Shown piece after piece: positions 1 to 59,643 of a stretch of DNA of 59,643 bases. Source of the DNA: Bacteroidota bacterium (GTDB taxonomy: Bacteria > Bacteroidota > Bacteroidia > JAADEI01). The notes under the pieces were generated by a model, which was not told the DNA's origin, did no database searches, and worked only from the letters and a program-made list of their open reading frames with translations. The DNA lies in assembly GCA_026992635.1 (NCBI GenBank), contig JALWYU010000048.1, positions 1-59,643 on the forward strand, read 5' to 3'. Made by a program: the position numbers and the translations under genes. Every line of letters begins with the position of its first letter. Within the stretch, counting starts at the first letter, position 1.

Positions 1-42
1 CCCCCAATTCTCTCAAATTTTTGGCTTTGATAAGCTGGTGGG

Positions 43-1017
43 ATGGTGGTTTGTCGTGAGGAGTTGTGGAGATTGGTTCCGTATTACAGGGTGTTGGGAG
101 GTGGTTGTCGGTTGTCGGATCTGGTAGGGATGTTTCCGGGTTTGGTGACGGGTCGGTGGACTTCGGGTGAGTGGCTTCGTTTTTTGCAGTGGCGGGATGC
201 GTATGTGTTGGGCAGGCCGGTGTATGTGGGAGGTGTGTTGATGCCGTTTGGGGATATTGCGCTGGAGGTTCCGGTGGGTGTGTTTTTTCCGCGAGTGGAG
301 ACGGAGTGGCTGGCGTTGATGTTGTGCTGGTTGGGTGAGGAGGTGGGTGTTCCGCGGTTGCTGGTGGATGGGTGTACGGGGAGTGGTGCGCTGGCATTGC
401 AGTTTCAGTACCGGTTTCGGGGTGTGGAGGTTGTGGGTGTGGATTGGTCGGAGGAGGCGGTACGTTGTGCCTGTCGGAATGCGGTACGTTTGGGATTGGG
501 TGCGGTGTTTGTTCGGGATAGGTGTCCGGGAGGTCGTAGTAGTTGGGGCTGGGTGCGCAAGAGGGGTGTTTGGTGGTTGGTGGCGAATCCCCCGTATGTT
601 TTGCCGGATGAGGTGGGTGTGGTGGGGGTTACGGTTCGCTGGTATGATCCGGTGGATGCCTGGCGTTTATCAGGTGGATTGGATCTGGTGTATAATCTGG
701 TGGAGTGGGCGGTGGTGAATGGTGCGGGTTTGTTGCTGGTGGAGTTGAGTGGTCGGATTGCAAGGCGTGTGTGGCGGGATTGTACAGGTTGGTGGGGGGG
801 AAAGGTTGGTGAGTATGTGTTTTGCATTGTGCCGGACATGCGGAATATTCCGCGGTATTTGTTGGGTATCAATGTGGGCGTGTATTGTGAGGAGGAGGTT
901 TTGGATGCGTTGTCCCGGTTTTTTAGTGGTCGGGGTGTGGTTTTTGCGAACCTTTTTGGAGAAAAAGAAGTTGTTCAGGAAAGGGAGGGAGAGGGCTGTG
1001 TGAGGCAGGGGTCGTAA
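43..1017 (+). CDS. prmC: HemK/PrmC-family N5-glutamine methyltransferase (divergent)
   Basis: FFPRVETE (cf. LIPRPETE), SAM-binding DGCTGSG and catalytic NPPY motifs; very V/G/R/W-rich. Confidence 0.75.
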   Translation: MVVCREELWRLVPYYRVLGGGCRLSDLVGMFPGLVTGRWTSGEWLRFLQWRDAYVLGRPVYVGGVLMPFGDIALEVPVGVFFPRVETEWLALMLCWLGEEVGVPRLLVDGCTGSGALALQFQYRFRGVEVVGVDWSEEAVRCACRNAVRLGLGAVFVRDRCPGGRSSWGWVRKRGVWWLVANPPYVLPDEVGVVGVTVRWYDPVDAWRLSGGLDLVYNLVEWAVVNGAGLLLVELSGRIARRVWRDCTGWWGGKVGEYVFCIVPDMRNIPRYLLGINVGVYCEEEVLDALSRFFSGRGVVFANLFGEKEVVQEREGEGCVRQGS

Positions 1018-1030
1018 AACGTGTAAGGTC

Positions 1031-1714
1031 ATGGAAGGTTTTTCGGGGAATCATCGGGAGAAACGGAGTGCGTCTTTTGTGAAGGAGGGAGATCGGGAGC
1101 AGGGAGCGGTTCGGGATAGTCAGGAGATTACGGAGCGTTTTGAGTACAATACGTTGCGTTCGCCGTTGCGTTATCCGCATGTGGGTCGGATATTTTTTCG
1201 GTTGGCGGAGGAAGCGGTGCGTGTAGGGGAGGATGATGAGGCACGTGCGAAGTTGTGTGCGGCGTTGATTGAGTCGGTGTTGCGTGCGCAGAATCGTCAG
1301 GGTGGTCGGATTCCGGAGGAGCGTTATCAGGAGATGTGGTCGGTGTTATTGAGTGGGCTGGGTGGGGCGTTGCGTGTTGCGCCGTGGGCGTTACCGATTC
1401 GGGGTGAGGAGAGTCAGGACGGGGAGACACCGGTGCGTATGGCGTATCCGCAGAGTGAGGAGGGCGTGGATCATGGTTTGGGGAGGATTGTGTATCGGTG
1501 GATTCGTGCGATTGAGGAGGTGGAGGATGCGGGTCGTCGTACGATTTATGCGACGGCGCTGGCGAATTTTTTGAAGTTTCAGATTCGGAAGTGGCAGGGG
1601 CGTCCCGCGAATGAGGAGACCTTAGAGGAGTACATGCGGATGTTGTCTCGGGGCACGTTGAAGCCGGATTTTCGGATACGGATTCCGAAGAGTGCTGATC
1701 GGAATCAGCGTTAG
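1031..1714 (+). CDS. DUF4290-domain protein
   Basis: EYNTLRSPLRYPHVGR resembles the DUF4290 N-terminal YNT..L..PEYGR motif; sits directly upstream of murA as in other Bacteroidota. Confidence 0.65.
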   Translation: MEGFSGNHREKRSASFVKEGDREQGAVRDSQEITERFEYNTLRSPLRYPHVGRIFFRLAEEAVRVGEDDEARAKLCAALIESVLRAQNRQGGRIPEERYQEMWSVLLSGLGGALRVAPWALPIRGEESQDGETPVRMAYPQSEEGVDHGLGRIVYRWIRAIEEVEDAGRRTIYATALANFLKFQIRKWQGRPANEETLEEYMRMLSRGTLKPDFRIRIPKSADRNQR

Positions 1715-1722
1715 GTGTGTAG

Positions 1723-3051
1723 ATGGGTACGGCGTTCGTAGTGGAAGGGGGTTATCGGTTGTCGGGGGAGATTGTTCCGCAGGGTGCGAAGAATGAGGCA
1801 TTGCAGGTTTTGTGTGGGAGTTTGTTGACGGATCGTCCTGTGGTGATTCGTCGTGTTCCGCGGATTCGGGATGTGGAGTATTTGCTGGAGGCGATGAAGG
1901 CGTTGGGTGTAGAGGTTTCGTATTTGGCACGGGATGTGGTTCGGGTTCATGCGCGGGAGGTTCATTGGGAGGGGATGCGTACGGATGCGTTTCGTCGTGC
2001 GATTCGTCGGATTCGTGGTGGCGTGATGCTTGTGGGTCCGGTTCTGGTTCGTACGGGTTGTGCGGTGTTGCCGCAGCCTGGGGGTGATCGGATTGGTCGT
2101 CGTCGTTTGGATACGCATTTGGAGGGATTGCGTCAGTTGGGTGTGGATGTGGAGTATCGGTCTGGAGAGCGGGAGTACTGGTTTCGTGTGGGTCGGTGGG
2201 CGTCGGGTGGTGTACGTGTTTGGTTTTGGGAGCCGTCGGTGACGGGCACGGCGAATGTTTTGATGGCGGCGACGGCGTGTTCGTTTCCGGTGGAGTTGTA
2301 TCATTGTGCTTGTGAGCCGTATGTTCAGCAGTTGTGTCGGTTTCTTCGGCGGTTGGGGTATCGGATAGAGGGGGTAGGGACGAATCGTTTACGGTTGGTG
2401 GGGTATGACCCGCCGTCGGGTTCGGATCCATTTTCGCATGATTTGCAGCCAGATATGATAGAGATTGGGAGTTTTATTGGTTTGGCGGCGATGACGCAGT
2501 CGGATATTCGGATTCGGGATGCGATGCCCGATCAGATTCCCAATATTTTGCGGGTGTTTGCGCGGTTGGGGATTGATTTTCGGATAGAGGGGGATACGAT
2601 TCATGTGCCGGCTCAGGAGGTATATGAGGTTCAGCCGTTTGCCGATGGGTCAATTTTGACGGTGTATGATGCGCCGTGGCCGGGATTTCCTGCGGATTTA
2701 TTGAGTGTGGTGCTGGTTACGGCGGTTCAGGCACGGGGTACAGTGTTGATTCATCAGAAGATGTTTGAGAGCCGGTTGTTTTTTGTGGATTCGCTGATAG
2801 ATATGGGTGCGCAGATTATTTTGTGCGATCCGCATCGTGCGACGGTAGTGGGGCTTGCGCGTCGTGTTGCGTTGCGCCCTGTGGAGATGTCGTCGCCGGA
2901 TATTCGTGCTGGGATTGCGATGTTGATTGCAGCCTTATCGGCGTCGGGCACGAGTATAATTCGGAATGCGCATCAGATTGATCGGGGGTATGAAGCGATA
3001 GATGTTCGGCTTCGTCGGCTGGGTGCACGGATTGAGCGGATAGAGGAATGA
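1723..3051 (+). CDS. murA: UDP-N-acetylglucosamine 1-carboxyvinyltransferase
   Basis: GAKNEAL, PGGDRIGRR, SVTGTAN, PWPGFPAD, FESR, SPDIRAG, IDRGYE motifs. Confidence 0.97.
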   Translation: MGTAFVVEGGYRLSGEIVPQGAKNEALQVLCGSLLTDRPVVIRRVPRIRDVEYLLEAMKALGVEVSYLARDVVRVHAREVHWEGMRTDAFRRAIRRIRGGVMLVGPVLVRTGCAVLPQPGGDRIGRRRLDTHLEGLRQLGVDVEYRSGEREYWFRVGRWASGGVRVWFWEPSVTGTANVLMAATACSFPVELYHCACEPYVQQLCRFLRRLGYRIEGVGTNRLRLVGYDPPSGSDPFSHDLQPDMIEIGSFIGLAAMTQSDIRIRDAMPDQIPNILRVFARLGIDFRIEGDTIHVPAQEVYEVQPFADGSILTVYDAPWPGFPADLLSVVLVTAVQARGTVLIHQKMFESRLFFVDSLIDMGAQIILCDPHRATVVGLARRVALRPVEMSSPDIRAGIAMLIAALSASGTSIIRNAHQIDRGYEAIDVRLRRLGARIERIEE

Positions 3052-4820
3052 CGGTGTTGCAGACGGTTACTTTGGTGATTACGCTGGGTTTGATTTTGAC
3101 GCTGGCAGTTACGCGGTTTAAGCCGTTTCATGTGTTTCTGGTGGGTGTGTTGAGTTTATTGTTTACGGGGGTGTTGACGATTGAGGAGGCGACGATGGGT
3201 TTTTCCAATCGTGGTGTGATTACGTTGTTTTTGGTTTTGGCGTTTTCCCAGGTATTTCGTGGCAGTGCTTTGTTGCATCGGTTGTTGGGTCGGTTGTTTC
3301 ATGAAGGGGTTTCGTATGCGGGGTTTGTTGTTCGGTCGGGTATGGTGTTGGCGCCGATCTCAGCGGTGATGAGCAATACGTTGTTGATGGCGGTTACGCT
3401 TCCGTACATTGTGGAGTGGTCGCGCAGGAAGGGTTTGGTCCCTTCGCGGGTGTTGTTACCGTTGGCGTCGTTGATCATTGCGGGGGGGACGTTGACGTTG
3501 ATTGGGACGTCGTCGCATTTGGTGATTGCGGGTTTTGCCCGGACGCAGGATCCACCGGTGGAAATTCCGGTGTTTGCATTGTTGCCTGTGGGTGTTGTGG
3601 TTTTGGTGGTTGTGGTGGTGTACTGGTTGGTAATGGGCTGGCGGTTATTGCCGGTTCGCCGTGATCCGCGAGAGACTGTAGAGGGCAATTTTCGGCAGTA
3701 TACGGCGGAGGCACGGGTTTTACCGGATTCGCCTTTAGTAGGTCAGACGGTTGCGCGTGCGCGTCTTCGGCATTTGCGACGGCTTTTTCTGGTGGAGATT
3801 TTACGGGGTGATGAGCGGATTTATCCGGTGAAGCCGGCGGATGTGATTCAGGCGGGGGATATTCTGGTGTTTGTGGGTACGCCAGAGGCGATCTTGGAGC
3901 TGACACAGGTTCATCCGGGTTTGGAGATTGGTGGGTTGTTTGCGCGTCGTCGGTTTCCGAGTATGGATGTGGTGGAGGCGGTGATTCCCTTGAATTCTAC
4001 GTTAGCGCGTCGTCGGTTGCGGGATACGCAATTTCGTGCCCGGTTTGATGCGGCGGTGATTGCCATTCATCGGCATGGTGAGCCGTTGCGTGGAGGTCTG
4101 GGGAACATTGTGTTGCAGTCTGGGGATTTGTTGTTGTTGTTGACGGGTCCGGATTTTTGGGCGCGAGTTCGGAATGAGACGGACTTGTATGTGATTGGGA
4201 AGGTGGGTCAGCTGTATCGGTTGAAGGGTGTGCAGGACTGGTTTTTGTATGGGGTGTTTTTGGTGGCGATAGGGTTGTCGGCTTTGGGTGTGGTGTCGTT
4301 GCCTGTGGCGTTGGCAGGGGCGCTGGCGTTGCTAACGGTTTTTCGGATCCTTTCTCTGAATGATTTGCGTACGGGGATTGATTGGCCACTGGTTTTGGTG
4401 ACGGCGTTGTCGATTCCAATTGGGTATGCGTTTGTGAAGGTAGGGTTAGTGGATCGGTGGGTGTCGTGGTTGGCGAATACGGTTTCGTTGACGCCGTGGT
4501 GGTGGCTTGTGATTGTGTATGGTTTAGGTATGGTCTTGACGGAGTTGACGTTCAATGTTGGGGCGGCGGCGCTGATGGCGCCCATAGCGATTCAGGTTGC
4601 CCGGGTTTGCGGGTCGGCACCGGAGCCGTTTCTTTTGTCGGCGATGTTTTCGGTTGCGTTAAGTTTTTTGACGCCGTATGGGTATCAGGTGAATTTGATG
4701 GTGATGGGTCCGGGTGGTTACCGGTTTGTAGATTATTTGCGGGCGGGCTTTCCGCTGACTGTGATTTTCCTTTTTTTGATTCCCACTTTGCTTTACGTTC
4801 TGTATTGGAAAGGGGCGTAG
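3048..4820 (+). CDS. SLC13/DASS-family permease with TrkA-C (RCK-C) domains, probable sulfate transporter
   Basis: [11 protein letters not shown], two central TrkA-C repeats, [22 protein letters not shown]; first gene of the sulfate-activation cluster. Confidence 0.88.
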
Positions 4821-4822
4821 AG

Positions 4823-5479
4823 ATGGCGGGCATGAGTCGGGAAAAACGGATTGTCATTCCGCATCGGCATCGCGTTCAGAAGAAGGATCGGATTGCGCGG
4901 TATGGTTATCGTCCTGCGATTTTGTGGTTTACGGGCTTGTCGGGTTCGGGCAAGTCCACGTTGGCGTCTCGTGTTGAGGAGGTGCTTTTTTATCAGTATG
5001 GTTGCCATACGTACATTCTGGATGGGGATAATATTCGGACGGGTTTGAATCGGGATTTGGGGTTTTCGCCGGAGGATCGTGAGGAGAACATTCGGCGGGT
5101 GGGGGAGGTGGCACGTCTTTTTGTGGATGCGGGTTTGATTGTGTTGACTGCGTTTATTTCTCCGTATCGTCGTGATCGGGATCGGGTACGTGGTTTGGTT
5201 GAGCCGGGTGAGTTTATAGAGATTTACGTGCATTGTCCGCTGGAGGTGTGTGAGCAGCGTGATGTGAAGGGTTTGTACAAGCGTGCGCGGGCTGGTGAGA
5301 TTCCCAATTTTACGGGGATTTCGGATCCGTATGAGGAGCCGTTAAATCCGGAGATTGTGGTTCACACGCACTTAGAAGATGTGGAGACGTGTACAGCTCG
5401 GATTATTCGTTATCTGGAAGAGCATGGGTATATTTCGTTGTCGGGGAAAGTGGCTTCATCTGAAAGTGGGGATTCATGA
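4823..5479 (+). CDS. cysC: adenylyl-sulfate (APS) kinase
   Basis: [13 protein letters not shown]-loop, [25 protein letters not shown]; start moved to ATG 4823 after the permease stop. Confidence 0.96.
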
Positions 5480-6627
5480 ATACGCCGCATGGAGGTGAGC
5501 TGGTACAGCGGTGGGTACGTTCGCCGTCGTCGGAGGAGCTGGAGCGGTTTCGTCGGGATTTTCGGACAGTGGCTGTGTTGCATGAGCGGTTTGTGATTGA
5601 TGCGCTGGCGATTGCTCAGGGGATTTACAGTCCGTTGCGTGGTTTTTTGGGCAAGGCGGATGTAGAGCGCGTCATAGAGGAGTTTCGTTTAGCGGATGGG
5701 ACGCCTTGGGCGATTCCGATTGTCTTGCCGGTTTTGGAGCCGGAGCTGGTTCCGGAGGGTCGCGTATTGTTGACGTGGTTAGAGCAGCCGTTTGCGTGGA
5801 TGGAGGTGCGTGAGGTGTATCGTATACCTATGAAGCGGTTTGTGCAGGGTGTATTTGGCACGGATGATGTGCGTCATCCGGGTGTGGATTTCTGGACGGG
5901 TTTGACGGATTGCTGGTTTGTTGCGGGTGAGGTCAGTGTGTTTCGTTCGCCGTTGCCTTTGCCGGTGGATGCCCGGTATTTGTTGAGTCCTGTGCAGGTT
6001 CGTGAGGCGATACGTCGTCGTGGTTGGAAGCGTATTGTGGCGTTTCAGACGAGAAATCCCATACATCGTGCGCATGAATATTTGATCAAGTGTGCGCTGG
6101 AGATGATGGATGGGGTATTGATTCATCCGCTGGTGGGTGCGACGAAGCAGGATGACATTCCGGCGTCTGTCCGAATGCAGTGTTATGAGGTGTTGTTGAA
6201 GAATTATTTTCCGGAGTCCACAATGTTGCTCAGTGCGCTGTATGCGAATATGCATTATGCGGGTCCGCGTGAAGCGATTCATCACATGATTATGCGGAAG
6301 AATTTTGGGTGCACGCATATGATTATAGGTCGGGATCATGCGGGTGTGGGGAATTATTATGGACCGTATGATGCGCAGGAGCTGGCGCGTGCGTGGAGTT
6401 CGGAGTTGGGGATTGAGCCCATTTGCTTTGAGCATGCGTTTTATTGTCGGCGTTGTGGGAGTACGGCGACGCGCAAGACGTGTCCGCATCCCGAATCAGA
6501 TCATTTGCATTTAAGTGGGACGGAGTTACGTCGTCGGTTGCGTTCTGGCGAGCCGATTCCTGAGGAGTTTTCGCGAAAAGAGGTGCTTGCCATTTTGCGC
6601 AGCTGGGTTCAAAGTGCGAGTGATTGA
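5476..6627 (+). CDS. sat: sulfate adenylyltransferase (Sat-type ATP sulfurylase)
   Basis: PHGG N-terminus, [28 protein letters not shown]-terminal CxxC..CPH zinc site. Confidence 0.96.
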
Positions 6628-6700
6628 TTTTTGCAGGTTGGGGATTGAAAACTTTTTCCTGGATTGAGTGCAGGGGTGGCATGGAAAAATCCTGTCTGGC

Positions 6701-7603
6701 ATGAAGAACATAGAGAAGCTGGCGGAGCTGGCGATACGTGCGGGGATTGCCGGGGGTGTGGAGGTGTTGCGTGTGTATGAGCGTCCTGCGGAGGTATGGC
6801 GTAAGCAGGACACCTCGCCTGTGACGGAGGCGGATCTTCGTTCGCATCGTGCGATTGTTGAGGTGCTGAAGGAGAGCCGGATTACGGTGATCAGTGAAGA
6901 GGGGAAGTTGTCGCCGTCTAAGCGCAGGGGGAAGAAGCGCTTTTGGCTGGTGGATCCCTTAGATGGTACGCGTGAGTTTCTGGATCGGAATGGTGAGTTT
7001 TGTGTTTTGGTGGCGTACATAGAGGAGGGTCGTCCGCAAATCGGCGTGTTGTACATTCCGATTACAGATGTGCTGTACGTAGCGGTACGTCCGCTGGATC
7101 GGGTATTTCGGATACGGGGTGCCCGGTATTTGCAGCCGCTGGTGCAGAGTTATGCGGATTGGGAAGCCAGTTCTGAGCCGTTTCGCAGGGAGGTGCGTTA
7201 TGGGGATAGTGGTTTGCAGGTTGCGGTGAGTCGTTCTCACCTGGATAAGTTGACGGCTTCGTTTGTGGAACGGCTTTCGGAGCATGTGTTGAATGTGCAT
7301 GCTTATCCGCGGGGCAGTGCGATTAAGTTTCTGGATGTGGCGCGGCATCGTGCGGATTTGTATCCGAGGATGGCGCCTACGCATATTTGGGATGTGGCGG
7401 CGGGCATGCTGTTTGTGGAGATGATGGGTGGCGTGATTGATACGCCTGCAGGTTTGGAGTTTGCGTCGGACAGGGAGCGGGAAGTGTTACCGGGGTTTAT
7501 TGCCTGGGCGAATGAAAAGGTTCGTGCGCGGGTTTTGCGTGCTCTGGGAATAGAGAGTCTGGAGGAGTTGTGGCGAGGGTATTTGCCTGAGGCACTTTCT
7601 TGA
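6701..7603 (+). CDS. cysQ: 3'(2'),5'-bisphosphate nucleotidase
   Basis: KQDTSPVTEAD, SEE, FWLVDPLDGTREF, SRSH, WDVAAG motifs; start at 6701 is an estimate. Confidence 0.9.
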   Translation: MKNIEKLAELAIRAGIAGGVEVLRVYERPAEVWRKQDTSPVTEADLRSHRAIVEVLKESRITVISEEGKLSPSKRRGKKRFWLVDPLDGTREFLDRNGEFCVLVAYIEEGRPQIGVLYIPITDVLYVAVRPLDRVFRIRGARYLQPLVQSYADWEASSEPFRREVRYGDSGLQVAVSRSHLDKLTASFVERLSEHVLNVHAYPRGSAIKFLDVARHRADLYPRMAPTHIWDVAAGMLFVEMMGGVIDTPAGLEFASDREREVLPGFIAWANEKVRARVLRALGIESLEELWRGYLPEALS

Positions 7604-7616
7604 GGTAGTGGGTAGA

Positions 7617-8405
7617 ATGGGTTTGTGGTTTTGGAAGGGGGAAGCCAGTGGTAACGATTTCGTTGTGCTGGTGGATGAGGAGGTGGATGAGGAGGTGGTT
7701 CGTCGGTTGTGCGATCGGCATCGTGGGATTGGGTCTGATGGGTTGCTGGTGCTTACGCGTGGTGAGGGGGAAACTCCGGTGTTTCGTATGCGGTTTTGGA
7801 ATCCAGATGGGTCGGTTGCAACGTTTTGCGGGAATGGTGCACGGGTTGCGTTGCTGGTTGCGGGTCGGCTGGGGTGGATTTCTCCGGGGCGAGTATGCTG
7901 GTTTGAAGCGGCAGATGGCATGCATCGTGGGTGGTGGGAGCCGGCTGGTTCGGGTTGTTGGTCAGGGGGTCGTGCAGGTGTGAGTTTGCGGATTCGGACG
8001 AGTCGTCAGCTGGATTCCGAAGCGGTTTACGTACACAGTGGCACGCATCATGTTCTGGTTCGTGTTTCTCGGGGCAATGATGAGTTGTTTCGGCGGGCTG
8101 TAGCTCGTTGGCGGTGGGCACGTTCTGTAAGTCCTGAAGGGACGAACGTGAGCATATACTGGGAAGAGGGAGGGAAGGTGCATATTCGTACGTATGAAAA
8201 AGGTGTGGAAGGGGAGACGCTTTCCTGTGGGACGGCGGTGGCGGCGCTGGGCTGGTGGATCAGTGAGCAGTCATCAGGACGAACGTTTGTCGCGATTTGG
8301 ACTCGGGGTGGCGAGCTGGTCTGGCGTCCAATAGATCGGTTCCAGGGTTGGTTAGAGGGTGCTGCCCAGTTGGTTTTTCGGGGTGAGTGGATTGGTGGCG
8401 TGTGA
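7617..8405 (+). CDS. dapF: diaminopimelate epimerase
   Basis: GNDF, CDRHRGIGSDG, NPDGS..FCGNGAR, RTYEKGVEGETLSCGT. Confidence 0.92.
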   Translation: MGLWFWKGEASGNDFVVLVDEEVDEEVVRRLCDRHRGIGSDGLLVLTRGEGETPVFRMRFWNPDGSVATFCGNGARVALLVAGRLGWISPGRVCWFEAADGMHRGWWEPAGSGCWSGGRAGVSLRIRTSRQLDSEAVYVHSGTHHVLVRVSRGNDELFRRAVARWRWARSVSPEGTNVSIYWEEGGKVHIRTYEKGVEGETLSCGTAVAALGWWISEQSSGRTFVAIWTRGGELVWRPIDRFQGWLEGAAQLVFRGEWIGGV

Positions 8406-8474
8406 GGTTGTGAATACGCAAAGGGCTGGATTATCCGTTGGCAGGAATAAAAAACAGGTGCGGAAAGGTAAGGG

Positions 8475-8960
8475 ATGTTCAAGGGGAAGCGGAGAGTGGT
8501 TCACGGGGTGCTGGAGGTTGCCTTCATTCTGAGTGTGGTTGGGTTCGTGGGTACGGGGAGTGGTTGTCGTCGTACGAGTCAGTATCCGGTAGAGCCAATC
8601 ATAGATTCTGTTCATTTGTCCAGTCGGTGGGTGCGTGCCGGGAATGACACACTGCTTATTTTCATTTACGTTCGGGATGGGGACGGGGACTTGGGTCGGG
8701 CACCTACGGATACGACTCGCGACCTGTTTGTTCAGGACTTGCGAACGGGCTTTACCTATACCTACCAGATGCCAATGGTTGATCCTGTAGCGAGTTACCG
8801 GGGAGTGGAAGCGACAATCGTGGTAGAATTTGTGAACCTGCTGTTGTGTCGGCCGGGCTTTCGGGAGGATTCGACACGGTTGGAGATCTGGCTGCGTGAT
8901 CGGGCGGGACACGAGAGTAATCGGGTTCGGACGGATGTGATACGGATTGGGTGTTTGTAG
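8475..8960 (+). CDS. hypothetical lipoprotein
   Basis: Basic N-terminus, hydrophobic stretch and GSGC lipobox-like site; DGDGDLG and DRAGHESN motifs recall small Bacteroidota lipoproteins. Confidence 0.6.
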   Translation: MFKGKRRVVHGVLEVAFILSVVGFVGTGSGCRRTSQYPVEPIIDSVHLSSRWVRAGNDTLLIFIYVRDGDGDLGRAPTDTTRDLFVQDLRTGFTYTYQMPMVDPVASYRGVEATIVVEFVNLLLCRPGFREDSTRLEIWLRDRAGHESNRVRTDVIRIGCL

Positions 8961-9070
8961 GGGATTTGGTTGGGCTGGGGTTCGGCGCTGGTTTTCAGGG
9001 AGTTATGGCGCCCTGCAGGGCGCCATAACTCCCTGAAAACCAGCGCCGAACCCCAGCCCAACCAAATCCC
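8961..9070. repeat. perfect 110-bp palindrome (55-bp arms, no loop)
   Basis: GGGATTTGGTTGGG...GGCGCCCTG|CAGGGCGCC...CCCAACCAAATCCC; exact self-complement with centre between 9015 and 9016; flanking bases 8960/9071 do not pair. Confidence 0.98.
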
Positions 9071-9073
9071 AAC

Positions 9074-11665
9074 TCAAAACCGCAAATACCGCCAAAAAGG
9101 TGTCAAATTCCATGTCAATCCGGTTTCTATCCAGGTCGTATGTATCGTTTGCGTCTTCCATTGTTCAGTACTGGCTCCGGCAGCGGCGTACAGATAGATG
9201 CCGGGTGTCCAGGCGTAGCGAATGACGATCAGACCGTAGTGGCGACGCCAGGGTAAACCCTGACCGGGAACATTGTACCAGTAGCGGGCAGGAAAGGGTG
9301 TGATGTTGTGGGGGTCGTGTCCCCAGATGCGTTCAGGGGGTTCGTCCAGACCTGTCGTACGCCACAGGTACCGACCGCTCACCTGCCACCGTTCCCGCTG
9401 AAATACGGCTTCCAATCCGTAAAAGTAGGTGTTGGCACCGATACCTAAGGGAATTCGGTAATGCGCCATTACTGTCAGGGAGTCAAAGTGTGTGTAGACA
9501 AAGGGGCGGTTCCGACCGGCACTGGCGACGAGCACCAGGTCGCGTGCAGGGGCAAGCAGGCATTCTATAATCCAGCCCCATTTATTCAGGTAGGAGCCCC
9601 ATTGGACAGGGGCGTTGAGAATTCCCAGCTGACTGAGCACGTAGCGGACATCGCGCCGAAATTCTTTACTCCAGAAATCGTCTATGTAAATCTGGGCGCG
9701 GAGGTTCACCCATCGGCGTGGACGGATTGCCAGTGCCAAGCCCATCACCATATTGTGTGGTGAGCCCAGGTAGTGTTCTACTGCCCGATAGAAAATAATG
9801 GGGTTCAGATAATGGATATCAGGTGGACGCCAGGCTCCATTCGTATCGGCGCCCGGTTGCATCACGCCTTCCAGCCAGGCAATGGTTAACCAGGAAGAAA
9901 CACGCACCTCCAGCAAATGCCATGAGAAGTAACGGGTGGGGCGTGCACCCAGCCGCCGAAAGTAGTGTTTCAGCACAGCCCATACGACAGCATACCGAAT
10001 GCGTTTCAGGTTGAGGATTGCCTGAAAAGAAGTATGGATGGGAAGGTGCCAGTTCCACCACAGAGAATAGCGTGTTGGACCCACGTATTGAAAATCGTGG
10101 AGCCAGCGAAAACGAAGGTGTCGTGAAGGGCGCCACACCAGAAGTGCACCGGCTGGATTGACGTCCATACCGCGTGTGTAGAGGGTATCGGATGCATAGC
10201 CTGAGAAGTTTTTATTCCAGCCTACGGGGAAGTAGGCACCTCGCCATAGGGAATCCCGAGCTGTTCGGAATATGTAGGGTGGGTTCCATTGTCCGTCCAT
10301 TAGCCAGGTTGCCCAGGCGAAGCGCTTGTAGGTGCCCTGAACCAGCAGTCCACGAAAATTCCCATAGGGTAGTGGTGGGCGGACCGGCAGGGAAGTACCT
10401 ATGCCTTGCCAGAGTAGTGGGCGAATTTCCCAAAATCCGCTGGAATCCAGAAGTTTTCGGTACAGGCAGGGGTAGGTGCCCCATCCCTCTCGCCGACATA
10501 CTACTGATACAAACCATGTGTCAATTTGTGCATTGGTCAGGACGTGCAGGTCTGCAGGTGGGAAAAACAAGAAGGGCATAAGCTTGCTGGAGTCCCGGAT
10601 CAGGTGTCCTTCCAGCCAGAGTACCGTTGCAGGATCCAGGGTCAACAGGGACGGAGGGACAACTTGCTCTGAGACAGGCAACCGTCTGGATGACTGAGCA
10701 ATTGCGCGAGCAGGCTTGGATGCCCATCCGCCATCTGCCGTCAATAGCCAGAAGCCAAATGTGAAGGCAATTGCTTTGAAATTGAACGAAGCCAATTGAA
10801 CAGAACCTGTGGTTTGTCGGGTGCGTCGCCACCATGCAATCACCAGTAACGCCAGTACGATTATGCCACCTATTGTAGCGATGGATCCCGCGATTGTTAC
10901 GTCCAGCCACAACGCGAAAATCATACCTGTCAGCGTCAAAACGATACTCACCAGCGTGGCAGTCACTAAGAACGCAATCAAAGTCCGAATCCCCAGCAAA
11001 TGTACAATTAACGGGGATTGTACACATAATGCCAGTGTCAGGACCACGCCCGTCGTGTGCAAACTCAACACCAGCGTAATCGTAATCAGCATTTGCCAGC
11101 CATAGCGCAACACCAGTGGACGGACAGGGGCGGGCGCACCAAACGCTTCTGCCCACAACCATTTGCCCCACCGAAATAAAAACACCAGCCACAACACAAG
11201 CAGACAGCCAGCAACTATGGGAACACGGGGTACACCCGATATCCCTAGAACTTCAATCCATGACACCTGCCACCATTGCACCGGTATGTATTCCAGTTCA
11301 CCCAGCAGGAGACATTCCAGATCCAGGTGCGCTTGATCGCCCCAGCGCACAATGAACAGGACACCAGCGCCAAAAAGAACAAATGCCACGGCACCCAGCA
11401 TAGCATTCCGATCAAACGGCAATTTTTGCTGCAGTAGATAGGTCCAGGCAAGCTGGACAAGCGCCGCCACTAAGAAACCCGGCACAACACCCCATTGTCC
11501 CAAAACCAGATACCCCACTAAAATGCCTGGCAATACCCCATGGAGTAGAGCATCTGCTATTAACAGCTCACGGCGGACATACAGGAATGCTCCCAGCCAC
11601 GTCAGCAATATTCCCACCAGCAAAACGCCTGCAATCAGCACAAACGTACCCACCCAGGGTGCCAT
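9074..11665 (-). CDS. apparent fusion: metal ABC permease (ZnuB/MntB-like, ~280 aa) + outer-membrane beta-barrel-like domain
   Basis: N-part has DALLHGVLPGI and LLLGEL with many TM helices; C-part has YLNPIIFYRAVEHYLGSPHN, amphipathic strands and a terminal Phe (WRYLRF). Confidence 0.65.
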   Translation of the reverse strand: MAPWVGTFVLIAGVLLVGILLTWLGAFLYVRRELLIADALLHGVLPGILVGYLVLGQWGVVPGFLVAALVQLAWTYLLQQKLPFDRNAMLGAVAFVLFGAGVLFIVRWGDQAHLDLECLLLGELEYIPVQWWQVSWIEVLGISGVPRVPIVAGCLLVLWLVFLFRWGKWLWAEAFGAPAPVRPLVLRYGWQMLITITLVLSLHTTGVVLTLALCVQSPLIVHLLGIRTLIAFLVTATLVSIVLTLTGMIFALWLDVTIAGSIATIGGIIVLALLVIAWWRRTRQTTGSVQLASFNFKAIAFTFGFWLLTADGGWASKPARAIAQSSRRLPVSEQVVPPSLLTLDPATVLWLEGHLIRDSSKLMPFLFFPPADLHVLTNAQIDTWFVSVVCRREGWGTYPCLYRKLLDSSGFWEIRPLLWQGIGTSLPVRPPLPYGNFRGLLVQGTYKRFAWATWLMDGQWNPPYIFRTARDSLWRGAYFPVGWNKNFSGYASDTLYTRGMDVNPAGALLVWRPSRHLRFRWLHDFQYVGPTRYSLWWNWHLPIHTSFQAILNLKRIRYAVVWAVLKHYFRRLGARPTRYFSWHLLEVRVSSWLTIAWLEGVMQPGADTNGAWRPPDIHYLNPIIFYRAVEHYLGSPHNMVMGLALAIRPRRWVNLRAQIYIDDFWSKEFRRDVRYVLSQLGILNAPVQWGSYLNKWGWIIECLLAPARDLVLVASAGRNRPFVYTHFDSLTVMAHYRIPLGIGANTYFYGLEAVFQRERWQVSGRYLWRTTGLDEPPERIWGHDPHNITPFPARYWYNVPGQGLPWRRHYGLIVIRYAWTPGIYLYAAAGASTEQWKTQTIHTTWIETGLTWNLTPFWRYLRF

Positions 11666-11753
11666 GCCCTCATCGGAATTGATGTCAGAACGGGTAAACT
11701 CTGTCCCGGAAAAAAATCAGGCGATGGACGATGCACTATCCGTCCTCCCTTTA

Positions 11754-14234
11754 TTAACGTAAAAGGGTTACATCGCCTTTCAGAAAATAGCGAGCACCCC
11801 GTCGTCCAGGACAGGCAACCTCCAGATAATAAACGTAAACATCGGAACGGGCAGGCTGACCACCTGGAAGCCTGCCATCCCAACCAATCACCGTCCTGCC
11901 TTTCCCCGGGTCAAAAGGTACGTCTTTTTGCTGAAAGAGAAGGTGTCCCCACCGATCATAAATCCTCCATTCTTTCACGACAAGGTTGGCGGCATAGGAG
12001 TAAACGTAAAACTGGTCGTTGATCCCATCGCCATTGGGTGTAAACACGTTGGGGACAAAGATGTACTCTTCTGTGCAGGGTACGTCCAGGATCCATATAC
12101 GGAGCCAAGCCTGGGCAAAGCATCCATACTCGTTGATCACGTAGAAGTGAATCACGGTATCCTGACGATTGACACCTGGCGGAAGCATAGGCGCCCACAA
12201 CACCGTTTGTAATGTCTGGGTATCGCCGGTTGACCACCAGTACAGCAAGCCGTCTGTAGAGGCTTCCAGCGTGAGGAACTGCCCTTCCACAATAGTCGTA
12301 TCACCCAAAATCTCTGCTTCAGGCAAGGGATAGACCACTACGGGCAGTAAGATTGTATCGTTGGGGCAAACGGAATCTGCCAGCACAACGATTGTATAGG
12401 TTGTGGAGACGGGTGAGGTAATGGCGTATGTATTGTTCCCCAGGGCAATTACGTCCTGCATAGTCAGCCATTGAATGGTAAAGTTTCCGCTGTTGATGGT
12501 CAGTGTATCGCCTTCTCCATAGCAGTAGGCTAAGGAGTCTGGAGTGACGGAAGCAACTGGCGGCATCTCCACGAACACAATGATTGTATCTGTGCCCTGA
12601 CACCCCAGTGAATCGGTCACCGTCACTATGTAGGTTGTATTGTCTGGGGGTGAAGCCCAGGGTGTGGCACAGTCCGTACAGGAGAGTCCAGTGGGTGGTG
12701 TCCAGCTGTAGGAATAGCCACTGCCTGCAATCCCTGTAGTCAACTGGATGGAATCACCTAAGCAGATCAAGGGGTTGGGACCCAGATCAGGCGCGGGCAA
12801 AGGCTGAACATGAACCTGAAAGGTATCCAGTGCCAGACATCCTAAGGAATCCCACGCTAAGACGACAATGTCCTGGGAAGCAGATGGGTAAATCCACGTA
12901 CCCGGACAGGTGGCACAGGTAACGACCGAGTCGGGCAACCACTGCCATTGCATCCCTTGTGGAATTTGTGCTTCCAGATAGAGCGAATCACCTAGACAGA
13001 GAAACGTATCGGACATCGTGATTTGCGGGTCCTGAACCCGAACAATGACTGTATCCAGGGAAGGACATTCATATCCATAACCCACAACAAGCAAAGTTTC
13101 CTGTTGCGTGGGGAAAATTTGTGCTTGTAAGCAGGGCTGACCACCACACAGTACAATAGAGTCGGGCGACCAGATCACCGAATCCCACGTGGCTGACGAA
13201 TTTACCTGCAGTACAAGAGTGTCTCCTGCACATATTGTTGTATCCGGAGGCAGGTTCAACGAAGGGGGCGTAGGAAAGTTAAACACTACGGTGTCCGAAT
13301 ACCACAGGGTATCGCCGGAACACCGGACATAACCTACACGCAGGACATATTCGGAATAGCCCAGTGGACAGGCAAGGAGTGTATCCGTACCCGTCGCCAC
13401 CAGTGTATTGTTCAGATACCATTCAATGACGCGGGGCAAGGGTGGACCATTGGGGATAAACCGCCAGGCTTCGCTGGCTCCCCACCAGATACCGGTGTTT
13501 CTTCCTGGGGGTGTCCAGCCTGTTGCTGCATTGGCTTCAATACCGATAACTGCCAATCCACCATTCCAGGACAGACAAATGGGTTTGGTGTAAATGTACA
13601 CGTCCACATAGTTGTACGTCTCGTGCAAAACGATTTGTTGCGTGGTGGACAAATAGTTACACCAGTAATGAGCAACGTTATCATAGGAAATCACAAATTG
13701 CCGGAAGGGTGCTGTCCCTATAACTGTATACCGGATTGTGCCGTAAACCGATGGATCCATGTCATGATACGCACCATGAATCATACTGGGCCATGGCGGA
13801 TCAATTCCTGAGGGAATCGGTGCCGAAAAGGACCAGTTGCAATAACTACCTGCTGGGACGACATTGGGGTCAAAGCGAACCACACCATTGGAGCACATTT
13901 GCGCCAGGTTGCGTACCGTATCCAGAAAACAAAACGGAAAAGTGATGGAGACAGGGGCATCCCACGTATCATCCCAGCTTGAAATCAACGGCAGGACCGT
14001 ACCTACAGAAGGCGAAACTGGCGGAGTAAACGGAATGCTCATTACCTGATAACTACTGGTCCGACGCAGCTCTCCATAGGAAGCATAAAGTTCAGTGCAT
14101 TGTCCGCAGGAAATGCTGGCATTCTGTACCTGAATGCTCACATTCAGTGAGGACTGTGCCTGTACAATTGACTGCAAGCCTGAGGCGATAAGGAATGCGA
14201 GTGCCCAGCCCTGAGTCCTGAGGCGTTTCGCCAT
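11754..14234 (-). CDS. secreted protein with Ig-like repeats and T9SS type B (gliding-motility-associated) C-terminal domain
   Basis: Signal peptide; C-terminus VPNVFTPNGDGINDQF..IYDRWG..WDG..VYVY..GDVTLLR. Confidence 0.9.
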   Translation of the reverse strand: MAKRLRTQGWALAFLIASGLQSIVQAQSSLNVSIQVQNASISCGQCTELYASYGELRRTSSYQVMSIPFTPPVSPSVGTVLPLISSWDDTWDAPVSITFPFCFLDTVRNLAQMCSNGVVRFDPNVVPAGSYCNWSFSAPIPSGIDPPWPSMIHGAYHDMDPSVYGTIRYTVIGTAPFRQFVISYDNVAHYWCNYLSTTQQIVLHETYNYVDVYIYTKPICLSWNGGLAVIGIEANAATGWTPPGRNTGIWWGASEAWRFIPNGPPLPRVIEWYLNNTLVATGTDTLLACPLGYSEYVLRVGYVRCSGDTLWYSDTVVFNFPTPPSLNLPPDTTICAGDTLVLQVNSSATWDSVIWSPDSIVLCGGQPCLQAQIFPTQQETLLVVGYGYECPSLDTVIVRVQDPQITMSDTFLCLGDSLYLEAQIPQGMQWQWLPDSVVTCATCPGTWIYPSASQDIVVLAWDSLGCLALDTFQVHVQPLPAPDLGPNPLICLGDSIQLTTGIAGSGYSYSWTPPTGLSCTDCATPWASPPDNTTYIVTVTDSLGCQGTDTIIVFVEMPPVASVTPDSLAYCYGEGDTLTINSGNFTIQWLTMQDVIALGNNTYAITSPVSTTYTIVVLADSVCPNDTILLPVVVYPLPEAEILGDTTIVEGQFLTLEASTDGLLYWWSTGDTQTLQTVLWAPMLPPGVNRQDTVIHFYVINEYGCFAQAWLRIWILDVPCTEEYIFVPNVFTPNGDGINDQFYVYSYAANLVVKEWRIYDRWGHLLFQQKDVPFDPGKGRTVIGWDGRLPGGQPARSDVYVYYLEVACPGRRGARYFLKGDVTLLR

Positions 14235-14298
14235 TAGCCTGAAATTTCCAGGAGTTCAGAGCATTGTGCAGGGCAATCGGTGCCATACCACCCCCATA

Positions 14299-14306
14299 AT
14301 AAGGTA
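14299..14306 (-). promoter_or_regulatory. candidate -7 promoter element TACCTTAT
   Basis: Same 8-mer occurs upstream of glnA (41271) and the POT transporter (57409), each in the sense orientation; variant of Bacteroidota TAnnTTTG. Confidence 0.4.
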
Positions 14307-14405
14307 ACTTAAGGAGCAAAAAGTTTTTTGCCAAGTCATTTTTGGATACTTTCTGAGGGAGGTCTTGCGTTTCTTCTTCGCACACGAACGCAAATCCGAG
14401 CAAAT

Positions 14406-15350
14406 ATGGACAGGAATAACGGGGGTCAATGTTTGCCTGAGGAAACGGCAATGGTTCGGCAAGCCGAACAAAAAACTTCTGAGTCCCACGCGTTATCTTC
14501 TTTTGAGGAGGAAGCCGACGCGGTACATGGCGTGCCATTCCCGTCTAACGGGGATAGTCCGCCATCCGGTTCCGAACATGAAGAAACGGACATGACAGCG
14601 AGGCGCAGGCGCCGTCGGAAACGAACTGAGCTCACACCCGAAGAACATAACCGACGTCTCAAAGTGTTTCGTGAAGAGATTGAACCACTTTTGCCTCGCC
14701 TCCTGCACTTTGCATTGAGTCTTACGACCAGTGGGGGTCAGCCCAACCTGGATTTAGCCCAGGATCTTGTGCAGGAAACCTGCCTGCGCGCCTTTGAAGC
14801 CCTGGATACCTACGAGCCTGGTACCAATATCCGTGGCTGGCTCTTCACCATTATGCGCAACCTGTACATCAATGAATACCGACGGCGCAAAAGTCTGCCC
14901 CGCCATTTCTCTTACGAGGAATACTCCACGTTTCGCTCGGAGGATGAAGAGGAAGGGGGTGCCACGACTTCAGGGATTGCCGGTTCAGACCTGCGCGAAG
15001 AAATCGCCAATCAATACCTGTCGGACGAAGTTGTGAAAGCCCTGATGAAACTGCCTGAGGAGTTTCGGCTGGTCGTCCTCCTTGCCGATTTTGAAAACAT
15101 GAAATATGAAGAGATAGCCAAGATTATGGGAATACCCATTGGGACGGTACGCTCACGGCTGCACCGGGCAAGGCGTCTTCTCAAACGGGAACTGAAAGAC
15201 TATGCCTCCCGGTTCTATCAGATAAAAGAGGTGAAACGGGGTGTAACCCGAGAATCCCGGAAACATGAAGACTCAGCCCATGCCGGGGAAGCGGGCGACG
15301 AAAAACCCGACAACCCATCTGCCGCGACCCGATCCGCCTCCACAACCTGA
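14406..15350 (+). CDS. ECF sigma-70 factor (SigH/SigR-like)
   Basis: Region 2 AQDLVQETCLRAF..YEPGTNIRGWLFTIMRN; region 4 YEEIAKIMGIPIGTVRSRLHRAR; start uncertain (14406, 14451 or 14592). Confidence 0.92.
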   Translation: MDRNNGGQCLPEETAMVRQAEQKTSESHALSSFEEEADAVHGVPFPSNGDSPPSGSEHEETDMTARRRRRRKRTELTPEEHNRRLKVFREEIEPLLPRLLHFALSLTTSGGQPNLDLAQDLVQETCLRAFEALDTYEPGTNIRGWLFTIMRNLYINEYRRRKSLPRHFSYEEYSTFRSEDEEEGGATTSGIAGSDLREEIANQYLSDEVVKALMKLPEEFRLVVLLADFENMKYEEIAKIMGIPIGTVRSRLHRARRLLKRELKDYASRFYQIKEVKRGVTRESRKHEDSAHAGEAGDEKPDNPSAATRSASTT

Positions 15351-15684
15351 AGGTTCCGACAGGGCACGCACCCCAACTACTTCTCAGAAACGGGGTAATC
15401 CGCGTACAGTCGCCCGCTTCCGTAAATACCGGCGCCACCTCCTGCTATGCCGCCGTGTCCAGCGATGGATGTATGACGCCATTGATGGACGATTACCCCC
15501 GGCACGCTACCGGATTTTTCTTTATCATGTGTCGCGATGTAGCCGATGTCGGCGAAAGCTGAAACGCGAAATCCACTATTTACGCTTCCTGCGTATGGCG
15601 CTGTATGCCCGCTTGAATGCCCTTTCACACATCGTGGAGAAAATGGGTCAGACAGTTCGGCGCCATATCATGGGACAGGCATAA
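15265..15684 (+). CDS. zinc-binding anti-sigma factor (zf-HC2/ZAS)
   Basis: C..(IDGRL)..HVSRCSRC = HxxxCxxC directly after the ECF sigma; no TM helix; true start uncertain. Confidence 0.7.
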   Translation: MKTQPMPGKRATKNPTTHLPRPDPPPQPEGSDRARTPTTSQKRGNPRTVARFRKYRRHLLLCRRVQRWMYDAIDGRLPPARYRIFLYHVSRCSRCRRKLKREIHYLRFLRMALYARLNALSHIVEKMGQTVRRHIMGQA

Positions 15685-15800
15685 AGCCAAGAGGTACACG
15701 TCATCTAAGGGGTGCGTTGCTTTGTGAATGGCAATCAAGTGCTGCATAGACATAGGCTGGCGTGGTAAATCCTCGGTGCACCAAGTAGATTTCCGGAGCC

Positions 15801-16655
15801 GTGTGGTGGATTCTACGATGGACTCTTGAACTGGGTATTGGCAGCTACGGTACATTTGCGGGCTTTTCCACATATGTAGAGGCTGGAACAAGTCTCTGGC
15901 TAAGCACATTCGCAGGTTGTCGCGTGCGCACTTACCTGGGCTATCGGATCGGACCTCAGAACCAGTCGGTCGTAGGCGAAGCCCGAATGCAAGTGGGAAT
16001 CCGTGTTGGTGCCCAGCCTTACAGTACGCTGCCAGGCATACGGACACTGACCACTTTGAGTAATCGGGTCGCTCAGCCTGATCGGATTACCCATCCAACC
16101 CGGCCGCAGCAAGCACGCTTCCCCACACTCTTTGTGGGCTGGAACTTTTATGCTGACACGCGCAATACCGGGCAACGGACAGGCTTCCTCCTGCTCAGCT
16201 GGAACAACTGGTATCTCTACCACGAAAACGATGCGTGGGCAGGACAAGGCTACGATCGCTACCGAACTGCAACTGTTTGGCTCGCCTACTGCCCTGCAGA
16301 AACCACCTGCTTAGAACTCTATCTTTTTTTGTGGACGGGCGATCCTACACCCGCACCCATTGTCGCGTGGCAGGGCAAACGATGGCGGCTCCTTACTCAG
16401 GGCATTGCCGGCGCCTATACCCATGGCGTGACCGCCCTGACAATTCGCTGGTATCAGTATACCTTTCAGATGGGTGTTGATAGCGAACGACTCCGCGCCA
16501 GTGTCCAGAATGCCGTGCACGCCTTGCCTTTTCTGCGTAAGCGAAATGTTTTGATGGCGCCTGTCAATGCCTCGGGTTTGCCAGCATTTACCCTGCCTCC
16601 AAGGAGTACCTATCCCTGGTGGAGTGCTACGTATGGAGCCTGGCTGCCGATGTAA
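15801..16655 (+). CDS. protein with putative polymorphic toxin type 23 (Ntox23)-like domain
   Basis: YHENDAWAGQGYDRYRTA fits the ND + DxxR signature, with a later QNAVH histidine; recognised from memory, no search run. Confidence 0.55.
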   Translation: MWWILRWTLELGIGSYGTFAGFSTYVEAGTSLWLSTFAGCRVRTYLGYRIGPQNQSVVGEARMQVGIRVGAQPYSTLPGIRTLTTLSNRVAQPDRITHPTRPQQARFPTLFVGWNFYADTRNTGQRTGFLLLSWNNWYLYHENDAWAGQGYDRYRTATVWLAYCPAETTCLELYLFLWTGDPTPAPIVAWQGKRWRLLTQGIAGAYTHGVTALTIRWYQYTFQMGVDSERLRASVQNAVHALPFLRKRNVLMAPVNASGLPAFTLPPRSTYPWWSATYGAWLPM

Positions 16656-16678
16656 CCTGCTTGTGGTCAACTGATTTG

Positions 16679-16751
16679 TGCCCTCGCCCGGACTCGAACC
16701 GGGATCTGTGGCTTAGGAGGCCACCGCTCTGTCCTGTTGAGCTACGAGGGC
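16679..16751 (-). tRNA. tRNA-Arg (CCT)
   Basis: Reverse strand GCCCTCGTAGCTCAACAGGACAGAGCG-GTGGC-CTCCTAA-GCCAC-AGATCCCGGTTCGAGTCCGGGCGAGGGCA folds as a cloverleaf. Confidence 0.96.
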
Positions 16752-16880
16752 AGTGCCCAACTTCTGGACGCCTTCCCTTTCCAAAACAATGGCGCCAACC
16801 AGAAGGTTTCACTGAGGGAACTTCTTTTTGAAGGGGTGTGTTTACTTTGGCAAGGTAGCAGGAAAAAAACCATCTGGAGC

Positions 16881-17159
16881 ATGACGAAGATCGTGTATCT
16901 TCCGCCCGAAAAAAAGCGCGAGATTATTGAGATGGCAGTGGGTTCGTACAATCCGGGTGCGCCCGAAGCACAAATCGCACTTTGGACTTACCGGATCCAG
17001 CATCTGACTCGCCACCTGCAGCAACATCCCAAGGATTACAGGACGTTGCGTGCTTTGAAGATGCTGGTGGGGAAGCGCCGAAGAATGCTCCGCTATTTAC
17101 AGCGGAAGGACTTCAGCCGATACCAGCGTATCGTCCAGAAACTGGGCATCCGGGGGTAA
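16881..17159 (+). CDS. rpsO: 30S ribosomal protein S15
   Basis: GAPEAQIA..RIQHLTRHL..HPKD..LVGKRRRMLRYL..LGIR; upstream of pnp. Confidence 0.96.
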   Translation: MTKIVYLPPEKKREIIEMAVGSYNPGAPEAQIALWTYRIQHLTRHLQQHPKDYRTLRALKMLVGKRRRMLRYLQRKDFSRYQRIVQKLGIRG

Positions 17160-17246
17160 GCCAGTTCAGACAGAAAGACAGAAAGACAGCACACCGATGG
17201 GTAGCGCTCACCCCCTGACCTCCAGGCATAACCAAATCAAAGACAA

Positions 17247-19643
17247 ATGGATCATGGCAGTGGGAACAACAACAGTGGTAGCAATGGCAATGTGCATGGT
17301 GCGGCGCGTGTGGCTTCGGAGGAGCGCACGCAAGCACTCACAGTAATTCTCCGCGAAGCCCCGCCAGTTGAGCCGGTGCGTGTGGAAGTATCCATTGACG
17401 GGAAAACGCTGATTCTGGAAACAGGAAAACTGGCGCGTCAAGCTGACGGCGCTGCCTTCATTACGATGGGCAGGACGCAGTTGCTGGCGACGGTCGTGTC
17501 CGCCAGAGAGGTCCAGCCCTATGCGGATTTTCTGCCGTTAACGGTGGACTACCAGGAGAAATTTTCTGCGACAGGGCGATTGCCCGGAGGCTTCTTGAAG
17601 CGTGAAGGCAGGCTGTCCGACCAGGAAATCTTAGTGAGCCGATTGGTGGACCGCGCCCTTCGCCCCCTCTTCTACAAAGACTATTTCGCAGATACGCAGG
17701 TGAAGATCACGCTGTTCTCTGCAGCGCCGGAGACCCCACCGGCAGCTTTAGCAGGGATTGCCGCCTCTGCGGCGATTATGGTTTCGGACATTCCATTTCA
17801 TGGTCCGATGGCAGAGGTTCGGATTATTCAATTGCCCGATGGGACATTTCGGCTGTTCCCCTCAGCACAGGAAGCGGAAAAAGCCGTACTGGATATCATT
17901 GTGGGGGGGACCGCCACGCATATCGTGATGGTAGAAGGCGAAATGCAAGAAGTGGACGAGAAAACCTTTCTGGAAGCACTTCAGATTGCACATCGTGCGA
18001 TTCAGGAGATTTGCCGTGCCCAGGAAGAACTGGTCAACCAACTGGGAGGTAAGAAAATCCGGGAGTACCCCCGTCCGGAAGAAGATGAAGAGATCCGTGA
18101 AGTGGTGGAGCGGGCGTCAGCCGATATGCTGGCGGTCTTTGAAGCGGCACTACCCAAGCAGGAGCGTCGGCGGCGCCTCAAAGAAATCAAAGAACGCATC
18201 CGCGAACAGCTCCCAGAGGAGAAACGGGAATCTCCACTGGTGGACAGGTACTTCCACGAGCTGGAAGCCCGCCTCATCCGGGATCTGATCTTTGAAAAGG
18301 GGATTCGCGTGGATGGGCGCAAACCCAACGAGATCCGCCCCATCTGGATGGAAGTGGATCTGCTGCATGCCACCCATGGATCGGCGTTGTTCACACGGGG
18401 TGAAACCCAGGCTTTAGCCACAGTCACAATTGGTGCCCGCTCAGAATTCCAGCTCATTGACACGCCGACCATCCAGGAGGAAAGCACGTTCATGGTGCAT
18501 TATAACTTTCCACCGTTTGCCACAGGTGAGATCAAACCCATGCGCCCGCCTACACGCCGGGAAATCGGGCATGGCAATCTGGCGTTGCGTGCATTGAAGG
18601 CGGTGATGCCCCCGGAAGACGTCCTGCCTTATACCGTGCGAGTCGTGTCGGATATTCTGGAATCCAATGGGTCGTCGTCTATGGCAACGGTCTGTGCCGG
18701 CTCCTTAGCATTGCTGGATGCGGGCGTACCGGTCAAAGGACACGTTGCAGGCATTGCCATGGGTCTGTTGCTGGATCCAGACCGGCAACGCCATGTCATT
18801 CTCACCGATATTCTGGGCGATGAAGATCACATTGGCGATATGGACTTCAAGGTGGCGGGTACGCGCAATGGCTTAACCGCCTGTCAGATGGACATCAAAG
18901 TGCCGGGTATCTCGTGGGAGATTATGGCGGAAGCCCTCCTCCAGGCAAAAGAAGCACGGCTCCGTATCCTGGAGTTGATGGAGAAAGTGATTCCGGAGCC
19001 ACGCCCCGAATTCAAGCCACACGCACCACGTACAGAAATCGTGTTCATCCCCAAGGAAACCATTGGCATCGTCATTGGTGCAGGCGGGCAGAACATCCAG
19101 GCAATTCAGCAGGAAACCGGTACGCAAATTTTCATTGAACCCTTAGAAGATCAGGGCAAAGTGTACATTACGGGTCCGGATAAAGAAAGCGTGGAAAAAG
19201 CCATTGAAAAAATCCAGAGAATTGCTGTCGTACCCCGTGTAGGGGAAGTCTATGAAGGTACAGTGAAGGAAATCTTGCCGTTTGGCGCACTCGTTGAGTT
19301 CCTGCCTAATCGTGTGGGACTCCTCCACATTTCTGAAATCGACTGGAAGCGTGTAGAACGCATTGAAGATTACTTCCGGGTAGGCGATACGATTCAGGTC
19401 AAGTTGATCGGGATCGATCCCACGGGTAAGTTCCGCCTGTCTCGCCGGGCTTTGCTTCCGCAGCCTCCACGTGCACCCCGTACGCAACGTCGGACCGGGC
19501 ATAGTGCGGAGCGGAGTCCAGGACACGGCGGAAGAATCGCGACCACTGCAGGGGGTGGCGGTCGGCGTCCGCCCGGAGCGCGCCGCCATCATTCGCGTGC
19601 GACCAGCCGCCTGTACAATTTCCGCGATGAGAAGTATTCCTGA
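17247..19643 (+). CDS. pnp: polyribonucleotide nucleotidyltransferase
   Basis: ETGKLARQADG, FLPLTVDY, RREIGHG, ESNGSSSMA, GDMDFKVAG, KH and S1 domains. Confidence 0.98.
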   Translation: MDHGSGNNNSGSNGNVHGAARVASEERTQALTVILREAPPVEPVRVEVSIDGKTLILETGKLARQADGAAFITMGRTQLLATVVSAREVQPYADFLPLTVDYQEKFSATGRLPGGFLKREGRLSDQEILVSRLVDRALRPLFYKDYFADTQVKITLFSAAPETPPAALAGIAASAAIMVSDIPFHGPMAEVRIIQLPDGTFRLFPSAQEAEKAVLDIIVGGTATHIVMVEGEMQEVDEKTFLEALQIAHRAIQEICRAQEELVNQLGGKKIREYPRPEEDEEIREVVERASADMLAVFEAALPKQERRRRLKEIKERIREQLPEEKRESPLVDRYFHELEARLIRDLIFEKGIRVDGRKPNEIRPIWMEVDLLHATHGSALFTRGETQALATVTIGARSEFQLIDTPTIQEESTFMVHYNFPPFATGEIKPMRPPTRREIGHGNLALRALKAVMPPEDVLPYTVRVVSDILESNGSSSMATVCAGSLALLDAGVPVKGHVAGIAMGLLLDPDRQRHVILTDILGDEDHIGDMDFKVAGTRNGLTACQMDIKVPGISWEIMAEALLQAKEARLRILELMEKVIPEPRPEFKPHAPRTEIVFIPKETIGIVIGAGGQNIQAIQQETGTQIFIEPLEDQGKVYITGPDKESVEKAIEKIQRIAVVPRVGEVYEGTVKEILPFGALVEFLPNRVGLLHISEIDWKRVERIEDYFRVGDTIQVKLIGIDPTGKFRLSRRALLPQPPRAPRTQRRTGHSAERSPGHGGRIATTAGGGGRRPPGARRHHSRATSRLYNFRDEKYS

Positions 19644-19691
19644 GGGGGACGTAAATCTGAAGGGAAGGCGTACACAGGTTGGGAAGAGAAA

Positions 19692-20843
19692 ATGGCTACG
19701 AACAGCTCAGGGATAGCCGATGTGGCGCCCCAGCACAGCGATACCCAATCCTTAGAAGCACTGCGTGCGCTGGTTTTGGCGCGTGCTCCACAACGCTGGA
19801 CACTGGTTGTGCATCGGAGTCCGGATGGCGATGCCTTGGGCAGTGCCCTTGCCCTCGCCCTGTTCTTGCGTAAGTGGTACACTCGCCACCTCAATCGTTC
19901 AGTAGAGATTGTGGTGTTGTCGCCTACGCCTGTTCCTGCTTATTACTGGTGGTTGCCCGGTGCCCAAACCTATTTGCAGGAGGTGGGCGCACTTTCCCAG
20001 GAGGCGCGAACCCGGTGGGTCCGCCAGACCGACGTGTTTGTCTTCGTGGATTTTAACGACCTGAGCCGATTGGAAGACCTGGGCGAAGCCATCGCACAAG
20101 CTTTGGCAACCACCCACGAAGACGGGCGTCCCATAGCTGTCCTGGTTGACCACCACGAAAACCCACGTGTGGAAACGGATTTTCGTCTTTGGTCGCCAGA
20201 CGCCGCCGCCACCGCGCAGCTCATGTGGCAATGGCTTGTGACCTGGGATTCCTCGCTGATTGACCGTGAAATCGCCACATGCATCTACACCGCATTGATG
20301 ACGGATACGGGCAGCTTCCGGTTTGGAACCACCACACCTGAAGTCCACTATCTGGCTGCCCGCCTGCTGAGCTATGGCGTTCAGCCCGACCTCGTCTACC
20401 AGAAGATTTACCACACCTTTTCGTACCATCGCCTTCAGTTTTATGGTTTTTGCCTGCTGGCACGCCTTCGTTATTTGCCCTTTTTTCGGTGTGCCTATTT
20501 AGTGGTATCGGCTGAGGATTTGCGTCGCTTTCGGATTGGGGCAGGCGAAACGGAAGGACTCGTCAACTATACACTGACGTTGCAAAATGTGGTGTTGGGC
20601 GCGTTACTCATTGACCGGACACAACCGCATCACACGCGTCCCACGATTCGCCTGTCGTTACGGTCGACGGGCTCACTTCGCGTAGATGAACTGGCGGTGC
20701 GGTACTTTAACGGGGGTGGACATGCCAATGCCGCAGGGGGTGTACTTCATATGCCACTTACTGAGGCAGAAGCCTATTTTCTGGATGTGCTCAAGCGGGA
20801 ATTTCCCCGGTGGACACAGCCCATAACCAGTTCTTCCGACTGA
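19692..20843 (+). CDS. nrnA: DHH-family bifunctional oligoribonuclease/PAP phosphatase
   Basis: HRSPDGDALGS, DHH, TDTGSF, SLRS, GGGHANAAG. Confidence 0.88.
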   Translation: MATNSSGIADVAPQHSDTQSLEALRALVLARAPQRWTLVVHRSPDGDALGSALALALFLRKWYTRHLNRSVEIVVLSPTPVPAYYWWLPGAQTYLQEVGALSQEARTRWVRQTDVFVFVDFNDLSRLEDLGEAIAQALATTHEDGRPIAVLVDHHENPRVETDFRLWSPDAAATAQLMWQWLVTWDSSLIDREIATCIYTALMTDTGSFRFGTTTPEVHYLAARLLSYGVQPDLVYQKIYHTFSYHRLQFYGFCLLARLRYLPFFRCAYLVVSAEDLRRFRIGAGETEGLVNYTLTLQNVVLGALLIDRTQPHHTRPTIRLSLRSTGSLRVDELAVRYFNGGGHANAAGGVLHMPLTEAEAYFLDVLKREFPRWTQPITSSSD

Positions 20844-20847
20844 TTGG

Positions 20848-20875
20848 ACGTGTGTGTGTGTGTGCGTGTGCGTGC
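20848..20875. repeat. (GT)n / purine-pyrimidine alternating tract
   Basis: ACGTGTGTGTGTGTGTGCGTGTGCGTGC in the nrnA-tamB intergenic region. Confidence 0.85.
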
Positions 20876-20964
20876 TACTGGTTGGCAGATCTATCCTCTT
20901 TTGGGATTTGTGTGGGAATTGTCCCGGGAACTGGCATAAATTTTGCATAGGAGGGTAGATGACA

Positions 20965-23900
20965 TGGCGGTGAAACAACGAATGCGTACGGATACCAGCA
21001 ATTGGGCAGGACTGCGGGACGAGCAGAATGGACGGCAGGTGGGGCAGGTGGGTGCAGTCCGCCAAAGTGGGCGTGGGCGCAGGTGGCGTCGGCGCCTCCT
21101 CGCAATTGCCATTGCGCTGCTTCTGGTGGGGGCAGGTGTATTCTGGTGGGGGACAGGCAGGATTGTTTCGGGCGCACTCTATGTCGCGCAGCGCCAGCTG
21201 GCTGCCGATAGTATTTTCTTAGCGTGGGAGCGGATCCTGTGGTTGCCACCCTATACGCTGATTATTCGGGGCATTCATATGCATCGGGATTCTGCCTTTG
21301 ATGTGTTTGTGGACCGTGTAGCCCTTCGGATTCGGTGGCAATCTATCTGGAAGGGCATTTTTCGCGTGCACAGTCTGACTGTTCAGGATGTGGAGGGGAT
21401 GGTCTGGCTTTTCCCGATCGCCTCGGATACCGTTGATTCTGCACCTGATACCCCTTCATCTGCCTTAGCTGAACCGGTGGATTTGCCGCCGGTTCAGCTG
21501 GATCGCTTGATTCTCCGGGATGTGTCCTTGACGGTGATGCTAACCCGCGAAGATACGCTCAGTCGTCTGGCTGGTTTTCAGATGGGGATTTATCGGGTGT
21601 GTACCGGGGGTTCATCCCTGACCATAGACTCCCTGACGTTGCGCGCTCGCCAGTTGCACGTATGGAGTTTTGCCGACACAACGGAAACACCTCCGTCTGA
21701 TACGCTGTGGGCGTGGTCCTGGCTGGCGGTTCTTCCCTCCGGAATGCACGTCGGGATTGCGCGTATTCGTGTAATAGTGGACACCTTTAGTTTTACACAG
21801 GTGGATTCATCCGGGTTGGTGTATGGGGAAGACAGTGTGTGGGTTCGTCGGGCGCCATCCACTTTGTCCTACTCAGGACGTACTTCCATGGAGGTTAGTC
21901 AGTTGCGGGCTATCCTGGATGAAATTGCCTTCAGCGCTGATTCATTCACGGTGACCAGAGTAAGTCTTGAAGCAGCAAAACCTGCACTGAGTGTGTCGGG
22001 TGCACTTTCTGCGGATATCGTGCGCCAGACCTTAGCTGTGCCCCAGCTCATTGTCCATACGCCTGCATGGACGATGCATTATGCTGGCTGGCTGAATACC
22101 CGACAGCCCATAGTGCGCACCACCGATCCGCTTGCACACATAGAAGGCTGGCACGCGTTGCACATAGAGACTGACGCGGGAGATTCACTGTGGCACTGGC
22201 TGAGCCAGTGGGCAAACTTTCTGGGTCAGGACCTGGACAGCCTCCTCTATGGTGTCGCGACACTTCCCGCCAGCAAATTGAATCTTGCTGTACACACCTG
22301 GGGAGGAACCCTTGCCATTGCCTGGCATCTTACGCTGCGTTCGGGCGAGGGCAAACCTGTGCTGGATAATCAGAACTTTGTGGTTGCCCAATGGGAAAGT
22401 CATATCTCAGTGGATTCACTGATGCGTGGGGGTGTCCTTCCTGTGGCAGGCAGGGTTCACGGCGCACTCTTCATTGCACCGGGGTTGCAGCGGTTTTGGC
22501 AGGCGTGGGTTACCCAACCACTGGACAGCGTCTGGCAGGGGTGGTGGACCGCCTTCACGCCTGCGTACTGGTCGTGGCACGGCGGGATTCACAATCAAAC
22601 CCTTACGCTGTGGCACAGACTGTGGTTGGGAACTGCCCACTTTCAATTTCATACCCGGTATATCCATGGAATGCACCCGGAGGTGGTTGCCCAATGGACA
22701 GGCAGTGCAATAGGGTTGCCTTCACCGGTTCAAACCCGGGTGGATTCACTCACTGGTACTTTGACCCTGACGCTTAATCAAGATTACACCCTTCAGGAGA
22801 GTCAAGCCGAGCTGGTCGCCCATCATGTTTCCAGTCCCTATTTACGGGATTCTGTGAATTTTCGGCTGGTGGGCGAATTGCATTCTTCTATCTGGCATCT
22901 TTCGTTGTGGCTGTATGGCAGAGATGTTTTTCAGCAGTTGATTTTTACGATGCATGGCACACAGGAAGCATTCTTTGTTCGTGGACAGGGTCAGGGTTCT
23001 ATCACATGCCAGGCGTCTATGCCCCATGGATGGAACGCCCTGCCCATCCCTGTCCATCTCCATCCGCTGGAAACCCATTTTCGCTTTCAATGGCGGGAGG
23101 ATGCCTTCAGCCTGACGTGGGATCTGGCAGAAAGTCAGGTTCGCTTAGATACGGTTATGCAATCGCTGGCAGGGACAATGGGAGGTATTCGGTGGACAGC
23201 TCCGGACTCCCTGAGCCTGTGGCTGGCAGGTTCAGGAATGGATGCGTCCTTTCAGGCGGCACATCTCACGGCACTCACGGCATTCTTAGAGGAGAACCCA
23301 CTGTGGGGCTTCTTTCCGGCTCAACCCCTTCCATCTGGACAAATTGCATTCCATCTGAATCTGGAATCTGTGCCCGACGTGCTGATTGCCCAGTTATTTC
23401 CGGATCTTCGGGTGGAGGCACCCGTTAAAATCCGGCTCAATGTGGCAGATTCAATAGTTCAGGCTCAGGCGCGCCTCCAGGAACTGTGCTATGCGCCCGG
23501 CGAAATCTGTGCGTCCAATTTGATGCTGGAAAGTCAGATTGCCCCAGGACGAACCCACTGGCAAGCACTGATCCACCAGATCACCTTGCCCGCCCTGGAT
23601 ACGTTAATGAACTGGCATGTGCGCTGGCGGGGAGACAGCCTGCTGGGCACCCTCCACCTCAAAACCCATTTTGCGCACACCACCCAGCCCTTTGTCTTGC
23701 AATTTGCTGTGTATCGGTCAGGGACTTTCTGGCGAATGGGCATTGACTCAATGGTCTTTCCCTACGGTGAAGAGCAATGGTATGCCGTGCCCGCTTATTG
23801 TATGGCGGGTCCGGGCGCCGTGTGCATTCCCGACCTCTTCCTGACCAATACCGAAGGGACAGCCTCCCTGCGCTTTGCCCTTCAACCCGACGGGTACTAC

Positions 23901-25952
23901 GCTTTACATGTAGATAGATTTCACCTCACACCCTTGCTCCGGACGTTCGTCGCACCCTACGTGGGAATGGATCTGGCGGGCAGACTCTCAGGACATATCC
24001 GCGTGGACACATTGCTTCAAAAAGTCGCGGTAGATTCTATTGTACTTCGTGCGGTGCGCCTGGATACCATGCTATTGCCTGTATGGCGGCTGGCAGGCGC
24101 TTACGATCTGAAGCGCCAAACCGGAACTGTTCAACTTATTCAACAGGATGCGAACCGCCATCAGGGCGTGCTGATGGGTCGGGTCACCCCGAACCAGGTC
24201 GTCCTCACGATGGATTCGTTTGGGATTCACTGGCTCCAGCCTTTCTTAACCGGGATCCTGGATTCGTTCGCAGGCTTCCTCACCACGGAACAGCCCATTG
24301 TAATCCATCTTGCCTCTGGAGGGGAAGCAATCAACGACCTGAACGGAACAATCCAAATTCAGGGTTTGCACTTTCATGTTGATTTCACGGGTGTAACCTA
24401 CAGTGCAACGGGTAAGGGAATTTTGACTGGTGATAGCCTTCAGTTGCGCCTGGTTTTGACCGATCCGGCAGGCAGACTTGCCCGTGCTCAGGGGGCTGTG
24501 CACTTTCAGCCCTTTACCTATTCGGTCAGCATCACAACGCGAGATGTGCTGGCGATGGCAACCACTGCCGAACAAAACCCCGACTATTATGGCGTGGCAC
24601 GGATCGGCGGAACCGTCCGGCTGTATGGCGACCTCTCCACATTCTGGATTGCCTTAGAGGAAGTTACGCCAATCCGTCCTTCCGAATTAACCATGCCCAT
24701 TTACACGGGTCCTTACGTTTCGGAAGAAGACTGGATTCGTTTTCGTCCGCGAAGCACGCCAGCCAATCAGAATGTTCAGAGTGCTGGCAAGCGACAGTCC
24801 ACCCAGGACCAATCCGCCAGTTCAACGGAACAACAGGCTTCTACGGGAGCGGATACCGACGAAGGTGAGGCATTTGGCGTGGGCTTTCGGGCAACGATCC
24901 ATCTTTCGGATGCGTTGACGCTGGTCATTCCGTTTGACCCACCCACGGGCGACGTACTGCAGGTGGCGGGCACCGGCAATATAGAACTGGAATACCTGCC
25001 CGATGGACGATTCGCTATGCGTGGCATTTATCAGATTCAGAGTGGCAGTTACCGGTTTAACTACAGTGGCTTGATTGTCAAGGAGTTTCAAATTGCCGAG
25101 GGGACGATTCGGTGGACAGGCTCCCCTTACGACGGACTGCTGGACCTCATCGCTGAATACCGCCAAAAGACCACGACCTCAAACCTGGCACTCTACCAGC
25201 AGCAACAAAGTGGGGGGCAAGCCAGCGAGCTGCCCCGGTATGTTACTGCCATCGTCCGAATGCATATGCAGGGTACGCTTGCGCAACCCACCCTTGCCTT
25301 TGAACTGGATATTGTGGAGGCGGAGCGCGATCCGCGCCTCGCAACCATTGTCCGGGCAATCAATGCCAATCCTCAGGAGCGGGACTACCAGGTGTTCAGT
25401 TTGCTGGCAATCAATCAGTTTGCACCTCCACGATATGCAGGTGGGGGGGTTGTCGCGGGCGCCTCCAACGTGTACCAGACAATGAGCCACTTCATGTCCC
25501 AGCAATTGACGTCGCTGGCGCAGGAACTCCTCGGCGATGAATCCCTGCAACTCACTGTTGGCTACCAGAAAGGCAAAGAAGCCACCGGACAAAAAGCCGT
25601 TGCCGTAGAAGTGGGCATTTCCAAAGCATTGTTCGGACAGCGCATGGTAATAGACATTGGCGGGACGATGGTCCGTGCGCATGAGGGCAGTCAACTGTCC
25701 GGAACGATGCAACTGGAGTATTTGCTGACGAAAGATGGGAGGTGGCGCTGGCGCCTATTCTCGCAAATGCAGGAGGGGGCAGCCGGCCAAAAGGTTTACT
25801 ATACGGGGATGGGTTTGCGGTATGTCCGCCATTTTGAAAAACTCTTCCGTACGAAGCAAAAGAAAAAGCAAGCCAGCCAAAACGAAAAAGCCAATCGCAA
25901 CACACTTCAGAACAGACCAATCAGGGAGGAAGAAGAGCAGGAAAACCCATAA
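20965..25952 (+). CDS. tamB: translocation/assembly module TamB (DUF490) family protein
   Basis: ~1660 aa with N-terminal TM anchor and long beta-rich body; C-terminal GSYRF..GTIRWTGSPY..QVFSLL..EYLLTKDG..GMGLRY; start uncertain. Confidence 0.82.
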
Positions 25953-25967
25953 CAAAGGGTGTTGTGC

Positions 25968-27059
25968 ATGCGTGTTCGCGTCGGGGGTTTTCGGGCGTTG
26001 TGCCTGGTGCTGAGCGGATGTTGCCTGATAGGACTGGAAGACAGAGAATTTTCTGACTCCAGCGTGGGATTTGCGCGATGGGCAGTGAACATTGCAGAGC
26101 CGTCGGCACTGTGTGGCGGGCTTACGCCGGCAAACGCGCAATATAGCTGGCGGGGGCAACTACCCGGGGAGACAGACAAGCGGGAGGCGGGCAAGTCCTC
26201 AGTCCGAAAAAAAGATTGGCTTGTGTTTCGGTTGCGCGTAGTGTGGGTGGGTAGTTCGCCGGTGGATTCAGCCCGGTTATGGCAGGGGTTAGCACGGCTT
26301 GCCCGTGCTTTGAAGCCCCACCGTGTTTGTTTTCGGCTGGTGGAAGTGGTTCAGCGACGCGATCCATTCCTGGAGGAAAAGCAATTTTTTGGGAAGTGGC
26401 GCTGTCCCTCAGATTTGCCAATGCTGCCTTATATGCGGTTGGGCAGTCACCTGCGCCTGTACTATTCCGATTCGGTAGCACTAACATTGATGGTGTTGCC
26501 CAATTTGTGCAATCGGGGAGTGGTGGCGTATGGCTGGACACCCGCTGTACGCCAGGACGTTGTCCATACTGGCTTGATTGCCCATGAACTGGGGCATTCC
26601 TTTGGACTCCAGCACACACATCTGGGCATTACCGAGAGCCGACGATGCACCGAGTGGGTCTGGGCAATGCACACGGCGGGGCGGAACCCCGCCTGTCAGC
26701 GGGGTGGCGATGGCATTTGCGATACCTATCCCTCACCCCTCTACTATGAAGGTGTCGATCCTCATACGTGCCAGTGGGATGGACAAACCACTGCCAAAAC
26801 ACTGTGTGCACCCTTAGGGAAGGATTCGCTGTTGCGCCGTCGGTTTCTGGACTCCCTGAAAGCAATCGCCGATCGGCTACCAAACTCATTTGTCACCAAC
26901 GTTATGTCGTATGTGCCCTTAGTGCATTGCATGCGTTCGTTTACTGAGGAGCAGGGGTTTCGGATTCGCCGTGCCCTCCTTCAGCAATATGTCCGGACGC
27001 TCGTGGGTGTGTACCGGCGCCGTCCACCTCGGGGAATGTGTTTTGGGACAGACAAATAA
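25968..27059 (+). CDS. zinc metalloprotease (metzincin, M43-like)
   Basis: HELGHSFGLQHTH zinc motif, GDGICDT, NVMSY Met-turn, FTEEQ..R. Confidence 0.75.
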   Translation: MRVRVGGFRALCLVLSGCCLIGLEDREFSDSSVGFARWAVNIAEPSALCGGLTPANAQYSWRGQLPGETDKREAGKSSVRKKDWLVFRLRVVWVGSSPVDSARLWQGLARLARALKPHRVCFRLVEVVQRRDPFLEEKQFFGKWRCPSDLPMLPYMRLGSHLRLYYSDSVALTLMVLPNLCNRGVVAYGWTPAVRQDVVHTGLIAHELGHSFGLQHTHLGITESRRCTEWVWAMHTAGRNPACQRGGDGICDTYPSPLYYEGVDPHTCQWDGQTTAKTLCAPLGKDSLLRRRFLDSLKAIADRLPNSFVTNVMSYVPLVHCMRSFTEEQGFRIRRALLQQYVRTLVGVYRRRPPRGMCFGTDK

Positions 27060-27086
27060 GGGATGGTTGACTCGCTTTGCAGAGTA

Positions 27087-28587
27087 TCATGGTGGGCAGA
27101 ACTGCCACCAGTCGCGAATGTATGTGGAACAATTGGTTCCAAATCCACCGAACAATCCCAAACCAGGGACATAGGCAAGTGGTAGATTGTTTCGGGGTCC
27201 GCCAGGGAAGGCGTTTAGTGGAACCCATTGTCCTCCTATCACGTCGTAGTAGTAGTACTGACTTGTGCAGATGCAGCAGCAGGGGGTCAAGCCACCTGTT
27301 ACAAGGATTTTTCCTGAGGGCAATGCCACTGCCCAGCTGTCATACTGGTTTACAGGGTAATTGGGCAGTTGTGTCCAGGTCCCGGTAGATAAGTCGTAGC
27401 TGTAGAAATCGGAGGAGCAGGTTCCGGATTGTGTTCGTCCCGTGCCCATGTATAATTTTCCGTTCCAGTAAGCAATGAAAGGCATTTCCCGTCCCCCACC
27501 AGGGTATACAGCCAGGAAACTCCAGGTATTGGTAATCGGGTTGTAGCGCCAGACCGTGTCAGAACGCACGCCATTTGCCAGCAACCCACCAAAGATATAC
27601 CCGTATCTGCCGTCGGATGTGCCGGCTGCGCCCTGGCGCCCGGCGGGCAGAGGCGCCACTGCCTGCCACTGATCGGTCGCGGGAATATACCGGTAAACCG
27701 CACTGTAATAAGTTCCACATCCGTATCCGCCACCCCCAACGTAAATGGTGTCATTGATGACGAATGCAAATGGAATTCCCCCGCCTACGTCGGCAGGCAT
27801 ACTGGCTTTCTGCGTCCAGATACCTGTGCATGGGTCCCACTCCCACCAGTCCTTGTAGCAATTTGACCCCACATCCCCTGCTCCAAAGTATACTTTACCC
27901 CCTGCAGCGGCGATGATCTGGTTATTGCGTCCGGCAATAGAATAGGGGGGAGAGGGCAGCTGAGTCCAGCTGTTGGGCAGAGCATCGTCGCAGTAATCGG
28001 GTCCAAGGGTCTTGACTGCTACAACATTGGATTCCAGCAGGCTACCGCAGGGAGTTTGAGCCTTGACGCGATAATAGTACCAGGTATTGCATTGAAGCCC
28101 TGTAACGGTGTAGTGAGTGGCGGTATCTACATTGAAGTTTTGGTATCCGGGCACATAGTTTGTGAAAGTGGGGTCGGTTGCGACATCCAGCAGGTACGTA
28201 GAGCCGGGAGGTGCGCCTATCCAGTTGGCGTCAAAGGAAGTAGCTGTGATGTGGGTTGCAGGAAGTGCCTGGAAGAAGGGTGCTGAGCCTGTGGAGGCGG
28301 TTGCCACAACACGCCATGTACCTGTTGCTGTATCCCAGTACTCATACCATTGGCAATCCACATTGAAGATCAGTAAGGAATGAGCGGGTACAGCGATTGC
28401 GTTGCGCTGTTGGGTGGTGAGACGTGGGATCAGGATTCCCTTAGAGGTATCCCATATTTCCAGGCGTGCGGAGGGATGGGGACCAGTGGTGCCAATGCCT
28501 ACATTTTGGGCAAACAAGTGGTCAGAACAAAGCAGAATCATAACAACACTTTTGAAGAATGCCGAGACAGAGGGAGTGCGTTGCATG
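27087..28587 (-). CDS. secreted Kelch-repeat protein with QNVGIGT N-terminal module and FN3 domain
   Basis: Signal peptide, AQNVGIGT..SARLEI..GILIPR, FN3 (VTGLQCNTWYYYRVKA), Kelch blades (IYVGGG..YRYIP..W); start uncertain. Confidence 0.8.
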
Positions 28588-29072
28588 GTTGATGGATTTG
28601 GGAGGTAGGGAATGATGATGAGTATACGGAGGTGGTTCAATCAGGCGGTCGTCATCAGCTAAGTTATATGGTTTCGGTGTGAAGTGCGGAAATTGGGCGG
28701 CGAAGGTTTTCAAAAAAGAAGCCACTTTATGTGTGATTTTGGTTTGTAATTATCTGGTTTTCAGTTATTTTTTGTGCTATGTTGTTTTCAGATTGGATAG
28801 GGGCGTTATGGCGAGTCAGATTCTGGCATTTAGGATTTTGCAATGGTGCATGTGGTTGTTTCGGTTGAGGTGAGGGTAATGGTTGAAGCATTGTTTGTCG
28901 GAATACGGTCTGCTGGAAGTGATCATAGCCAGAAAATGAAGGGCAAGCAGGTGCAAAGAAATGTGCCATCTGGCAGAGATACCGGATAATTTGGGGAAGA
29001 GAGAAACAGACTGTAAGCGCTGGGCGTCTGACTTAGGGTAGTGTTATCTCTTAATGAGAGGAAGGCGAATTT

Positions 29073-29140
29073 GGGGAACTTTTTCCGCCCCGGAAACCGT
29101 TATATCGTGAAAAGTTTCCTACGTTTCCAAAGTTTCCCGG
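29073..29140. promoter_or_regulatory. candidate TetR operator region
   Basis: GGAAAC-N16-GTTTCC inverted pair (29092-29119) and three GTTTCC copies just upstream of the tetR ATG. Confidence 0.35.
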
Positions 29141-29160
29141 ACACGCCAAAACCAGAACCA

Positions 29161-29754
29161 ATGCGAGAAAAAATCCTTCAAGCAGCCGAAGACCTCTTTC
29201 TCCGCCATGGCGTCATCGCCGTCAGTATGGACGACATCGCGCGCGAACTGGGCATCAGCAAAAAGACCCTCTACAAAGTGTTTCCCTCTAAGGAAGAACT
29301 GGTTCGGGAAGCCGTCGCACGTCGCTTCCAGCGAATCGTCACCGCCATTGAGCAGTTCAAAGCAGAAAGCACTTCACCCGTGGAAGAACTGGCAAAGATT
29401 CAGGGATTGATGTTTGAAAACCTCAAATACCAGAAGGAATCGCCCATCTATCAGTTAAAGCGGGCGTTCCCGGAAATTGCCCAGTGGCTGCTCTCGCATA
29501 TGCGGGACTACATCATCAGTTATCTGCGCGATAATATTGAGCGGGGCAAGCAGGCAGGCTTGTACAAATCCGAGATTGACGCTGAGTTTGCCAGCCGACT
29601 GTTCTATGCCGCCCTGGTGGGTTCTACCGAACCAGACATTTTTCCCACGGACCAGTACCCCTCGGCACAGGTGTCCCAAAAAATCCTGGAACTGTTCATG
29701 CAGGCATTGCTCACGGAAAAAGGCAAACGGATATGGCAAGAAGTACGTGGCTAA
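29161..29754 (+). CDS. TetR/AcrR-family transcriptional regulator
   Basis: MREKILQAAEDLF..SMDDIARELGISKKTLYKVFPSKEEL helix-turn-helix. Confidence 0.93.
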   Translation: MREKILQAAEDLFLRHGVIAVSMDDIARELGISKKTLYKVFPSKEELVREAVARRFQRIVTAIEQFKAESTSPVEELAKIQGLMFENLKYQKESPIYQLKRAFPEIAQWLLSHMRDYIISYLRDNIERGKQAGLYKSEIDAEFASRLFYAALVGSTEPDIFPTDQYPSAQVSQKILELFMQALLTEKGKRIWQEVRG

Positions 29755-31055
29755 TTGGCTGGATAGCTGGATTCCTCGCCTGGGCACAGCCCCAATCCCA
29801 AACCCTGACATTAAACCAGGCAATCCAGATCGCCCAACAGCAGAACATCCAGGCGGTCGCTGCCCGAACACGCGTCCTGCAAGCCAGAAAGAAAGTGTGG
29901 GAAACCACCGCCATCGGCTTACCGCAGATCCAGCTAACGGGCAACTACCAGTACTTTATTGACCTGCCCGTGACGCCCGTGCCCGCCCGAATCTTTAACC
30001 CATTAGTGCCCGAAGACCAGTACCTCTACCTGAAGTTCGGGCAGGACCAGAAGATGGAATTTGGCATCCGCGTAACCCAGCTCATCTTCAGTGGCAGCTA
30101 CATCGTGGGTATTCAGTCGGCAAGGACCTATCAGCAAATCAGCAAGCTGGCAGAAGAAAAGACCTATCAGGAGCTGCGCAAAGCCGTGGTACAGGCGTAT
30201 GTGAACCTGGCACTCGTGGGAGCCATGCTCAGTGTGGTGGACAGCCAGCTGGCAACCGGCAAACAACAGCTCAATGAACTGCAATACATGCATCAGGAAG
30301 GACTGGTAGATAGCCTGACGGTCGCCCAATTGGCGTCCCAGGTAAGGCTGCTGGAAATAGAGCGCGAGAACCTGGTTCGGCAACGGCAGGTGGCTGCACA
30401 GATGCTCAACGTTTTACTGGGCAGAAGTCCAGACGAACCGGTCCAGATTCTGTACTCGCTGGAAGCACTGGTAGAACCCCGCATAGACACCGCCTTCAAC
30501 CCACAGCAGCACATTGACTACCGCATAGCGCTCAACCAGGTCCGGGCGCAAAAACTGCAGGTCCGCTACGTACAATCGCAGGCATTACCCACCATCTCTG
30601 CCTTCTGGATGGGTAGCAAGTATGCCTACAGCGGGAAGACTTTTGACTTCTTTGACTCGGGCAAGGAGTGGCAGTGGCAGAGTCTGGTGGGCGTCCAGGT
30701 GAATTTCCCCATCTTCACCAGTGGACGGCGCCACGCCCAGTACCAGCAAGCATTGCTGGACTACCGCCTCAGCCAGCTTAAAGCAGAGCATACGCTTCGC
30801 CAGTTGCGCGCGCAATTCAACAAGACTTACGCCGACTACGTCCACGCCTACGAAAAATGGCTGTGGAGCCAGCAGGAAGTCCAGCTGGCAGAAGAGCGGC
30901 TCCGCCAGGCATACGAAAAACTCAAGGTGGGCGAAGGCTCCTCCACCGATTTCCTGCTGGCACGCCAGGACCTCTACCGGGCTCAGCAAACCTATCTGCA
31001 AAACCTTGCCCAGCTGGTCATCCTGCAGGAAACGCTCAAAACCATGATGCAATGA
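29733..31055 (+). CDS. TolC-family outer membrane efflux protein
   Basis: LTLNQAIQIA, LPQI, two OEP repeats, FPIFTSG; lies within the efflux operon. Confidence 0.9.
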   Translation: MARSTWLIGWIAGFLAWAQPQSQTLTLNQAIQIAQQQNIQAVAARTRVLQARKKVWETTAIGLPQIQLTGNYQYFIDLPVTPVPARIFNPLVPEDQYLYLKFGQDQKMEFGIRVTQLIFSGSYIVGIQSARTYQQISKLAEEKTYQELRKAVVQAYVNLALVGAMLSVVDSQLATGKQQLNELQYMHQEGLVDSLTVAQLASQVRLLEIERENLVRQRQVAAQMLNVLLGRSPDEPVQILYSLEALVEPRIDTAFNPQQHIDYRIALNQVRAQKLQVRYVQSQALPTISAFWMGSKYAYSGKTFDFFDSGKEWQWQSLVGVQVNFPIFTSGRRHAQYQQALLDYRLSQLKAEHTLRQLRAQFNKTYADYVHAYEKWLWSQQEVQLAEERLRQAYEKLKVGEGSSTDFLLARQDLYRAQQTYLQNLAQLVILQETLKTMMQ

Positions 31056-31679
31056 AGGGAAACGAGCCTTACCTGTGCATCCTTCCAGTTTATGCCACTG
31101 TGTGGTCGGGTGGGTTGCCAGACTCGCAGCCAGATGAGAGTATATGCAGCACTTTTCAGGATACTGGAGCCGGGGGTCTACTGACCAGAAGCGTTTCAGG
31201 AGTGGCTGGACTGAGGTGTCGCAGGATAATCTTTCTGGCTGGATGCGTCAGAGGGCAGTTGCACAGGGATGAGTGTACTTCGGGTTCAACGGCTCCCATC
31301 TCCGTCACCAGGTCCATGCGTGTACGTGATAGGAACGGGCTGGGTCACCGCCACAGGATTCTGGAGGTGTTCCGTGGAAGTGGGTTTGTGCTCAAATCTA
31401 CAGCGATGGTGATACGTGGGGTGATTTTGGGAGTGATTGAGTTCATGGTTGCTGGACTTGTTTCAGGTTTGGGGTATTCAGGCGGGTGGACGGGCTTTGG
31501 AAGCCCAGGTAACAGTGTGGTTCTGTTTTTTCTGGCTGTAGTTTTAGCGGTCCTGGTGTCTGGATGCTCCAGTCTGGAAGCCACACTGCGAATCAGCCGC
31601 TTTGCAGGCGGCACCGTCATTTCGCTTGAAGGCGGCATGGTGTGATGGAGGCGTGCAGGATGAAAAAATTCAGGTTGCA

Positions 31680-32744
31680 ATGAAGGTGTTGCGCCTTGTT
31701 CTGGCTGTAGCGGTGGCAGTCCTGGTGGCTGGGTGCTCCTCACATAAGTCGCACGACAGGTCAGATACTTCGCAGGCGGAGACTGTCCTGCCGCTCATTA
31801 AGCCCATTCGCGTGGCACCGCAACCCTTTGACTACTACGTGGTGGGCACAGGTCAGGTCACCACCGATAAAGCCGTCCAGATCTTTCCGGAAATTGGCGG
31901 CAGGATTCTGCGGGTCTATGTCCGTGAAGGCGACTTCGTGCGGGAAGGCACGCCTCTGGTCAAACTGGATGATCAGCCCCTGCGCGACCAGCTCCAGCAG
32001 GTGCAGGCACAATACGACCTGGCAAAAGCCCACTACGAAAAAGTGGAGCGACTCTGGCAAAAGGGTATCGGAAGCGAAATCCAGTATCTGGAAGCCAGAA
32101 CACGAAAAGAAGCCCTGGAAGCCCAACTCAACCTGCTCAGGAACCAGCTGGCAAGAACGGTGGTAAAAGCACCTTTTTCAGGCTACGTCCACCGTGTCTT
32201 TGCACGGGAAGGCGAGCTGGGTGCCCCGCAAAAGCCACTGGTGACGTTGGTGGGCAACGGTTCCATCTATGTGGACGTTTATGTGGCAGAACGCTTTGTA
32301 AAAGACATTCGGCGCGGGCAGAAAGCACTGCTGGACTATTCCGCCATTGACTGCCAGGAGACGGGCACCGTGCTGTATGTGGGTCCGTACATAGACCCGC
32401 GCACGCGAATGGGCTTCGTGCGGATTCGCCGAACCGAAAAACACTGTCCTGTAGTGCCCAATATGAGTGTTTATGCCCGCATCATCACACGCCACTACGA
32501 TTCAGCACTGGTGGTCCCGCTCTATTCCGTGATTGAAGATGCGGCAGGCAATCCCATGGTGCTGGTTCTCAAGCCCACTGACACCCAGGATACCTACGTA
32601 CTGGAGAGCCGGTCCGTAACCCCCGATGTGGTAACCGAAGAAGCCCTGGTGGTCAGAGAAGGCATTCAGCCGGGCGAGTTGATTACGGGCAGAGAAACAC
32701 GTGCCCTGACGCCCGGTCAAACCGTCCGTATAGAAAAAAATTAA
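31680..32744 (+). CDS. RND efflux periplasmic adaptor (lipoprotein)
   Basis: LVAGC lipobox, GRILRVYVREGDFV..LVKLD lipoyl half, hairpin, VKAPFSG. Confidence 0.92.
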   Translation: MKVLRLVLAVAVAVLVAGCSSHKSHDRSDTSQAETVLPLIKPIRVAPQPFDYYVVGTGQVTTDKAVQIFPEIGGRILRVYVREGDFVREGTPLVKLDDQPLRDQLQQVQAQYDLAKAHYEKVERLWQKGIGSEIQYLEARTRKEALEAQLNLLRNQLARTVVKAPFSGYVHRVFAREGELGAPQKPLVTLVGNGSIYVDVYVAERFVKDIRRGQKALLDYSAIDCQETGTVLYVGPYIDPRTRMGFVRIRRTEKHCPVVPNMSVYARIITRHYDSALVVPLYSVIEDAAGNPMVLVLKPTDTQDTYVLESRSVTPDVVTEEALVVREGIQPGELITGRETRALTPGQTVRIEKN

Positions 32745-32751
32745 CCTTACG

Positions 32752-35700
32752 ATGACAGAAAAGGCAAAGGCATTATTACGGGAATTCGGACTGACGACCT
32801 GGGCACTCAAGCATGCCAAGGTCGTGGTACTTATGACCTGGTTTGCGCTCATTGCAGGTTTCTGGCTTTATCAGACCCTGCCCAGAGAGAGCTTTCCCGA
32901 TGTATCCTTCCCGGAAGTGTATGTAACCGTGCAGTATCCAGGTTTTACGCCCGAAGATATTGAGCGCATGATCACCCGCAAAGTAGAAAAAGAACTCAAA
33001 AAAATCCAGGGTATCAAAGAAGTGCGCAGTGTGGTCAAGACGGGCGTCTCCATGACCGTCGCCAAGTTCTCCTACGACTATGACATGGACGATGCCTATG
33101 ACCGCGTCAAGGAAAAGGTGGATGAGCTCTATGGCAGTGGTGAGTTGCCCGCCGACCTACCACGCCGTCCCACTGTGATGAAGCTGGACATCTCGGAAGT
33201 GCGTCCTGCCATGCAGGTAAACCTGTTTGGCGACCACGACCCGGCACAGCTGCGCCAGTGGGCGGAAGACCTCAAAGACCGCATTGAAGTGCTCAAAGAA
33301 GTTAGCTCGGTGGACATCGTCGGTGTAGAAGACCGAGAAGTGGCGGTGCTGGTGGATGTGGCTGCGCTTGCCGCCCACCACATTCCCATCATGCAGGTGG
33401 TTCAGGCGATTCGCAACGCCAACTATGCGGTGTCGGCAGGACTGATGCGTAACAACGGGGTCGTATTACCGTTGCGTGTGGCAGGCGACGTGCAGTCACT
33501 CCAGGAACTGGAAAACATTGTCGTGCGCCAGACGCCCCAAGGCGTCATCCGCCTGAAAGATATAGCACAGGTGCGCTTCCAGCTGGAAGAACCCGAGAGC
33601 TTCGCACGCCTCTATGGCAAGCCCGTGGTGATGCTGGTGGTGAAGAAACGAAAAGGTGCCAACCAGATTGAACTCTCCAGAAAAATCAGGGCGCTGATCC
33701 AGGAATTCCGGTCCAGCCTGCCCGAAGACGTCAATATCACCATTGCAGGCGACCAGTCTGAACACACCCTCCATCAAATCTCCAACCTTGAGAACAACAT
33801 CATTGCGGGACTCATCCTGGTACTGCTCATCATGACGCTCTTCATGGGCTTTCGCAACGCCATCTATGTGGCGCTGGCGATTCCCTTCTCCATGCTCATT
33901 GCCTTCATCGTGCTGTACGTGTCGGACATTACGCTGAACACGCCAGTGCTGTTTGCTTTAGTGCTCGCACTGGGTATGCTGGTGGACAATGGTATCGTCA
34001 TCGTGGAGAACGTGTTGAAATACCGTGAGCAGGGTTACGACCTGTTTTCTGCCGTGCGCTATGGCGTGGGCGAAGTGGCAGTGCCCATCATTACTTCCAC
34101 GGCGACGACCGTGGCGGCGTTCATCCCCCTGGCATTCTGGCCCGGACTCGTGGGCAAATTCCTGTACTACCTGCCCATTACGCTGATTGCCGTGCTGGCA
34201 GGTTCACTGCTGGTGGCGCTGGTGGTCAACCCCGTCTTTATTGCCCGCTATTCCGGACTTCAGGACAAACTGGGCATGAACAGGGTGAATCACACAGTCC
34301 GGTGGGTGTTCTGGACAGTGCTCTCTGTGCTGGGGCTGACAGGCATTGGGCTGTACGTAGCGGGCAAGCTACCCGTTCCAGACTACCTTTTGCCTTTAGC
34401 TATCCTGCTGGTGGTGATCAGCATCTCCGTGATGCTCTACCGGTGGCAACTGCACAAAGTGGTGGATTGGTTTCAGAACCGGGCGCTCACCTGGCTGGAA
34501 GACCGCTATGCCATCACGTTGGCAAAATTGCTCACCACGAAAGGGGCGCTGGGCATCGTGGCAATGGCTGTCATATTACTGGTGCTGGGCGCTGCCGGAA
34601 TCGCGATCCGCAAACCTGTGGTGCACTTCTTTCCGGACGCCGACCCCGACCAGGGCTACGTATTCATTGAGTTGCCCGAAGGAACGGACATCCACATCAC
34701 CGACACCTTCACCCGACAGGTGGCGGAGCGCATCTACACTCTTATCCGGCAAAAGGGTTACGATACGCTGGGCGTTACGTCCGTGATTGAACAGGTGGGC
34801 AAGGGCGCCTTTGACCCCACGAAGGGCATCCAGCCCGGCAGAATGGAAAACCGCGCCAAAATTACCATTGACTTTTCGCTGGACCGCTTCCAGAAGGGTT
34901 TGCTGGCGAAGGACGTCCTCCGCGAAGTGCAGGCGGTGCTTCCGCATCGGGCAGGCGTGGATATCTACCTGGGCAAGCGTGAGCACAAGCCGCCCATGGG
35001 CTATCCCATCAGCCTGGAACTCTACGGCGACGACTACCACCAGCTCTACGCCTTCGCCCGCTACCTCAAACATTATTTTGACTCGCTCCACATCCCGGGG
35101 CTGCTACCCCTCCAGATGGACGTGACACGGCGTACGCCCCGCCTGACCGCACTCATCCAGCGCCAGCTCACCGACATCTACGGACTTTCAGTCCGGGATA
35201 TTGGTCTGACGCTGCGCACCGCCATTTACGGTACCGAAGCTGGCGAACTCCACCTCTATGGCGACGACTATCCCATCAACGTGCGTCTGCAAAAGCCAGA
35301 ACGCTATCAGTTTGGTGCACTGGGACAGCTGCTCGTCCCCACAATGGACCGCCAGCACCTCCTGCCGCTGTCGGCAGTCGTTTCCTTCCAGCACGAAGAA
35401 GACTTCAACGCCATCTATCGCAAAAACCAGAAACGCTACATCCTGCTGTATGCCAACGTGGCTCCCGGCGGATACGGCGCACCACAGATCATCCAGATTA
35501 TGCAAAAGCACCTGCGCGAGCAGATTCGCGTGCCTGCCGGCATCACCTACCGCTTCACTGGCGAGCAGGAAGAAATGAAAAAGAACATTGACTATCTGTC
35601 TAAGGCAATGCTCATTGCCCTGTTCTTGATTCTGATGATCCTCATCCTGGAGTTCAACTCCTATCTGCAGCCGTTTATTATTCTGACGACAGTGGCGCTC

Positions 35701-36183
35701 AGTGCGGTTGGCGTGCTGTGGGGCTGGGCGCTCTCGGGCGCCGACATCGTCATTCTCATGATGATGATTGGCATGATTTCGCTGGCGGGTATTGTGGTCA
35801 ACAACGCCATTGTTCTGGTGGATTATACCAACCTGACTATTCAGCGCCTGCTCAAAGAGCGGAATCAGGCGAAGCCTGACCGGACGCTGGTCCGCGATGC
35901 CCTCGTGCATGCGGGCAGGATGCGCCTGCGCCCCGTCCTGCTTACTGCCATCACCACCATTTTGGGCATGTTCCCCCTTGCTATTGGCTTGAACATAGAC
36001 TTTGTGGGACTGCTCACACGCCTGCAGCCCAGCATCTACCTGGGTGGCTTCAGCTACGCCTTCTGGGGTCCACTGGCACAGACCGTAATCTACGGGCTGT
36101 GTTTTGCCACGGTGTTGACGCTGATGGTAGTCCCGGCACTCTACTATTTGCTGTGGCGGGGCAGGGGGAGTAACCTCTCCTGA
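32752..36183 (+). CDS. RND efflux transporter permease (AcrB/AcrD/AcrF family)
   Basis: LPRESFP, GMLVDNGIVIVEN, GIVVNNAIVLVD, RLRPVLLTAITT. Confidence 0.95.
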   Translation: MTEKAKALLREFGLTTWALKHAKVVVLMTWFALIAGFWLYQTLPRESFPDVSFPEVYVTVQYPGFTPEDIERMITRKVEKELKKIQGIKEVRSVVKTGVSMTVAKFSYDYDMDDAYDRVKEKVDELYGSGELPADLPRRPTVMKLDISEVRPAMQVNLFGDHDPAQLRQWAEDLKDRIEVLKEVSSVDIVGVEDREVAVLVDVAALAAHHIPIMQVVQAIRNANYAVSAGLMRNNGVVLPLRVAGDVQSLQELENIVVRQTPQGVIRLKDIAQVRFQLEEPESFARLYGKPVVMLVVKKRKGANQIELSRKIRALIQEFRSSLPEDVNITIAGDQSEHTLHQISNLENNIIAGLILVLLIMTLFMGFRNAIYVALAIPFSMLIAFIVLYVSDITLNTPVLFALVLALGMLVDNGIVIVENVLKYREQGYDLFSAVRYGVGEVAVPIITSTATTVAAFIPLAFWPGLVGKFLYYLPITLIAVLAGSLLVALVVNPVFIARYSGLQDKLGMNRVNHTVRWVFWTVLSVLGLTGIGLYVAGKLPVPDYLLPLAILLVVISISVMLYRWQLHKVVDWFQNRALTWLEDRYAITLAKLLTTKGALGIVAMAVILLVLGAAGIAIRKPVVHFFPDADPDQGYVFIELPEGTDIHITDTFTRQVAERIYTLIRQKGYDTLGVTSVIEQVGKGAFDPTKGIQPGRMENRAKITIDFSLDRFQKGLLAKDVLREVQAVLPHRAGVDIYLGKREHKPPMGYPISLELYGDDYHQLYAFARYLKHYFDSLHIPGLLPLQMDVTRRTPRLTALIQRQLTDIYGLSVRDIGLTLRTAIYGTEAGELHLYGDDYPINVRLQKPERYQFGALGQLLVPTMDRQHLLPLSAVVSFQHEEDFNAIYRKNQKRYILLYANVAPGGYGAPQIIQIMQKHLREQIRVPAGITYRFTGEQEEMKKNIDYLSKAMLIALFLILMILILEFNSYLQPFIILTTVALSAVGVLWGWALSGADIVILMMMIGMISLAGIVVNNAIVLVDYTNLTIQRLLKERNQAKPDRTLVRDALVHAGRMRLRPVLLTAITTILGMFPLAIGLNIDFVGLLTRLQPSIYLGGFSYAFWGPLAQTVIYGLCFATVLTLMVVPALYYLLWRGRGSNLS

Positions 36184-36270
36184 CCCATCATTCCTCCTGG
36201 GCAGAGGAGATTCCCTTTTGCAGCAACTGCTCGCCGCTGGGCAACAATCCAGCCACGTCAGGGAGAAATT

Positions 36271-36650
36271 TTTCCCGGGTGAGGGACGCGTTTTCCCAAT
36301 TGGAGGGCATTGTTTTCCTACCGATGGGCGTTTTTTCCCAACTGCAGGGCATTGTTTCCCAATTGGAGGGCACATTTTCCCGACCGGAGGGCATCGTTTC
36401 CGGATCGATGGGCGTTTTTTCCGGCTGCGGGGCGTTGTTTCCCGATCGGAGGGCGCATTTTCTCAGCTGTGGGACATTGTTTCCCTGGTGGGGGGGCGCG
36501 TTTTCCCAATTGGAGGGCATTGTTTCCCTACCGATGGGCGTTTTTTCCCGCCCGGAGAGCATGATTCCCAATTGGAAGTGCGATTTTTCCCAGTTAGAGG
36601 GCATCGTTTCCCAATTGATGGGTATTTTTTTCTCGGCTGAAGGGCAATTT
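36271..36650. repeat. degenerate 21-bp tandem repeat array, ~18 units, consensus TTTCCCAATTGGAGGGCATTG
   Basis: Units start at 36271, 36292, 36313, 36334, 36355, 36376, 36397, 36418, 36438, 36459, 36480, 36502, 36523, 36544, 36564, 36586, 36607 and ~36629; near-exact 53-bp higher-order duplication at 36287 and 36497. Confidence 0.93.
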
Positions 36651-36859
36651 CTTTCCTCAGCGGGTGTTTTGTCTTTTTCGGGGAGCAGTTTTTTGAGTTG
36701 ATGAGTGCCTGTTCCCTCCGGAGTGGGAAAGTTTCCTGGCTTGCAGACATCTTCAGGTGGGAGCACGATGGTTCACGCATCTGGCAGTGTCAATCGTGCA
36801 GGTGGCGTAAGGAACTTCTTCACACGATTCTTGTGTTCAGGCGAGAAAGGGAGTGGTGA

Positions 36860-37600
36860 ATGGCTCTGGCGCTGGACCGGATCTATCTGGGCGATTGCTT
36901 GGCGCTATTGCCGCAAATTCCGGACGCCAGCATAGACCTGGTGGTTACGGATCCGCCCTTTGCAATAGATTTTAAGGCGCGCAAAGCCAATTACAATCGG
37001 AAAGCCACTCGCGTTCTGGATGGGTATCAGGAGGTTTCCGCCGAGGAGTATTACGACTTTTCGGTGCGCTGGCTCCGGGAAGTCTATCGTTGTTTGAAGG
37101 AGTCAGGCAGTATTTATGTGGTGTCGGGCTGGACGCATCTGCGTGAGATTTTGAATGCGTTGCATGAGGTGGGTTTTCATCTGTTGAATCACATTATCTG
37201 GAAGTATCAGTTTGGCGTGTTTACGCGTCGGCGGTTCGTCACCAGCCACTACCATATTTTGCTTGGCGTCAAAAACCTGAAAAAGTACAAGTTCAACAAG
37301 ATTGAGCATTATCCGGAGGATGTGTGGATCATCAACCGGGAATACTGGACAGGCAAAGTGAAGACACCCACCAAGTTGCCCGAGCGACTTGTAGAGAAAA
37401 TGATTTTGTACAGCAGTGATCCGGGAGATGTGGTGCTGGATCCTTTTCTGGGATCGGGCACTGTGGCGGTTGTGGCAAAGAAGTTGAACCGGCGATACAT
37501 TGGCATTGAAATCGTGCCGGAATACTATGAACTGGCATTGAAGCGGTTACAACAGGTTACACAACCTTTGTTCAGCTCGGTTACTCCGGCTGATTCGTGA
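36860..37600 (+). CDS. site-specific DNA methyltransferase (N4-C/N6-A, beta class), orphan
   Basis: GDCL, IDLVVTDPPF (motif IV) ahead of VLDPFLGSGT (motif I), YIGIE. Confidence 0.93.
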   Translation: MALALDRIYLGDCLALLPQIPDASIDLVVTDPPFAIDFKARKANYNRKATRVLDGYQEVSAEEYYDFSVRWLREVYRCLKESGSIYVVSGWTHLREILNALHEVGFHLLNHIIWKYQFGVFTRRRFVTSHYHILLGVKNLKKYKFNKIEHYPEDVWIINREYWTGKVKTPTKLPERLVEKMILYSSDPGDVVLDPFLGSGTVAVVAKKLNRRYIGIEIVPEYYELALKRLQQVTQPLFSSVTPADS

Positions 37601-37647
37601 ACTTGAACGGGCGCTGGAATACCTTCTTCTTTTGCTTTCTCAGGCTG

Positions 37648-39384
37648 TTACGGGCAGCTGGGCGTTGTGGTACTGTTTGCCTGGACCGTACCCCCGGCAT
37701 TCACAGCCTGATAATTGTACGTGCTGAACTGAAATGTAATGTTTTGCAGGGCGGGCGGGTTCACCGTAAGGATACTGCCCTGGTTGGAAAGAATAGAAGG
37801 TGCACAGCTGGTGCAGGGATTGCCAGAAGGATCCAGTTTGATGACGAAGATATCGGGACGGGGAGCACTGGAAGAGAGTCCGGGTGAAGCGGTATAGCCT
37901 GTGATCAGGAGTCCTCCGTCGCTGGTGTAGGTTACTTGCTGTCCCCAGTCGTGGCTACTGCCGCCAATGACGGCATCCCACAGGAGTGCGCCCATGTGGT
38001 CTAAAGCCACGACGTATACATCGTATCCACCGGCACCAAATGATTGCGTTGCCCCGACGAGTATCAGTGTGCTATCAGGAGTTTCTATCAGGTCCATGAA
38101 GATTTCGTCGTTGTTGCCTCCGATACGCTGAATCCATAGAATAGAATTGGCGGCGTTGTTGATTTTGGCAACCATGAAGTCATAGCCCCGAGAAGTGCCG
38201 TTGTCGTCTACGGTCCAGGCGACGACATAGTTGTTGTCCCACGTCTGGATTGCCCGAACCACCGTTTGATCCCAGGGTAGTGATGAGGGGATAACCACCT
38301 GAGCTCCAGAAAATCGTTTTGACCAGATTGGCGTACCTGACGCGGGATTAAACAATACGACGACGGGAAGGCGAGGCGAAGGATACACCAGTCCACCCAG
38401 CAAGACATACCCCAGATTATTGGGGACCACCGAAGTGAAACGTTCCTGTGTTGTGGTGTAATTCACCAGGTAAGACCAGTTTTGTGCATTGCCTGACGGC
38501 TGAATATTCAGGAAACGACCAAAAGAAATAGAGGGAGAACCCTGGGTTGCATTGGGCATCCAGCCTGTGAGGAGGTAGCCACCCGGTGGAAAAGGATACA
38601 GACTGATGCTTTGTGGACTTTCATCATAGGAGTTATTGCCGTGATGCACGAGGTATTTCCACTGGATCTGGCACTGGGTATCTACCTGGATGAGAAAGCC
38701 GCGATCCAGCGACGTGGTGGTTTTTTGTGCGCCCACGATGGTTACTTTAAAGATGGCTGGGTCAAAGATTGCATCATAAGCCAGTTCATCGGTGTTGGCA
38801 ATTCCTATGGCACGTTCGCAGATGAGGTTGCCATCCGTATCTATTCGTGCGATGTAGATGTCAAATCCGCCGTTGGTAAAGGAGTTGGTGTAGCCAATGA
38901 GGAAATAGCCTGCGTATCCGGGGAGTTCTAAGGTGATGACGCCGTAGTCGTCTGCCGGTCCACCAATCGCTATGCAAAAAGAGTCCTGGAAAGATTGGCC
39001 TGGGTTAGTGCCGCCGCCTCCTCCGCCTCCGCCGCCTGAGCCAGGTGCGTTGCCCCCTGGACAAATGCATCCGATTTTACGCCAGGTGCCTCCACCCGTT
39101 GTGTCATAGGCTTCCAGACAAAAGGAGTCCACATTGAAAATCAGGAGGGCGTGGGCAGGACTGGCAATTGCATTTCGCTGGGAAGTGGTTAATCGTGGAA
39201 TCAGGATACCGCGGAGGGTGTCGTAGATTTCCAGTCGGGCGGAAGCATGGGGTTGGGATGTCCCAATGCCCACATTTTGCGCATGGACGGGACTTCCTTC
39301 TGGTAGAAGGAGGAAACAAAGCAACATGCCCTGTAATGCACTCCAGATCTTTGCGTTTGCTTTCGTGTGCGTGGCGTGCTTCAT
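37648..39384 (-). CDS. secreted beta-propeller protein with QNVGIGT N-terminal module and poly-Gly linker
   Basis: Signal peptide, AQNVGIGT module, GSGGGGGGGGT linker, repeats such as GGNNDE..LVGATQSFGAGGYDVYVVALD..W. Confidence 0.78.
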   Translation of the reverse strand: MKHATHTKANAKIWSALQGMLLCFLLLPEGSPVHAQNVGIGTSQPHASARLEIYDTLRGILIPRLTTSQRNAIASPAHALLIFNVDSFCLEAYDTTGGGTWRKIGCICPGGNAPGSGGGGGGGGGTNPGQSFQDSFCIAIGGPADDYGVITLELPGYAGYFLIGYTNSFTNGGFDIYIARIDTDGNLICERAIGIANTDELAYDAIFDPAIFKVTIVGAQKTTTSLDRGFLIQVDTQCQIQWKYLVHHGNNSYDESPQSISLYPFPPGGYLLTGWMPNATQGSPSISFGRFLNIQPSGNAQNWSYLVNYTTTQERFTSVVPNNLGYVLLGGLVYPSPRLPVVVLFNPASGTPIWSKRFSGAQVVIPSSLPWDQTVVRAIQTWDNNYVVAWTVDDNGTSRGYDFMVAKINNAANSILWIQRIGGNNDEIFMDLIETPDSTLILVGATQSFGAGGYDVYVVALDHMGALLWDAVIGGSSHDWGQQVTYTSDGGLLITGYTASPGLSSSAPRPDIFVIKLDPSGNPCTSCAPSILSNQGSILTVNPPALQNITFQFSTYNYQAVNAGGTVQANSTTTPSCP

Positions 39385-39423
39385 GATACTGCGATTTTCT
39401 GGAGAAAATATCCGCTTGACCTA

Positions 39424-39431
39424 CAAAGGTA
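39424..39431 (-). promoter_or_regulatory. Bacteroidota -7 promoter element TACCTTTG
   Basis: Exact TAnnTTTG match 40 bp upstream of the 39384 start codon, in the correct orientation. Confidence 0.5.
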
Positions 39432-39928
39432 CTGGACGAAAAAGGGGCGGTGCGTGACGCGGACTGCATCGTTGTTGTTGGTGGTGGTGGTGGTGTGTCA
39501 GGCAAGATCTGTGCCCTTGCTTTTTGATCAGGGAGGTGTCTGGCTTGCTGGCTATGCGAAAGCTGCTTGTGCACAATGATTTTTGTTAAGGCTGAAAATG
39601 GAGGGGGGGACCGTTGGAGATTCAGGGAGGCGGGCAGATGCAGTCAACTTTTTGCGTGTCGGAATATTAAGTTGTGGTCGGCTACGTGATTGGCTGGCGA
39701 AAAAATCATGCTGTAGGATGTGGGCTGTAGGATGTGAGGCGTGTGCAGGTACCTGTGCAGCGTCTCTGACTGTGTGTCCGTGCAATCTGTAGAAATGCGG
39801 GAGTGTGAATTCGCTGGGTGTGGCAGCGCTGATTGCTCAAACGTATTGGAGTGCAATAGGCTGTGTGCCTGCAAGCGTTGCAATCTGCGAAGAATAGCAA
39901 AAAGAGCGCTTCAAGGAAGTGCCGGGTC

Positions 39929-40633
39929 TCAGGAAGGTTTGGTGGCAGAGAATGTCCTGGCAAGTGAATCGGGTATCCAGATTTCCCACATGCCGCGCAG
40001 GTCTTTGACGCGGAAGCCAGTTGCCCGGTCTTCAGGATAGTACTTGGCGAGTGCGGTCTGGATAGGCTGAGGGATATCCCTGCCTGGTATGCCATGGCAT
40101 GTCAGGCAAAAGGGAGAAGGAATCCGAATGGGCAGGTACACGAGCCAACCCTGGAGGGAGTCGTGGTATTCGGCGACGGGCATTGGATTCTTGCCAGCGT
40201 TTACGGCTTCTAGGAAGGTCTGGAGGATTTGTCGGGCGTGTCCTTTTGCTTCGTTGTTGGGGTTGCGTGGTTTGTGTGTGAGTCGGCGGACGCGCACACC
40301 CCATTGCTGGCTAAGGCTGTCAATGATGGGAGATGCCTGAAGGTTGCAATAGCGGATGGCGTGCTCGGGCCCGGTGCGAAGGGCACGGACTACCTCCGCC
40401 TGCAGGTGCTGTGCGACGGTGCGGGCAATTTGGCGGGCGTAAAGGATGACGGAGTCGCGTACGGCTTGTGCAGAGGGTTTTTCCCTGTGGTGGAGGGCTG
40501 GTTGGGACGATGTGCTGGGTTGTGTGTCTGTGTGGTCGGCGGGTTGTTGTGGCTGGCAGCCTGCACTGAAGAGGAGCCATCCTGCCAGGACACTGATTCC
40601 TCCCGCGAGGTTTCCGGAAAAGGTTCTGGGCAT
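39929..40633 (-). CDS. DUF3365 (Tll0287-like) heme c lipoprotein
   Basis: SAGC lipobox, AIRYCN, RNPNN, CLTCHG heme motif, YPEDRATGF..DLRG. Confidence 0.85.
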   Translation of the reverse strand: MPRTFSGNLAGGISVLAGWLLFSAGCQPQQPADHTDTQPSTSSQPALHHREKPSAQAVRDSVILYARQIARTVAQHLQAEVVRALRTGPEHAIRYCNLQASPIIDSLSQQWGVRVRRLTHKPRNPNNEAKGHARQILQTFLEAVNAGKNPMPVAEYHDSLQGWLVYLPIRIPSPFCLTCHGIPGRDIPQPIQTALAKYYPEDRATGFRVKDLRGMWEIWIPDSLARTFSATKPS

Positions 40634-40645
40634 GGCTGTGAATTT

Positions 40646-41203
40646 TTAGTGGGTGCGCCATTTGATGCTGCATCCGATAGCGGGTTTTTGCTGGGGCATT
40701 GGTGGTTCGCCTTTCAGGAGGCGTTCTAAGGCTTCGCGCAGGTCGGCGCCGGTAACGGGGATTGTATTGCTGGGTCGGGAGTCGTCAAATTGTCCGTGGT
40801 AGACCAGTTTCAGGTTTTGGTCGTAGACGAAGAATTCGGGTGTGCAGACTGCCTGGTATTTTCTGGCGACGTCCTGTGTTTCGTCAAACAGGTAGGGGAA
40901 GGGCAGGTGTTTCTTCCGGACGAGCTCTATCATTTTGTCGGGTGCGTCTTCGGGATAGCGTTCTGGGTCGTTGGGGTTGATTGCGATGAAGGCGATGCCT
41001 CGTGGCTGATATTCCTGGGCAACACGGATCAACTCATCCAGGATATGTTTGACGTATGGGCAGTGGTTGCACATGAAGATGATGACGGTGCCGCGTTCGC
41101 CTTTCAGTTCGTTCAGGGTGCGCATCTGGTTGGTGGCGGGTTCCAGCAGTTCAAAGGGGATGGCAGGTGTTCCCAGTGGGAGGGTTTCGCTGGCAAGTGC
41201 CAT
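40646..41203 (-). CDS. thioredoxin-like (AhpC/TSA/redoxin) family protein
   Basis: FMCNHCPYV, YPEDAP, YLFDETQ, CTPEF, GQFDDSRP, GCSIKW; start placed at MALAS (41203). Confidence 0.9.
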   Translation of the reverse strand: MALASETLPLGTPAIPFELLEPATNQMRTLNELKGERGTVIIFMCNHCPYVKHILDELIRVAQEYQPRGIAFIAINPNDPERYPEDAPDKMIELVRKKHLPFPYLFDETQDVARKYQAVCTPEFFVYDQNLKLVYHGQFDDSRPSNTIPVTGADLREALERLLKGEPPMPQQKPAIGCSIKWRTH

Positions 41204-41313
41204 GACTCCGCTGTTTTTCAAACGGCTTTTTTGTTCCGGTAAAACCAGAAATTCTCTCCGGAAAGTTCCGTACCTTATCCTGAAAACAGGTTGCGTAAAA
41301 ACGGTGTGGAAAG

Positions 41314-43533
41314 ATGGTGCGAGTGCAGCAGGAGCGTTGGGTAGGGACGGTTGCCAATGGCTCGGGTACACCGGGGAGTACAGCCGATTTGAGGGGGGCG
41401 AGTTCAGCATCGGATACGCACGGTGCGTTGCTTGTGGAGTTTGGCGAGCTGGTATTTCATGAGGAGGCACAGCGTCAGTACTTACCGGCGTTTGCGTATG
41501 AAGCGTTGCAGGCTGTGATCCGAGGTGAGAAGGAGTTGACGCCGGAGATTGCGGATGTAGTAGCGGTGGGTATGAAGCGTTGGGCTCAGGATCGGGGTGC
41601 GACGCATTTTACGCACTGGTTTCAGCCATTGTCCGGTTCATTTGCACAGAAGCATGATACGTTTTACTGGTGGCGGAATCCTGAGGGTAAGCTCATAGAG
41701 ACGTTTTCGGGCAGGGAGTTGATTCAGCAGGAGCCGGATGCGTCCAGTTTTCCCAGTGGTGGGATTCGGAGTACGTTTGAGGCGCGTGGGTATACGGCGT
41801 GGGATCCGACGAGTCCGGTGTTTATTTTAGCCACGGGAGGTACGCGTACGTTGTGCATTCCGTCGGTGTTTATTTCGTACACGGGAGAGGCGCTGGATTA
41901 CAAGACGCCGTTATTGAAGTCCATAGATGCGTTAGAGAAGCGGGCGTTACCGATTGTTCGGTTGTTTTATCCGGAGGTGAAACGTGTTTATCCGACGCTG
42001 GGTTGGGAGCAGGAGTTTTTCCTGATTGATGAGGAGTTGTATTTGAGTCGTCCGGATCTGGTGCTGGCGGGCAGGACGCTGCTGGGTGCGTTGCCTCCGA
42101 AGGGTCAGCAGCTGGAGGATCATTACTTTGCGGCGATTCCGGATCGGGTTTTGGCGTTTTTGGCGGAGGTGGAGCGGGAGTGTGCGCGGGTTGGGATTCC
42201 GTTGCGTACGCGTCACAATGAGGTTGCACCTTCGCAGTATGAGTGTGCGCCGTGGTTTGAGCATGCGAACATATCCAATGATCACAATCAGCTTTTGATG
42301 GATTTGATGGATCGGGTTGCGCGTCGTCATGGGTTGCGTGTGGTTTTTCATGAGAAGCCGTTTGCGGGGATCAATGGTTCGGGGAAGCACAGTAACTGGT
42401 CGTTGATGACGGATACGGGCTTGAATTTGTTTGCGCCGGGTGAGTCGCCGCGTGAGAATTTGCTCTTTCTGGTCTTTTTTGTGAACATGTTGAAGGCGGC
42501 GAATGATTGGGAGGATTTGATTCGGGCGTCCATTGCTACGGAGGGGAATGATTTGCGGTTGGGTGGTCATGAGGCGCCACCGGCAATCATTTCGGTGTAC
42601 ATTGGTGAGGAGATGGAGAAGGTTTTGCAGACTTTGAAGGAGGCGCGGGCGTTGCGTGCTTCCAGTCGTGAGAAGCTCACGTTAAAGATTCATGCGCAGA
42701 TTCCGCGTGTGTTTCTGGACTATACGGATCGGAATCGGACGAGTCCTTTAGCGTTTACGGGGAATAAGTTTGAGTTGCGAGGTGTGGGGGCGAATATGAA
42801 TTGTGCGCAGGCGCTTACGGTATTGAATACGATTTTGGCGGGTCAGCTGGAAGTTTTCTATGAGGAGTTGCAGCGGGAGATGAAGAAGCGAGAGATGGAG
42901 ACGGCGATTTTGCGGATTTTGTCGGAATATGTTTCTGCGAGTGAACGGATCATTTTCAATGGGGATAATTACAGCAGGGAGTGGGTGGAGGAGGCGGCGC
43001 GTCGTGGTTTGTCGCATTTTCGGACGACGCCCGAGGCACTCCAGGTATACAGGAAGAAGGAGGTGTGTGCGTTGTTTGAGCGGTTGGGTGTGTTGACGGA
43101 GCGTGAGAACCATGCGCGGTATGTGGTACGGATGGAGCGGTACGTTCGGTCTGTGGCGATTGAGGTGCGCACGTTCATAGAGTTGTGTTATCAGTATGTG
43201 TTGCCTGCTGGGGTTCGCTGGCTTAAGGAGCTGGAATCGTCGTCTGCAGGGATGGATAGGGTGGCTGGTCGGTTGTCTGCGATTCTGGCGGAGTTACCTG
43301 GTCAGCTGGAGGCACTGGAAGAGGCGTTGCGTGCTGGCGAGTCGCAGATGGAAGAGGATCTGGAGGGGAGTGCATTGCGTTTTGCGCGAGAGATTCGTCC
43401 ACGGATGGAGGCGATTCGTGCGAAGGTTGACGAGCTGGAGCAGTTGTTGCCAGCGGATTTGTGGCGGTTGCCGCGCATTTATGAGTTGTTGCATGTTCAG
43501 AGGAGGAACCCTTTGCGTCGTGAATGTGTTTAA
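41314..43533 (+). CDS. glnA: glutamine synthetase type III
   Basis: THFTHWFQP, EPDASSFPSGG, GWEQEFF, HNEVAP, HEKPF..NGSGKH, DRNRTSP, NKFE.R. Confidence 0.95.
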   Translation: MVRVQQERWVGTVANGSGTPGSTADLRGASSASDTHGALLVEFGELVFHEEAQRQYLPAFAYEALQAVIRGEKELTPEIADVVAVGMKRWAQDRGATHFTHWFQPLSGSFAQKHDTFYWWRNPEGKLIETFSGRELIQQEPDASSFPSGGIRSTFEARGYTAWDPTSPVFILATGGTRTLCIPSVFISYTGEALDYKTPLLKSIDALEKRALPIVRLFYPEVKRVYPTLGWEQEFFLIDEELYLSRPDLVLAGRTLLGALPPKGQQLEDHYFAAIPDRVLAFLAEVERECARVGIPLRTRHNEVAPSQYECAPWFEHANISNDHNQLLMDLMDRVARRHGLRVVFHEKPFAGINGSGKHSNWSLMTDTGLNLFAPGESPRENLLFLVFFVNMLKAANDWEDLIRASIATEGNDLRLGGHEAPPAIISVYIGEEMEKVLQTLKEARALRASSREKLTLKIHAQIPRVFLDYTDRNRTSPLAFTGNKFELRGVGANMNCAQALTVLNTILAGQLEVFYEELQREMKKREMETAILRILSEYVSASERIIFNGDNYSREWVEEAARRGLSHFRTTPEALQVYRKKEVCALFERLGVLTERENHARYVVRMERYVRSVAIEVRTFIELCYQYVLPAGVRWLKELESSSAGMDRVAGRLSAILAELPGQLEALEEALRAGESQMEEDLEGSALRFAREIRPRMEAIRAKVDELEQLLPADLWRLPRIYELLHVQRRNPLRRECV

Positions 43534-43552
43534 AAAGTTGAAAGGAGAGGTT

Positions 43553-43636
43553 GCCGGGATGGCGGAACTGGCAGACGCGGGAGACTCAAAATCTCCTGCC
43601 CTTCGGGGCGTGCGGGTTCGACTCCCGCTCCCGGCA
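43553..43636 (+). tRNA. tRNA-Leu (CAA)
   Basis: GCCGGGATGGCGGAACTGGCAGACGCG-GGAGA-CTCAAAA-TCTCC, long variable arm GCCCTTCGGGGC, GGTTCGACTCC. Confidence 0.97.
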
Positions 43637-43738
43637 CGGTTTTTTTTACCCGGTTGTGGGTATTGGGGCTTTTGGTCGGGCGGAATGGTTTGAGGCGATA
43701 GGCATCTTGAAGGTTCAGTAGAAAGCGCCGGGGGAGAG

Positions 43739-44728
43739 ATGTCGTACAGGAAAAGGGGGATTTATATTGCGGTGGATGGGAAGCGGCTGGTTGTTCGTCG
43801 GTGGCGTCGTCGTCGGTTGCTGGCGGGCGTTGCTTTGATGTTTTTTCTTGTGGGTTTTGGCTGTGCGCTGGGTGTGGTTTGGTTGACGCCCTGGGTGCGT
43901 CAGTACTGGTTTGCGCAGTTGAATCGTCGGATTGCGGTTCAGCAAGCGGAGCTGGACACGTTGAAGGCTGTAGTTCGTCGGCTGGAGGGTGATTTGTACC
44001 GGTTGCATGCGATCAGTGATAGTGTGTACTGGGTGCTGGTAGGACGGTCGGAGCCGCCTTCCACGGATGGGGCACTACCTATTCATACTGGGGGTTCGCC
44101 TTATAGTGTTCATCCGCCGTTGGCGGAGGTGAGCTGGCAGGATGCGGTGTCTTGGTTGCGTGTTCGGATTGCGCAGTTGCGCGAAGCGATTCGGTATCAG
44201 AAGTCGGAGTATATGCGGATTGTGGAGGCGGCGCGTGCGCATGAGGAGTCGTTGCGGTACATTCCTGCGATTCAGCCGGTGGATAATCGCATGTTGATAC
44301 GGATTGCTTCGGGTTTTGGTTATCGGATTGATCCTTTTTATGGTGTGCGCAAGATGCATTATGGGATTGATTTTTCGTGTCCGCGAGGTACGCCGGTATA
44401 TGCGACGGCGGATGGAGTTGTAGAGCAGGTGAAGTACAGTCGTCGTGGTTATGGCATTCACATTATTATTGACCATGGGAATGGGTACAAGACGTTGTAT
44501 GCGCATTTGAGTCGGGTGTTTGTTCGGGAGGGTGAGCGCGTTCGTCGTGGTCAGAAGATTGGTGCAGTGGGTTCAACGGGTAAGTCTACGGCCCCTCACC
44601 TGCACTATGAGGTGTGGTATCGGGGCGAGAAGGTGAATCCGATATACTATTTCTTTGGTGATTTGACGCCGCGCGAGTATGCGCAGATTGTTGCGCGGGC
44701 GAATCAGACGGAGCGTTCCTTGGACTGA
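43739..44728 (+). CDS. M23-family metallopeptidase
   Basis: TM helix and coiled coil; HYGIDF, YAHLS, GSTGKSTAPHLHYEV. Confidence 0.93.
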   Translation: MSYRKRGIYIAVDGKRLVVRRWRRRRLLAGVALMFFLVGFGCALGVVWLTPWVRQYWFAQLNRRIAVQQAELDTLKAVVRRLEGDLYRLHAISDSVYWVLVGRSEPPSTDGALPIHTGGSPYSVHPPLAEVSWQDAVSWLRVRIAQLREAIRYQKSEYMRIVEAARAHEESLRYIPAIQPVDNRMLIRIASGFGYRIDPFYGVRKMHYGIDFSCPRGTPVYATADGVVEQVKYSRRGYGIHIIIDHGNGYKTLYAHLSRVFVREGERVRRGQKIGAVGSTGKSTAPHLHYEVWYRGEKVNPIYYFFGDLTPREYAQIVARANQTERSLD

Positions 44729-46275
44729 TGGATTCGTCGTTTCCGCGGATTCTGGTTGTGGATTTGGGTTCGCAGTACACGCAGTTGATTGCGCGGCGTC
44801 TTCGTGAGTTTAACGTTTATGCGGAGATTGTGTTGCCGGAGGATGTGGAGCGTTGTTTGACTTCTAAGGGGGTGTATGGGCTGGTGTTGTCTGGGAGTCC
44901 GTATTCGGTGTATGATTCGGATGTTCCGGCGTTGGGAGAAGGGGTAGTGGGTCGTGTTCCGGTTTTGGGGATTTGTTTTGGTGCGCAGTGGTTGGCACAT
45001 CGGTTTGGGGGAGAAGTGGTTCGTTCGGAGCGTCGTGAGTTTGGACCGGCGTACATTCGTGAGGTGGAGGGGTCGGATCCGTTGCTGGGCTGGGTTCGTG
45101 TGCCTTGGCGTGTGTGGATGTCGCACAGTGATACGATTCGGTCGTTGCCTTCGGGTTGGGAGGCGTTAGCGTATACGTCTGAGGGGGTATTGGCTGTGTT
45201 TCGTGGTGAGGTGGGAGGTGTGCCGGTGTATGGCGTGCAATTTCATCCGGAGGTTTCGCACACGGAGGATGGGCAATTGCTTCTGTATCATTTTGCGCGG
45301 GATTTATGTGGATGTCCGGCGGTGTGGACGCCCGAGCATTTTGTAGATCGTGCGGTTCGTATGATTCGTGAGCGGGTTCCTGAGGATGAGGAAGTGGTGA
45401 TGGCGTTGTCGGGCGGTGTGGATTCTACGGTGGCGGCGGTGTTGATTCATCGGGCTGTGGGTAAGCGTTTTCATGGGATTTTTGTGGATACGGGTTTGAT
45501 GCGCAAGAACGAGGCGGAGGAGGTGCTCAGTGCTTTGCGTGGTTTGGGATTACCGGTTGTGCGTGTGGATGCTTCGGATCGGTTTTTTGGTGCGTTGCGT
45601 GGTGTGGTGGATCCTGAGGAGAAGCGCCGGCGTATTGGTGAGGTGTTCATTCGTGTGTTTGAGGAGGCGACGCGTGGTTTGGAGCGAGTTCGGTGGTTGG
45701 GTCAGGGCACGATTTATCCGGATGTGATTGAGTCGGCGGGTACGCGTTATGCGCGTAAGATCAAGTCGCATCACAATGTGGGGGGCTTGCCGGATCGGTT
45801 ACCGTTTCGGTTGATAGAGCCGTTACGGGAGTTGTTCAAGGATGAGGTTCGTCGTGTTGGCGAGTATTTGGGAATACCGGAGGCGTTGCTGATGCGTCAT
45901 CCGTTTCCGGGTCCGGGTTTGGCGATCCGTGTTGTGGGTGAGGTTACGCCGGAGAAGGTTCGGTTAGTTCGGGAAGCCGATGCGATTTTCATTCAGGTGC
46001 TCAAAGAGGAGGGGTATTATGATCAGGTTTGGCAGGCGGGTGCGATTCTTCTGCCGATTCGGACGGTGGGTGTGATGGGTGATGTGCGTACGTATGAGTA
46101 TGCGGTGTGTTTGCGTGCGGTGGTTTCCCGGGATGGGATGACGGCGGATTGGGCGCGTCTTCCGTATGGTTTGCTGGAGAAGGTGGCGCGTCGGATTGTG
46201 AATGAGGTGTCGGGTATCAATCGTGTGGTGTACGATTTGACGTCCAAGCCGCCGGGCACGATAGAGTGGGAATGA
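44728..46275 (+). CDS. guaA: GMP synthase (glutamine-hydrolysing)
   Basis: DLGSQYTQLI, GICFG, QFHPEV, LSGGVDS, KSHHNVGG, KPPGTIEWE. Confidence 0.98.
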   Translation: MDSSFPRILVVDLGSQYTQLIARRLREFNVYAEIVLPEDVERCLTSKGVYGLVLSGSPYSVYDSDVPALGEGVVGRVPVLGICFGAQWLAHRFGGEVVRSERREFGPAYIREVEGSDPLLGWVRVPWRVWMSHSDTIRSLPSGWEALAYTSEGVLAVFRGEVGGVPVYGVQFHPEVSHTEDGQLLLYHFARDLCGCPAVWTPEHFVDRAVRMIRERVPEDEEVVMALSGGVDSTVAAVLIHRAVGKRFHGIFVDTGLMRKNEAEEVLSALRGLGLPVVRVDASDRFFGALRGVVDPEEKRRRIGEVFIRVFEEATRGLERVRWLGQGTIYPDVIESAGTRYARKIKSHHNVGGLPDRLPFRLIEPLRELFKDEVRRVGEYLGIPEALLMRHPFPGPGLAIRVVGEVTPEKVRLVREADAIFIQVLKEEGYYDQVWQAGAILLPIRTVGVMGDVRTYEYAVCLRAVVSRDGMTADWARLPYGLLEKVARRIVNEVSGINRVVYDLTSKPPGTIEWE

Positions 46276-46339
46276 AAAAAATGAACTTTTGAGAGGGATG
46301 GTTTGTTTTTGTTGCTAAGGTGAAAAGGGGGTTGGCGTC

Positions 46340-46870
46340 ATGGTGCGTATTCTGTATGTTTGTTTGGGGAATATTTGTCGTTCGCCCATGGCTGTCGCGG
46401 TTTCGCGGCGTTTGGCTGGTGAGCGGGGTTTGGCTTGGGAATTTACTTCTGCGGGTCTGGATCGTTATCATGAGGGTGCGCCGGTGGATAGTCGTGTGCG
46501 TCAGGTGATGGAGAAGTATGGATATGATCTTTCGGGGCATCGTGCGCGGGTGTTGACGCCGAGGATGGTGAAGTCTGCCACGTATGTGGTTGCGATGGAG
46601 CCGGTGTTGATTGAGGGGATTCGTCGTCGTGCGGGTGGTTGGCGTGGGATTGGCAAGCGTGTGGTGCATATGGGTATGTTTTTGCCTGGGCATCCGGAGG
46701 GTGTGCCTGACCCGTATTTTTCTGAGGGTTTAGAGGCGTTTGAAGAGGTGTACCGGTTGTTAGAGGAGGGTGTTCCGCGGTTGCTGGATTGGGTTGCTGA
46801 GCGTGTTGGGGTTGAGAAATCCGGGAGTGCTGGTGGGGAAAGCGTCGGTGGTTCGGGCTCGTCGGGTTGA
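46340..46870 (+). CDS. low-molecular-weight protein-tyrosine phosphatase
   Basis: VCLGNICRSP P-loop and VPDPY. Confidence 0.93.
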   Translation: MVRILYVCLGNICRSPMAVAVSRRLAGERGLAWEFTSAGLDRYHEGAPVDSRVRQVMEKYGYDLSGHRARVLTPRMVKSATYVVAMEPVLIEGIRRRAGGWRGIGKRVVHMGMFLPGHPEGVPDPYFSEGLEAFEEVYRLLEEGVPRLLDWVAERVGVEKSGSAGGESVGGSGSSG

Positions 46871-48218
46871 ACCGTTGTTGCCTGCGGGTGTTCGGGATTG
46901 GTTTGGCAGGCGGTTAGCGGTACGTCGCTGGTTTGTCAGTCAGCTGGAGACGTTGTTTCGTTCATGTGGGTATGTTCCGCTGGAGACGCCTGCGCTTGAG
47001 CGGCTGGAGGTTTTGCTTGCCAAGTATGGTGAGGAGGCGTCCAAGTTGATTTTTCGGATTTTGCATTCTGGGGATTTTACGGAGCATGTGGATGAGGGGG
47101 CGTGGTTAGCGAAGGACTGGCGTCGTTTAGCCAATCAGATTGCGGATAAGGGGTTGCGTTATGATTTGACGGTGCCGTTAGCGCGGTTTGTGGCGCGGCA
47201 TTATCATGAGCTGGCGTTTCCGTTTCGCCGGTATCAGATTCAGCCGGTGTGGCGTGCTGAGCGTCCGCAGCGTGGTCGCTTTCGTGAATTTTTGCAGTGT
47301 GACTTTGACATTTTGGGTACGGAGTCGGAGGAGGCGGATGCGGAGGTATTGTGGATTTTGGAGGAGGGTTTTCAACGGTTGGGGCTTTCGGATTTTGAGA
47401 TTGTGGTGAATGATCGGCGTCTTCTGGAGGATTTATTGAGTCGGTGTGGGCTTTCTTCTCTGTTTCAGACGGTATGTACGGTGCTGGACAAGGTGGATAA
47501 GGTGGGGGTGCGTGTGGTTCGTGAGGAGCTGGAGCGCTTATCTATTTCTTCGGAGGCGCGGGATGCCCTTTTCCGCTATCTGGAAGTTGGGCACTTAGAG
47601 GAGTTACGTGGTTCGGGTCTGGTGGGTGAGGCGTCTGTGGAGTCATTCATGGCGTTGCTGGAGCTTGCACGTTCGCTGGGCGTAGAGCACATCCGGTGGG
47701 ATCCGTTTTTGGTTCGGGGTCTGGATTATTATACGGGGATGGTGTGTGAGGTGCGACTGGTGGGTAGGGGGGTGGGTTCGGTTGCGGGTGGTGGTCGTTA
47801 TGATCGGTTGACGGAGACGTTCAGTGAGTGGAATGTACCGGGGGTGGGTGCGTCGTTTGGGATTGACCGGCTGGTGGATGCGGTGGTGGATGAGGTGGAA
47901 GTTCCGGATGAGTGGCAGGTGCATGCTGGGGTTGTGGTGTTTGACCGGGAGTTGTTTTCTGAGGTTTGGCGTGAGGTGAGTGGTTGGCGTCGTGCGTATT
48001 TGGGGTTGCGTGTAGAAGTTTTGCCGCCGATGCGTTTGAAAAAAGCGTTGCGCGTTCTGGACAAGAAAGGGATTCCGTTTGCGATTTTGTGTGGTTCGGA
48101 GGAGTTAAGTGGGGGTCGGTGGACGGTTCGGGACATGCGAACAGGAGAGCAGGTTGTTCTATCGCCTGAGGCAATTCCTGAATATTTACTGAAGACCTTG
48201 AAGGGCAGAAAAGCGTAG
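46827..48218 (+). CDS. hisS: histidine--tRNA ligase
   Basis: GVRD, LRYDLTVPLAR, RYQIQPVWRAERPQRGRFREF.QCD, LVRGLDYYTG, GGGRYD; GTG start estimated. Confidence 0.96.
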   Translation: MLVGKASVVRARRVEPLLPAGVRDWFGRRLAVRRWFVSQLETLFRSCGYVPLETPALERLEVLLAKYGEEASKLIFRILHSGDFTEHVDEGAWLAKDWRRLANQIADKGLRYDLTVPLARFVARHYHELAFPFRRYQIQPVWRAERPQRGRFREFLQCDFDILGTESEEADAEVLWILEEGFQRLGLSDFEIVVNDRRLLEDLLSRCGLSSLFQTVCTVLDKVDKVGVRVVREELERLSISSEARDALFRYLEVGHLEELRGSGLVGEASVESFMALLELARSLGVEHIRWDPFLVRGLDYYTGMVCEVRLVGRGVGSVAGGGRYDRLTETFSEWNVPGVGASFGIDRLVDAVVDEVEVPDEWQVHAGVVVFDRELFSEVWREVSGWRRAYLGLRVEVLPPMRLKKALRVLDKKGIPFAILCGSEELSGGRWTVRDMRTGEQVVLSPEAIPEYLLKTLKGRKA

Positions 48219-48242
48219 GGGGTTCATGATGCTGGTTAAAAG

Positions 48243-49259
48243 ATGAATCGGTGGCGTTCGTTTTTGCTGCAGATTCTTTTTTTGGGTTTAGGGCTTGTGT
48301 TTTTGTATCTGGCGTTTCGTGGCATTGATTTGCGTTCGTTTTTTTCGGGGTATCGGGATGTGGGGTGGCACTGGGTGGTTTTGAGTATGGTGGTGGGTGC
48401 ACTGAGTCACTGGCTACGAGGTGTGCGCTGGCGGTTATTGCTGGAGCGCACCAGTTCTTATCGGTTGCCCACGCGTGATGCATTCTTTGCTGTGATGGCC
48501 GGGTATTTTTTCAATATTTTGTTTCCGCGGGCGGGTGAGGTGATTCGGTGTACCTTAGTGGGTCGTCTTCATCGGATTCCCATCATCTATTTGTTTGGTA
48601 CGGTGCTTGCGGAGCGCATAGTGGATATGTTGTTGCTGGTGGTGTTGATAGGGGTTACGCTGGGTTTTCAATGGGAGTTGCTGGGTCCGTTTGTTCAGTC
48701 GCGGGTACTGTTGCCGATGCTGTCGGGTATTCGTGGTGGTGGGGTTGTCGGGATTGGTTTGGCGGTGGGAGTTTTTCTGATTGTTGTTGTTGCTGTTGTG
48801 GTTGTTTTGCTGGTGTGGTCTCGTCGTTCTTTTCGGATGCGTCGGTGGCTGGTTCGTGTTCGTCGTGCGCTTCGTCAATTTCGTTATGGTTTGGCGACGG
48901 TGATTCGGTTGCCGTTGCGTGTTCAGGTGGTTTTCTGGCTGGAGACGGTGTTGATCTGGTTGGCGTATGTTTTGATGACGTATTTGCCGGCGCGGGGTTT
49001 TCCGCCCACGTCGGGTTTTACGGTTGAGGAGACGCTGGGCGTGTTTGTGTATGGGGCATTGGGGATTGTTGCGCCGGTTCAGGGCGGGTTGGGCACGTAT
49101 CACTGGCTGGTTTTACAGGCGATGTTGCTGTATGGGTATACGAAGGCGGTGGGTTTACAGCTGGCAACGCTCATTCATACCAGTCAACTTCTCATGATTA
49201 CCTTATTAGGAGGAATTGCGTGGCTATGGCTGAGTCTACGGATTTCGCGGCATCGGTGA
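48243..49259 (+). CDS. lysylphosphatidylglycerol synthase TM / flippase-like (UPF0104) membrane protein
   Basis: RGVRW, GYFFN..PRAGEVIR, ERIVD, PVQGGLGTYH; multiple TM helices. Confidence 0.85.
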   Translation: MNRWRSFLLQILFLGLGLVFLYLAFRGIDLRSFFSGYRDVGWHWVVLSMVVGALSHWLRGVRWRLLLERTSSYRLPTRDAFFAVMAGYFFNILFPRAGEVIRCTLVGRLHRIPIIYLFGTVLAERIVDMLLLVVLIGVTLGFQWELLGPFVQSRVLLPMLSGIRGGGVVGIGLAVGVFLIVVVAVVVVLLVWSRRSFRMRRWLVRVRRALRQFRYGLATVIRLPLRVQVVFWLETVLIWLAYVLMTYLPARGFPPTSGFTVEETLGVFVYGALGIVAPVQGGLGTYHWLVLQAMLLYGYTKAVGLQLATLIHTSQLLMITLLGGIAWLWLSLRISRHR

Positions 49260-49261
49260 AG

Positions 49262-49807
49262 ATGTGGCAGACTGGTGAGGGGAAGTTACCGCGGAAGGAC
49301 TGGCAGACGCTGGTTGAATCACGGATTTTAAGTGAAGAGTCGTTGAAGCGGCATGTGGCGATCTGGAAGTTTTTTCGGAAGCGGATTGTGTTCACGAATG
49401 GGTGTTTTGATGTGTTTCATTATGGGCACTGGGTGTTGTTGACGCGTGCGCGGGGTTTGGGTGATGTTTTGGTGGTGGCGGTGAATTCGGATGATTCGGT
49501 TCGTCGGTTGAAGGGAGAGGGGCGCCCGGTGTTTCCTGAGGAGTTTCGTGTGCGGCTTCTTGCGAGTTTTGTGTTTGTGGATGCGGTAGTGGTGTTTGAA
49601 GAGGATACGCCTGATCGGTTGATCCGGTTGGTTCGTCCGGATGTTTTAGTGAAGGGTTCGGATTATGCGGAGGAAGAAATTGTTGGTGCGGAGTTTGTAC
49701 GTTCTTATGGGGGAGAGGTGGTTCGGTTACCGGTGGTGGAGGGGTGGAGTACGACGGAGTTGATTCGTCGTATTCGGGAGGGGGATGGGAGGGAGAAAAT
49801 GGGATGA
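49262..49807 (+). CDS. rfaE2: D-glycero-beta-D-manno-heptose 1-phosphate adenylyltransferase (HldE domain II-like)
   Basis: VFTNGCFDVFHYGH, NSDDSVRRLKG..RP, PDVLVKGSDY, STT. Confidence 0.9.
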   Translation: MWQTGEGKLPRKDWQTLVESRILSEESLKRHVAIWKFFRKRIVFTNGCFDVFHYGHWVLLTRARGLGDVLVVAVNSDDSVRRLKGEGRPVFPEEFRVRLLASFVFVDAVVVFEEDTPDRLIRLVRPDVLVKGSDYAEEEIVGAEFVRSYGGEVVRLPVVEGWSTTELIRRIREGDGREKMG

Positions 49808-49813
49808 GGAGCC

Positions 49814-50968
49814 ATGGAGTTCGGTTTGTCGGAGACGCATCGGATGATTCGGGAGGCGGCGCGTCAGTTTGCGGAGGAGGTGTTGTTGCCTACGGCGATT
49901 GAGCGTGATGAGAAGCAGGAGTGTCCAGAGGAGTTGCGTCGTCGGGTTGCGGAAATGGGGTTTTTGGGGATTACGGTTCCGGAGGAGTATGGTGGGGCGG
50001 GTTTGGATACGCTGGCGTATGCATTGGTGATGGAGGAGTTGTCCCGGACGGATGCGGCGACGGCGACCTTAGTGACGGTGCAGAATTCTCTGGTGAATGA
50101 GGGGATTTTGCGGTTTGGCACGCGTGAGCAGAAGGAGCGGTATTTGCCACGGTTGGCGACGGGTCAATGGATCGGTGCGTTTTGTTTGTCGGAGCCCGAG
50201 GCGGGGAGTGATGCCACGCGTCAGCGCACTGTAGCGGTTCGGAAGGGCGATGTGTACATTTTGAATGGAGTGAAGAACTGGATTACGAATGCGGGGTTTG
50301 CGGATTTGTTTCTGGTGATTGCGCAGAGTGATCCGTCCAAGGGGTATAAGGGGATTAATGCGTTTTTGGTGGAGCGTGGATGGAAGGGGGTTTCGGTGGG
50401 TCCGAAGGAGAACAAGATGGGGATTCGGAGTTCGGATACGCGTTCTGTGATTTTTGAAGATGTGGAGGTGCCTGTTGAGAATCGGTTAGGGGAGGAGGGG
50501 ATGGGCTTTCGTATTGCGATGCAGATTTTGAATGGGGGGCGCATTGGGATTGCGGCGCAGGCTGTGGGGATTGCGCAGGGAGCGTTTGACCGGGCGTTGC
50601 GGTATTCTACTGAGCGTCAAGCGTTTGGCAAGCCGATCTGCGAGCATGAGGCGATTCGGTTCAAGCTGGCGGATATGGCGACGTGGATAGAGGGTGCGCG
50701 GTTGTTGACGTGGCGTGCGGCATGGTTGAAGGATACGGGTCAGTCGTATGCGCTGGAGGCGGCGATGGCGAAGTTGTATGCTTCGGAGGTGGCGATGCGT
50801 GTTACGATTGAAGCGGTTCAGATTCATGGTGGGTATGGGTATGTGAAGGAGTATCATGTGGAGCGGATGATGCGTGATGCCAAGATTACGCAGATTTACG
50901 AGGGGACGTCGGAGATTCAGCGGCTGGTGATCAGTCGGTTTCTGTTGCCGGAGTTATACCGGAAGTGA
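49814..50968 (+). CDS. acyl-CoA dehydrogenase
   Basis: PEEYGG, FCLSEPEAGSD, NGVKNWITN, GRIGIAAQ, QIHGGYGY, IYEGTSEIQR. Confidence 0.96.
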   Translation: MEFGLSETHRMIREAARQFAEEVLLPTAIERDEKQECPEELRRRVAEMGFLGITVPEEYGGAGLDTLAYALVMEELSRTDAATATLVTVQNSLVNEGILRFGTREQKERYLPRLATGQWIGAFCLSEPEAGSDATRQRTVAVRKGDVYILNGVKNWITNAGFADLFLVIAQSDPSKGYKGINAFLVERGWKGVSVGPKENKMGIRSSDTRSVIFEDVEVPVENRLGEEGMGFRIAMQILNGGRIGIAAQAVGIAQGAFDRALRYSTERQAFGKPICEHEAIRFKLADMATWIEGARLLTWRAAWLKDTGQSYALEAAMAKLYASEVAMRVTIEAVQIHGGYGYVKEYHVERMMRDAKITQIYEGTSEIQRLVISRFLLPELYRK

Positions 50969-51013
50969 TTGGGTGTGGGGAACTTTCCGGGGTTGGTTGG
51001 GGTTGTAGAGGAT

Positions 51014-51475
51014 ATGGGAAATTGTTGTGGCATGGGTTCGTATTATCCGCCGGAGCTGGTTGAGCCGATGCGTCAGGAGGTGCTGGCGTTGGGTTTTGAG
51101 GATTTGCGTACGCCGGATCAGGTAGATGATTTCTTTCGGCGCAGTAGGGGTGGTACGGCGTTGTTGTTTATTAATTCGGTTTGTGGGTGCAGTGCTGGGA
51201 GTGCGCGTCCGGCGTTAGCGCTGGCGTTGGAGCGTGCGCGGGTGAAGCCTTCGTTGCTGGGCACGGTGTTTGCGGGTGTGGATATAGAGGCGACGGCTCG
51301 TGCTCGTGAGTATTTGCAGCCGTATCCGCCGTCGTCGCCGTCAATGGCGTTGTTGTCGGGAGGTGAGCTGGTCCGGTTTATTCCGCGTTTTGAGATAGAG
51401 GGTCGGGATTATCGTGAGCTGGCTGAGGAGTGGATCCGGTTGTTTGAAGAGTATTTTTCGGGAGGTGGGTCGTGA
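51014..51475 (+). CDS. BrxA/BrxB-family bacilliredoxin
   Basis: YP..LV.PMR, INSVCGCSAG.ARP (CGC motif), TVFAGVD, PPSSPS. Confidence 0.9.
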   Translation: MGNCCGMGSYYPPELVEPMRQEVLALGFEDLRTPDQVDDFFRRSRGGTALLFINSVCGCSAGSARPALALALERARVKPSLLGTVFAGVDIEATARAREYLQPYPPSSPSMALLSGGELVRFIPRFEIEGRDYRELAEEWIRLFEEYFSGGGS

Positions 51476-51556
51476 GTGGTGAGGGTTGTTGTTGTTGTTG
51501 TGCCGCCGCCATCCGCCACCCGCCCACCCTTATTTTGTCAAAAATGTGTTTTGTAG

Positions 51557-52633
51557 ATGGGGTTTGAACGGTATGTTCTGGTGACGGGAGGTGCTGGGTT
51601 TATTGGTTCGCATCTTGTTCGGTATCTGGTGCGTCGGTATCGGGATTGGGGGATAGTGGTTTTGGATGCGTTGACGTATGCGGGGAATTTGGAGAATTTG
51701 TCGGATGTTTTGGATGCGCCCAATTGTATTTTTGTGCATGGAGATATTCGGGATTCGGTGGTGGTGGAGGGTTTGTTTCGTCGGTATGGTTTTTGGGGCG
51801 TGTTTCATGTGGCGGCGGAGTCGCATGTGGATCGGTCTATTTATGATCCGGTGAAGTTTGCGGAGGTGAATGTGGTGGGGACGGTGGTGTTATTGAGTGT
51901 GGCGATGTGGTGGTGGCGTCGTCATTCGGATCGGTTTCATCGGTTTTTGCTGGTTTCTACGGATGAGGTGTATGGGTCGTTAGGGGAGGAGGGAGTGTTT
52001 ACGGAGGAGAGTCCGTATAATCCGCGTTCGCCGTATGCGGCGTCCAAGGCGGGTGGTGATATGTTTGCGCATGCGTTTTTTCACACGTATGGGTTTCCGG
52101 TGGTGGTTACGCACAGTACGAATAATTTTGGTCCGTATCAGTTTCCGGAGAAGTTGATTCCGTTGACGATTTTGCATTTTGCGGAGGGGAAGCCTGTTCC
52201 GGTGTATGGGACGGGTGAGAATGTTCGGGATTGGATCTGGGTGGAGGATCATGTTCGTGCGCTGGATGTGGTGTTTCAACGTGGTGAACCTGGTGGGGTA
52301 TATCATATTTCTGCGCACAATGAGTGGCGGAATATAGATGTGGTGCATGCTGTTGGGAAGCTGGTGGATGCGTATTTAGGTCGGTCTGAGGGCACGTATC
52401 GTCGGTGGATTCGGTTTGTTGCGGATCGTCCGGGACATGATTTTCGGTATGCGTTGCGTGCGGAGCGGATTCGGGGTTTGGGCTGGCGTCCGCAGGTCTC
52501 GTTTTTAGAGGGTTTGAAGCGGACGGTAGAGTGGTATTTGACGCATCGGGAGTGGGTGGATCGGGTGCGCAGTGGTGCGTATCGTCAGTATTTGAAGCGG
52601 CATTATTCGGCGTTGCTGGGTTCTTCTTCGTGA
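51557..52633 (+). CDS. rfbB: dTDP-glucose 4,6-dehydratase
   Basis: VTGGAGFIGS, DALTYAGN, AAESHVDRSI, STDEVYG, YAASK, DRPGHD.RY. Confidence 0.96.
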   Translation: MGFERYVLVTGGAGFIGSHLVRYLVRRYRDWGIVVLDALTYAGNLENLSDVLDAPNCIFVHGDIRDSVVVEGLFRRYGFWGVFHVAAESHVDRSIYDPVKFAEVNVVGTVVLLSVAMWWWRRHSDRFHRFLLVSTDEVYGSLGEEGVFTEESPYNPRSPYAASKAGGDMFAHAFFHTYGFPVVVTHSTNNFGPYQFPEKLIPLTILHFAEGKPVPVYGTGENVRDWIWVEDHVRALDVVFQRGEPGGVYHISAHNEWRNIDVVHAVGKLVDAYLGRSEGTYRRWIRFVADRPGHDFRYALRAERIRGLGWRPQVSFLEGLKRTVEWYLTHREWVDRVRSGAYRQYLKRHYSALLGSSS

Positions 52634-52654
52634 ATGCGTTGTGTAGGTATAGGG

Positions 52655-55564
52655 TTATCGGATGTAGAGGAGGGGGACGTGGAGAGGTGGCAGGTTGGGG
52701 TTGTTGTGGGTGTGGATGGTGATCCAGTAGATGCCGGGTTGGGGTAGCTGGTAGATGGTTTGGGTTCCGGCGGGGAGTGTGGAGGTGGTCTGGTAGAGGG
52801 TTTGTCCTGTGAGGTTGTGGATCTGGATTGAGGTGTTGGGTAGAGGCTGGCTGGTAGTGAGGAGGATTTCTCCGGAGGGGTTGAGGTGGATGGTGAGTAT
52901 CTGGTCTGTAGTGGTGGTTGGGAGGGCGGTGGCGCAGTTTCGGATGGTGATGGTGGCTTGGGCGGTGTCGGTTCCGCAGCCGTTGGCAGCCAGGAGTGTG
53001 ATGGTGTAGGTTCCGGGTTGGGTGTAAGTGATGGTGGTCTGTGGTGAGGAGGCGGTAGAGGGTGATGCTCCGGGCAGTAGCCAGAGGATGCTGTCGGCGT
53101 TTTGTGCGGTAGCGGTGAGGTAGAGGGTGTCGCCGGGGCACAGGGGTGTGTCGCTGGCTTGTATGGTGAAGGATGCGGTGGGTGGCTGGGTGGTGACGGT
53201 TACGGTGACTGTAGCGGTGTTGGAGCATCCGTTGGCGTCGGTTCCGGTGACGGTGTAGGTTGTGGTCTGGTTGGGTGAGGCGATGACCTGTGGTCCGGTT
53301 GTGGTGTTGAGTCCGGTTGCGGGTGCCCAGAAGTAGGATTGTGCGCCGGAGGCGGTGAGTGTAACGGATTGTCCCTGGCAGATGATGGGTGCGGTGGGTG
53401 AGATGGTGATCTGGGGTTTGGGATGGATGGTGATGGCGCCGGGTGCGTAGAGTGTGTCGGAGGCGAGGCATTCGCTATGGACGATGAGCGTCACGTCGTA
53501 GGTTCCAGGTGTGCTATAGGCGACCTGGACTTGCTGGAGTGTGTCGTAGGGGGGTGATCCGCCGGGCAGGTACCATTCGTAGGCGGAGGCGCCCTGTGAG
53601 GGAGAGGCGTCCAGGAGGATGGGTTCGCCCACGCATGCGGAGACGGGGTTGGGTGTGAATTGTGCCTGGGGCAGGGTGTCGGTGAGCACTAACCAGATGT
53701 AGTGTGAGACCTGGAGATTCCAAGAGTTGGGGTCGTCGTAGGCATACCAGGATCCGTCCTGCCAGATTTCCCAGGCGGTAGCGGGAATGGAGTTGCCATC
53801 GCTGTTGGTAACGATGGCGAGGGTATCGCCGGGTGCATAGGAGAATTCCACGCCGGCGAAGATCCCGTGGTTGGTGGGCAGTTGGATGGGTGTGTCTAAG
53901 GGTACGAGGAGCAGCCATCCGCTATCTACGGCTTGCTGGATTTGTGCGTAGGTGATGATTTCGGTTTGGAGGACGTTTCCGAAGGTATCCCAGATGCGGA
54001 CGTAGACGGGGTTGCCGGATCCGCCATCTTTTCCAACGCCAAACCAGAAGATGACGCCGGTCAGATAGGGGAAGCCGCTGTAGAGTGAAGGTGCGAAGTA
54101 TTCCATTTTGCCGATGTCTGAGAAGTCGTTATGTCCGGAGACATATCCGCCTGGGTATACATAGATTACGGGCACGTCGGTGGAGTCCACGTTGCCGACG
54201 ACTACGCAGGATGGACGGGGCAATACGTGGATGTAGTTGGTTTTGGTAAGTGTATCGCACCCGTTGTTGTTGCAGGCGATGAGCGTGACGTCGTAGGTGC
54301 CGGGGTTATTGTAGACGATATTCTGTGGGTTTTGGACGGAGGATGTGGCGGGTGTTCCGCCGGGGAAGGACCAGTTCCAGCTGGTGGCGGCGGGCAGGGA
54401 TTGGTCGTAGAAGTTGACGCTTTGCCCGGCGTAGATAGTGGTGGGTGTGCCGTAGAAGTCGGCGGTGGGTGGTGCGCCCTGTGGGTTGCATGCGTTGGAG
54501 GAGAGGAGTGGTGTCAGCCAGTTGAGCAGAACGTTTCGCATTCGTGTTTTCTGGCATTGTGTGAACATGTTCATGCAGGCGTCGTTGGTGTAGTCCATAT
54601 AGTTCATGAACATGATGCCGGGCGGAGAGGGTGAGCATGCGTCGGTTTGGGGGAAGGATGGGCATCCGCTGGTGGGTCCGGCTTGGTTGGGTGTATCCTG
54701 GCAGTAGTCTGTACCGTAGCAGGCGGTTCCGTCGTCACCCCAGATGTGTCGCAGGCTGAGGCAGTGTCCGACTTCGTGGGTGAGGGTACGTGATCCGAAA
54801 GGTGGGCAGCTGCCGGTGACGGTGCAGTAATCAATGACGGCGCCGTAGGTTACGTGTGAGGATGTGATCTGGTTGCCAGAGGGGAATTCGGCGTAGCCGA
54901 GCAGTCCGCCGCACAGGTTTCCGATCCAGATATTGAAGTACTGTGTGGGGTCCCAGGCGTCGAGTCCGCCTTGGCTCCAGAATTTGATGTCGTCGTTGGT
55001 GGTGAAGCAGGATATGTTGGGGTTGTATCGTCGTTCAATTCCGTTGGTGGGGTTGCCCTGTGGGTCCACCTGTGCTAAGCAGAACTGGATTTCAATGTCG
55101 GCGGCGATGGGTTTCCAGATGGCGGGTGTGTTGGAAGTGTCGGGGTTTTGTCGGCGGAAATCCAGGTTGAGTGCGTTGATGAGTGCCTGGATTTGTGCGT
55201 TGGTGGGGTTTTGTGCGCTGTTGGCGTAGACGACGTGGACGACGACGGGGATTGTGTAGACCTGTCCCGCCTGGAGCTGGATTTGGGATTGCTGGAGCCA
55301 CTGGAGGAATGCCTGTTCAAATTGTGTACGGAGCTGGTCGTAGGCAGGGTTTTGAGCGCGTCGGAGTGAGTCGTAGTAGTCGGTTGCGCATCGCTGGTAG
55401 GAGGTGGTGTGTGTTCCGCGTGGGGAGATGGTGTGTTTGGGTACGGTTGGCAGGGGTTCGTTGGGGAGCTGTGCGAGGAGTGATGGGTAGAGGGTGCAGG
55501 AGGTGATCAGGGTGGCGATTGCCAGCGTGGTGCGCAGTGTTTTTTTGGTGTGAGTTGTGGTCAT
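52655..55564 (-). CDS. M43 (pappalysin-like) zinc metalloprotease with PKD domains and probable T9SS type A CTD
   Basis: RCATD Cys-switch, IPVVVHVVY, HEVGHCLSLRHIWGD, MNYMDY, PKD repeats (WSFPGGTP..YNNPGTYDVTL), C-terminal NLTGQ..PGIYW. Confidence 0.9.
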   Translation of the reverse strand: MTTTHTKKTLRTTLAIATLITSCTLYPSLLAQLPNEPLPTVPKHTISPRGTHTTSYQRCATDYYDSLRRAQNPAYDQLRTQFEQAFLQWLQQSQIQLQAGQVYTIPVVVHVVYANSAQNPTNAQIQALINALNLDFRRQNPDTSNTPAIWKPIAADIEIQFCLAQVDPQGNPTNGIERRYNPNISCFTTNDDIKFWSQGGLDAWDPTQYFNIWIGNLCGGLLGYAEFPSGNQITSSHVTYGAVIDYCTVTGSCPPFGSRTLTHEVGHCLSLRHIWGDDGTACYGTDYCQDTPNQAGPTSGCPSFPQTDACSPSPPGIMFMNYMDYTNDACMNMFTQCQKTRMRNVLLNWLTPLLSSNACNPQGAPPTADFYGTPTTIYAGQSVNFYDQSLPAATSWNWSFPGGTPATSSVQNPQNIVYNNPGTYDVTLIACNNNGCDTLTKTNYIHVLPRPSCVVVGNVDSTDVPVIYVYPGGYVSGHNDFSDIGKMEYFAPSLYSGFPYLTGVIFWFGVGKDGGSGNPVYVRIWDTFGNVLQTEIITYAQIQQAVDSGWLLLVPLDTPIQLPTNHGIFAGVEFSYAPGDTLAIVTNSDGNSIPATAWEIWQDGSWYAYDDPNSWNLQVSHYIWLVLTDTLPQAQFTPNPVSACVGEPILLDASPSQGASAYEWYLPGGSPPYDTLQQVQVAYSTPGTYDVTLIVHSECLASDTLYAPGAITIHPKPQITISPTAPIICQGQSVTLTASGAQSYFWAPATGLNTTTGPQVIASPNQTTTYTVTGTDANGCSNTATVTVTVTTQPPTASFTIQASDTPLCPGDTLYLTATAQNADSILWLLPGASPSTASSPQTTITYTQPGTYTITLLAANGCGTDTAQATITIRNCATALPTTTTDQILTIHLNPSGEILLTTSQPLPNTSIQIHNLTGQTLYQTTSTLPAGTQTIYQLPQPGIYWITIHTHNNPNLPPLHVPLLYIR

Positions 55565-55654
55565 GGGTGAGGTGCGTTTTGGAGGTGGTTGCCCTTTTAC
55601 TGGGTAAGTTAAGGTTCTGCGGGAAAACTTCGTGGGCAAAATTTTTGTGGTGGG

Positions 55655-56710
55655 TTAGCGTATACCCAGTTCCCGGAGTTTTTTGTGGTATTGTCTTGCG
55701 TACTGGAGGTGTTCCTGGTAGGTTCGTGCGAAGTTGTGGTAGCCGGATCCGTCGGGACGTGCGACGAAGAAGAGGTAGTCGTGTTGTTCGGCGTTGAGGA
55801 CGGCGTCAATCGTGATGGGAGAGGGTGTGCAGATGGGTCCGGGTGGTAAGCCTTTTCGGATGTAGGTGTTGAAGGGTGAGGGGATACGAGTCATGGCGTA
55901 GGTGATGCGTCGTATAGAGAAGTCGCCGATGGCGTATTTGACGGTGGGGTCGGCTTGTAGTGGCATGTTTTTTCGGAGTCGGTTGAGGTAGACGCCGGCG
56001 ATTCGTGGTTTTTCGTCGTCGCGGTAGGTTTCTTCCTCTACGATAGAGGCTAAGATGATGACCTGCATGGGTGTAAGTCCGAGTGCTTCTGCTTTTTTTC
56101 GTCGTTCTTCGTTCCAGAATTGCTGGAATTCTTTCCACATGCGGTGGACGAGTGCCTTAGGTGAGGTGGTCCAGTAGAATTCGTAGGTGTTGGGGATGAA
56201 GATGCCGAGTACGGTGTAGGGGTTGAGTCCGAAGGTAGCGAGGAATTCTTCGTCCTGGAAGGTTTCCAGGAACTGGCTGGGAGTGGGTTCTAAGTGTTTG
56301 CCGAAGAACTGAGCCATTTGGTTGAGGGTCCGGAATCGGCGCCATGTGAGTCGGAGGGGGTCTTGTGCGCCACTGCGCAGTTTTCGGATGAGTTCTACGT
56401 AGCTCATGTTGTGGTGGATGGCGTATCTACCTGGGTAGACGTGGTGGTGGTAGTTCATTTGTCTGGCGAGCCATCGGAAGTAGGTGCAGTCGGAGACGTA
56501 TTTGGCTTGGCAGAGGGTTTGGATGACCTGGTTGAAGGTGGCGCCCGTAGGGATGTAGATGTAGGTAGTGCCGTTTTCGGTTTGGACGTGTACGGCGGGT
56601 CCAAAGGTTTTGTAGAGGAAGTGGTAGGCGATGAAGGCGGGTGGGATGAGGAGAAGTGTGAGGAGGATGAGCCAACGTCGTCTGAGTTTTTTCTGTACGC
56701 GTCGTTTCAT
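55655..56710 (-). CDS. mltG: endolytic transglycosylase MltG (YceG)
   Basis: N-terminal TM helix, PNTYEF, LASIVEEE, YLNRL..LQADPT, SPFNTY..GLPPGPI. Confidence 0.95.
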   Translation of the reverse strand: MKRRVQKKLRRRWLILLTLLLIPPAFIAYHFLYKTFGPAVHVQTENGTTYIYIPTGATFNQVIQTLCQAKYVSDCTYFRWLARQMNYHHHVYPGRYAIHHNMSYVELIRKLRSGAQDPLRLTWRRFRTLNQMAQFFGKHLEPTPSQFLETFQDEEFLATFGLNPYTVLGIFIPNTYEFYWTTSPKALVHRMWKEFQQFWNEERRKKAEALGLTPMQVIILASIVEEETYRDDEKPRIAGVYLNRLRKNMPLQADPTVKYAIGDFSIRRITYAMTRIPSPFNTYIRKGLPPGPICTPSPITIDAVLNAEQHDYLFFVARPDGSGYHNFARTYQEHLQYARQYHKKLRELGIR

Positions 56711-56736
56711 GGTGTGGGTGTTTTGGGTTTGGTGTT

Positions 56737-57393
56737 TCAGGGGGTGGGGCTGGTGGTTTGCCAGGGTTTGGGGTGTGTAAAGAGTTGCGCGCATTCCTGG
56801 ATGTAGGTGAGGATCTGGAGTTTACCGAGTTGGGTTCGGCTGGAGGTCAAGAAGATTTTTGGTGGTTTTTCCCAGTAGTGGGAGAGGAAGGTTTTCCAGG
56901 TTTGGAGTCGGCGGTGTAGTTCTTGCTGGTTGGGAATGTCGCATTTGGTGAGGACGAGTGCGAAGGGTATCTGGTGTTTGCCCAGGTGGAGGATTGTTCG
57001 TTTGTCCTGGGTGGTTGGTTCTATTCTGCTGTCGACAAGCAGGAAGAACATCATCAGTGTGGGTCGCTGAATGAGGTATTGCCAGATGAGGTGTTGCCAG
57101 TGCTTACGGAGGGTTTTGGGTACGCGTGCGTAGCCGTAGCCGGGCAGGTCGGCAAGGAGCCAATGCTGGTGGTGGCGTGTTGTGATTCGGTAAAGGTGGA
57201 TACCGCGTGTACATCCTGGTTTTTTGGAGGTACGTGCGATGGATTGTCCGGTGAGCATGTTGATGAGTGAGGATTTTCCGACGTTGGACCGTCCGCCGAA
57301 GGCGAATTCGGGCAGGGGGATCTGGGGCAGGTCGTGAAAATTCTGGAATGTGCCGAGGAATTCTGTGTGGGTGATGAGGTGGGAGGTAGGCAT
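56737..57393 (-). CDS. engB: ribosome biogenesis GTPase YihA/YsxC
   Basis: GRSNVGKSSLIN, PGCT, DLPGYGY, TKCD. Confidence 0.93.
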   Translation of the reverse strand: MPTSHLITHTEFLGTFQNFHDLPQIPLPEFAFGGRSNVGKSSLINMLTGQSIARTSKKPGCTRGIHLYRITTRHHQHWLLADLPGYGYARVPKTLRKHWQHLIWQYLIQRPTLMMFFLLVDSRIEPTTQDKRTILHLGKHQIPFALVLTKCDIPNQQELHRRLQTWKTFLSHYWEKPPKIFLTSSRTQLGKLQILTYIQECAQLFTHPKPWQTTSPTP

Positions 57394-57495
57394 TCGCGGG
57401 GGATTTCCTACCTTATCTGGTGAAAGTAACGGAGAAGGTTCCCGAAAGGTTTTGGGGGATTGTGGGGGGTGTGAGTCTGCTTAAAGGTTGTTCTG

Positions 57496-59643
57496 ATGGG
57501 TGAGTTGGTGGGGTCTGGTCTGGCGAAGGGAGGCAGGACTGTGCTGGGACATCCGCCGGGTTTATTTGTGTTGTTTTTTGCGGAGATGTGGGAGCGATTT
57601 TCGTTTTATGGGATGCGTGCGCTGTTGATTTTTTATTTGTTGAAGGGGTTTTTTGCGGCGACGGATGAGGTGAGTTATGGGATTTATGGTGCGTATGGTG
57701 CGCTGGTGTATATGACGCCGTACATAGGTGGGTTGCTGGCGGATCGGGTTTTGGGACGTCGTCGTGCGGTGGTGTTGGGTGGGTTGTTGATGGCGGCGGG
57801 TCATTTGCTGATGACGGTTGAACATACGCTGGCGTTGTTTGGTGCGCTGGGTTTGCTGGTGGTGGGCAATGGGTTTTTTAAGCCGAACATTTCCACGATT
57901 GTGAGTGAGTTGTATGAACGGATGGGTTTGGTTCGTCGGAAGGATGCGGGCTTTACGATTTTTTATATGGGGATTAATCTGGGTGCGGCGGCGGCGCCGA
58001 TTGCCTGTGGGTATTTGGGTGAGACGTATGGCTGGCATTATGGGTTTGGATTGGCGACGGTGGGTATGCTTGTGGGTGTTGCGATATTTGTTGCGCCGGT
58101 TCGGTTGACGCAGTTTTTGATTGGGGGTACGGCGTTGTTGCTGGCTGTGGCTTTGCCGTTTTTGCAGGATACGGGTTCGTGGTATCAGGTGGGTTTGCGT
58201 GTGTTTTTGAGTGGGATGCTGGTGGTGTCGGGGGTTGTGGCGTGGGTGGCGTTGTCTCGTGGGGGTTTACCGGTTGGGGCGGGTGCTCCGCCAGTACCTG
58301 AGTTGTTGCGTCGTCGTGTAGTGGGGTTGTTGAGTGTGGAGGGGTTGATTTATGTGCTGTCGGTGGTGGGTGCGATGTTGTTTGGTGTGGCGATATTCTT
58401 TTATGTGCATTTGGGCTGGATTTTGCAGGTGGCGGGTTTGGCGTTTCTGGTGTACATTGTGTGGGAGATGTTTCGTTCGTGCACGCGTGCTGAGCGCTTG
58501 CATATTTTAGCGATGCTGGTTTTGTTCTTTTTCAACATGTTGTTCTGGGCGTTTTTTGAGCAGGCGGGGAGCAGTATTAATAACTGGACGGACAGGAATG
58601 TGGATCGGGTTGTGGAGCGGTATCGTGTTCGCGAGTCGGATGTTGGGAAGACGATGTGGTTTCGTGTGCCGTTGTCGGTGTCGGATACGTTGTTAGGGCG
58701 TTTACCGCTGTTAAGTCAGGAGCAGCTGGGTTATCGGAATGGGGATTCGTTGTTTTGGCAGCAGGTGTTGTATGCGATGCTGGTGGTGGAGACGAAGCGG
58801 AACTGGACGCGTGCGGATCCGGTTGATCTGGATACGGTGGTTGGGTTGTGGCGTCGTCTCAGGGGTTTGGGTTTGGTTACGTTGACGGCGGTTACGTATT
58901 TGCGTGAGGTGGTGAATATGAATTCTGAGGAGTTTATTCGGGCGATGGCGTTTGTGGTGAAGCATTATGGATGGTTTTCGGATCGTTTTGAGCGTTCGTC
59001 GTTTTATGTGGTGCGGTGGCGTGTTTTACCGGATAATGTGGGGATGGGGATTGCGTATGGAGAGATTCCGGCGTCGGAGTTTCAGGCTGTGAATCCGGCG
59101 TACATTTTGTTGCTGGGTCTTTTGTTCAGCTGGCTGTGGACTTGGTTGGGTCGTCGTGGACGGGATCCGTCGGTGCCGGTGAAGTTTTCGCTGGGTTTGT
59201 TGTTGCTGGGTTTGGGTTTCTTAGCGTTTTACTGGGGTGTGCTGGTTCGGGATGGACGGGGTATGGCGCCGGTCTGGTCGTTGTTGCTGGGGTGGTTGTT
59301 GATTACGTGTGGTGAGTTGAGTTTGTCGCCTGTGGGTTTGGCGATGGTTACGCGGTTGGCGCCTCGTCATCTGGTCAGTACGTTGATGGGGGGCTGGTTT
59401 TTAGCCAGTGCCTTTTCGCATTACATTGCGGCGGAGATTGCGCAGTTGACTGGGGTTGGTGAGGGTGGTGAGTCGGTGATTCAGGTGGTACCTCCTCCGT
59501 GGGAAACGGCATTGTTGTATGGGGAGGTGTTCTGGGGGATTGCGTGGTTTGCGCTGGGTGCTTCGGTGTTGTGTTTGTTGCTGTCGCCGGTGTTGAATCG
59601 ATGGATTGCCGCGCGGGATTTGGGTTCTGCCCCCACCGTCCCC
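57496..59643 (+). CDS. POT/PTR-family oligopeptide:H+ symporter (open at window end; absent from the ORF track)
   Basis: Hand-translated: GHPPGLFVLFFAEMWERFSFYGM (ExxERF), GGLLADR, GNGFFKPNI, FYMGINLG, FEQAGS, FQAVNP, GELSLSPVG; no stop before 59643. Confidence 0.93.
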   Translation, partial: MGELVGSGLAKGGRTVLGHPPGLFVLFFAEMWERFSFYGMRALLIFYLLKGFFAATDEVSYGIYGAYGALVYMTPYIGGLLADRVLGRRRAVVLGGLLMAAGHLLMTVEHTLALFGALGLLVVGNGFFKPNISTIVSELYERMGLVRRKDAGFTIFYMGINLGAAAAPIACGYLGETYGWHYGFGLATVGMLVGVAIFVAPVRLTQFLIGGTALLLAVALPFLQDTGSWYQVGLRVFLSGMLVVSGVVAWVALSRGGLPVGAGAPPVPELLRRRVVGLLSVEGLIYVLSVVGAMLFGVAIFFYVHLGWILQVAGLAFLVYIVWEMFRSCTRAERLHILAMLVLFFFNMLFWAFFEQAGSSINNWTDRNVDRVVERYRVRESDVGKTMWFRVPLSVSDTLLGRLPLLSQEQLGYRNGDSLFWQQVLYAMLVVETKRNWTRADPVDLDTVVGLWRRLRGLGLVTLTAVTYLREVVNMNSEEFIRAMAFVVKHYGWFSDRFERSSFYVVRWRVLPDNVGMGIAYGEIPASEFQAVNPAYILLLGLLFSWLWTWLGRRGRDPSVPVKFSLGLLLLGLGFLAFYWGVLVRDGRGMAPVWSLLLGWLLITCGELSLSPVGLAMVTRLAPRHLVSTLMGGWFLASAFSHYIAAEIAQLTGVGEGGESVIQVVPPPWETALLYGEVFWGIAWFALGASVLCLLLSPVLNRWIAARDLGSAPTVP

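What the first reader, a model, noticed from the sequence alone, without database searches (positions are those of the whole stretch)
1..59643. Extreme, position-dependent G+T strand skew independent of gene orientation
Seen: the + strand is very G/T-rich from ~41 kb to the end and from 1 to ~6 kb, fading towards 9 kb. It is near balanced at ~9-28 kb and C-rich at 29-36 kb. Hand counts: 52861-52920 has G28/C5/T19/A8 and lies inside a minus-strand gene, while 34981-35040 has G14/C23. Internal control: the two minus-strand T9SS genes with similar Ig-like repeats (11754-14234 and 52655-55564) use very different synonymous codons, so position rather than transcription drives the bias. Established: C->T and A->G deamination on a strand left single-stranded gives G+T enrichment, as on the mitochondrial H strand. 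Inference: this ~30 kb arc has prolonged ssDNA exposure, for example from strand-displacement or strongly asymmetric replication. A swing this large within tens of kb is not typical of an ordinary chromosome arm.
Basis: partly seen in the sequence, partly recalled or inferred. Interest (0 to 1): 0.8.

Follow-up and report, generated by a model that had tools for sequence, protein, structure and literature searches.

The report
Genome-wide extreme sawtooth strand skew
One DNA strand of this uncultured hydrothermal-vent bacterium is almost pure G and T at freely changeable sites over much of its genome, whichever way the genes point, and the bias climbs slowly and drops suddenly along the chromosome in a way no ordinary bacterial chromosome is known to show.

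Summary
At fourfold-degenerate sites the + strand has GC skew +0.81/+0.82 and AT skew -0.57/-0.64 in 1-8960 and 41301-59643. It is +0.03/-0.02 in 9071-36183. GC4 is 0.65 throughout. Minus-strand genes at 52655-57393 carry the same + strand skew (+0.81) as their plus-strand neighbours.

It is not a special 30-kb arc. The whole 2.13-Mb MAG is skewed: 55% of 2-kb windows exceed |GC skew| 0.2. Sampled stretches of five relatives in the same family and order show ordinary skew.

First and second codon positions follow the local skew linearly, so each locus has held its level for a long time.

The skew rises along 60 of 73 contigs whatever the gene orientation. It falls in sharp steps, several of them at perfect palindromes. 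One is at 8961-9070, the window's left boundary.

Best reading: a replication-type, single-strand transition pressure of unusual strength whose intensity varies by domain. The sawtooth runs opposite to a mitochondrion-style strand-displacement gradient. Earlier notes of this scan had already seen the palindromes and a polarity switch on other pieces of this genome.

The parts
1..8960 (.). Saturated skew domain. The + strand is G+T-rich, and all confirmed genes are on + (DUF4290, MurA/EPSP-type, CitMHS transporter, ATP sulfurylase, inositol monophosphatase family, DapF).
   Evidence: Fourfold sites: GC skew +0.81, AT skew -0.57, G+T 0.86. Genes by Pfam.
8961..9070 (.). Perfect 110-bp palindrome (55-nt arms, no spacer, CTGCAG at the centre) with a G+T-rich 5' arm. 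The skew drops sharply here, and an independent assembly breaks here.
   Evidence: Sequence. Arms 100% complementary (I1). It belongs to a family with 42 sites in this genome. Logan contigs end at 8990 and start at 9041, joined only by a 110-nt unitig of depth 9.7.
9071..36183 (.). Unskewed domain with genes on both strands: ABC-3 fusion protein, T9SS CHU_C protein, sigma factor, Ntox23-domain protein, tRNA-Arg, rpsO, pnp, DHH phosphoesterase, TamB, Kelch protein, and TetR plus a TolC/HlyD/AcrB efflux set.
   Evidence: Fourfold GC skew +0.03, AT skew -0.02, GC4 0.65. Pfam. S15, PNPase, NrnA-like and TamB are single-copy in the genome. Codon positions 1 and 2 show no memory of skew.
36184..42000 (.). 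Ramp in which the skew climbs back to saturation. It holds a 21-nt tandem-repeat ORF, a DNA methylase, a Kelch paralogue, a Tll0287-like protein and the start of glutamine synthetase III.
   Evidence: K-M skew at fourfold sites in 2-kb bins from 36 kb: 0.23, 0.26, 0.53, 0.76. Per-gene third-position values rise 0.08, 0.26, 0.38, 0.50, 0.76.
42001..59643 (.). Second saturated skew domain, running to the contig end. It holds GS III, tRNA-Leu, M23 peptidase, GuaA, HisRS, LPG-synthase TM protein, acyl-CoA dehydrogenase, a sugar dehydratase and a POT transporter.
   Evidence: Fourfold GC skew +0.82 and AT skew -0.64 for 41301-59643. Pfam.
52655..57393 (-). Three minus-strand genes (M43/PKD secreted protein, YceG/MltG, EngB-type GTPase) inside the skewed domain. 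They serve as the internal control for orientation independence.
   Evidence: Fourfold GC skew on the + strand is 0.81, the same as the + genes beside them. Pfam hits E 1e-17 to 4e-86.
11754..14234 (-).
   Evidence: Third-position GC skew on the + strand is +0.06, against +0.70 for 52655-55639. CHU_C E 2e-12.

Best explanation
The window shows a local stretch of a genome-wide, long-standing mutation pressure that acts on one DNA strand. On that strand C is replaced by T and A by G. At freely evolving sites the strand is about 57% G, 27% T, 8% C and 7% A, and the encoded proteins have shifted with it.

The direction is that of the ordinary replication-associated bacterial skew (G+T excess on one strand, independent of transcription). 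The size is roughly ten times the typical value. I read it as damage or copying error on the parental strand that spends time single-stranded behind the fork. That would be the lagging-strand template, or 3' tails left when stalled or broken forks are resected.

The intensity is not uniform. It is set locally, in domains of about 10-30 kb, between zero and saturation, while the sign stays constant over most contigs. It grows slowly along the 5'->3' direction of the G+T-rich strand and is reset in sharp steps. Some resets lie at hairpin-forming perfect palindromes, and others lie where co-directional genes meet head-on genes. In this window, 1-8960 and 42-59.6 kb are saturated domains, 9071-36183 is a null domain, 8961-9070 is a reset point and 36-42 kb is the climb.

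Shown: strand specificity, orientation independence, genome-wide extent, long persistence, the sawtooth chirality, and the link of palindromes with downward steps.

Inferred: that replication is the polar process, that single-strandedness is the cause, and why the intensity varies.
For: 1. Strand-of-DNA, not transcription.
- On the G+T-rich strand, fourfold composition is the same for genes coded on it (G .563, T .288, C .077, A .072; 212 genes) and against it (G .583, T .256, C .092, A .069; 116 genes).
- In the window, - genes have +0.81 and + genes +0.81.
- Genome-wide the orientation term is small. Mean K-M at fourfold sites is 0.505 for 427 co-oriented genes and 0.385 for 480 anti-oriented genes.

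2. Genome-wide, and not seen in the sampled stretches of relatives.
- Most contigs listed carry a clear net skew of one sign or the other.
- 737 of 1382 genes have |fourfold GC skew| above 0.4.
- 55% of 1010 2-kb windows exceed |GC skew| 0.2.
- About 155 kb from five same-family or same-order genomes shows third-position skew mostly below 0.3.

3. Long-standing.
- Codon positions 1 and 2 track the fourfold skew linearly (slopes 0.31 and 0.19, r 0.81 and 0.66).
- Mean residuals lie between -0.002 and +0.031 in every skew class over 764 genes.
- Amino-acid usage differs strongly: Val 10.6 vs 4.6%, Thr 4.0 vs 8.2%.

4. Sign is mostly constant and amplitude is bounded at zero.
- Only 4 sign switches in 1.81 Mb.
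- Skew opposite to the contig's dominant sign in 54 of 907 genes.

5. Sawtooth.
- Slope is positive in 60 of 73 contigs (p 2e-8), and in 59 of 73 on raw sequence.
- It is positive in 52 of 65 contigs after fitting gene orientation.
- The rise continues to 25-40 kb across directons.

6. Resets.
- The step across in-contig palindromes is zero or below at all 11 sites measured, and negative by 0.13 or more at 9 of them.
- 10 of the 11 palindrome junctions scored gene-to-gene are negative.
- Drops below -0.4 occur at 25 of 175 convergent junctions, 3 of 194 divergent ones and 20 of 891 co-directional ones.

7. The unskewed domain is native-looking.
- GC4 is 0.65, like its neighbours.
- It holds single-copy rpsO, pnp and tamB.
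- It has the same nearest relatives as the skewed part.
Against: - No cause was found. UDG (2 copies), endonuclease V, MutS, DnaA, DnaG and RNase HI are all present, as in the unskewed relatives.
- A crude thermophily index is the same for the unskewed sister genus (66 vs 65 C), so heat alone does not explain it.
- The replication direction is unknown. The MAG is in 114 contigs and 82.55% complete.
- Genes show no bias towards the G+T-rich strand (427 co-oriented vs 480 anti-oriented). tRNA genes split 13 to 13, with 9 in low-skew DNA.
- The S10 ribosomal operon lies on the C+A-rich strand over its skewed part, while rpoB lies on the G+T-rich strand.
- Palindromes explain only a mean step of about -0.3. 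Their flanks at contig ends carry either sign.
- Non-coding DNA in the skewed arcs is less skewed (+0.35 to +0.41) than fourfold sites.
- The low-skew side of several sharp steps holds accessory genes (a transposase, T9SS cargo proteins, hypotheticals). About 20% of low-skew genes have low GC4. So some null stretches elsewhere may be foreign DNA.
- The join across the palindrome at 9015 rests on one palindromic unitig, and the two sides differ in contig depth, 25.1 vs 30.1.
Confidence: 0.55

Rival explanations
1. The unskewed 27 kb is foreign DNA, or a xenologous replacement, taken from a donor without skew and not yet ameliorated. On this view the native genome is uniformly skewed.
For: - Skew is bounded at zero relative to each contig's sign.
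- Low-skew genes have slightly lower and more variable GC4, and 19-20% are below 0.55 against 3-4% in high-skew genes.
- Accessory genes (transposase, T9SS cargo proteins, hypotheticals) sit on the low side of several sharp steps.
- The window's domain also holds a toxin-domain gene, an efflux set and T9SS cargo.
- A freshly imported gene would also pass the test on codon positions 1 and 2.
Against: - The domain holds the only rpsO, pnp, nrnA-like and tamB genes of the genome.
- Its GC4 equals that of the skewed flanks (0.65).
- Its best DNA matches are the same family members, at the same 66-71% identity, as for the skewed part.
- Intermediate-skew genes show no lag at codon positions 1 and 2.
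- About half of all genes are below |0.4| (645 of 1382).
- Smooth ramps run through many genes, for example over 28 kb on C108.
- The rise-then-drop chirality is not expected from insertions.
Confidence: 0.1
2. The step at 9 kb is an assembly artefact. The assembler walked through a palindromic repeat and joined two loci that are not neighbours, or belong to different strains.
For: - An independent assembly of the probable source run stops at 8990 and restarts at 9041. The only link is a self-complementary 110-nt unitig of depth 9.7, and the flanking contig depths are 25.1 and 30.1.
- 31 of the 42 palindrome-family sites lie at contig ends, so assemblers usually fail there.
Against: - This palindrome copy has unique outer arms, and only two flanks were seen attached to it (the contig ending at 8990 and the one starting at 9041), so joining them is the simple path.
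- The right-hand transition (36-42 kb) is a ramp with no palindrome of the family or long inverted repeat. Whether independent contigs break there was not examined, because one search covered 1-20000 only.
- Both sides have the same relatives.
- A mis-join would move the boundary but not remove the genome-wide mosaic seen within dozens of contigs.
Confidence: 0.1
3. Mosaic of fork polarity. The chromosome is replicated from many dispersed initiation zones, with termination at fixed sites (palindromes, convergent genes). Local skew then records the fraction of rightward against leftward forks, and null domains are replicated equally in both directions.
For: - Gradual rises and sharp drops are what dispersed initiation with fixed termination would give under the classical sign.
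- The composition of the null domain is close to the strand average of the saturated one, and GC4 is equal.
- The depth step at the palindrome, 30.1 on the right and 25.1 on the left, could be a fork barrier.
Against: - Teeth should swing symmetrically about zero. Instead the sign is nearly constant per contig, with 4 switches in 1.81 Mb, and skew rarely goes below zero.
- A symmetric palindrome would have to block forks from one side only.
- A single dnaA and an ordinary bacterial replication gene set are present.
Confidence: 0.08
4. One reading: mitochondrion-like strand-displacement replication. One parental strand stays single-stranded until a hairpin second-strand origin is exposed.
For:
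- A->G asymmetry at least as strong as C->T.
- Hairpin-forming palindromes lie at skew discontinuities.
Against: - In that model exposure is greatest just past a second-strand origin and declines along the 5'->3' direction of the displaced G+T-rich strand. Here skew rises in that direction and drops at the palindromes.
- Primase, RNase HI and DnaA are present.
- The pattern is genome-wide, not one arc.
Confidence: 0.05
5. The null domain is a recently inverted segment caught half-way while its skew reverses, or a segment that flips often between the two orientations.
For: - Sharp steps coincide with switches of gene orientation, with the polarity an inversion would create.
- The palindromes are at once direct and inverted repeats of each other.
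Against: - Codon positions 1 and 2 carry no memory. The per-gene residuals scatter around zero for the genes with near-zero fourfold skew in 9-36 kb. By my estimate, under assumed relaxation rates, an inversion in transit would leave about -0.12 to -0.16.
- Genome-wide the mean residual is +0.02 in low-skew genes.
- Values opposite to the dominant sign are rare.
- Steps at palindromes go only downward.
- No partner repeat lies at the right boundary.
- Frequent flipping is not excluded by the memory test.
Confidence: 0.05
6. Transcription-associated asymmetry: the non-template strand is exposed in the transcription bubble, and this drives the pattern.
For: - Genes coded on the G+T-rich strand are somewhat more skewed (0.505 vs 0.385).
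- The orientation coefficient is +0.046 and is positive in 49 of 65 contigs.
- The largest drops lie at convergent junctions and the largest rises at divergent junctions.
Against: - About half of all coding sequence has a C+A-rich coding strand.
- The - genes at 52655-57393 have the same + strand skew as + genes.
- The + genes at 14-36 kb have none.
- The ramp continues across directons to 25-40 kb.
Confidence: 0.02

Closest known systems
Replication-associated GC/AT skew of bacterial chromosomes, with strand-specific codon and amino-acid usage (Lawsonia, Chlamydia; Borrelia recalled)
   Same: - G>C and T>A on one strand.
- Strongest at synonymous sites and independent of gene orientation.
- Proteins on the two strands differ in composition.

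Sources seen: abstracts in search listings for PMC2671203 and PMC2089121, and passages of PMC2031905.
   Different: - Size. The SkewDB abstract gives a typical G excess of about 2.5%, and a passage uses 0.046 as an example. Here (G-C)/N is about 0.25 in saturated domains, with fourfold GC skew 0.8.
- Shape. Known chromosomes have two roughly constant arms. Here the amplitude runs from 0 to saturation in 10-30 kb domains with a rise-and-drop chirality, and genes show no preference for the G+T-rich strand.
Vertebrate mitochondrial H-strand asymmetry and its gradient with time spent single-stranded
   Same: - G+T-rich strand with both C->T and A->G asymmetry.
- Amino-acid composition follows the skew.
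- A positional gradient exists, and a hairpin element sits at a discontinuity.

Sources seen: abstracts in search listings only for PMC3269012 and PMC3269014 and PMC2779903. The form of the gradient is recalled.
   Different: The gradient runs the other way along the G+T-rich strand. This is a 2-Mb bacterial chromosome with an ordinary DnaA, DnaG and RNase H set and about 40 hairpin elements, not one.
Skew 'N-domains' of mammalian chromosomes (recalled, no call)
   Same: A sawtooth of strand skew along the chromosome, on a scale set by replication units.
   Different: There the jumps go up at origins and the skew declines between them, swinging through zero. Here the jumps go down, the skew rises between them, and it mostly keeps one sign.
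Strand-coordinated mutation of resected single-stranded DNA at breaks, and palindrome-induced breaks
   Same: The geometry fits. The strand whose 3' end points to the break is the one exposed, so G+T excess should be highest just before the site and fall off backwards. Long palindromes are known break sites.

Sources seen: abstracts in a search listing for PMC3681665 and PMC4245961. The strand-coordination rule is recalled.
   Different: Those are rare, local events, kilobases in extent, seen in experiments. Here the signal would have to dominate the evolution of most of a genome. SbcD_C was not found in this genome or in 4 relatives (0 of 5).
REPIN-like palindromic intergenic repeats (named in earlier notes e1-4892293 and e1-4892294; the paper was not read here)
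   Same: A family of about 100-bp hairpin-forming repeats just behind genes, whose arms change in step.
   Different: Every copy is a perfect palindrome. No Y1 (RAYT) transposase was found in G000 (0 hits; one sub-threshold hit among 5 genomes, in G004). The copies mark downward steps of strand skew.

Membership tests
Replication-associated bacterial strand skew | G>C and T>A together on the same strand, strongest at synonymous sites | tested here: met
   Fourfold GC skew +0.81/+0.82 with AT skew -0.57/-0.64. Whole-sequence GC skew is 0.37-0.52 in the arcs.
Replication-associated bacterial strand skew | Independent of the direction of transcription | tested here: met
   Same fourfold composition on the G+T-rich strand for both gene orientations. 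Window - genes 0.81 and + genes 0.81. The orientation term is only about +/-0.05-0.06.
Replication-associated bacterial strand skew | Two arms of roughly constant skew that switch sign only at origin and terminus | tested here: not met
   Amplitude varies from 0 to 0.9 within contigs. The correlation of |skew| falls from 0.67 for adjacent genes to 0.33 at 5 genes and 0.11 at 10 genes. Slope is positive in 60 of 73 contigs. The sign is mostly constant, with 4 switches in 1.81 Mb. The contigs cannot be ordered.
Replication-associated bacterial strand skew | The G+T-rich strand is the leading strand | not testable with these tools
   The origin is not located (dnaA on C103) and no read-level coverage is available. 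Usual proxies are silent: 427 co-oriented vs 480 anti-oriented genes, and tRNA genes 13 vs 13.
Mitochondrion-type strand-displacement gradient | Skew declines along the 5'->3' direction of the displaced G+T-rich strand towards the next second-strand (hairpin) origin and jumps up past it | tested here: not met
   Skew rises in that direction. It steps down across 9 of 11 in-contig palindromes and is flat at the other 2.
Horizontally acquired island (for 9071-36183) | Atypical composition other than skew, mobility genes, and dispensable gene content | tested here: not met
   GC4 is 0.65, equal to the flanks. No integrase or transposase among the Pfam hits of the window. It holds single-copy rpsO, pnp and tamB. 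It has the same nearest relatives as the flanks.
Chimeric or mis-joined contig | Parts differ in coverage or phylogeny, and the junction is unsupported by reads | tested here: inconclusive
   Phylogeny is the same. Contig depths are 25.1 vs 30.1, and the junction is carried only by a palindromic unitig of depth 9.7. Raw reads were not available.

The most novel reading that the evidence does not exclude
In this vent lineage the replisome routinely leaves one parental strand single-stranded for long and locally variable times. This would happen through progressive uncoupling of lagging-strand synthesis along the fork's path, or through long resection behind forks that stall at hairpin palindromes and head-on genes. 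The chromosome would then carry a saturated, mitochondrion-strength transition bias written as a sawtooth. The skew map would be a fossil record of where forks pause and restart. That mode of chromosome replication and repair dynamics has not been described for any bacterium.
Probability: 0.2. Interest if true: 0.9.

Novelty: new variant of a known kind. Interest (0 to 1): 0.8.

Why it matters
Strand skew is the standard fingerprint of bacterial replication, and it is normally a few per cent. This genome shows it near saturation: about 85% G+T at neutral sites. That is strong enough to double or halve the use of several amino acids, depending only on which strand and domain a gene lies in.

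Because the signal is so strong, its fine structure becomes readable at the scale of single genes. Three features stand out:
- null domains beside saturated ones;
- a universal slow rise with abrupt resets;
- resets at perfect palindromes.

If the structure reflects fork pausing, restart or resection, this organism gives a natural map of those events and a test bed for what causes strand asymmetry.

Practical consequences:
- Composition-based binning, gene finding, codon-usage and horizontal-transfer detectors, and amino-acid-based temperature predictors will misbehave on such genomes. The same proteome gives 31 C or 115 C depending on the strand.
- Phylogenies from its proteins may be biased.

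Tried and rejected
1. Loss of repair or replication genes as the cause. UDG (2 hits), endonuclease V, MutS, DnaG and RNase HI are all present in G000 and in G001-G004, except that G004 lacks an endonuclease V hit.

2. Enzymes that could explain the palindromes. G000 has no hit for Y1_Tnp/RAYT; among the 5 genomes there was one sub-threshold hit, in G004. SbcD_C: 0 of 5. ResT/TelK telomere resolvase: 0 of 5. G000 is 82.55% complete, so these are 'not found', not 'absent'.

3. Other carriers of the palindrome.
- 0 of 400 other genomes of the class.
- 0 hits for the exact core pattern in genome contigs and in metagenome contigs.
- No palindrome with arms of 16 nt or more in about 123 kb fetched from G001-G003. 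One 16-nt example turned up in about 73 kb from the other relatives' loci scanned (G004-G005, G014, G017).

4. A second assembly of the organism.
- The search for related loci with the 863-aa protein in metagenome contigs confirmed no relative.
- With GuaA in genome contigs the best hit was 61% identical.
- A 317-aa GuaA fragment 96% identical exists on a 1.9-kb contig, but its DNA could not be reached.

5. Sequencing runs. Only assembled contigs were served, for 1-20 kb. That gave no read pairs, no polymorphism spectrum, and depth as one figure per contig. Run X2 holds short pieces 90-99% alike, too few to polarise mutations.

6. Heat alone as the cause. The IVYWREL index gives about 66 C for G000 and 65 C for the unskewed sister genus. 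The index itself is distorted by the skew.

7. Enzyme-like sequence context. A/(A+G) on the G+T-rich strand is about 0.10 in nearly all contexts. C is retained mainly before A, which also holds in low-skew genes. There is no TC- or WRC-type signature.

8. A partner repeat for flip-flop inversion at 36-42 kb: none. The independent contig's break near 39,010 lies at a low-complexity GCC/TCC run.

9. Rfam found only the two tRNAs in the window.

10. Literature.
- 'extreme GC skew' with 'bacteria' returned 4 papers, none on such a genome by title or abstract.
- 'strong/high/pronounced GC skew' with thermophilic, Bacteroidota or hydrothermal vent: none of the 12 listed papers holds a skew phrase.
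- These two searches are the basis for saying I found no report. Supplementary files were not consulted.

Full report
**What was checked**

The window is contig C48 of a 2,130,337-base MAG in 114 contigs (82.55% complete, 0.48% contamination). The only run that holds it fully is labelled a hydrothermal vent metagenome.

A 2-kb sliding profile gives these + strand GC skews:
- 0.52 to 0.37 over 1-9 kb;
- 0.19 at 8-10 kb;
- -0.06 to +0.17 over 9-40 kb;
- 0.26 rising to 0.48 from 39 kb to the end.

AT skew runs opposite to GC skew.

**Controlling for coding**

I called ORFs by a greedy longest-ORF rule and checked 44 of them against Pfam. Fourfold-degenerate sites, read on the + strand, give:
- 1-8960: GC skew +0.81, AT skew -0.57;
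- 9071-36183: +0.03 and -0.02;
- 36184-41300: +0.39;
- 41301-59643: +0.82 and -0.64.

GC4 is 0.62-0.66 in all four segments. The skew is therefore far stronger at neutral sites than in bulk sequence. That rules out amino-acid usage as the cause. It also rules out a chemical or sequencing artefact, which would not spare the reading frames.

The three minus-strand genes at 52655-57393 are an M43/PKD protein, YceG and a GTPase, all with strong Pfam hits. Their fourfold GC skew on the + strand is 0.81, identical to the plus-strand genes beside them.

**Extent**

The phenomenon is not local.
- Most contigs listed carry a clear net skew of one sign or the other.
- Of 1382 genes of at least 150 aa, 737 have |fourfold GC skew| above 0.4. 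They split almost evenly between gene orientations: 238 plus-strand and 180 minus-strand genes at positive skew, 153 and 166 at negative skew.
- Of 1010 2-kb windows, 55% exceed |GC skew| 0.2 and 12% exceed 0.4.
- On the G+T-rich strand, fourfold sites are about G .56-.58, T .26-.29, C .08-.09 and A .07, whichever strand is coding.

The nearest genomes held are three of a sister genus and two of the same order. They show ordinary values in about 155 kb that I fetched, and at the homologous loci. The SkewDB abstract gives about 2.5% as the typical G excess. Here (G-C)/N is about 25% in saturated stretches.

**Persistence**

Codon positions 1 and 2 follow the fourfold skew linearly: slopes 0.31 and 0.19, r 0.81 and 0.66, with intercepts near zero. 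Proteins differ strongly by strand:

| Residue | Coding strand G+T-rich | Coding strand C+A-rich |
|---|---|---|
| Val | 10.6% | 4.6% |
| Gly | 9.3% | 5.8% |
| Thr | 4.0% | 8.2% |
| Gln | 3.2% | 6.2% |

Residuals from the line lie between -0.002 and +0.031 in every skew class over 764 genes. In the window, the per-gene residuals of the genes with near-zero fourfold skew in 9-36 kb scatter around zero.

By my estimate, under assumed relaxation rates, a segment caught in mid-reversal after an inversion would lag by roughly 0.1 at these slower positions. A foreign segment half-way through amelioration would lag in the same way. Neither lag is seen. So each locus has kept its level of skew for a long time.

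A freshly imported, still unskewed segment would also pass this test. For the window's null domain that reading fits badly:
- GC4 is identical to the flanks.
- Its rpsO, pnp, nrnA-like and tamB genes are single-copy.
- Its nearest relatives are the same, at the same 66-71% DNA identity, as for the skewed part.

Elsewhere about a fifth of low-skew genes have low GC4. Several sharp steps abut a transposase or secreted-protein genes. Some null patches in the genome are therefore probably foreign.

**Shape of the landscape**

The absolute skew is correlated between neighbouring genes: r is 0.67 for adjacent genes, 0.33 at 5 genes and 0.11 at 10 genes. Domains are therefore some 10-30 kb long. The sign is almost constant within contigs, with three upward and one downward switch in 1.81 Mb. 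Skew opposite to a contig's dominant sign occurs in only 54 of 907 genes. Intensity, not polarity, is what varies.

The variation has a handedness that does not depend on how a contig happens to be written.
- The + strand skew rises along 60 of 73 contigs of at least 12 kb (p 2e-8, about +0.014 per kb).
- The last 4 kb exceeds the first 4 kb in 57 of 73 contigs, by 0.21 on average.
- The same holds on raw sequence, in 59 of 73 contigs.
- It holds after fitting gene orientation, in 52 of 65 contigs.
- It holds for gene pairs in different directons. The difference grows from +0.02 at under 3 kb to +0.17-0.19 at 25-40 kb.

What rises within contigs must fall between them or in sharp steps. Step sizes are negatively skewed. 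Drops below -0.4 occur at 25 of 175 convergent junctions, 3 of 194 divergent ones and 20 of 891 co-directional ones. Rises above +0.4 occur at 15 of 194 divergent junctions. A modest transcription-linked term exists, about +/-0.05. It cannot produce the long ramps.

**The palindrome**

The window's sharp boundary lies exactly on a perfect 110-bp palindrome at 8961-9070. A genome scan finds a family with a shared core and 42 sites. Eleven sites are inside contigs and 31 are at contig ends, so there are fewer than 42 distinct copies.

Most copies sit 0-30 bp after the stop codons of convergent genes, and the 5' arm is always G+T-rich.

Across the 11 in-contig copies the third-position GC skew never steps up. 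It steps down by 0.13 or more at 9 of them, with a mean near -0.3, and the window's -0.63 is the largest. Measured gene to gene, 10 of 11 palindrome junctions are negative. The 6 convergent ones average -0.31, against -0.04 for 169 convergent junctions without a palindrome.

The pattern was found in none of 400 other genomes of the class, and in neither public collection.

Earlier notes of this scan, on other pieces of this genome, had already described the palindrome family (e1-4892293, e1-4892294) and a repeat array at a skew polarity switch (e1-2775011). I re-derived the family independently before reading them. I could not test their sister-species claim.

**Assembly caveat**

An independent assembly of the probable source run gives these pieces:
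- a contig covering 1-8990, depth 25.1;
- a 110-nt unitig that is the palindrome itself, depth 9.7;
- a contig covering 9041 to about 39010, depth 30.1.

A perfect palindrome folds the assembly graph back on itself, so the join of the two flanks is the simple path but is not proven. The depth difference could have several causes: technical, a strain effect, a copy-number step at a fork barrier, or a sign of mis-joining. Only contigs were served, so this stays open.

The genome-wide mosaic and the ramps inside many contigs do not depend on this one join.

**Mechanism**

The composition requires C->T and A->G to be several-fold commoner on one strand than on the other. A/(A+G) is about 0.10 in nearly every sequence context, and there is no deaminase-like motif. 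This is the signature classically ascribed to single-stranded DNA, or to G:T mispairs made on one nascent strand.

The geometry constrains the polar process. The bias grows along the 5'->3' direction of the G+T-rich strand and then resets. The candidates fare as follows:
- A strand-displacement scheme with hairpin second-strand origins predicts the opposite, the vertebrate mitochondrial pattern. It is disfavoured.
- A transferred or rolling-circle strand displaced from a nick also predicts the opposite.
- A mosaic of fork directions predicts teeth that swing through zero, which is not seen.
- Lagging-strand synthesis that falls progressively behind along the fork's path and catches up at pause sites fits.
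- 5'->3' resection backwards from forks stalled or broken at hairpins, or at the entry into head-on genes, also fits. It leaves the strand whose 3' end points to the obstacle single-stranded.

Both fitting schemes keep the classical sign, explain the bound at zero, and explain the one-sidedness at a symmetric palindrome.

Neither is demonstrated:
- No gene loss or gain was found to explain why this lineage differs from its relatives.
- A crude thermophily index is the same in the unskewed sister genus.
- The fork direction cannot be read from gene orientation, which is unbiased.

I put about 0.55 on the general statement: a replication-type, single-strand transition pressure with locally set intensity. 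I put about 0.2 on the specific uncoupling or resection picture.

**Verdict**

Its interpretation is right in kind: a single-strand type bias set by position rather than transcription. It is wrong in scope, because this is a property of the whole genome rather than of one arc. It is probably also wrong in the replication model it suggests.

I found no report of a bacterial genome like this in two literature searches. I file it as an extreme and structurally new variant of replication-associated strand asymmetry.

Noticed in passing
window 8961-9070; also G000 C18:13566-13668, C19:7285-7386 and 12741-12854, C22:16560-16662, C26:8167-8290, C37:7034-7139, C47:17802-17891 and 31628-31723, C49:17213-17302, C97:13762-13867: A family of perfect palindromes with 45-62-nt arms and a shared core. 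Every copy is exactly symmetric although the copies differ from each other. 31 further sites lie at contig ends. No RAYT, SbcD_C or telomere resolvase was found in G000.
   Followed up: partly
window 26851-26885 and 28754-28777: Two isolated stretches that resemble a single arm of the palindrome (74-75% match). They may be decayed copies inside the unskewed domain. The second lies in a low-GC (0.41) intergenic stretch at 28.7-29.0 kb that is itself G-rich.
   Followed up: no
window 36219-36672 (inside the - ORF 36188-36766): A run of 21-nt (7-codon) tandem repeats in an ORF with no Pfam match, exactly where the skew starts to climb.
   Followed up: no
window 15801-16655: An ORF with an Ntox23 polymorphic-toxin domain (E 8e-18). 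It sits next to a sigma factor and just upstream of tRNA-Arg and rpsO.
   Followed up: no
window 9074-11665: An 863-aa protein whose N-terminal part is an ABC-3 type permease. In the sister genus the two halves match separate genes at about 30% identity, so this looks like a lineage-specific fusion.
   Followed up: no
window 27087-28640 and 37648-39384: Two related minus-strand ORFs (156 nt at 71% identity). The first is Kelch-repeat by Pfam; the second had no Pfam hit at the cut-off used. One lies inside the null domain and one in the ramp.
   Followed up: no
G000 C103:9516-33395: dnaA is followed on the same strand by tRNA-Ser and the S10 ribosomal protein region (L2 by Pfam). Across this stretch the skew runs smoothly from -0.65 through 0 to +0.3. 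This is one of the few places where the sign changes.
   Followed up: partly
G000 C108:60495-60564 and 46786-46870: Two long perfect palindromes (arms 34 and 41 nt) that lack the family core. The first sits at a sharp drop of skew, from +0.19 to -0.39.
   Followed up: no
G000 contigs C83, C109, C84, C15, C51, C61, C1: Contigs with lower GC (0.49-0.51) and little skew. They are candidates for foreign or mobile DNA, or for mis-binned sequence.
   Followed up: no
whole proteome of G000: A composition-based growth-temperature index gives 115 C for genes coded on the G+T-rich strand, 31 C for genes coded on the other strand and 61 C for low-skew genes. Such predictors are unusable on this genome.
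   Followed up: yes
window 1-20000 in run X2: A second sample of the same study holds short contigs 90-99% identical to the window at low depth. A related strain therefore co-occurs in the same study.
   Followed up: no

Follow-up and report, generated by a model that had tools for sequence, protein, structure and literature searches.

Extragenic palindromic repeats lie behind genes in E. coli, where elements of the REP/BIME kind are considered to influence the 3' ends of mRNAs and to be bound by DNA-structuring proteins, and where REP sequences shield upstream mRNA from 3' exonucleases. MITEs, such as the Correia elements, are short, non-coding and dispersed, with inverted ends. The protelomerase sites of N15-type phages (telRL) are perfect or nearly perfect palindromes without a spacer, each present singly beside a protelomerase gene on a linear replicon. 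Long palindromes stall replication forks and get cut by SbcCD. In the account given in PMC3733652, REPs are sequences of 20-40 bp that carry a GTAG or CGTC tag at one end, and Bertels and Rainey (2011, PMC3116915) describe REPINs as inverted REP doublets that form hairpins, in which compensatory changes are common and which are mobilised by RAYT. Template switching is in turn described as a process that turns imperfect inverted repeats into perfect ones and so homogenises their arms (PMC7202029, PMC8604942).

In this study, we analyzed a window of 59,643 nt, which is one whole contig (C48) of a draft genome of 114 contigs and 2.13 Mb with a completeness of 82.55%. The initial annotation had described a perfect, loop-less palindrome of 110 bp in it, and such a palindrome is indeed present: its arms (8961-9015 and 9016-9070, 55 + 55 nt) are 100% complementary with a spacer of 0 nt, and the centre reads TTATGGCGCCCTG followed directly by CAGGGCGCCATAA, as that annotation had given it. 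The placement between two genes was reproduced as well, the first base coming right after the TAG of the plus-strand gene at 8475-8960 and the last base lying 3 nt short of the stop codon (9074-9076) of a minus-strand gene. The palindrome is the sole inverted repeat of at least 24 nt (arms at most 200 nt apart) in the window. When folded as single-stranded DNA, it reaches -83.1 kcal/mol (z = -14.9), and none of 200 shuffles equalled it. The hairpin lacks a U-tract, as had been claimed, with no T-run past it on either strand, and the reported IHF-like string TTTCAG-GGAG-TTA is present in both arms, letter for letter. The recurrence of CTGGTTTTCAG at 28754 was also confirmed, and a further site was found at 21571 (4 matches versus 0.03 expected). 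The core that characterizes the repeat family described below is absent from the sites at 21571 and 28754, and they are not half-elements. The features of the locus are as follows.

1..8960, plus strand: G/T-skewed arc, with a GC skew of +0.31 to +0.52 in the skew profile, terminating at the element.
8475..8960, plus strand: left flanking gene of 161 aa, without a Pfam family; all 5 of 5 related genomes searched have a homologue, and the element follows directly on the TAG stop codon.
8961..9015, no strand assigned: left arm, 55 nt, G/T-rich, 100% complementary to 9016-9070.
8961..8980, no strand assigned: copy-specific outer arm, G/T-rich with telomere-like runs (mirror at 9051-9070), varying among copies and pairing perfectly within each.
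8981..9010, plus strand: family-conserved core of the left arm, CTGG-N4-CAGGGAGTT (with CAGGGAGTT at 8996-9004), whose columns are invariant or nearly so in 12 aligned copies.
9011..9020, no strand assigned: variable apex, CCCTG followed by CAGGG, palindromic through the dyad and differing in sequence among copies.
9016..9070, no strand assigned: right arm, 55 nt, C/A-rich; the right-flank contig of a second assembly (Logan) begins inside it, at 9041.
9021..9050, minus strand: right-arm mirror of the conserved core, with the reverse-strand match at 9023-9044.
9074..11665, minus strand: right flanking gene of 863 aa, whose N-terminus resembles an ABC-3 permease and is fused to a C-terminal domain; 3 nt separate the gene's stop codon from the element.
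9071..36000, plus strand: low-skew stretch (about 0) starting at the element in the skew profile; the skew climbs later to +0.47 by about 45 kb.

Both flanking genes are real, since the 161-aa product has homologues and the 863-aa product carries an ABC-3 domain. The former shows 38-43% identity to its homologues in three genomes of the same family, with the alignment reaching residue 160 of 161, and the two halves of the latter are separate genes in relatives. Upstream of the palindrome are ordinary chromosomal genes (sulfate activation, an inositol monophosphatase-family protein and DAP epimerase). When metagenome contigs were scanned with the 161-aa neighbor, 59 loci were obtained, in which all full-length matches had at most 41% identity and no sister species was found; short C-terminal fragments reached up to 52% identity.

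A genome-wide scan identified 19 spacer-less perfect palindromes with arms of at least 12 nt. Nine of them are internal or near-terminal and have arms of 45-62 nt, and the other ten lie exactly at contig ends. Four of the latter have 27-nt arms, which would be expected where an assembler with k = 55 stops inside a palindrome. All of these palindromes carry the core CTGG-N4-CAGGGAGTT with its neighboring bases, and they differ in the apex and the G/T-rich outer arm. From the outside inwards, an arm thus consists of variable G/T-rich sequence, some 30-36 nt of conserved core and a variable apex. Allowing loops of 1-3 nt yielded further complete copies. The core 9-mer has 91 occurrences in the genome, compared with a mean of 12.2 for 30 shuffled 9-mers, and a 22-nt core pattern occurs about 48-50 times (0 for the reversed control). 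A looser pattern detected 62 arms and 11 complete internal copies (more than 130 nt from any contig end). An arm is found within 130 nt of 31 of the 228 contig ends, and only 1.4% of the genome is that close to an end. Four of 31 core pairs (C26:2202, C75, C83 and C99) proved on inspection to be non-members and were excluded from later counts. We estimate that the draft contains about 27-42 elements.

Outside this genome, the 22-nt core pattern was detected in none of 30 relatives and in none of 400 other genomes of the class, and a DNA-level search of the 30 relatives found nothing. The GTDB family includes only three other genomes, which are at about 40% GC, show no skew and lack a palindrome (arms of at least 12 nt) near the orthologous genes. 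A search of all species representatives (596 Gb) with the core pattern gave at least 100 matches, where about 140 are expected by chance; those listed are all single, unpaired and from unrelated taxa. In Rfam, no match reached the gathering score, and only sub-threshold matches to miRNA precursors and other generic hairpins were obtained. The palindrome is therefore one copy of a dispersed, genome-specific family. The initial annotation had put forward a telomere-resolution site, a view that by its own terms falls with the finding that many dispersed copies sit between genes.

Members of the family occupy tiny gaps between genes; most follow immediately on a stop codon, and many are at convergent junctions. 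Each of the 11 internal copies is intergenic, one of them being overlapped by an ORF end, and 10 of the 11 are located directly behind at least one stop codon, 0-27 nt away. Five copies lie between convergent gene ends (in gaps of 0-27 nt), three in tail-to-head co-directional junctions, one between divergent gene starts and two at a one-sided gene end. Convergent junctions are enriched (5/11 copies versus 155/1034 gene junctions genome-wide, p = 0.016). Pfam support was found for 14 of the 18 ORFs flanking internal copies.

Between copies, arm identity is 64-91%, and each copy resembles its nearest counterpart at 73-91%; these ranges leave out copies C16 and C96, whose perfect arms are merely 5 and 8 nt long. 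Within copies, 624 paired positions in 12 copies include no mismatch and no G·T pair, and dyad symmetry continues through the centre in 9 of the 12 (chance p = 2.7e-9). Alignment of the 12 copies revealed compensatory double changes in 33 of 47 pairs and a single one-sided change. The symmetry is not absolute, as arm mismatches occur in the contig-end copies C16 and C96 and in the contig-start copy on C49; these three are all at contig ends and may be assembler mosaics. These data show concerted evolution of the two arms within each copy alongside divergence among copies, and the homogenization proposed in the initial annotation is upheld by arms that are perfect within diverging copies, symmetric through the dyad and free of G·T pairs. 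The absence of wobble-type pairs, together with symmetry that reaches the centre, argues for arm-to-arm copying at the DNA level and not for selection on an RNA fold. Hairpin stability cannot select dyad symmetry, because loop bases are unpaired.

Among known kinds of elements, REPINs are the closest, and REPIN-like palindromic repeat is the most fitting description of the element. Like REPINs as characterized by Bertels and Rainey, the family has two inverted conserved blocks about 20-40 nt apart in a hairpin of about 100 nt, and its copies are dispersed, extragenic and lineage-specific, with compensatory changes across the two sides. It differs from the REPINs of that account in that no RAYT/Y1 transposase was detected, in that it pairs perfectly, spacer included, and is usually loop-free, in that its most conserved block is situated beneath the apex and not at the ends of the element, and in that only tens of copies exist, which reach no more than 91% mutual identity and form no near-identical clusters. 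A further difference is the host, a Bacteroidota-type vent bacterium. The Y1/RAYT transposase domain (Y1_Tnp, PF01797) gave 0 matches in the 82.55%-complete genome, with the control positive in 6 of 14 reference genomes. Neither GTAG nor CGTC is present in the conserved core, and GTAG occurs within 12 nt of the left boundary in 2 of 12 copies (C48 and C49b). Because RAYT was not found and the tag is absent, we have not filed the element as a REPIN.

The other systems resemble the family in fewer respects or in different ones. With the E. coli REP/BIME sequences it shares the form of palindromic repeats in extragenic space behind genes; REPs are imperfect and, by the size given in the cited literature, 20-40 bp long, whereas members of the family are perfect, 90-124 bp long and have a core without the tag. 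Like MITEs, the copies are short, non-coding and dispersed, with inverted ends. Unlike MITEs, they lack target-site duplications (in 12 of 12 copies, flanking direct repeats have a maximum length of 0 nt), their outer ends are the least conserved part, and no sequence matching the element was found by BLAST in plasmid and phage collections. Other signs of mobility are likewise missing among the copies, as the best pair is 91% identical, near-identical pairs do not occur and no empty sites were found. Template-switch mutagenesis at quasipalindromes, in the form outlined in the two papers cited above, offers a known DNA-level mechanism for arm homogenization; there it concerns a mutational hotspot at a single site, whereas persistent action on a whole family would be required here.

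The genome shows an extreme GC skew, with contig means of up to ±0.49 and third-codon-position values of up to ±0.9. The skews of 2-kb windows are spread nearly uniformly from -0.45 to +0.45 and are not bimodal, and the profile is a saw-tooth in which slow upward ramps over tens of kb are followed by sharp drops. The top-strand skews of neighboring genes are correlated at 0.90 for same-strand and 0.86 for opposite-strand pairs. The skew is regional and not transcriptional, since opposite-strand neighbors have the same top-strand skew. A transcription-driven skew with the elements acting as terminators is rejected by this correlation; in addition, minus-strand genes at 52655-57393 sit in a +0.4 arc, and the ribosomal-protein operon (L16 on C103, plus strand) lies at a skew of about -0.1. 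A narrow search of the literature on saw-tooth or extreme bacterial GC skew returned nothing relevant. As a separate observation, the skew gives rise to long spurious ORFs on the C/A-rich strand.

The end of the G/T-skewed arc that the initial annotation had placed at the palindrome was recovered, with a GC skew of +0.38 in the 3 kb to the left versus -0.02 in the 3 kb to the right. We defined the step as left minus right skew over 3 kb per side, with ±150 nt excluded. The step is positive at 10 of 11 internal copies, with a mean of +0.177, compared with -0.040 (sd 0.109) at random positions, and none of 20,000 resampled means reached +0.177. Individual copies range from -0.03 to +0.40, the copy on C48 having the largest step (0.40). 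Nine eligible element junctions average +0.198 versus -0.032 at 1,025 element-free junctions (Mann-Whitney p = 3e-6). Convergent orientation as the cause of the step is rejected by the 151 element-free convergent junctions, whose mean step is -0.011. Inversions between elements are rejected by reasoning, as they would produce rises as often as drops, but drops account for 10 of the 11 steps. Of the 30 sharpest drops, 7 are within 1.5 kb of an element; of the 12 sharpest rises, 0 are. Several drops that are just as sharp lack an element, and genes adjoining elements do not always show the step. Averaged over 62 element sides and set against the ramp (means compared with the random-position slope), the skew is offset by about -0.09 per side, and the outward skew in the first kb beside these sides is +0.02, not negative. 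Each element is itself a micro skew drop, its 5' arm being G/T-rich. Most of the downward steps are partial rather than a change of sign, and they occur at tens of sites, the criterion for a terminus of the Ter/Tus or RTP type being a switch from plus to minus.

What is new here is the extreme saw-tooth GC skew of the genome together with elements at its downward steps. The family tends to sit at such steps, and the link is statistical. It may reflect a causal role (fork arrest or breakage) or preferential survival of elements at boundaries. In its polarity the step matches a terminus, at which G-rich strands converge, and it matches equally a recurrent break exposing 3' tails on both sides. 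The skew cannot be read with confidence as fork direction, because gene orientation barely tracks it (r = 0.03). DnaA is present, and a sharp upward skew step is found beside it, as at a normal origin. Gene loss is unsupported as an explanation, given that an SbcD-like nuclease gene (76.7 bits versus a cut-off of 77.65), two UDG genes and DnaA are all present. A second-strand origin of the OriL or plasmid sso type, which had also been suggested, is contradicted by the polarity of the skew: such an origin predicts that asymmetry is highest just 3' of the hairpin and then declines, whereas along the G-rich strand, read 5' to 3', the skew is lowest just past the element and climbs with distance (C48, C98 and C101, with C40 and C78 flipped).

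A second assembly bears on whether the palindrome is internal. It consists of Logan k=31 contigs from a hydrothermal-vent metagenome run (X1), which contains 98% of the sampled words and is probably the source, and was probably built from the same reads by a different assembler. A contig of 8,990 nt covers the left flank through to 8990, another of 29,969 nt starts at 9041 and continues into the right flank, and a third of 110 nt corresponds to 8961-9070 with 0 differences. No contig of X3, another run of that study, aligned to the window, a result that has no bearing on absence. The flank contigs reach 30 nt into the copy-specific outer arms and tie each arm to its own unique flank. This fits an internal palindrome, because the outer 30 nt of each arm are joined to a different unique flank, and the Logan contigs (as distinct from raw reads) fit neither a fold-back chimera nor a hairpin end. 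The depth of the 110-nt contig is 9.7 versus 25.1 and 30.1 for the flanks; this low value could result from under-sequencing of the hairpin or from heterogeneity in the population.

An artefact of assembly, either a fold-back chimera or a collapse of the de Bruijn graph that would disguise imperfect arms as perfect ones, might be suspected since 55 nt, the length of the arms, is also a common k-mer size, ten palindromes are at contig ends with four having arms of (55-1)/2 = 27 nt, and the support for 8961-9070 comes from contigs and not from reads. However, arm lengths vary among copies (45-62 nt), the independent k=31 assembly yields the identical 110 nt with identical flank junctions, the copies, which have unique flanks, make up a family of diverged sequences, and copy C96 keeps an outer-arm mismatch, so that mismatches are not automatically erased. 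It can also be reasoned, although this was not computed, that arms of at most 62 nt share no 55-mer outside a mismatch, making bubble collapse impossible; we regard such an artefact as very improbable. Even harder to sustain is the proposal of the initial annotation that the palindrome is a telomere-resolution site of the protelomerase/ResT kind or a junction of two hairpin telomeres. What it has in its favor is a perfect palindrome without a spacer, like the tel sites. Here, however, at least 27 chromosomal copies are present in a genome of about 2 Mb made up of ordinary housekeeping genes, the unique flanks on both sides are joined to copy-specific outer arms, a phage or plasmid context is absent, and no protelomerase was found, the catalytic ResT/TelK domain (PF16684) giving 0 matches in the 82.55%-complete genome. 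The chance that this reading is right seems negligible. That the hairpin acts in RNA, as a bidirectional terminator or as protection of 3' ends against exonucleases with its symmetry kept by selection on folding, is doubtful but deserves more weight. The hairpins are very stable, and the position of 10 of 11 internal copies within 27 nt behind a stop codon, with 5 of 11 between convergent genes, would suit it. A canonical bidirectional intrinsic terminator, as proposed earlier, does not agree with the 24 sides of the 12 copies, all of which lack a T-run past the hairpin and whose next 15 nt contain a mean of 1.8 T and 6.6 A; a terminator scan found only mini-hairpins internal to the arms (2 versus 1.4 expected) and did not flag the full hairpin. 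An origin of the symmetry in RNA folding is further opposed by the lack of any G·U-type pair among the 624 despite G/T-rich 5' arms, by symmetry that runs through loop positions unable to pair, by the copy between divergent gene starts and by the absence of a matching Rfam family.

The skew could also be taken as a sign that the elements are sites of fork convergence, fork arrest or programmed breakage, at which the inverted cores bind a putative factor or an extruded hairpin stalls or breaks forks. They would then be fixed boundaries of replication or repair polarity, and many dispersed initiation or resection events would produce the saw-tooth. We consider this reading unlikely, even though several observations suit it: the terminus-type polarity at 10 of 11 internal copies (p = 3e-6), the slow rise of the skew nearly everywhere (null step of -0.03 to -0.04) with 2-kb skews almost uniform between -0.45 and +0.45, the regional nature of the skew (neighbor correlations of 0.90 and 0.86), the micro skew drop at every element, and the SbcD-like nuclease, which scores just below its cut-off. 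On the other hand, DnaA is present beside a classical upward skew step, mean steps are modest (about 0.2) and many of the sharp drops lack an element, the skew running outward over the first kb of 62 element sides is not negative (+0.02), and gene orientation does not follow the skew. In a bolder form, the palindromes would be cis-acting polarity boundaries of a strongly mutagenic, strand-asymmetric process (fork convergence or arrest, or hairpin breakage) in a chromosome copied or repaired from dispersed starts. The N-domains of mammalian genomes are a saw-tooth of linear skew ramps and sharp jumps that is read as a mixture of fork directions, and the saw-tooth seen here would be their bacterial mirror, with arm symmetry as a by-product of hairpin-templated repair. 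The two patterns are alike in having ramps and jumps; they differ in that the polarity here is mirrored, with downward (terminus-type) jumps and upward ramps, and in that the host is a bacterium with DnaA. Both the boundary role and the comparison with N-domains strike us as decidedly unlikely.

We consider it probable that the whole is explained by a lineage-specific family of extragenic palindromic repeats of 90-124 bp, whose arms are copied from each other, which has spread in a REPIN-like manner and which possibly affects DNA transactions. Under this explanation by arm-copied repeats, symmetry would be maintained when one arm is copied from the other, through template switching or hairpin-templated repair as at quasipalindromes. 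The spread may have been that of a REPIN-like, non-autonomous hairpin element, whose mobilizing enzyme would be either not recognized or lost. More tentatively, the hairpin or cruciform may act on DNA transactions through fork pausing or breakage at the palindrome, which would explain the presence of copies at terminus-type drops of the saw-tooth skew. A role as an mRNA-protecting RNA hairpin at 3' ends would also be compatible with this explanation.

Through this family, the range of REPIN-like hairpin elements comes to include a vent lineage of Bacteroidota type in which RAYT is undetected. The unusually strict symmetry of its arms at the DNA level makes it a natural test case for the persistence of long perfect palindromes in bacteria. 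In practical terms, these palindromic elements break short-read assemblies, with 31 of 228 contig ends falling inside one. The extreme regional saw-tooth skew is found in the host genome and not in its relatives of the same family. If the link between palindromes and skew is causal, a closed genome and depth profiles could reveal how replication or break repair is organized in this organism.

Strand asymmetry is extreme and regional throughout the draft genome of this Bacteroidota bacterium, and in the window it occupies positions 1-8960 and 39000-59643. Values in 2-kb windows extend to +0.52 for GC skew and -0.42 for AT skew, and the skew at third codon positions is as high as ±0.9, while skewed and unskewed stretches have the same G+C content. 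The profile has a saw-tooth shape, in which skew climbs over 30-90 kb and then falls sharply. At the loci examined in the three other genomes of the same GTDB family (approximately 40% GC), no skew was found. The course of the skew was also followed on contig C103, which carries the following loci:

C103:9978-10463, dnaA
C103:18806-19192, ribosomal-protein operon

At dnaA there is a steep, origin-like climb in skew, from about -0.5 to -0.2. To the right of the gene there is a slow ramp with no jump to +0.5, and at the ribosomal-protein operon, 9 kb downstream of dnaA, the skew is about -0.1. It was also observed that sharp skew drops of 0.39-0.48 occur with no palindromic element nearby at five positions on other contigs of this genome (C16:13400, C108:60650, C80:9400, C42:15650 and C97:35150). 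Contig C80 additionally shows a very sharp skew rise at 5400 (-0.61), and its 4-kb segment from 5.4 to 9.4 kb looks like an island or an inverted segment.

An identical 74-nt palindrome with 37-nt arms was found at the end of contig C35 (1809-1882) and at the start of contig C52 (1-74). C35 and C52 are probably neighbours that meet at a single element. In the k=31 Logan contigs of the vent metagenome that is the probable source sample, the palindrome of the window (8961-9070) forms a 110-nt contig with a mean word depth of 9.7; the contigs of the two flanks have depths of 25.1 and 30.1. The value of 9.7 counts as low because arm words should be counted twice; either sequencing under-represents hairpin DNA, or the centre varies within the population. 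The right-flank contig stops near position 39009 (within 38990-39040 of the window), in low-complexity coding sequence rich in GCC/TCC and not at a family element, and this end lies near the point where the skew resumes climbing. The 11-mer CTGGTTTTCAG has four matches in the window against 0.03 expected. Two additional sites (21571-21581 and 28754-28764), one within a TamB-like gene and the other in a divergent intergenic region, lack the remainder of the family core, the conserved block within each palindrome arm.

Several genes and ORFs of the window deserve separate mention:

9074-11665, minus strand, 863-aa fusion protein (residues 8-277 ABC-3 permease-like; second part, residues ~395-855)
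14328-15350, ECF-type sigma factor gene
15801-16655, plus strand, protein of 284 aa carrying an Ntox23 (bacterial toxin 23) domain
8352-8912, 4793-5233 and 52107-53471, minus strand, long spurious ORFs opposite real genes

In the same-family genomes, the two parts of the 863-aa protein come from separate genes, which encode about 280 and 563 aa and lie on different contigs. The Ntox23-domain gene is located downstream of the sigma factor gene, within a low-skew stretch. Long spurious ORFs arise on the C/A-rich strand because stop codons are scarce there, and at 8352-8912 and 4793-5233 a gene call by longest ORF falls on the wrong strand. Such ORFs are a risk when this genome is annotated automatically.
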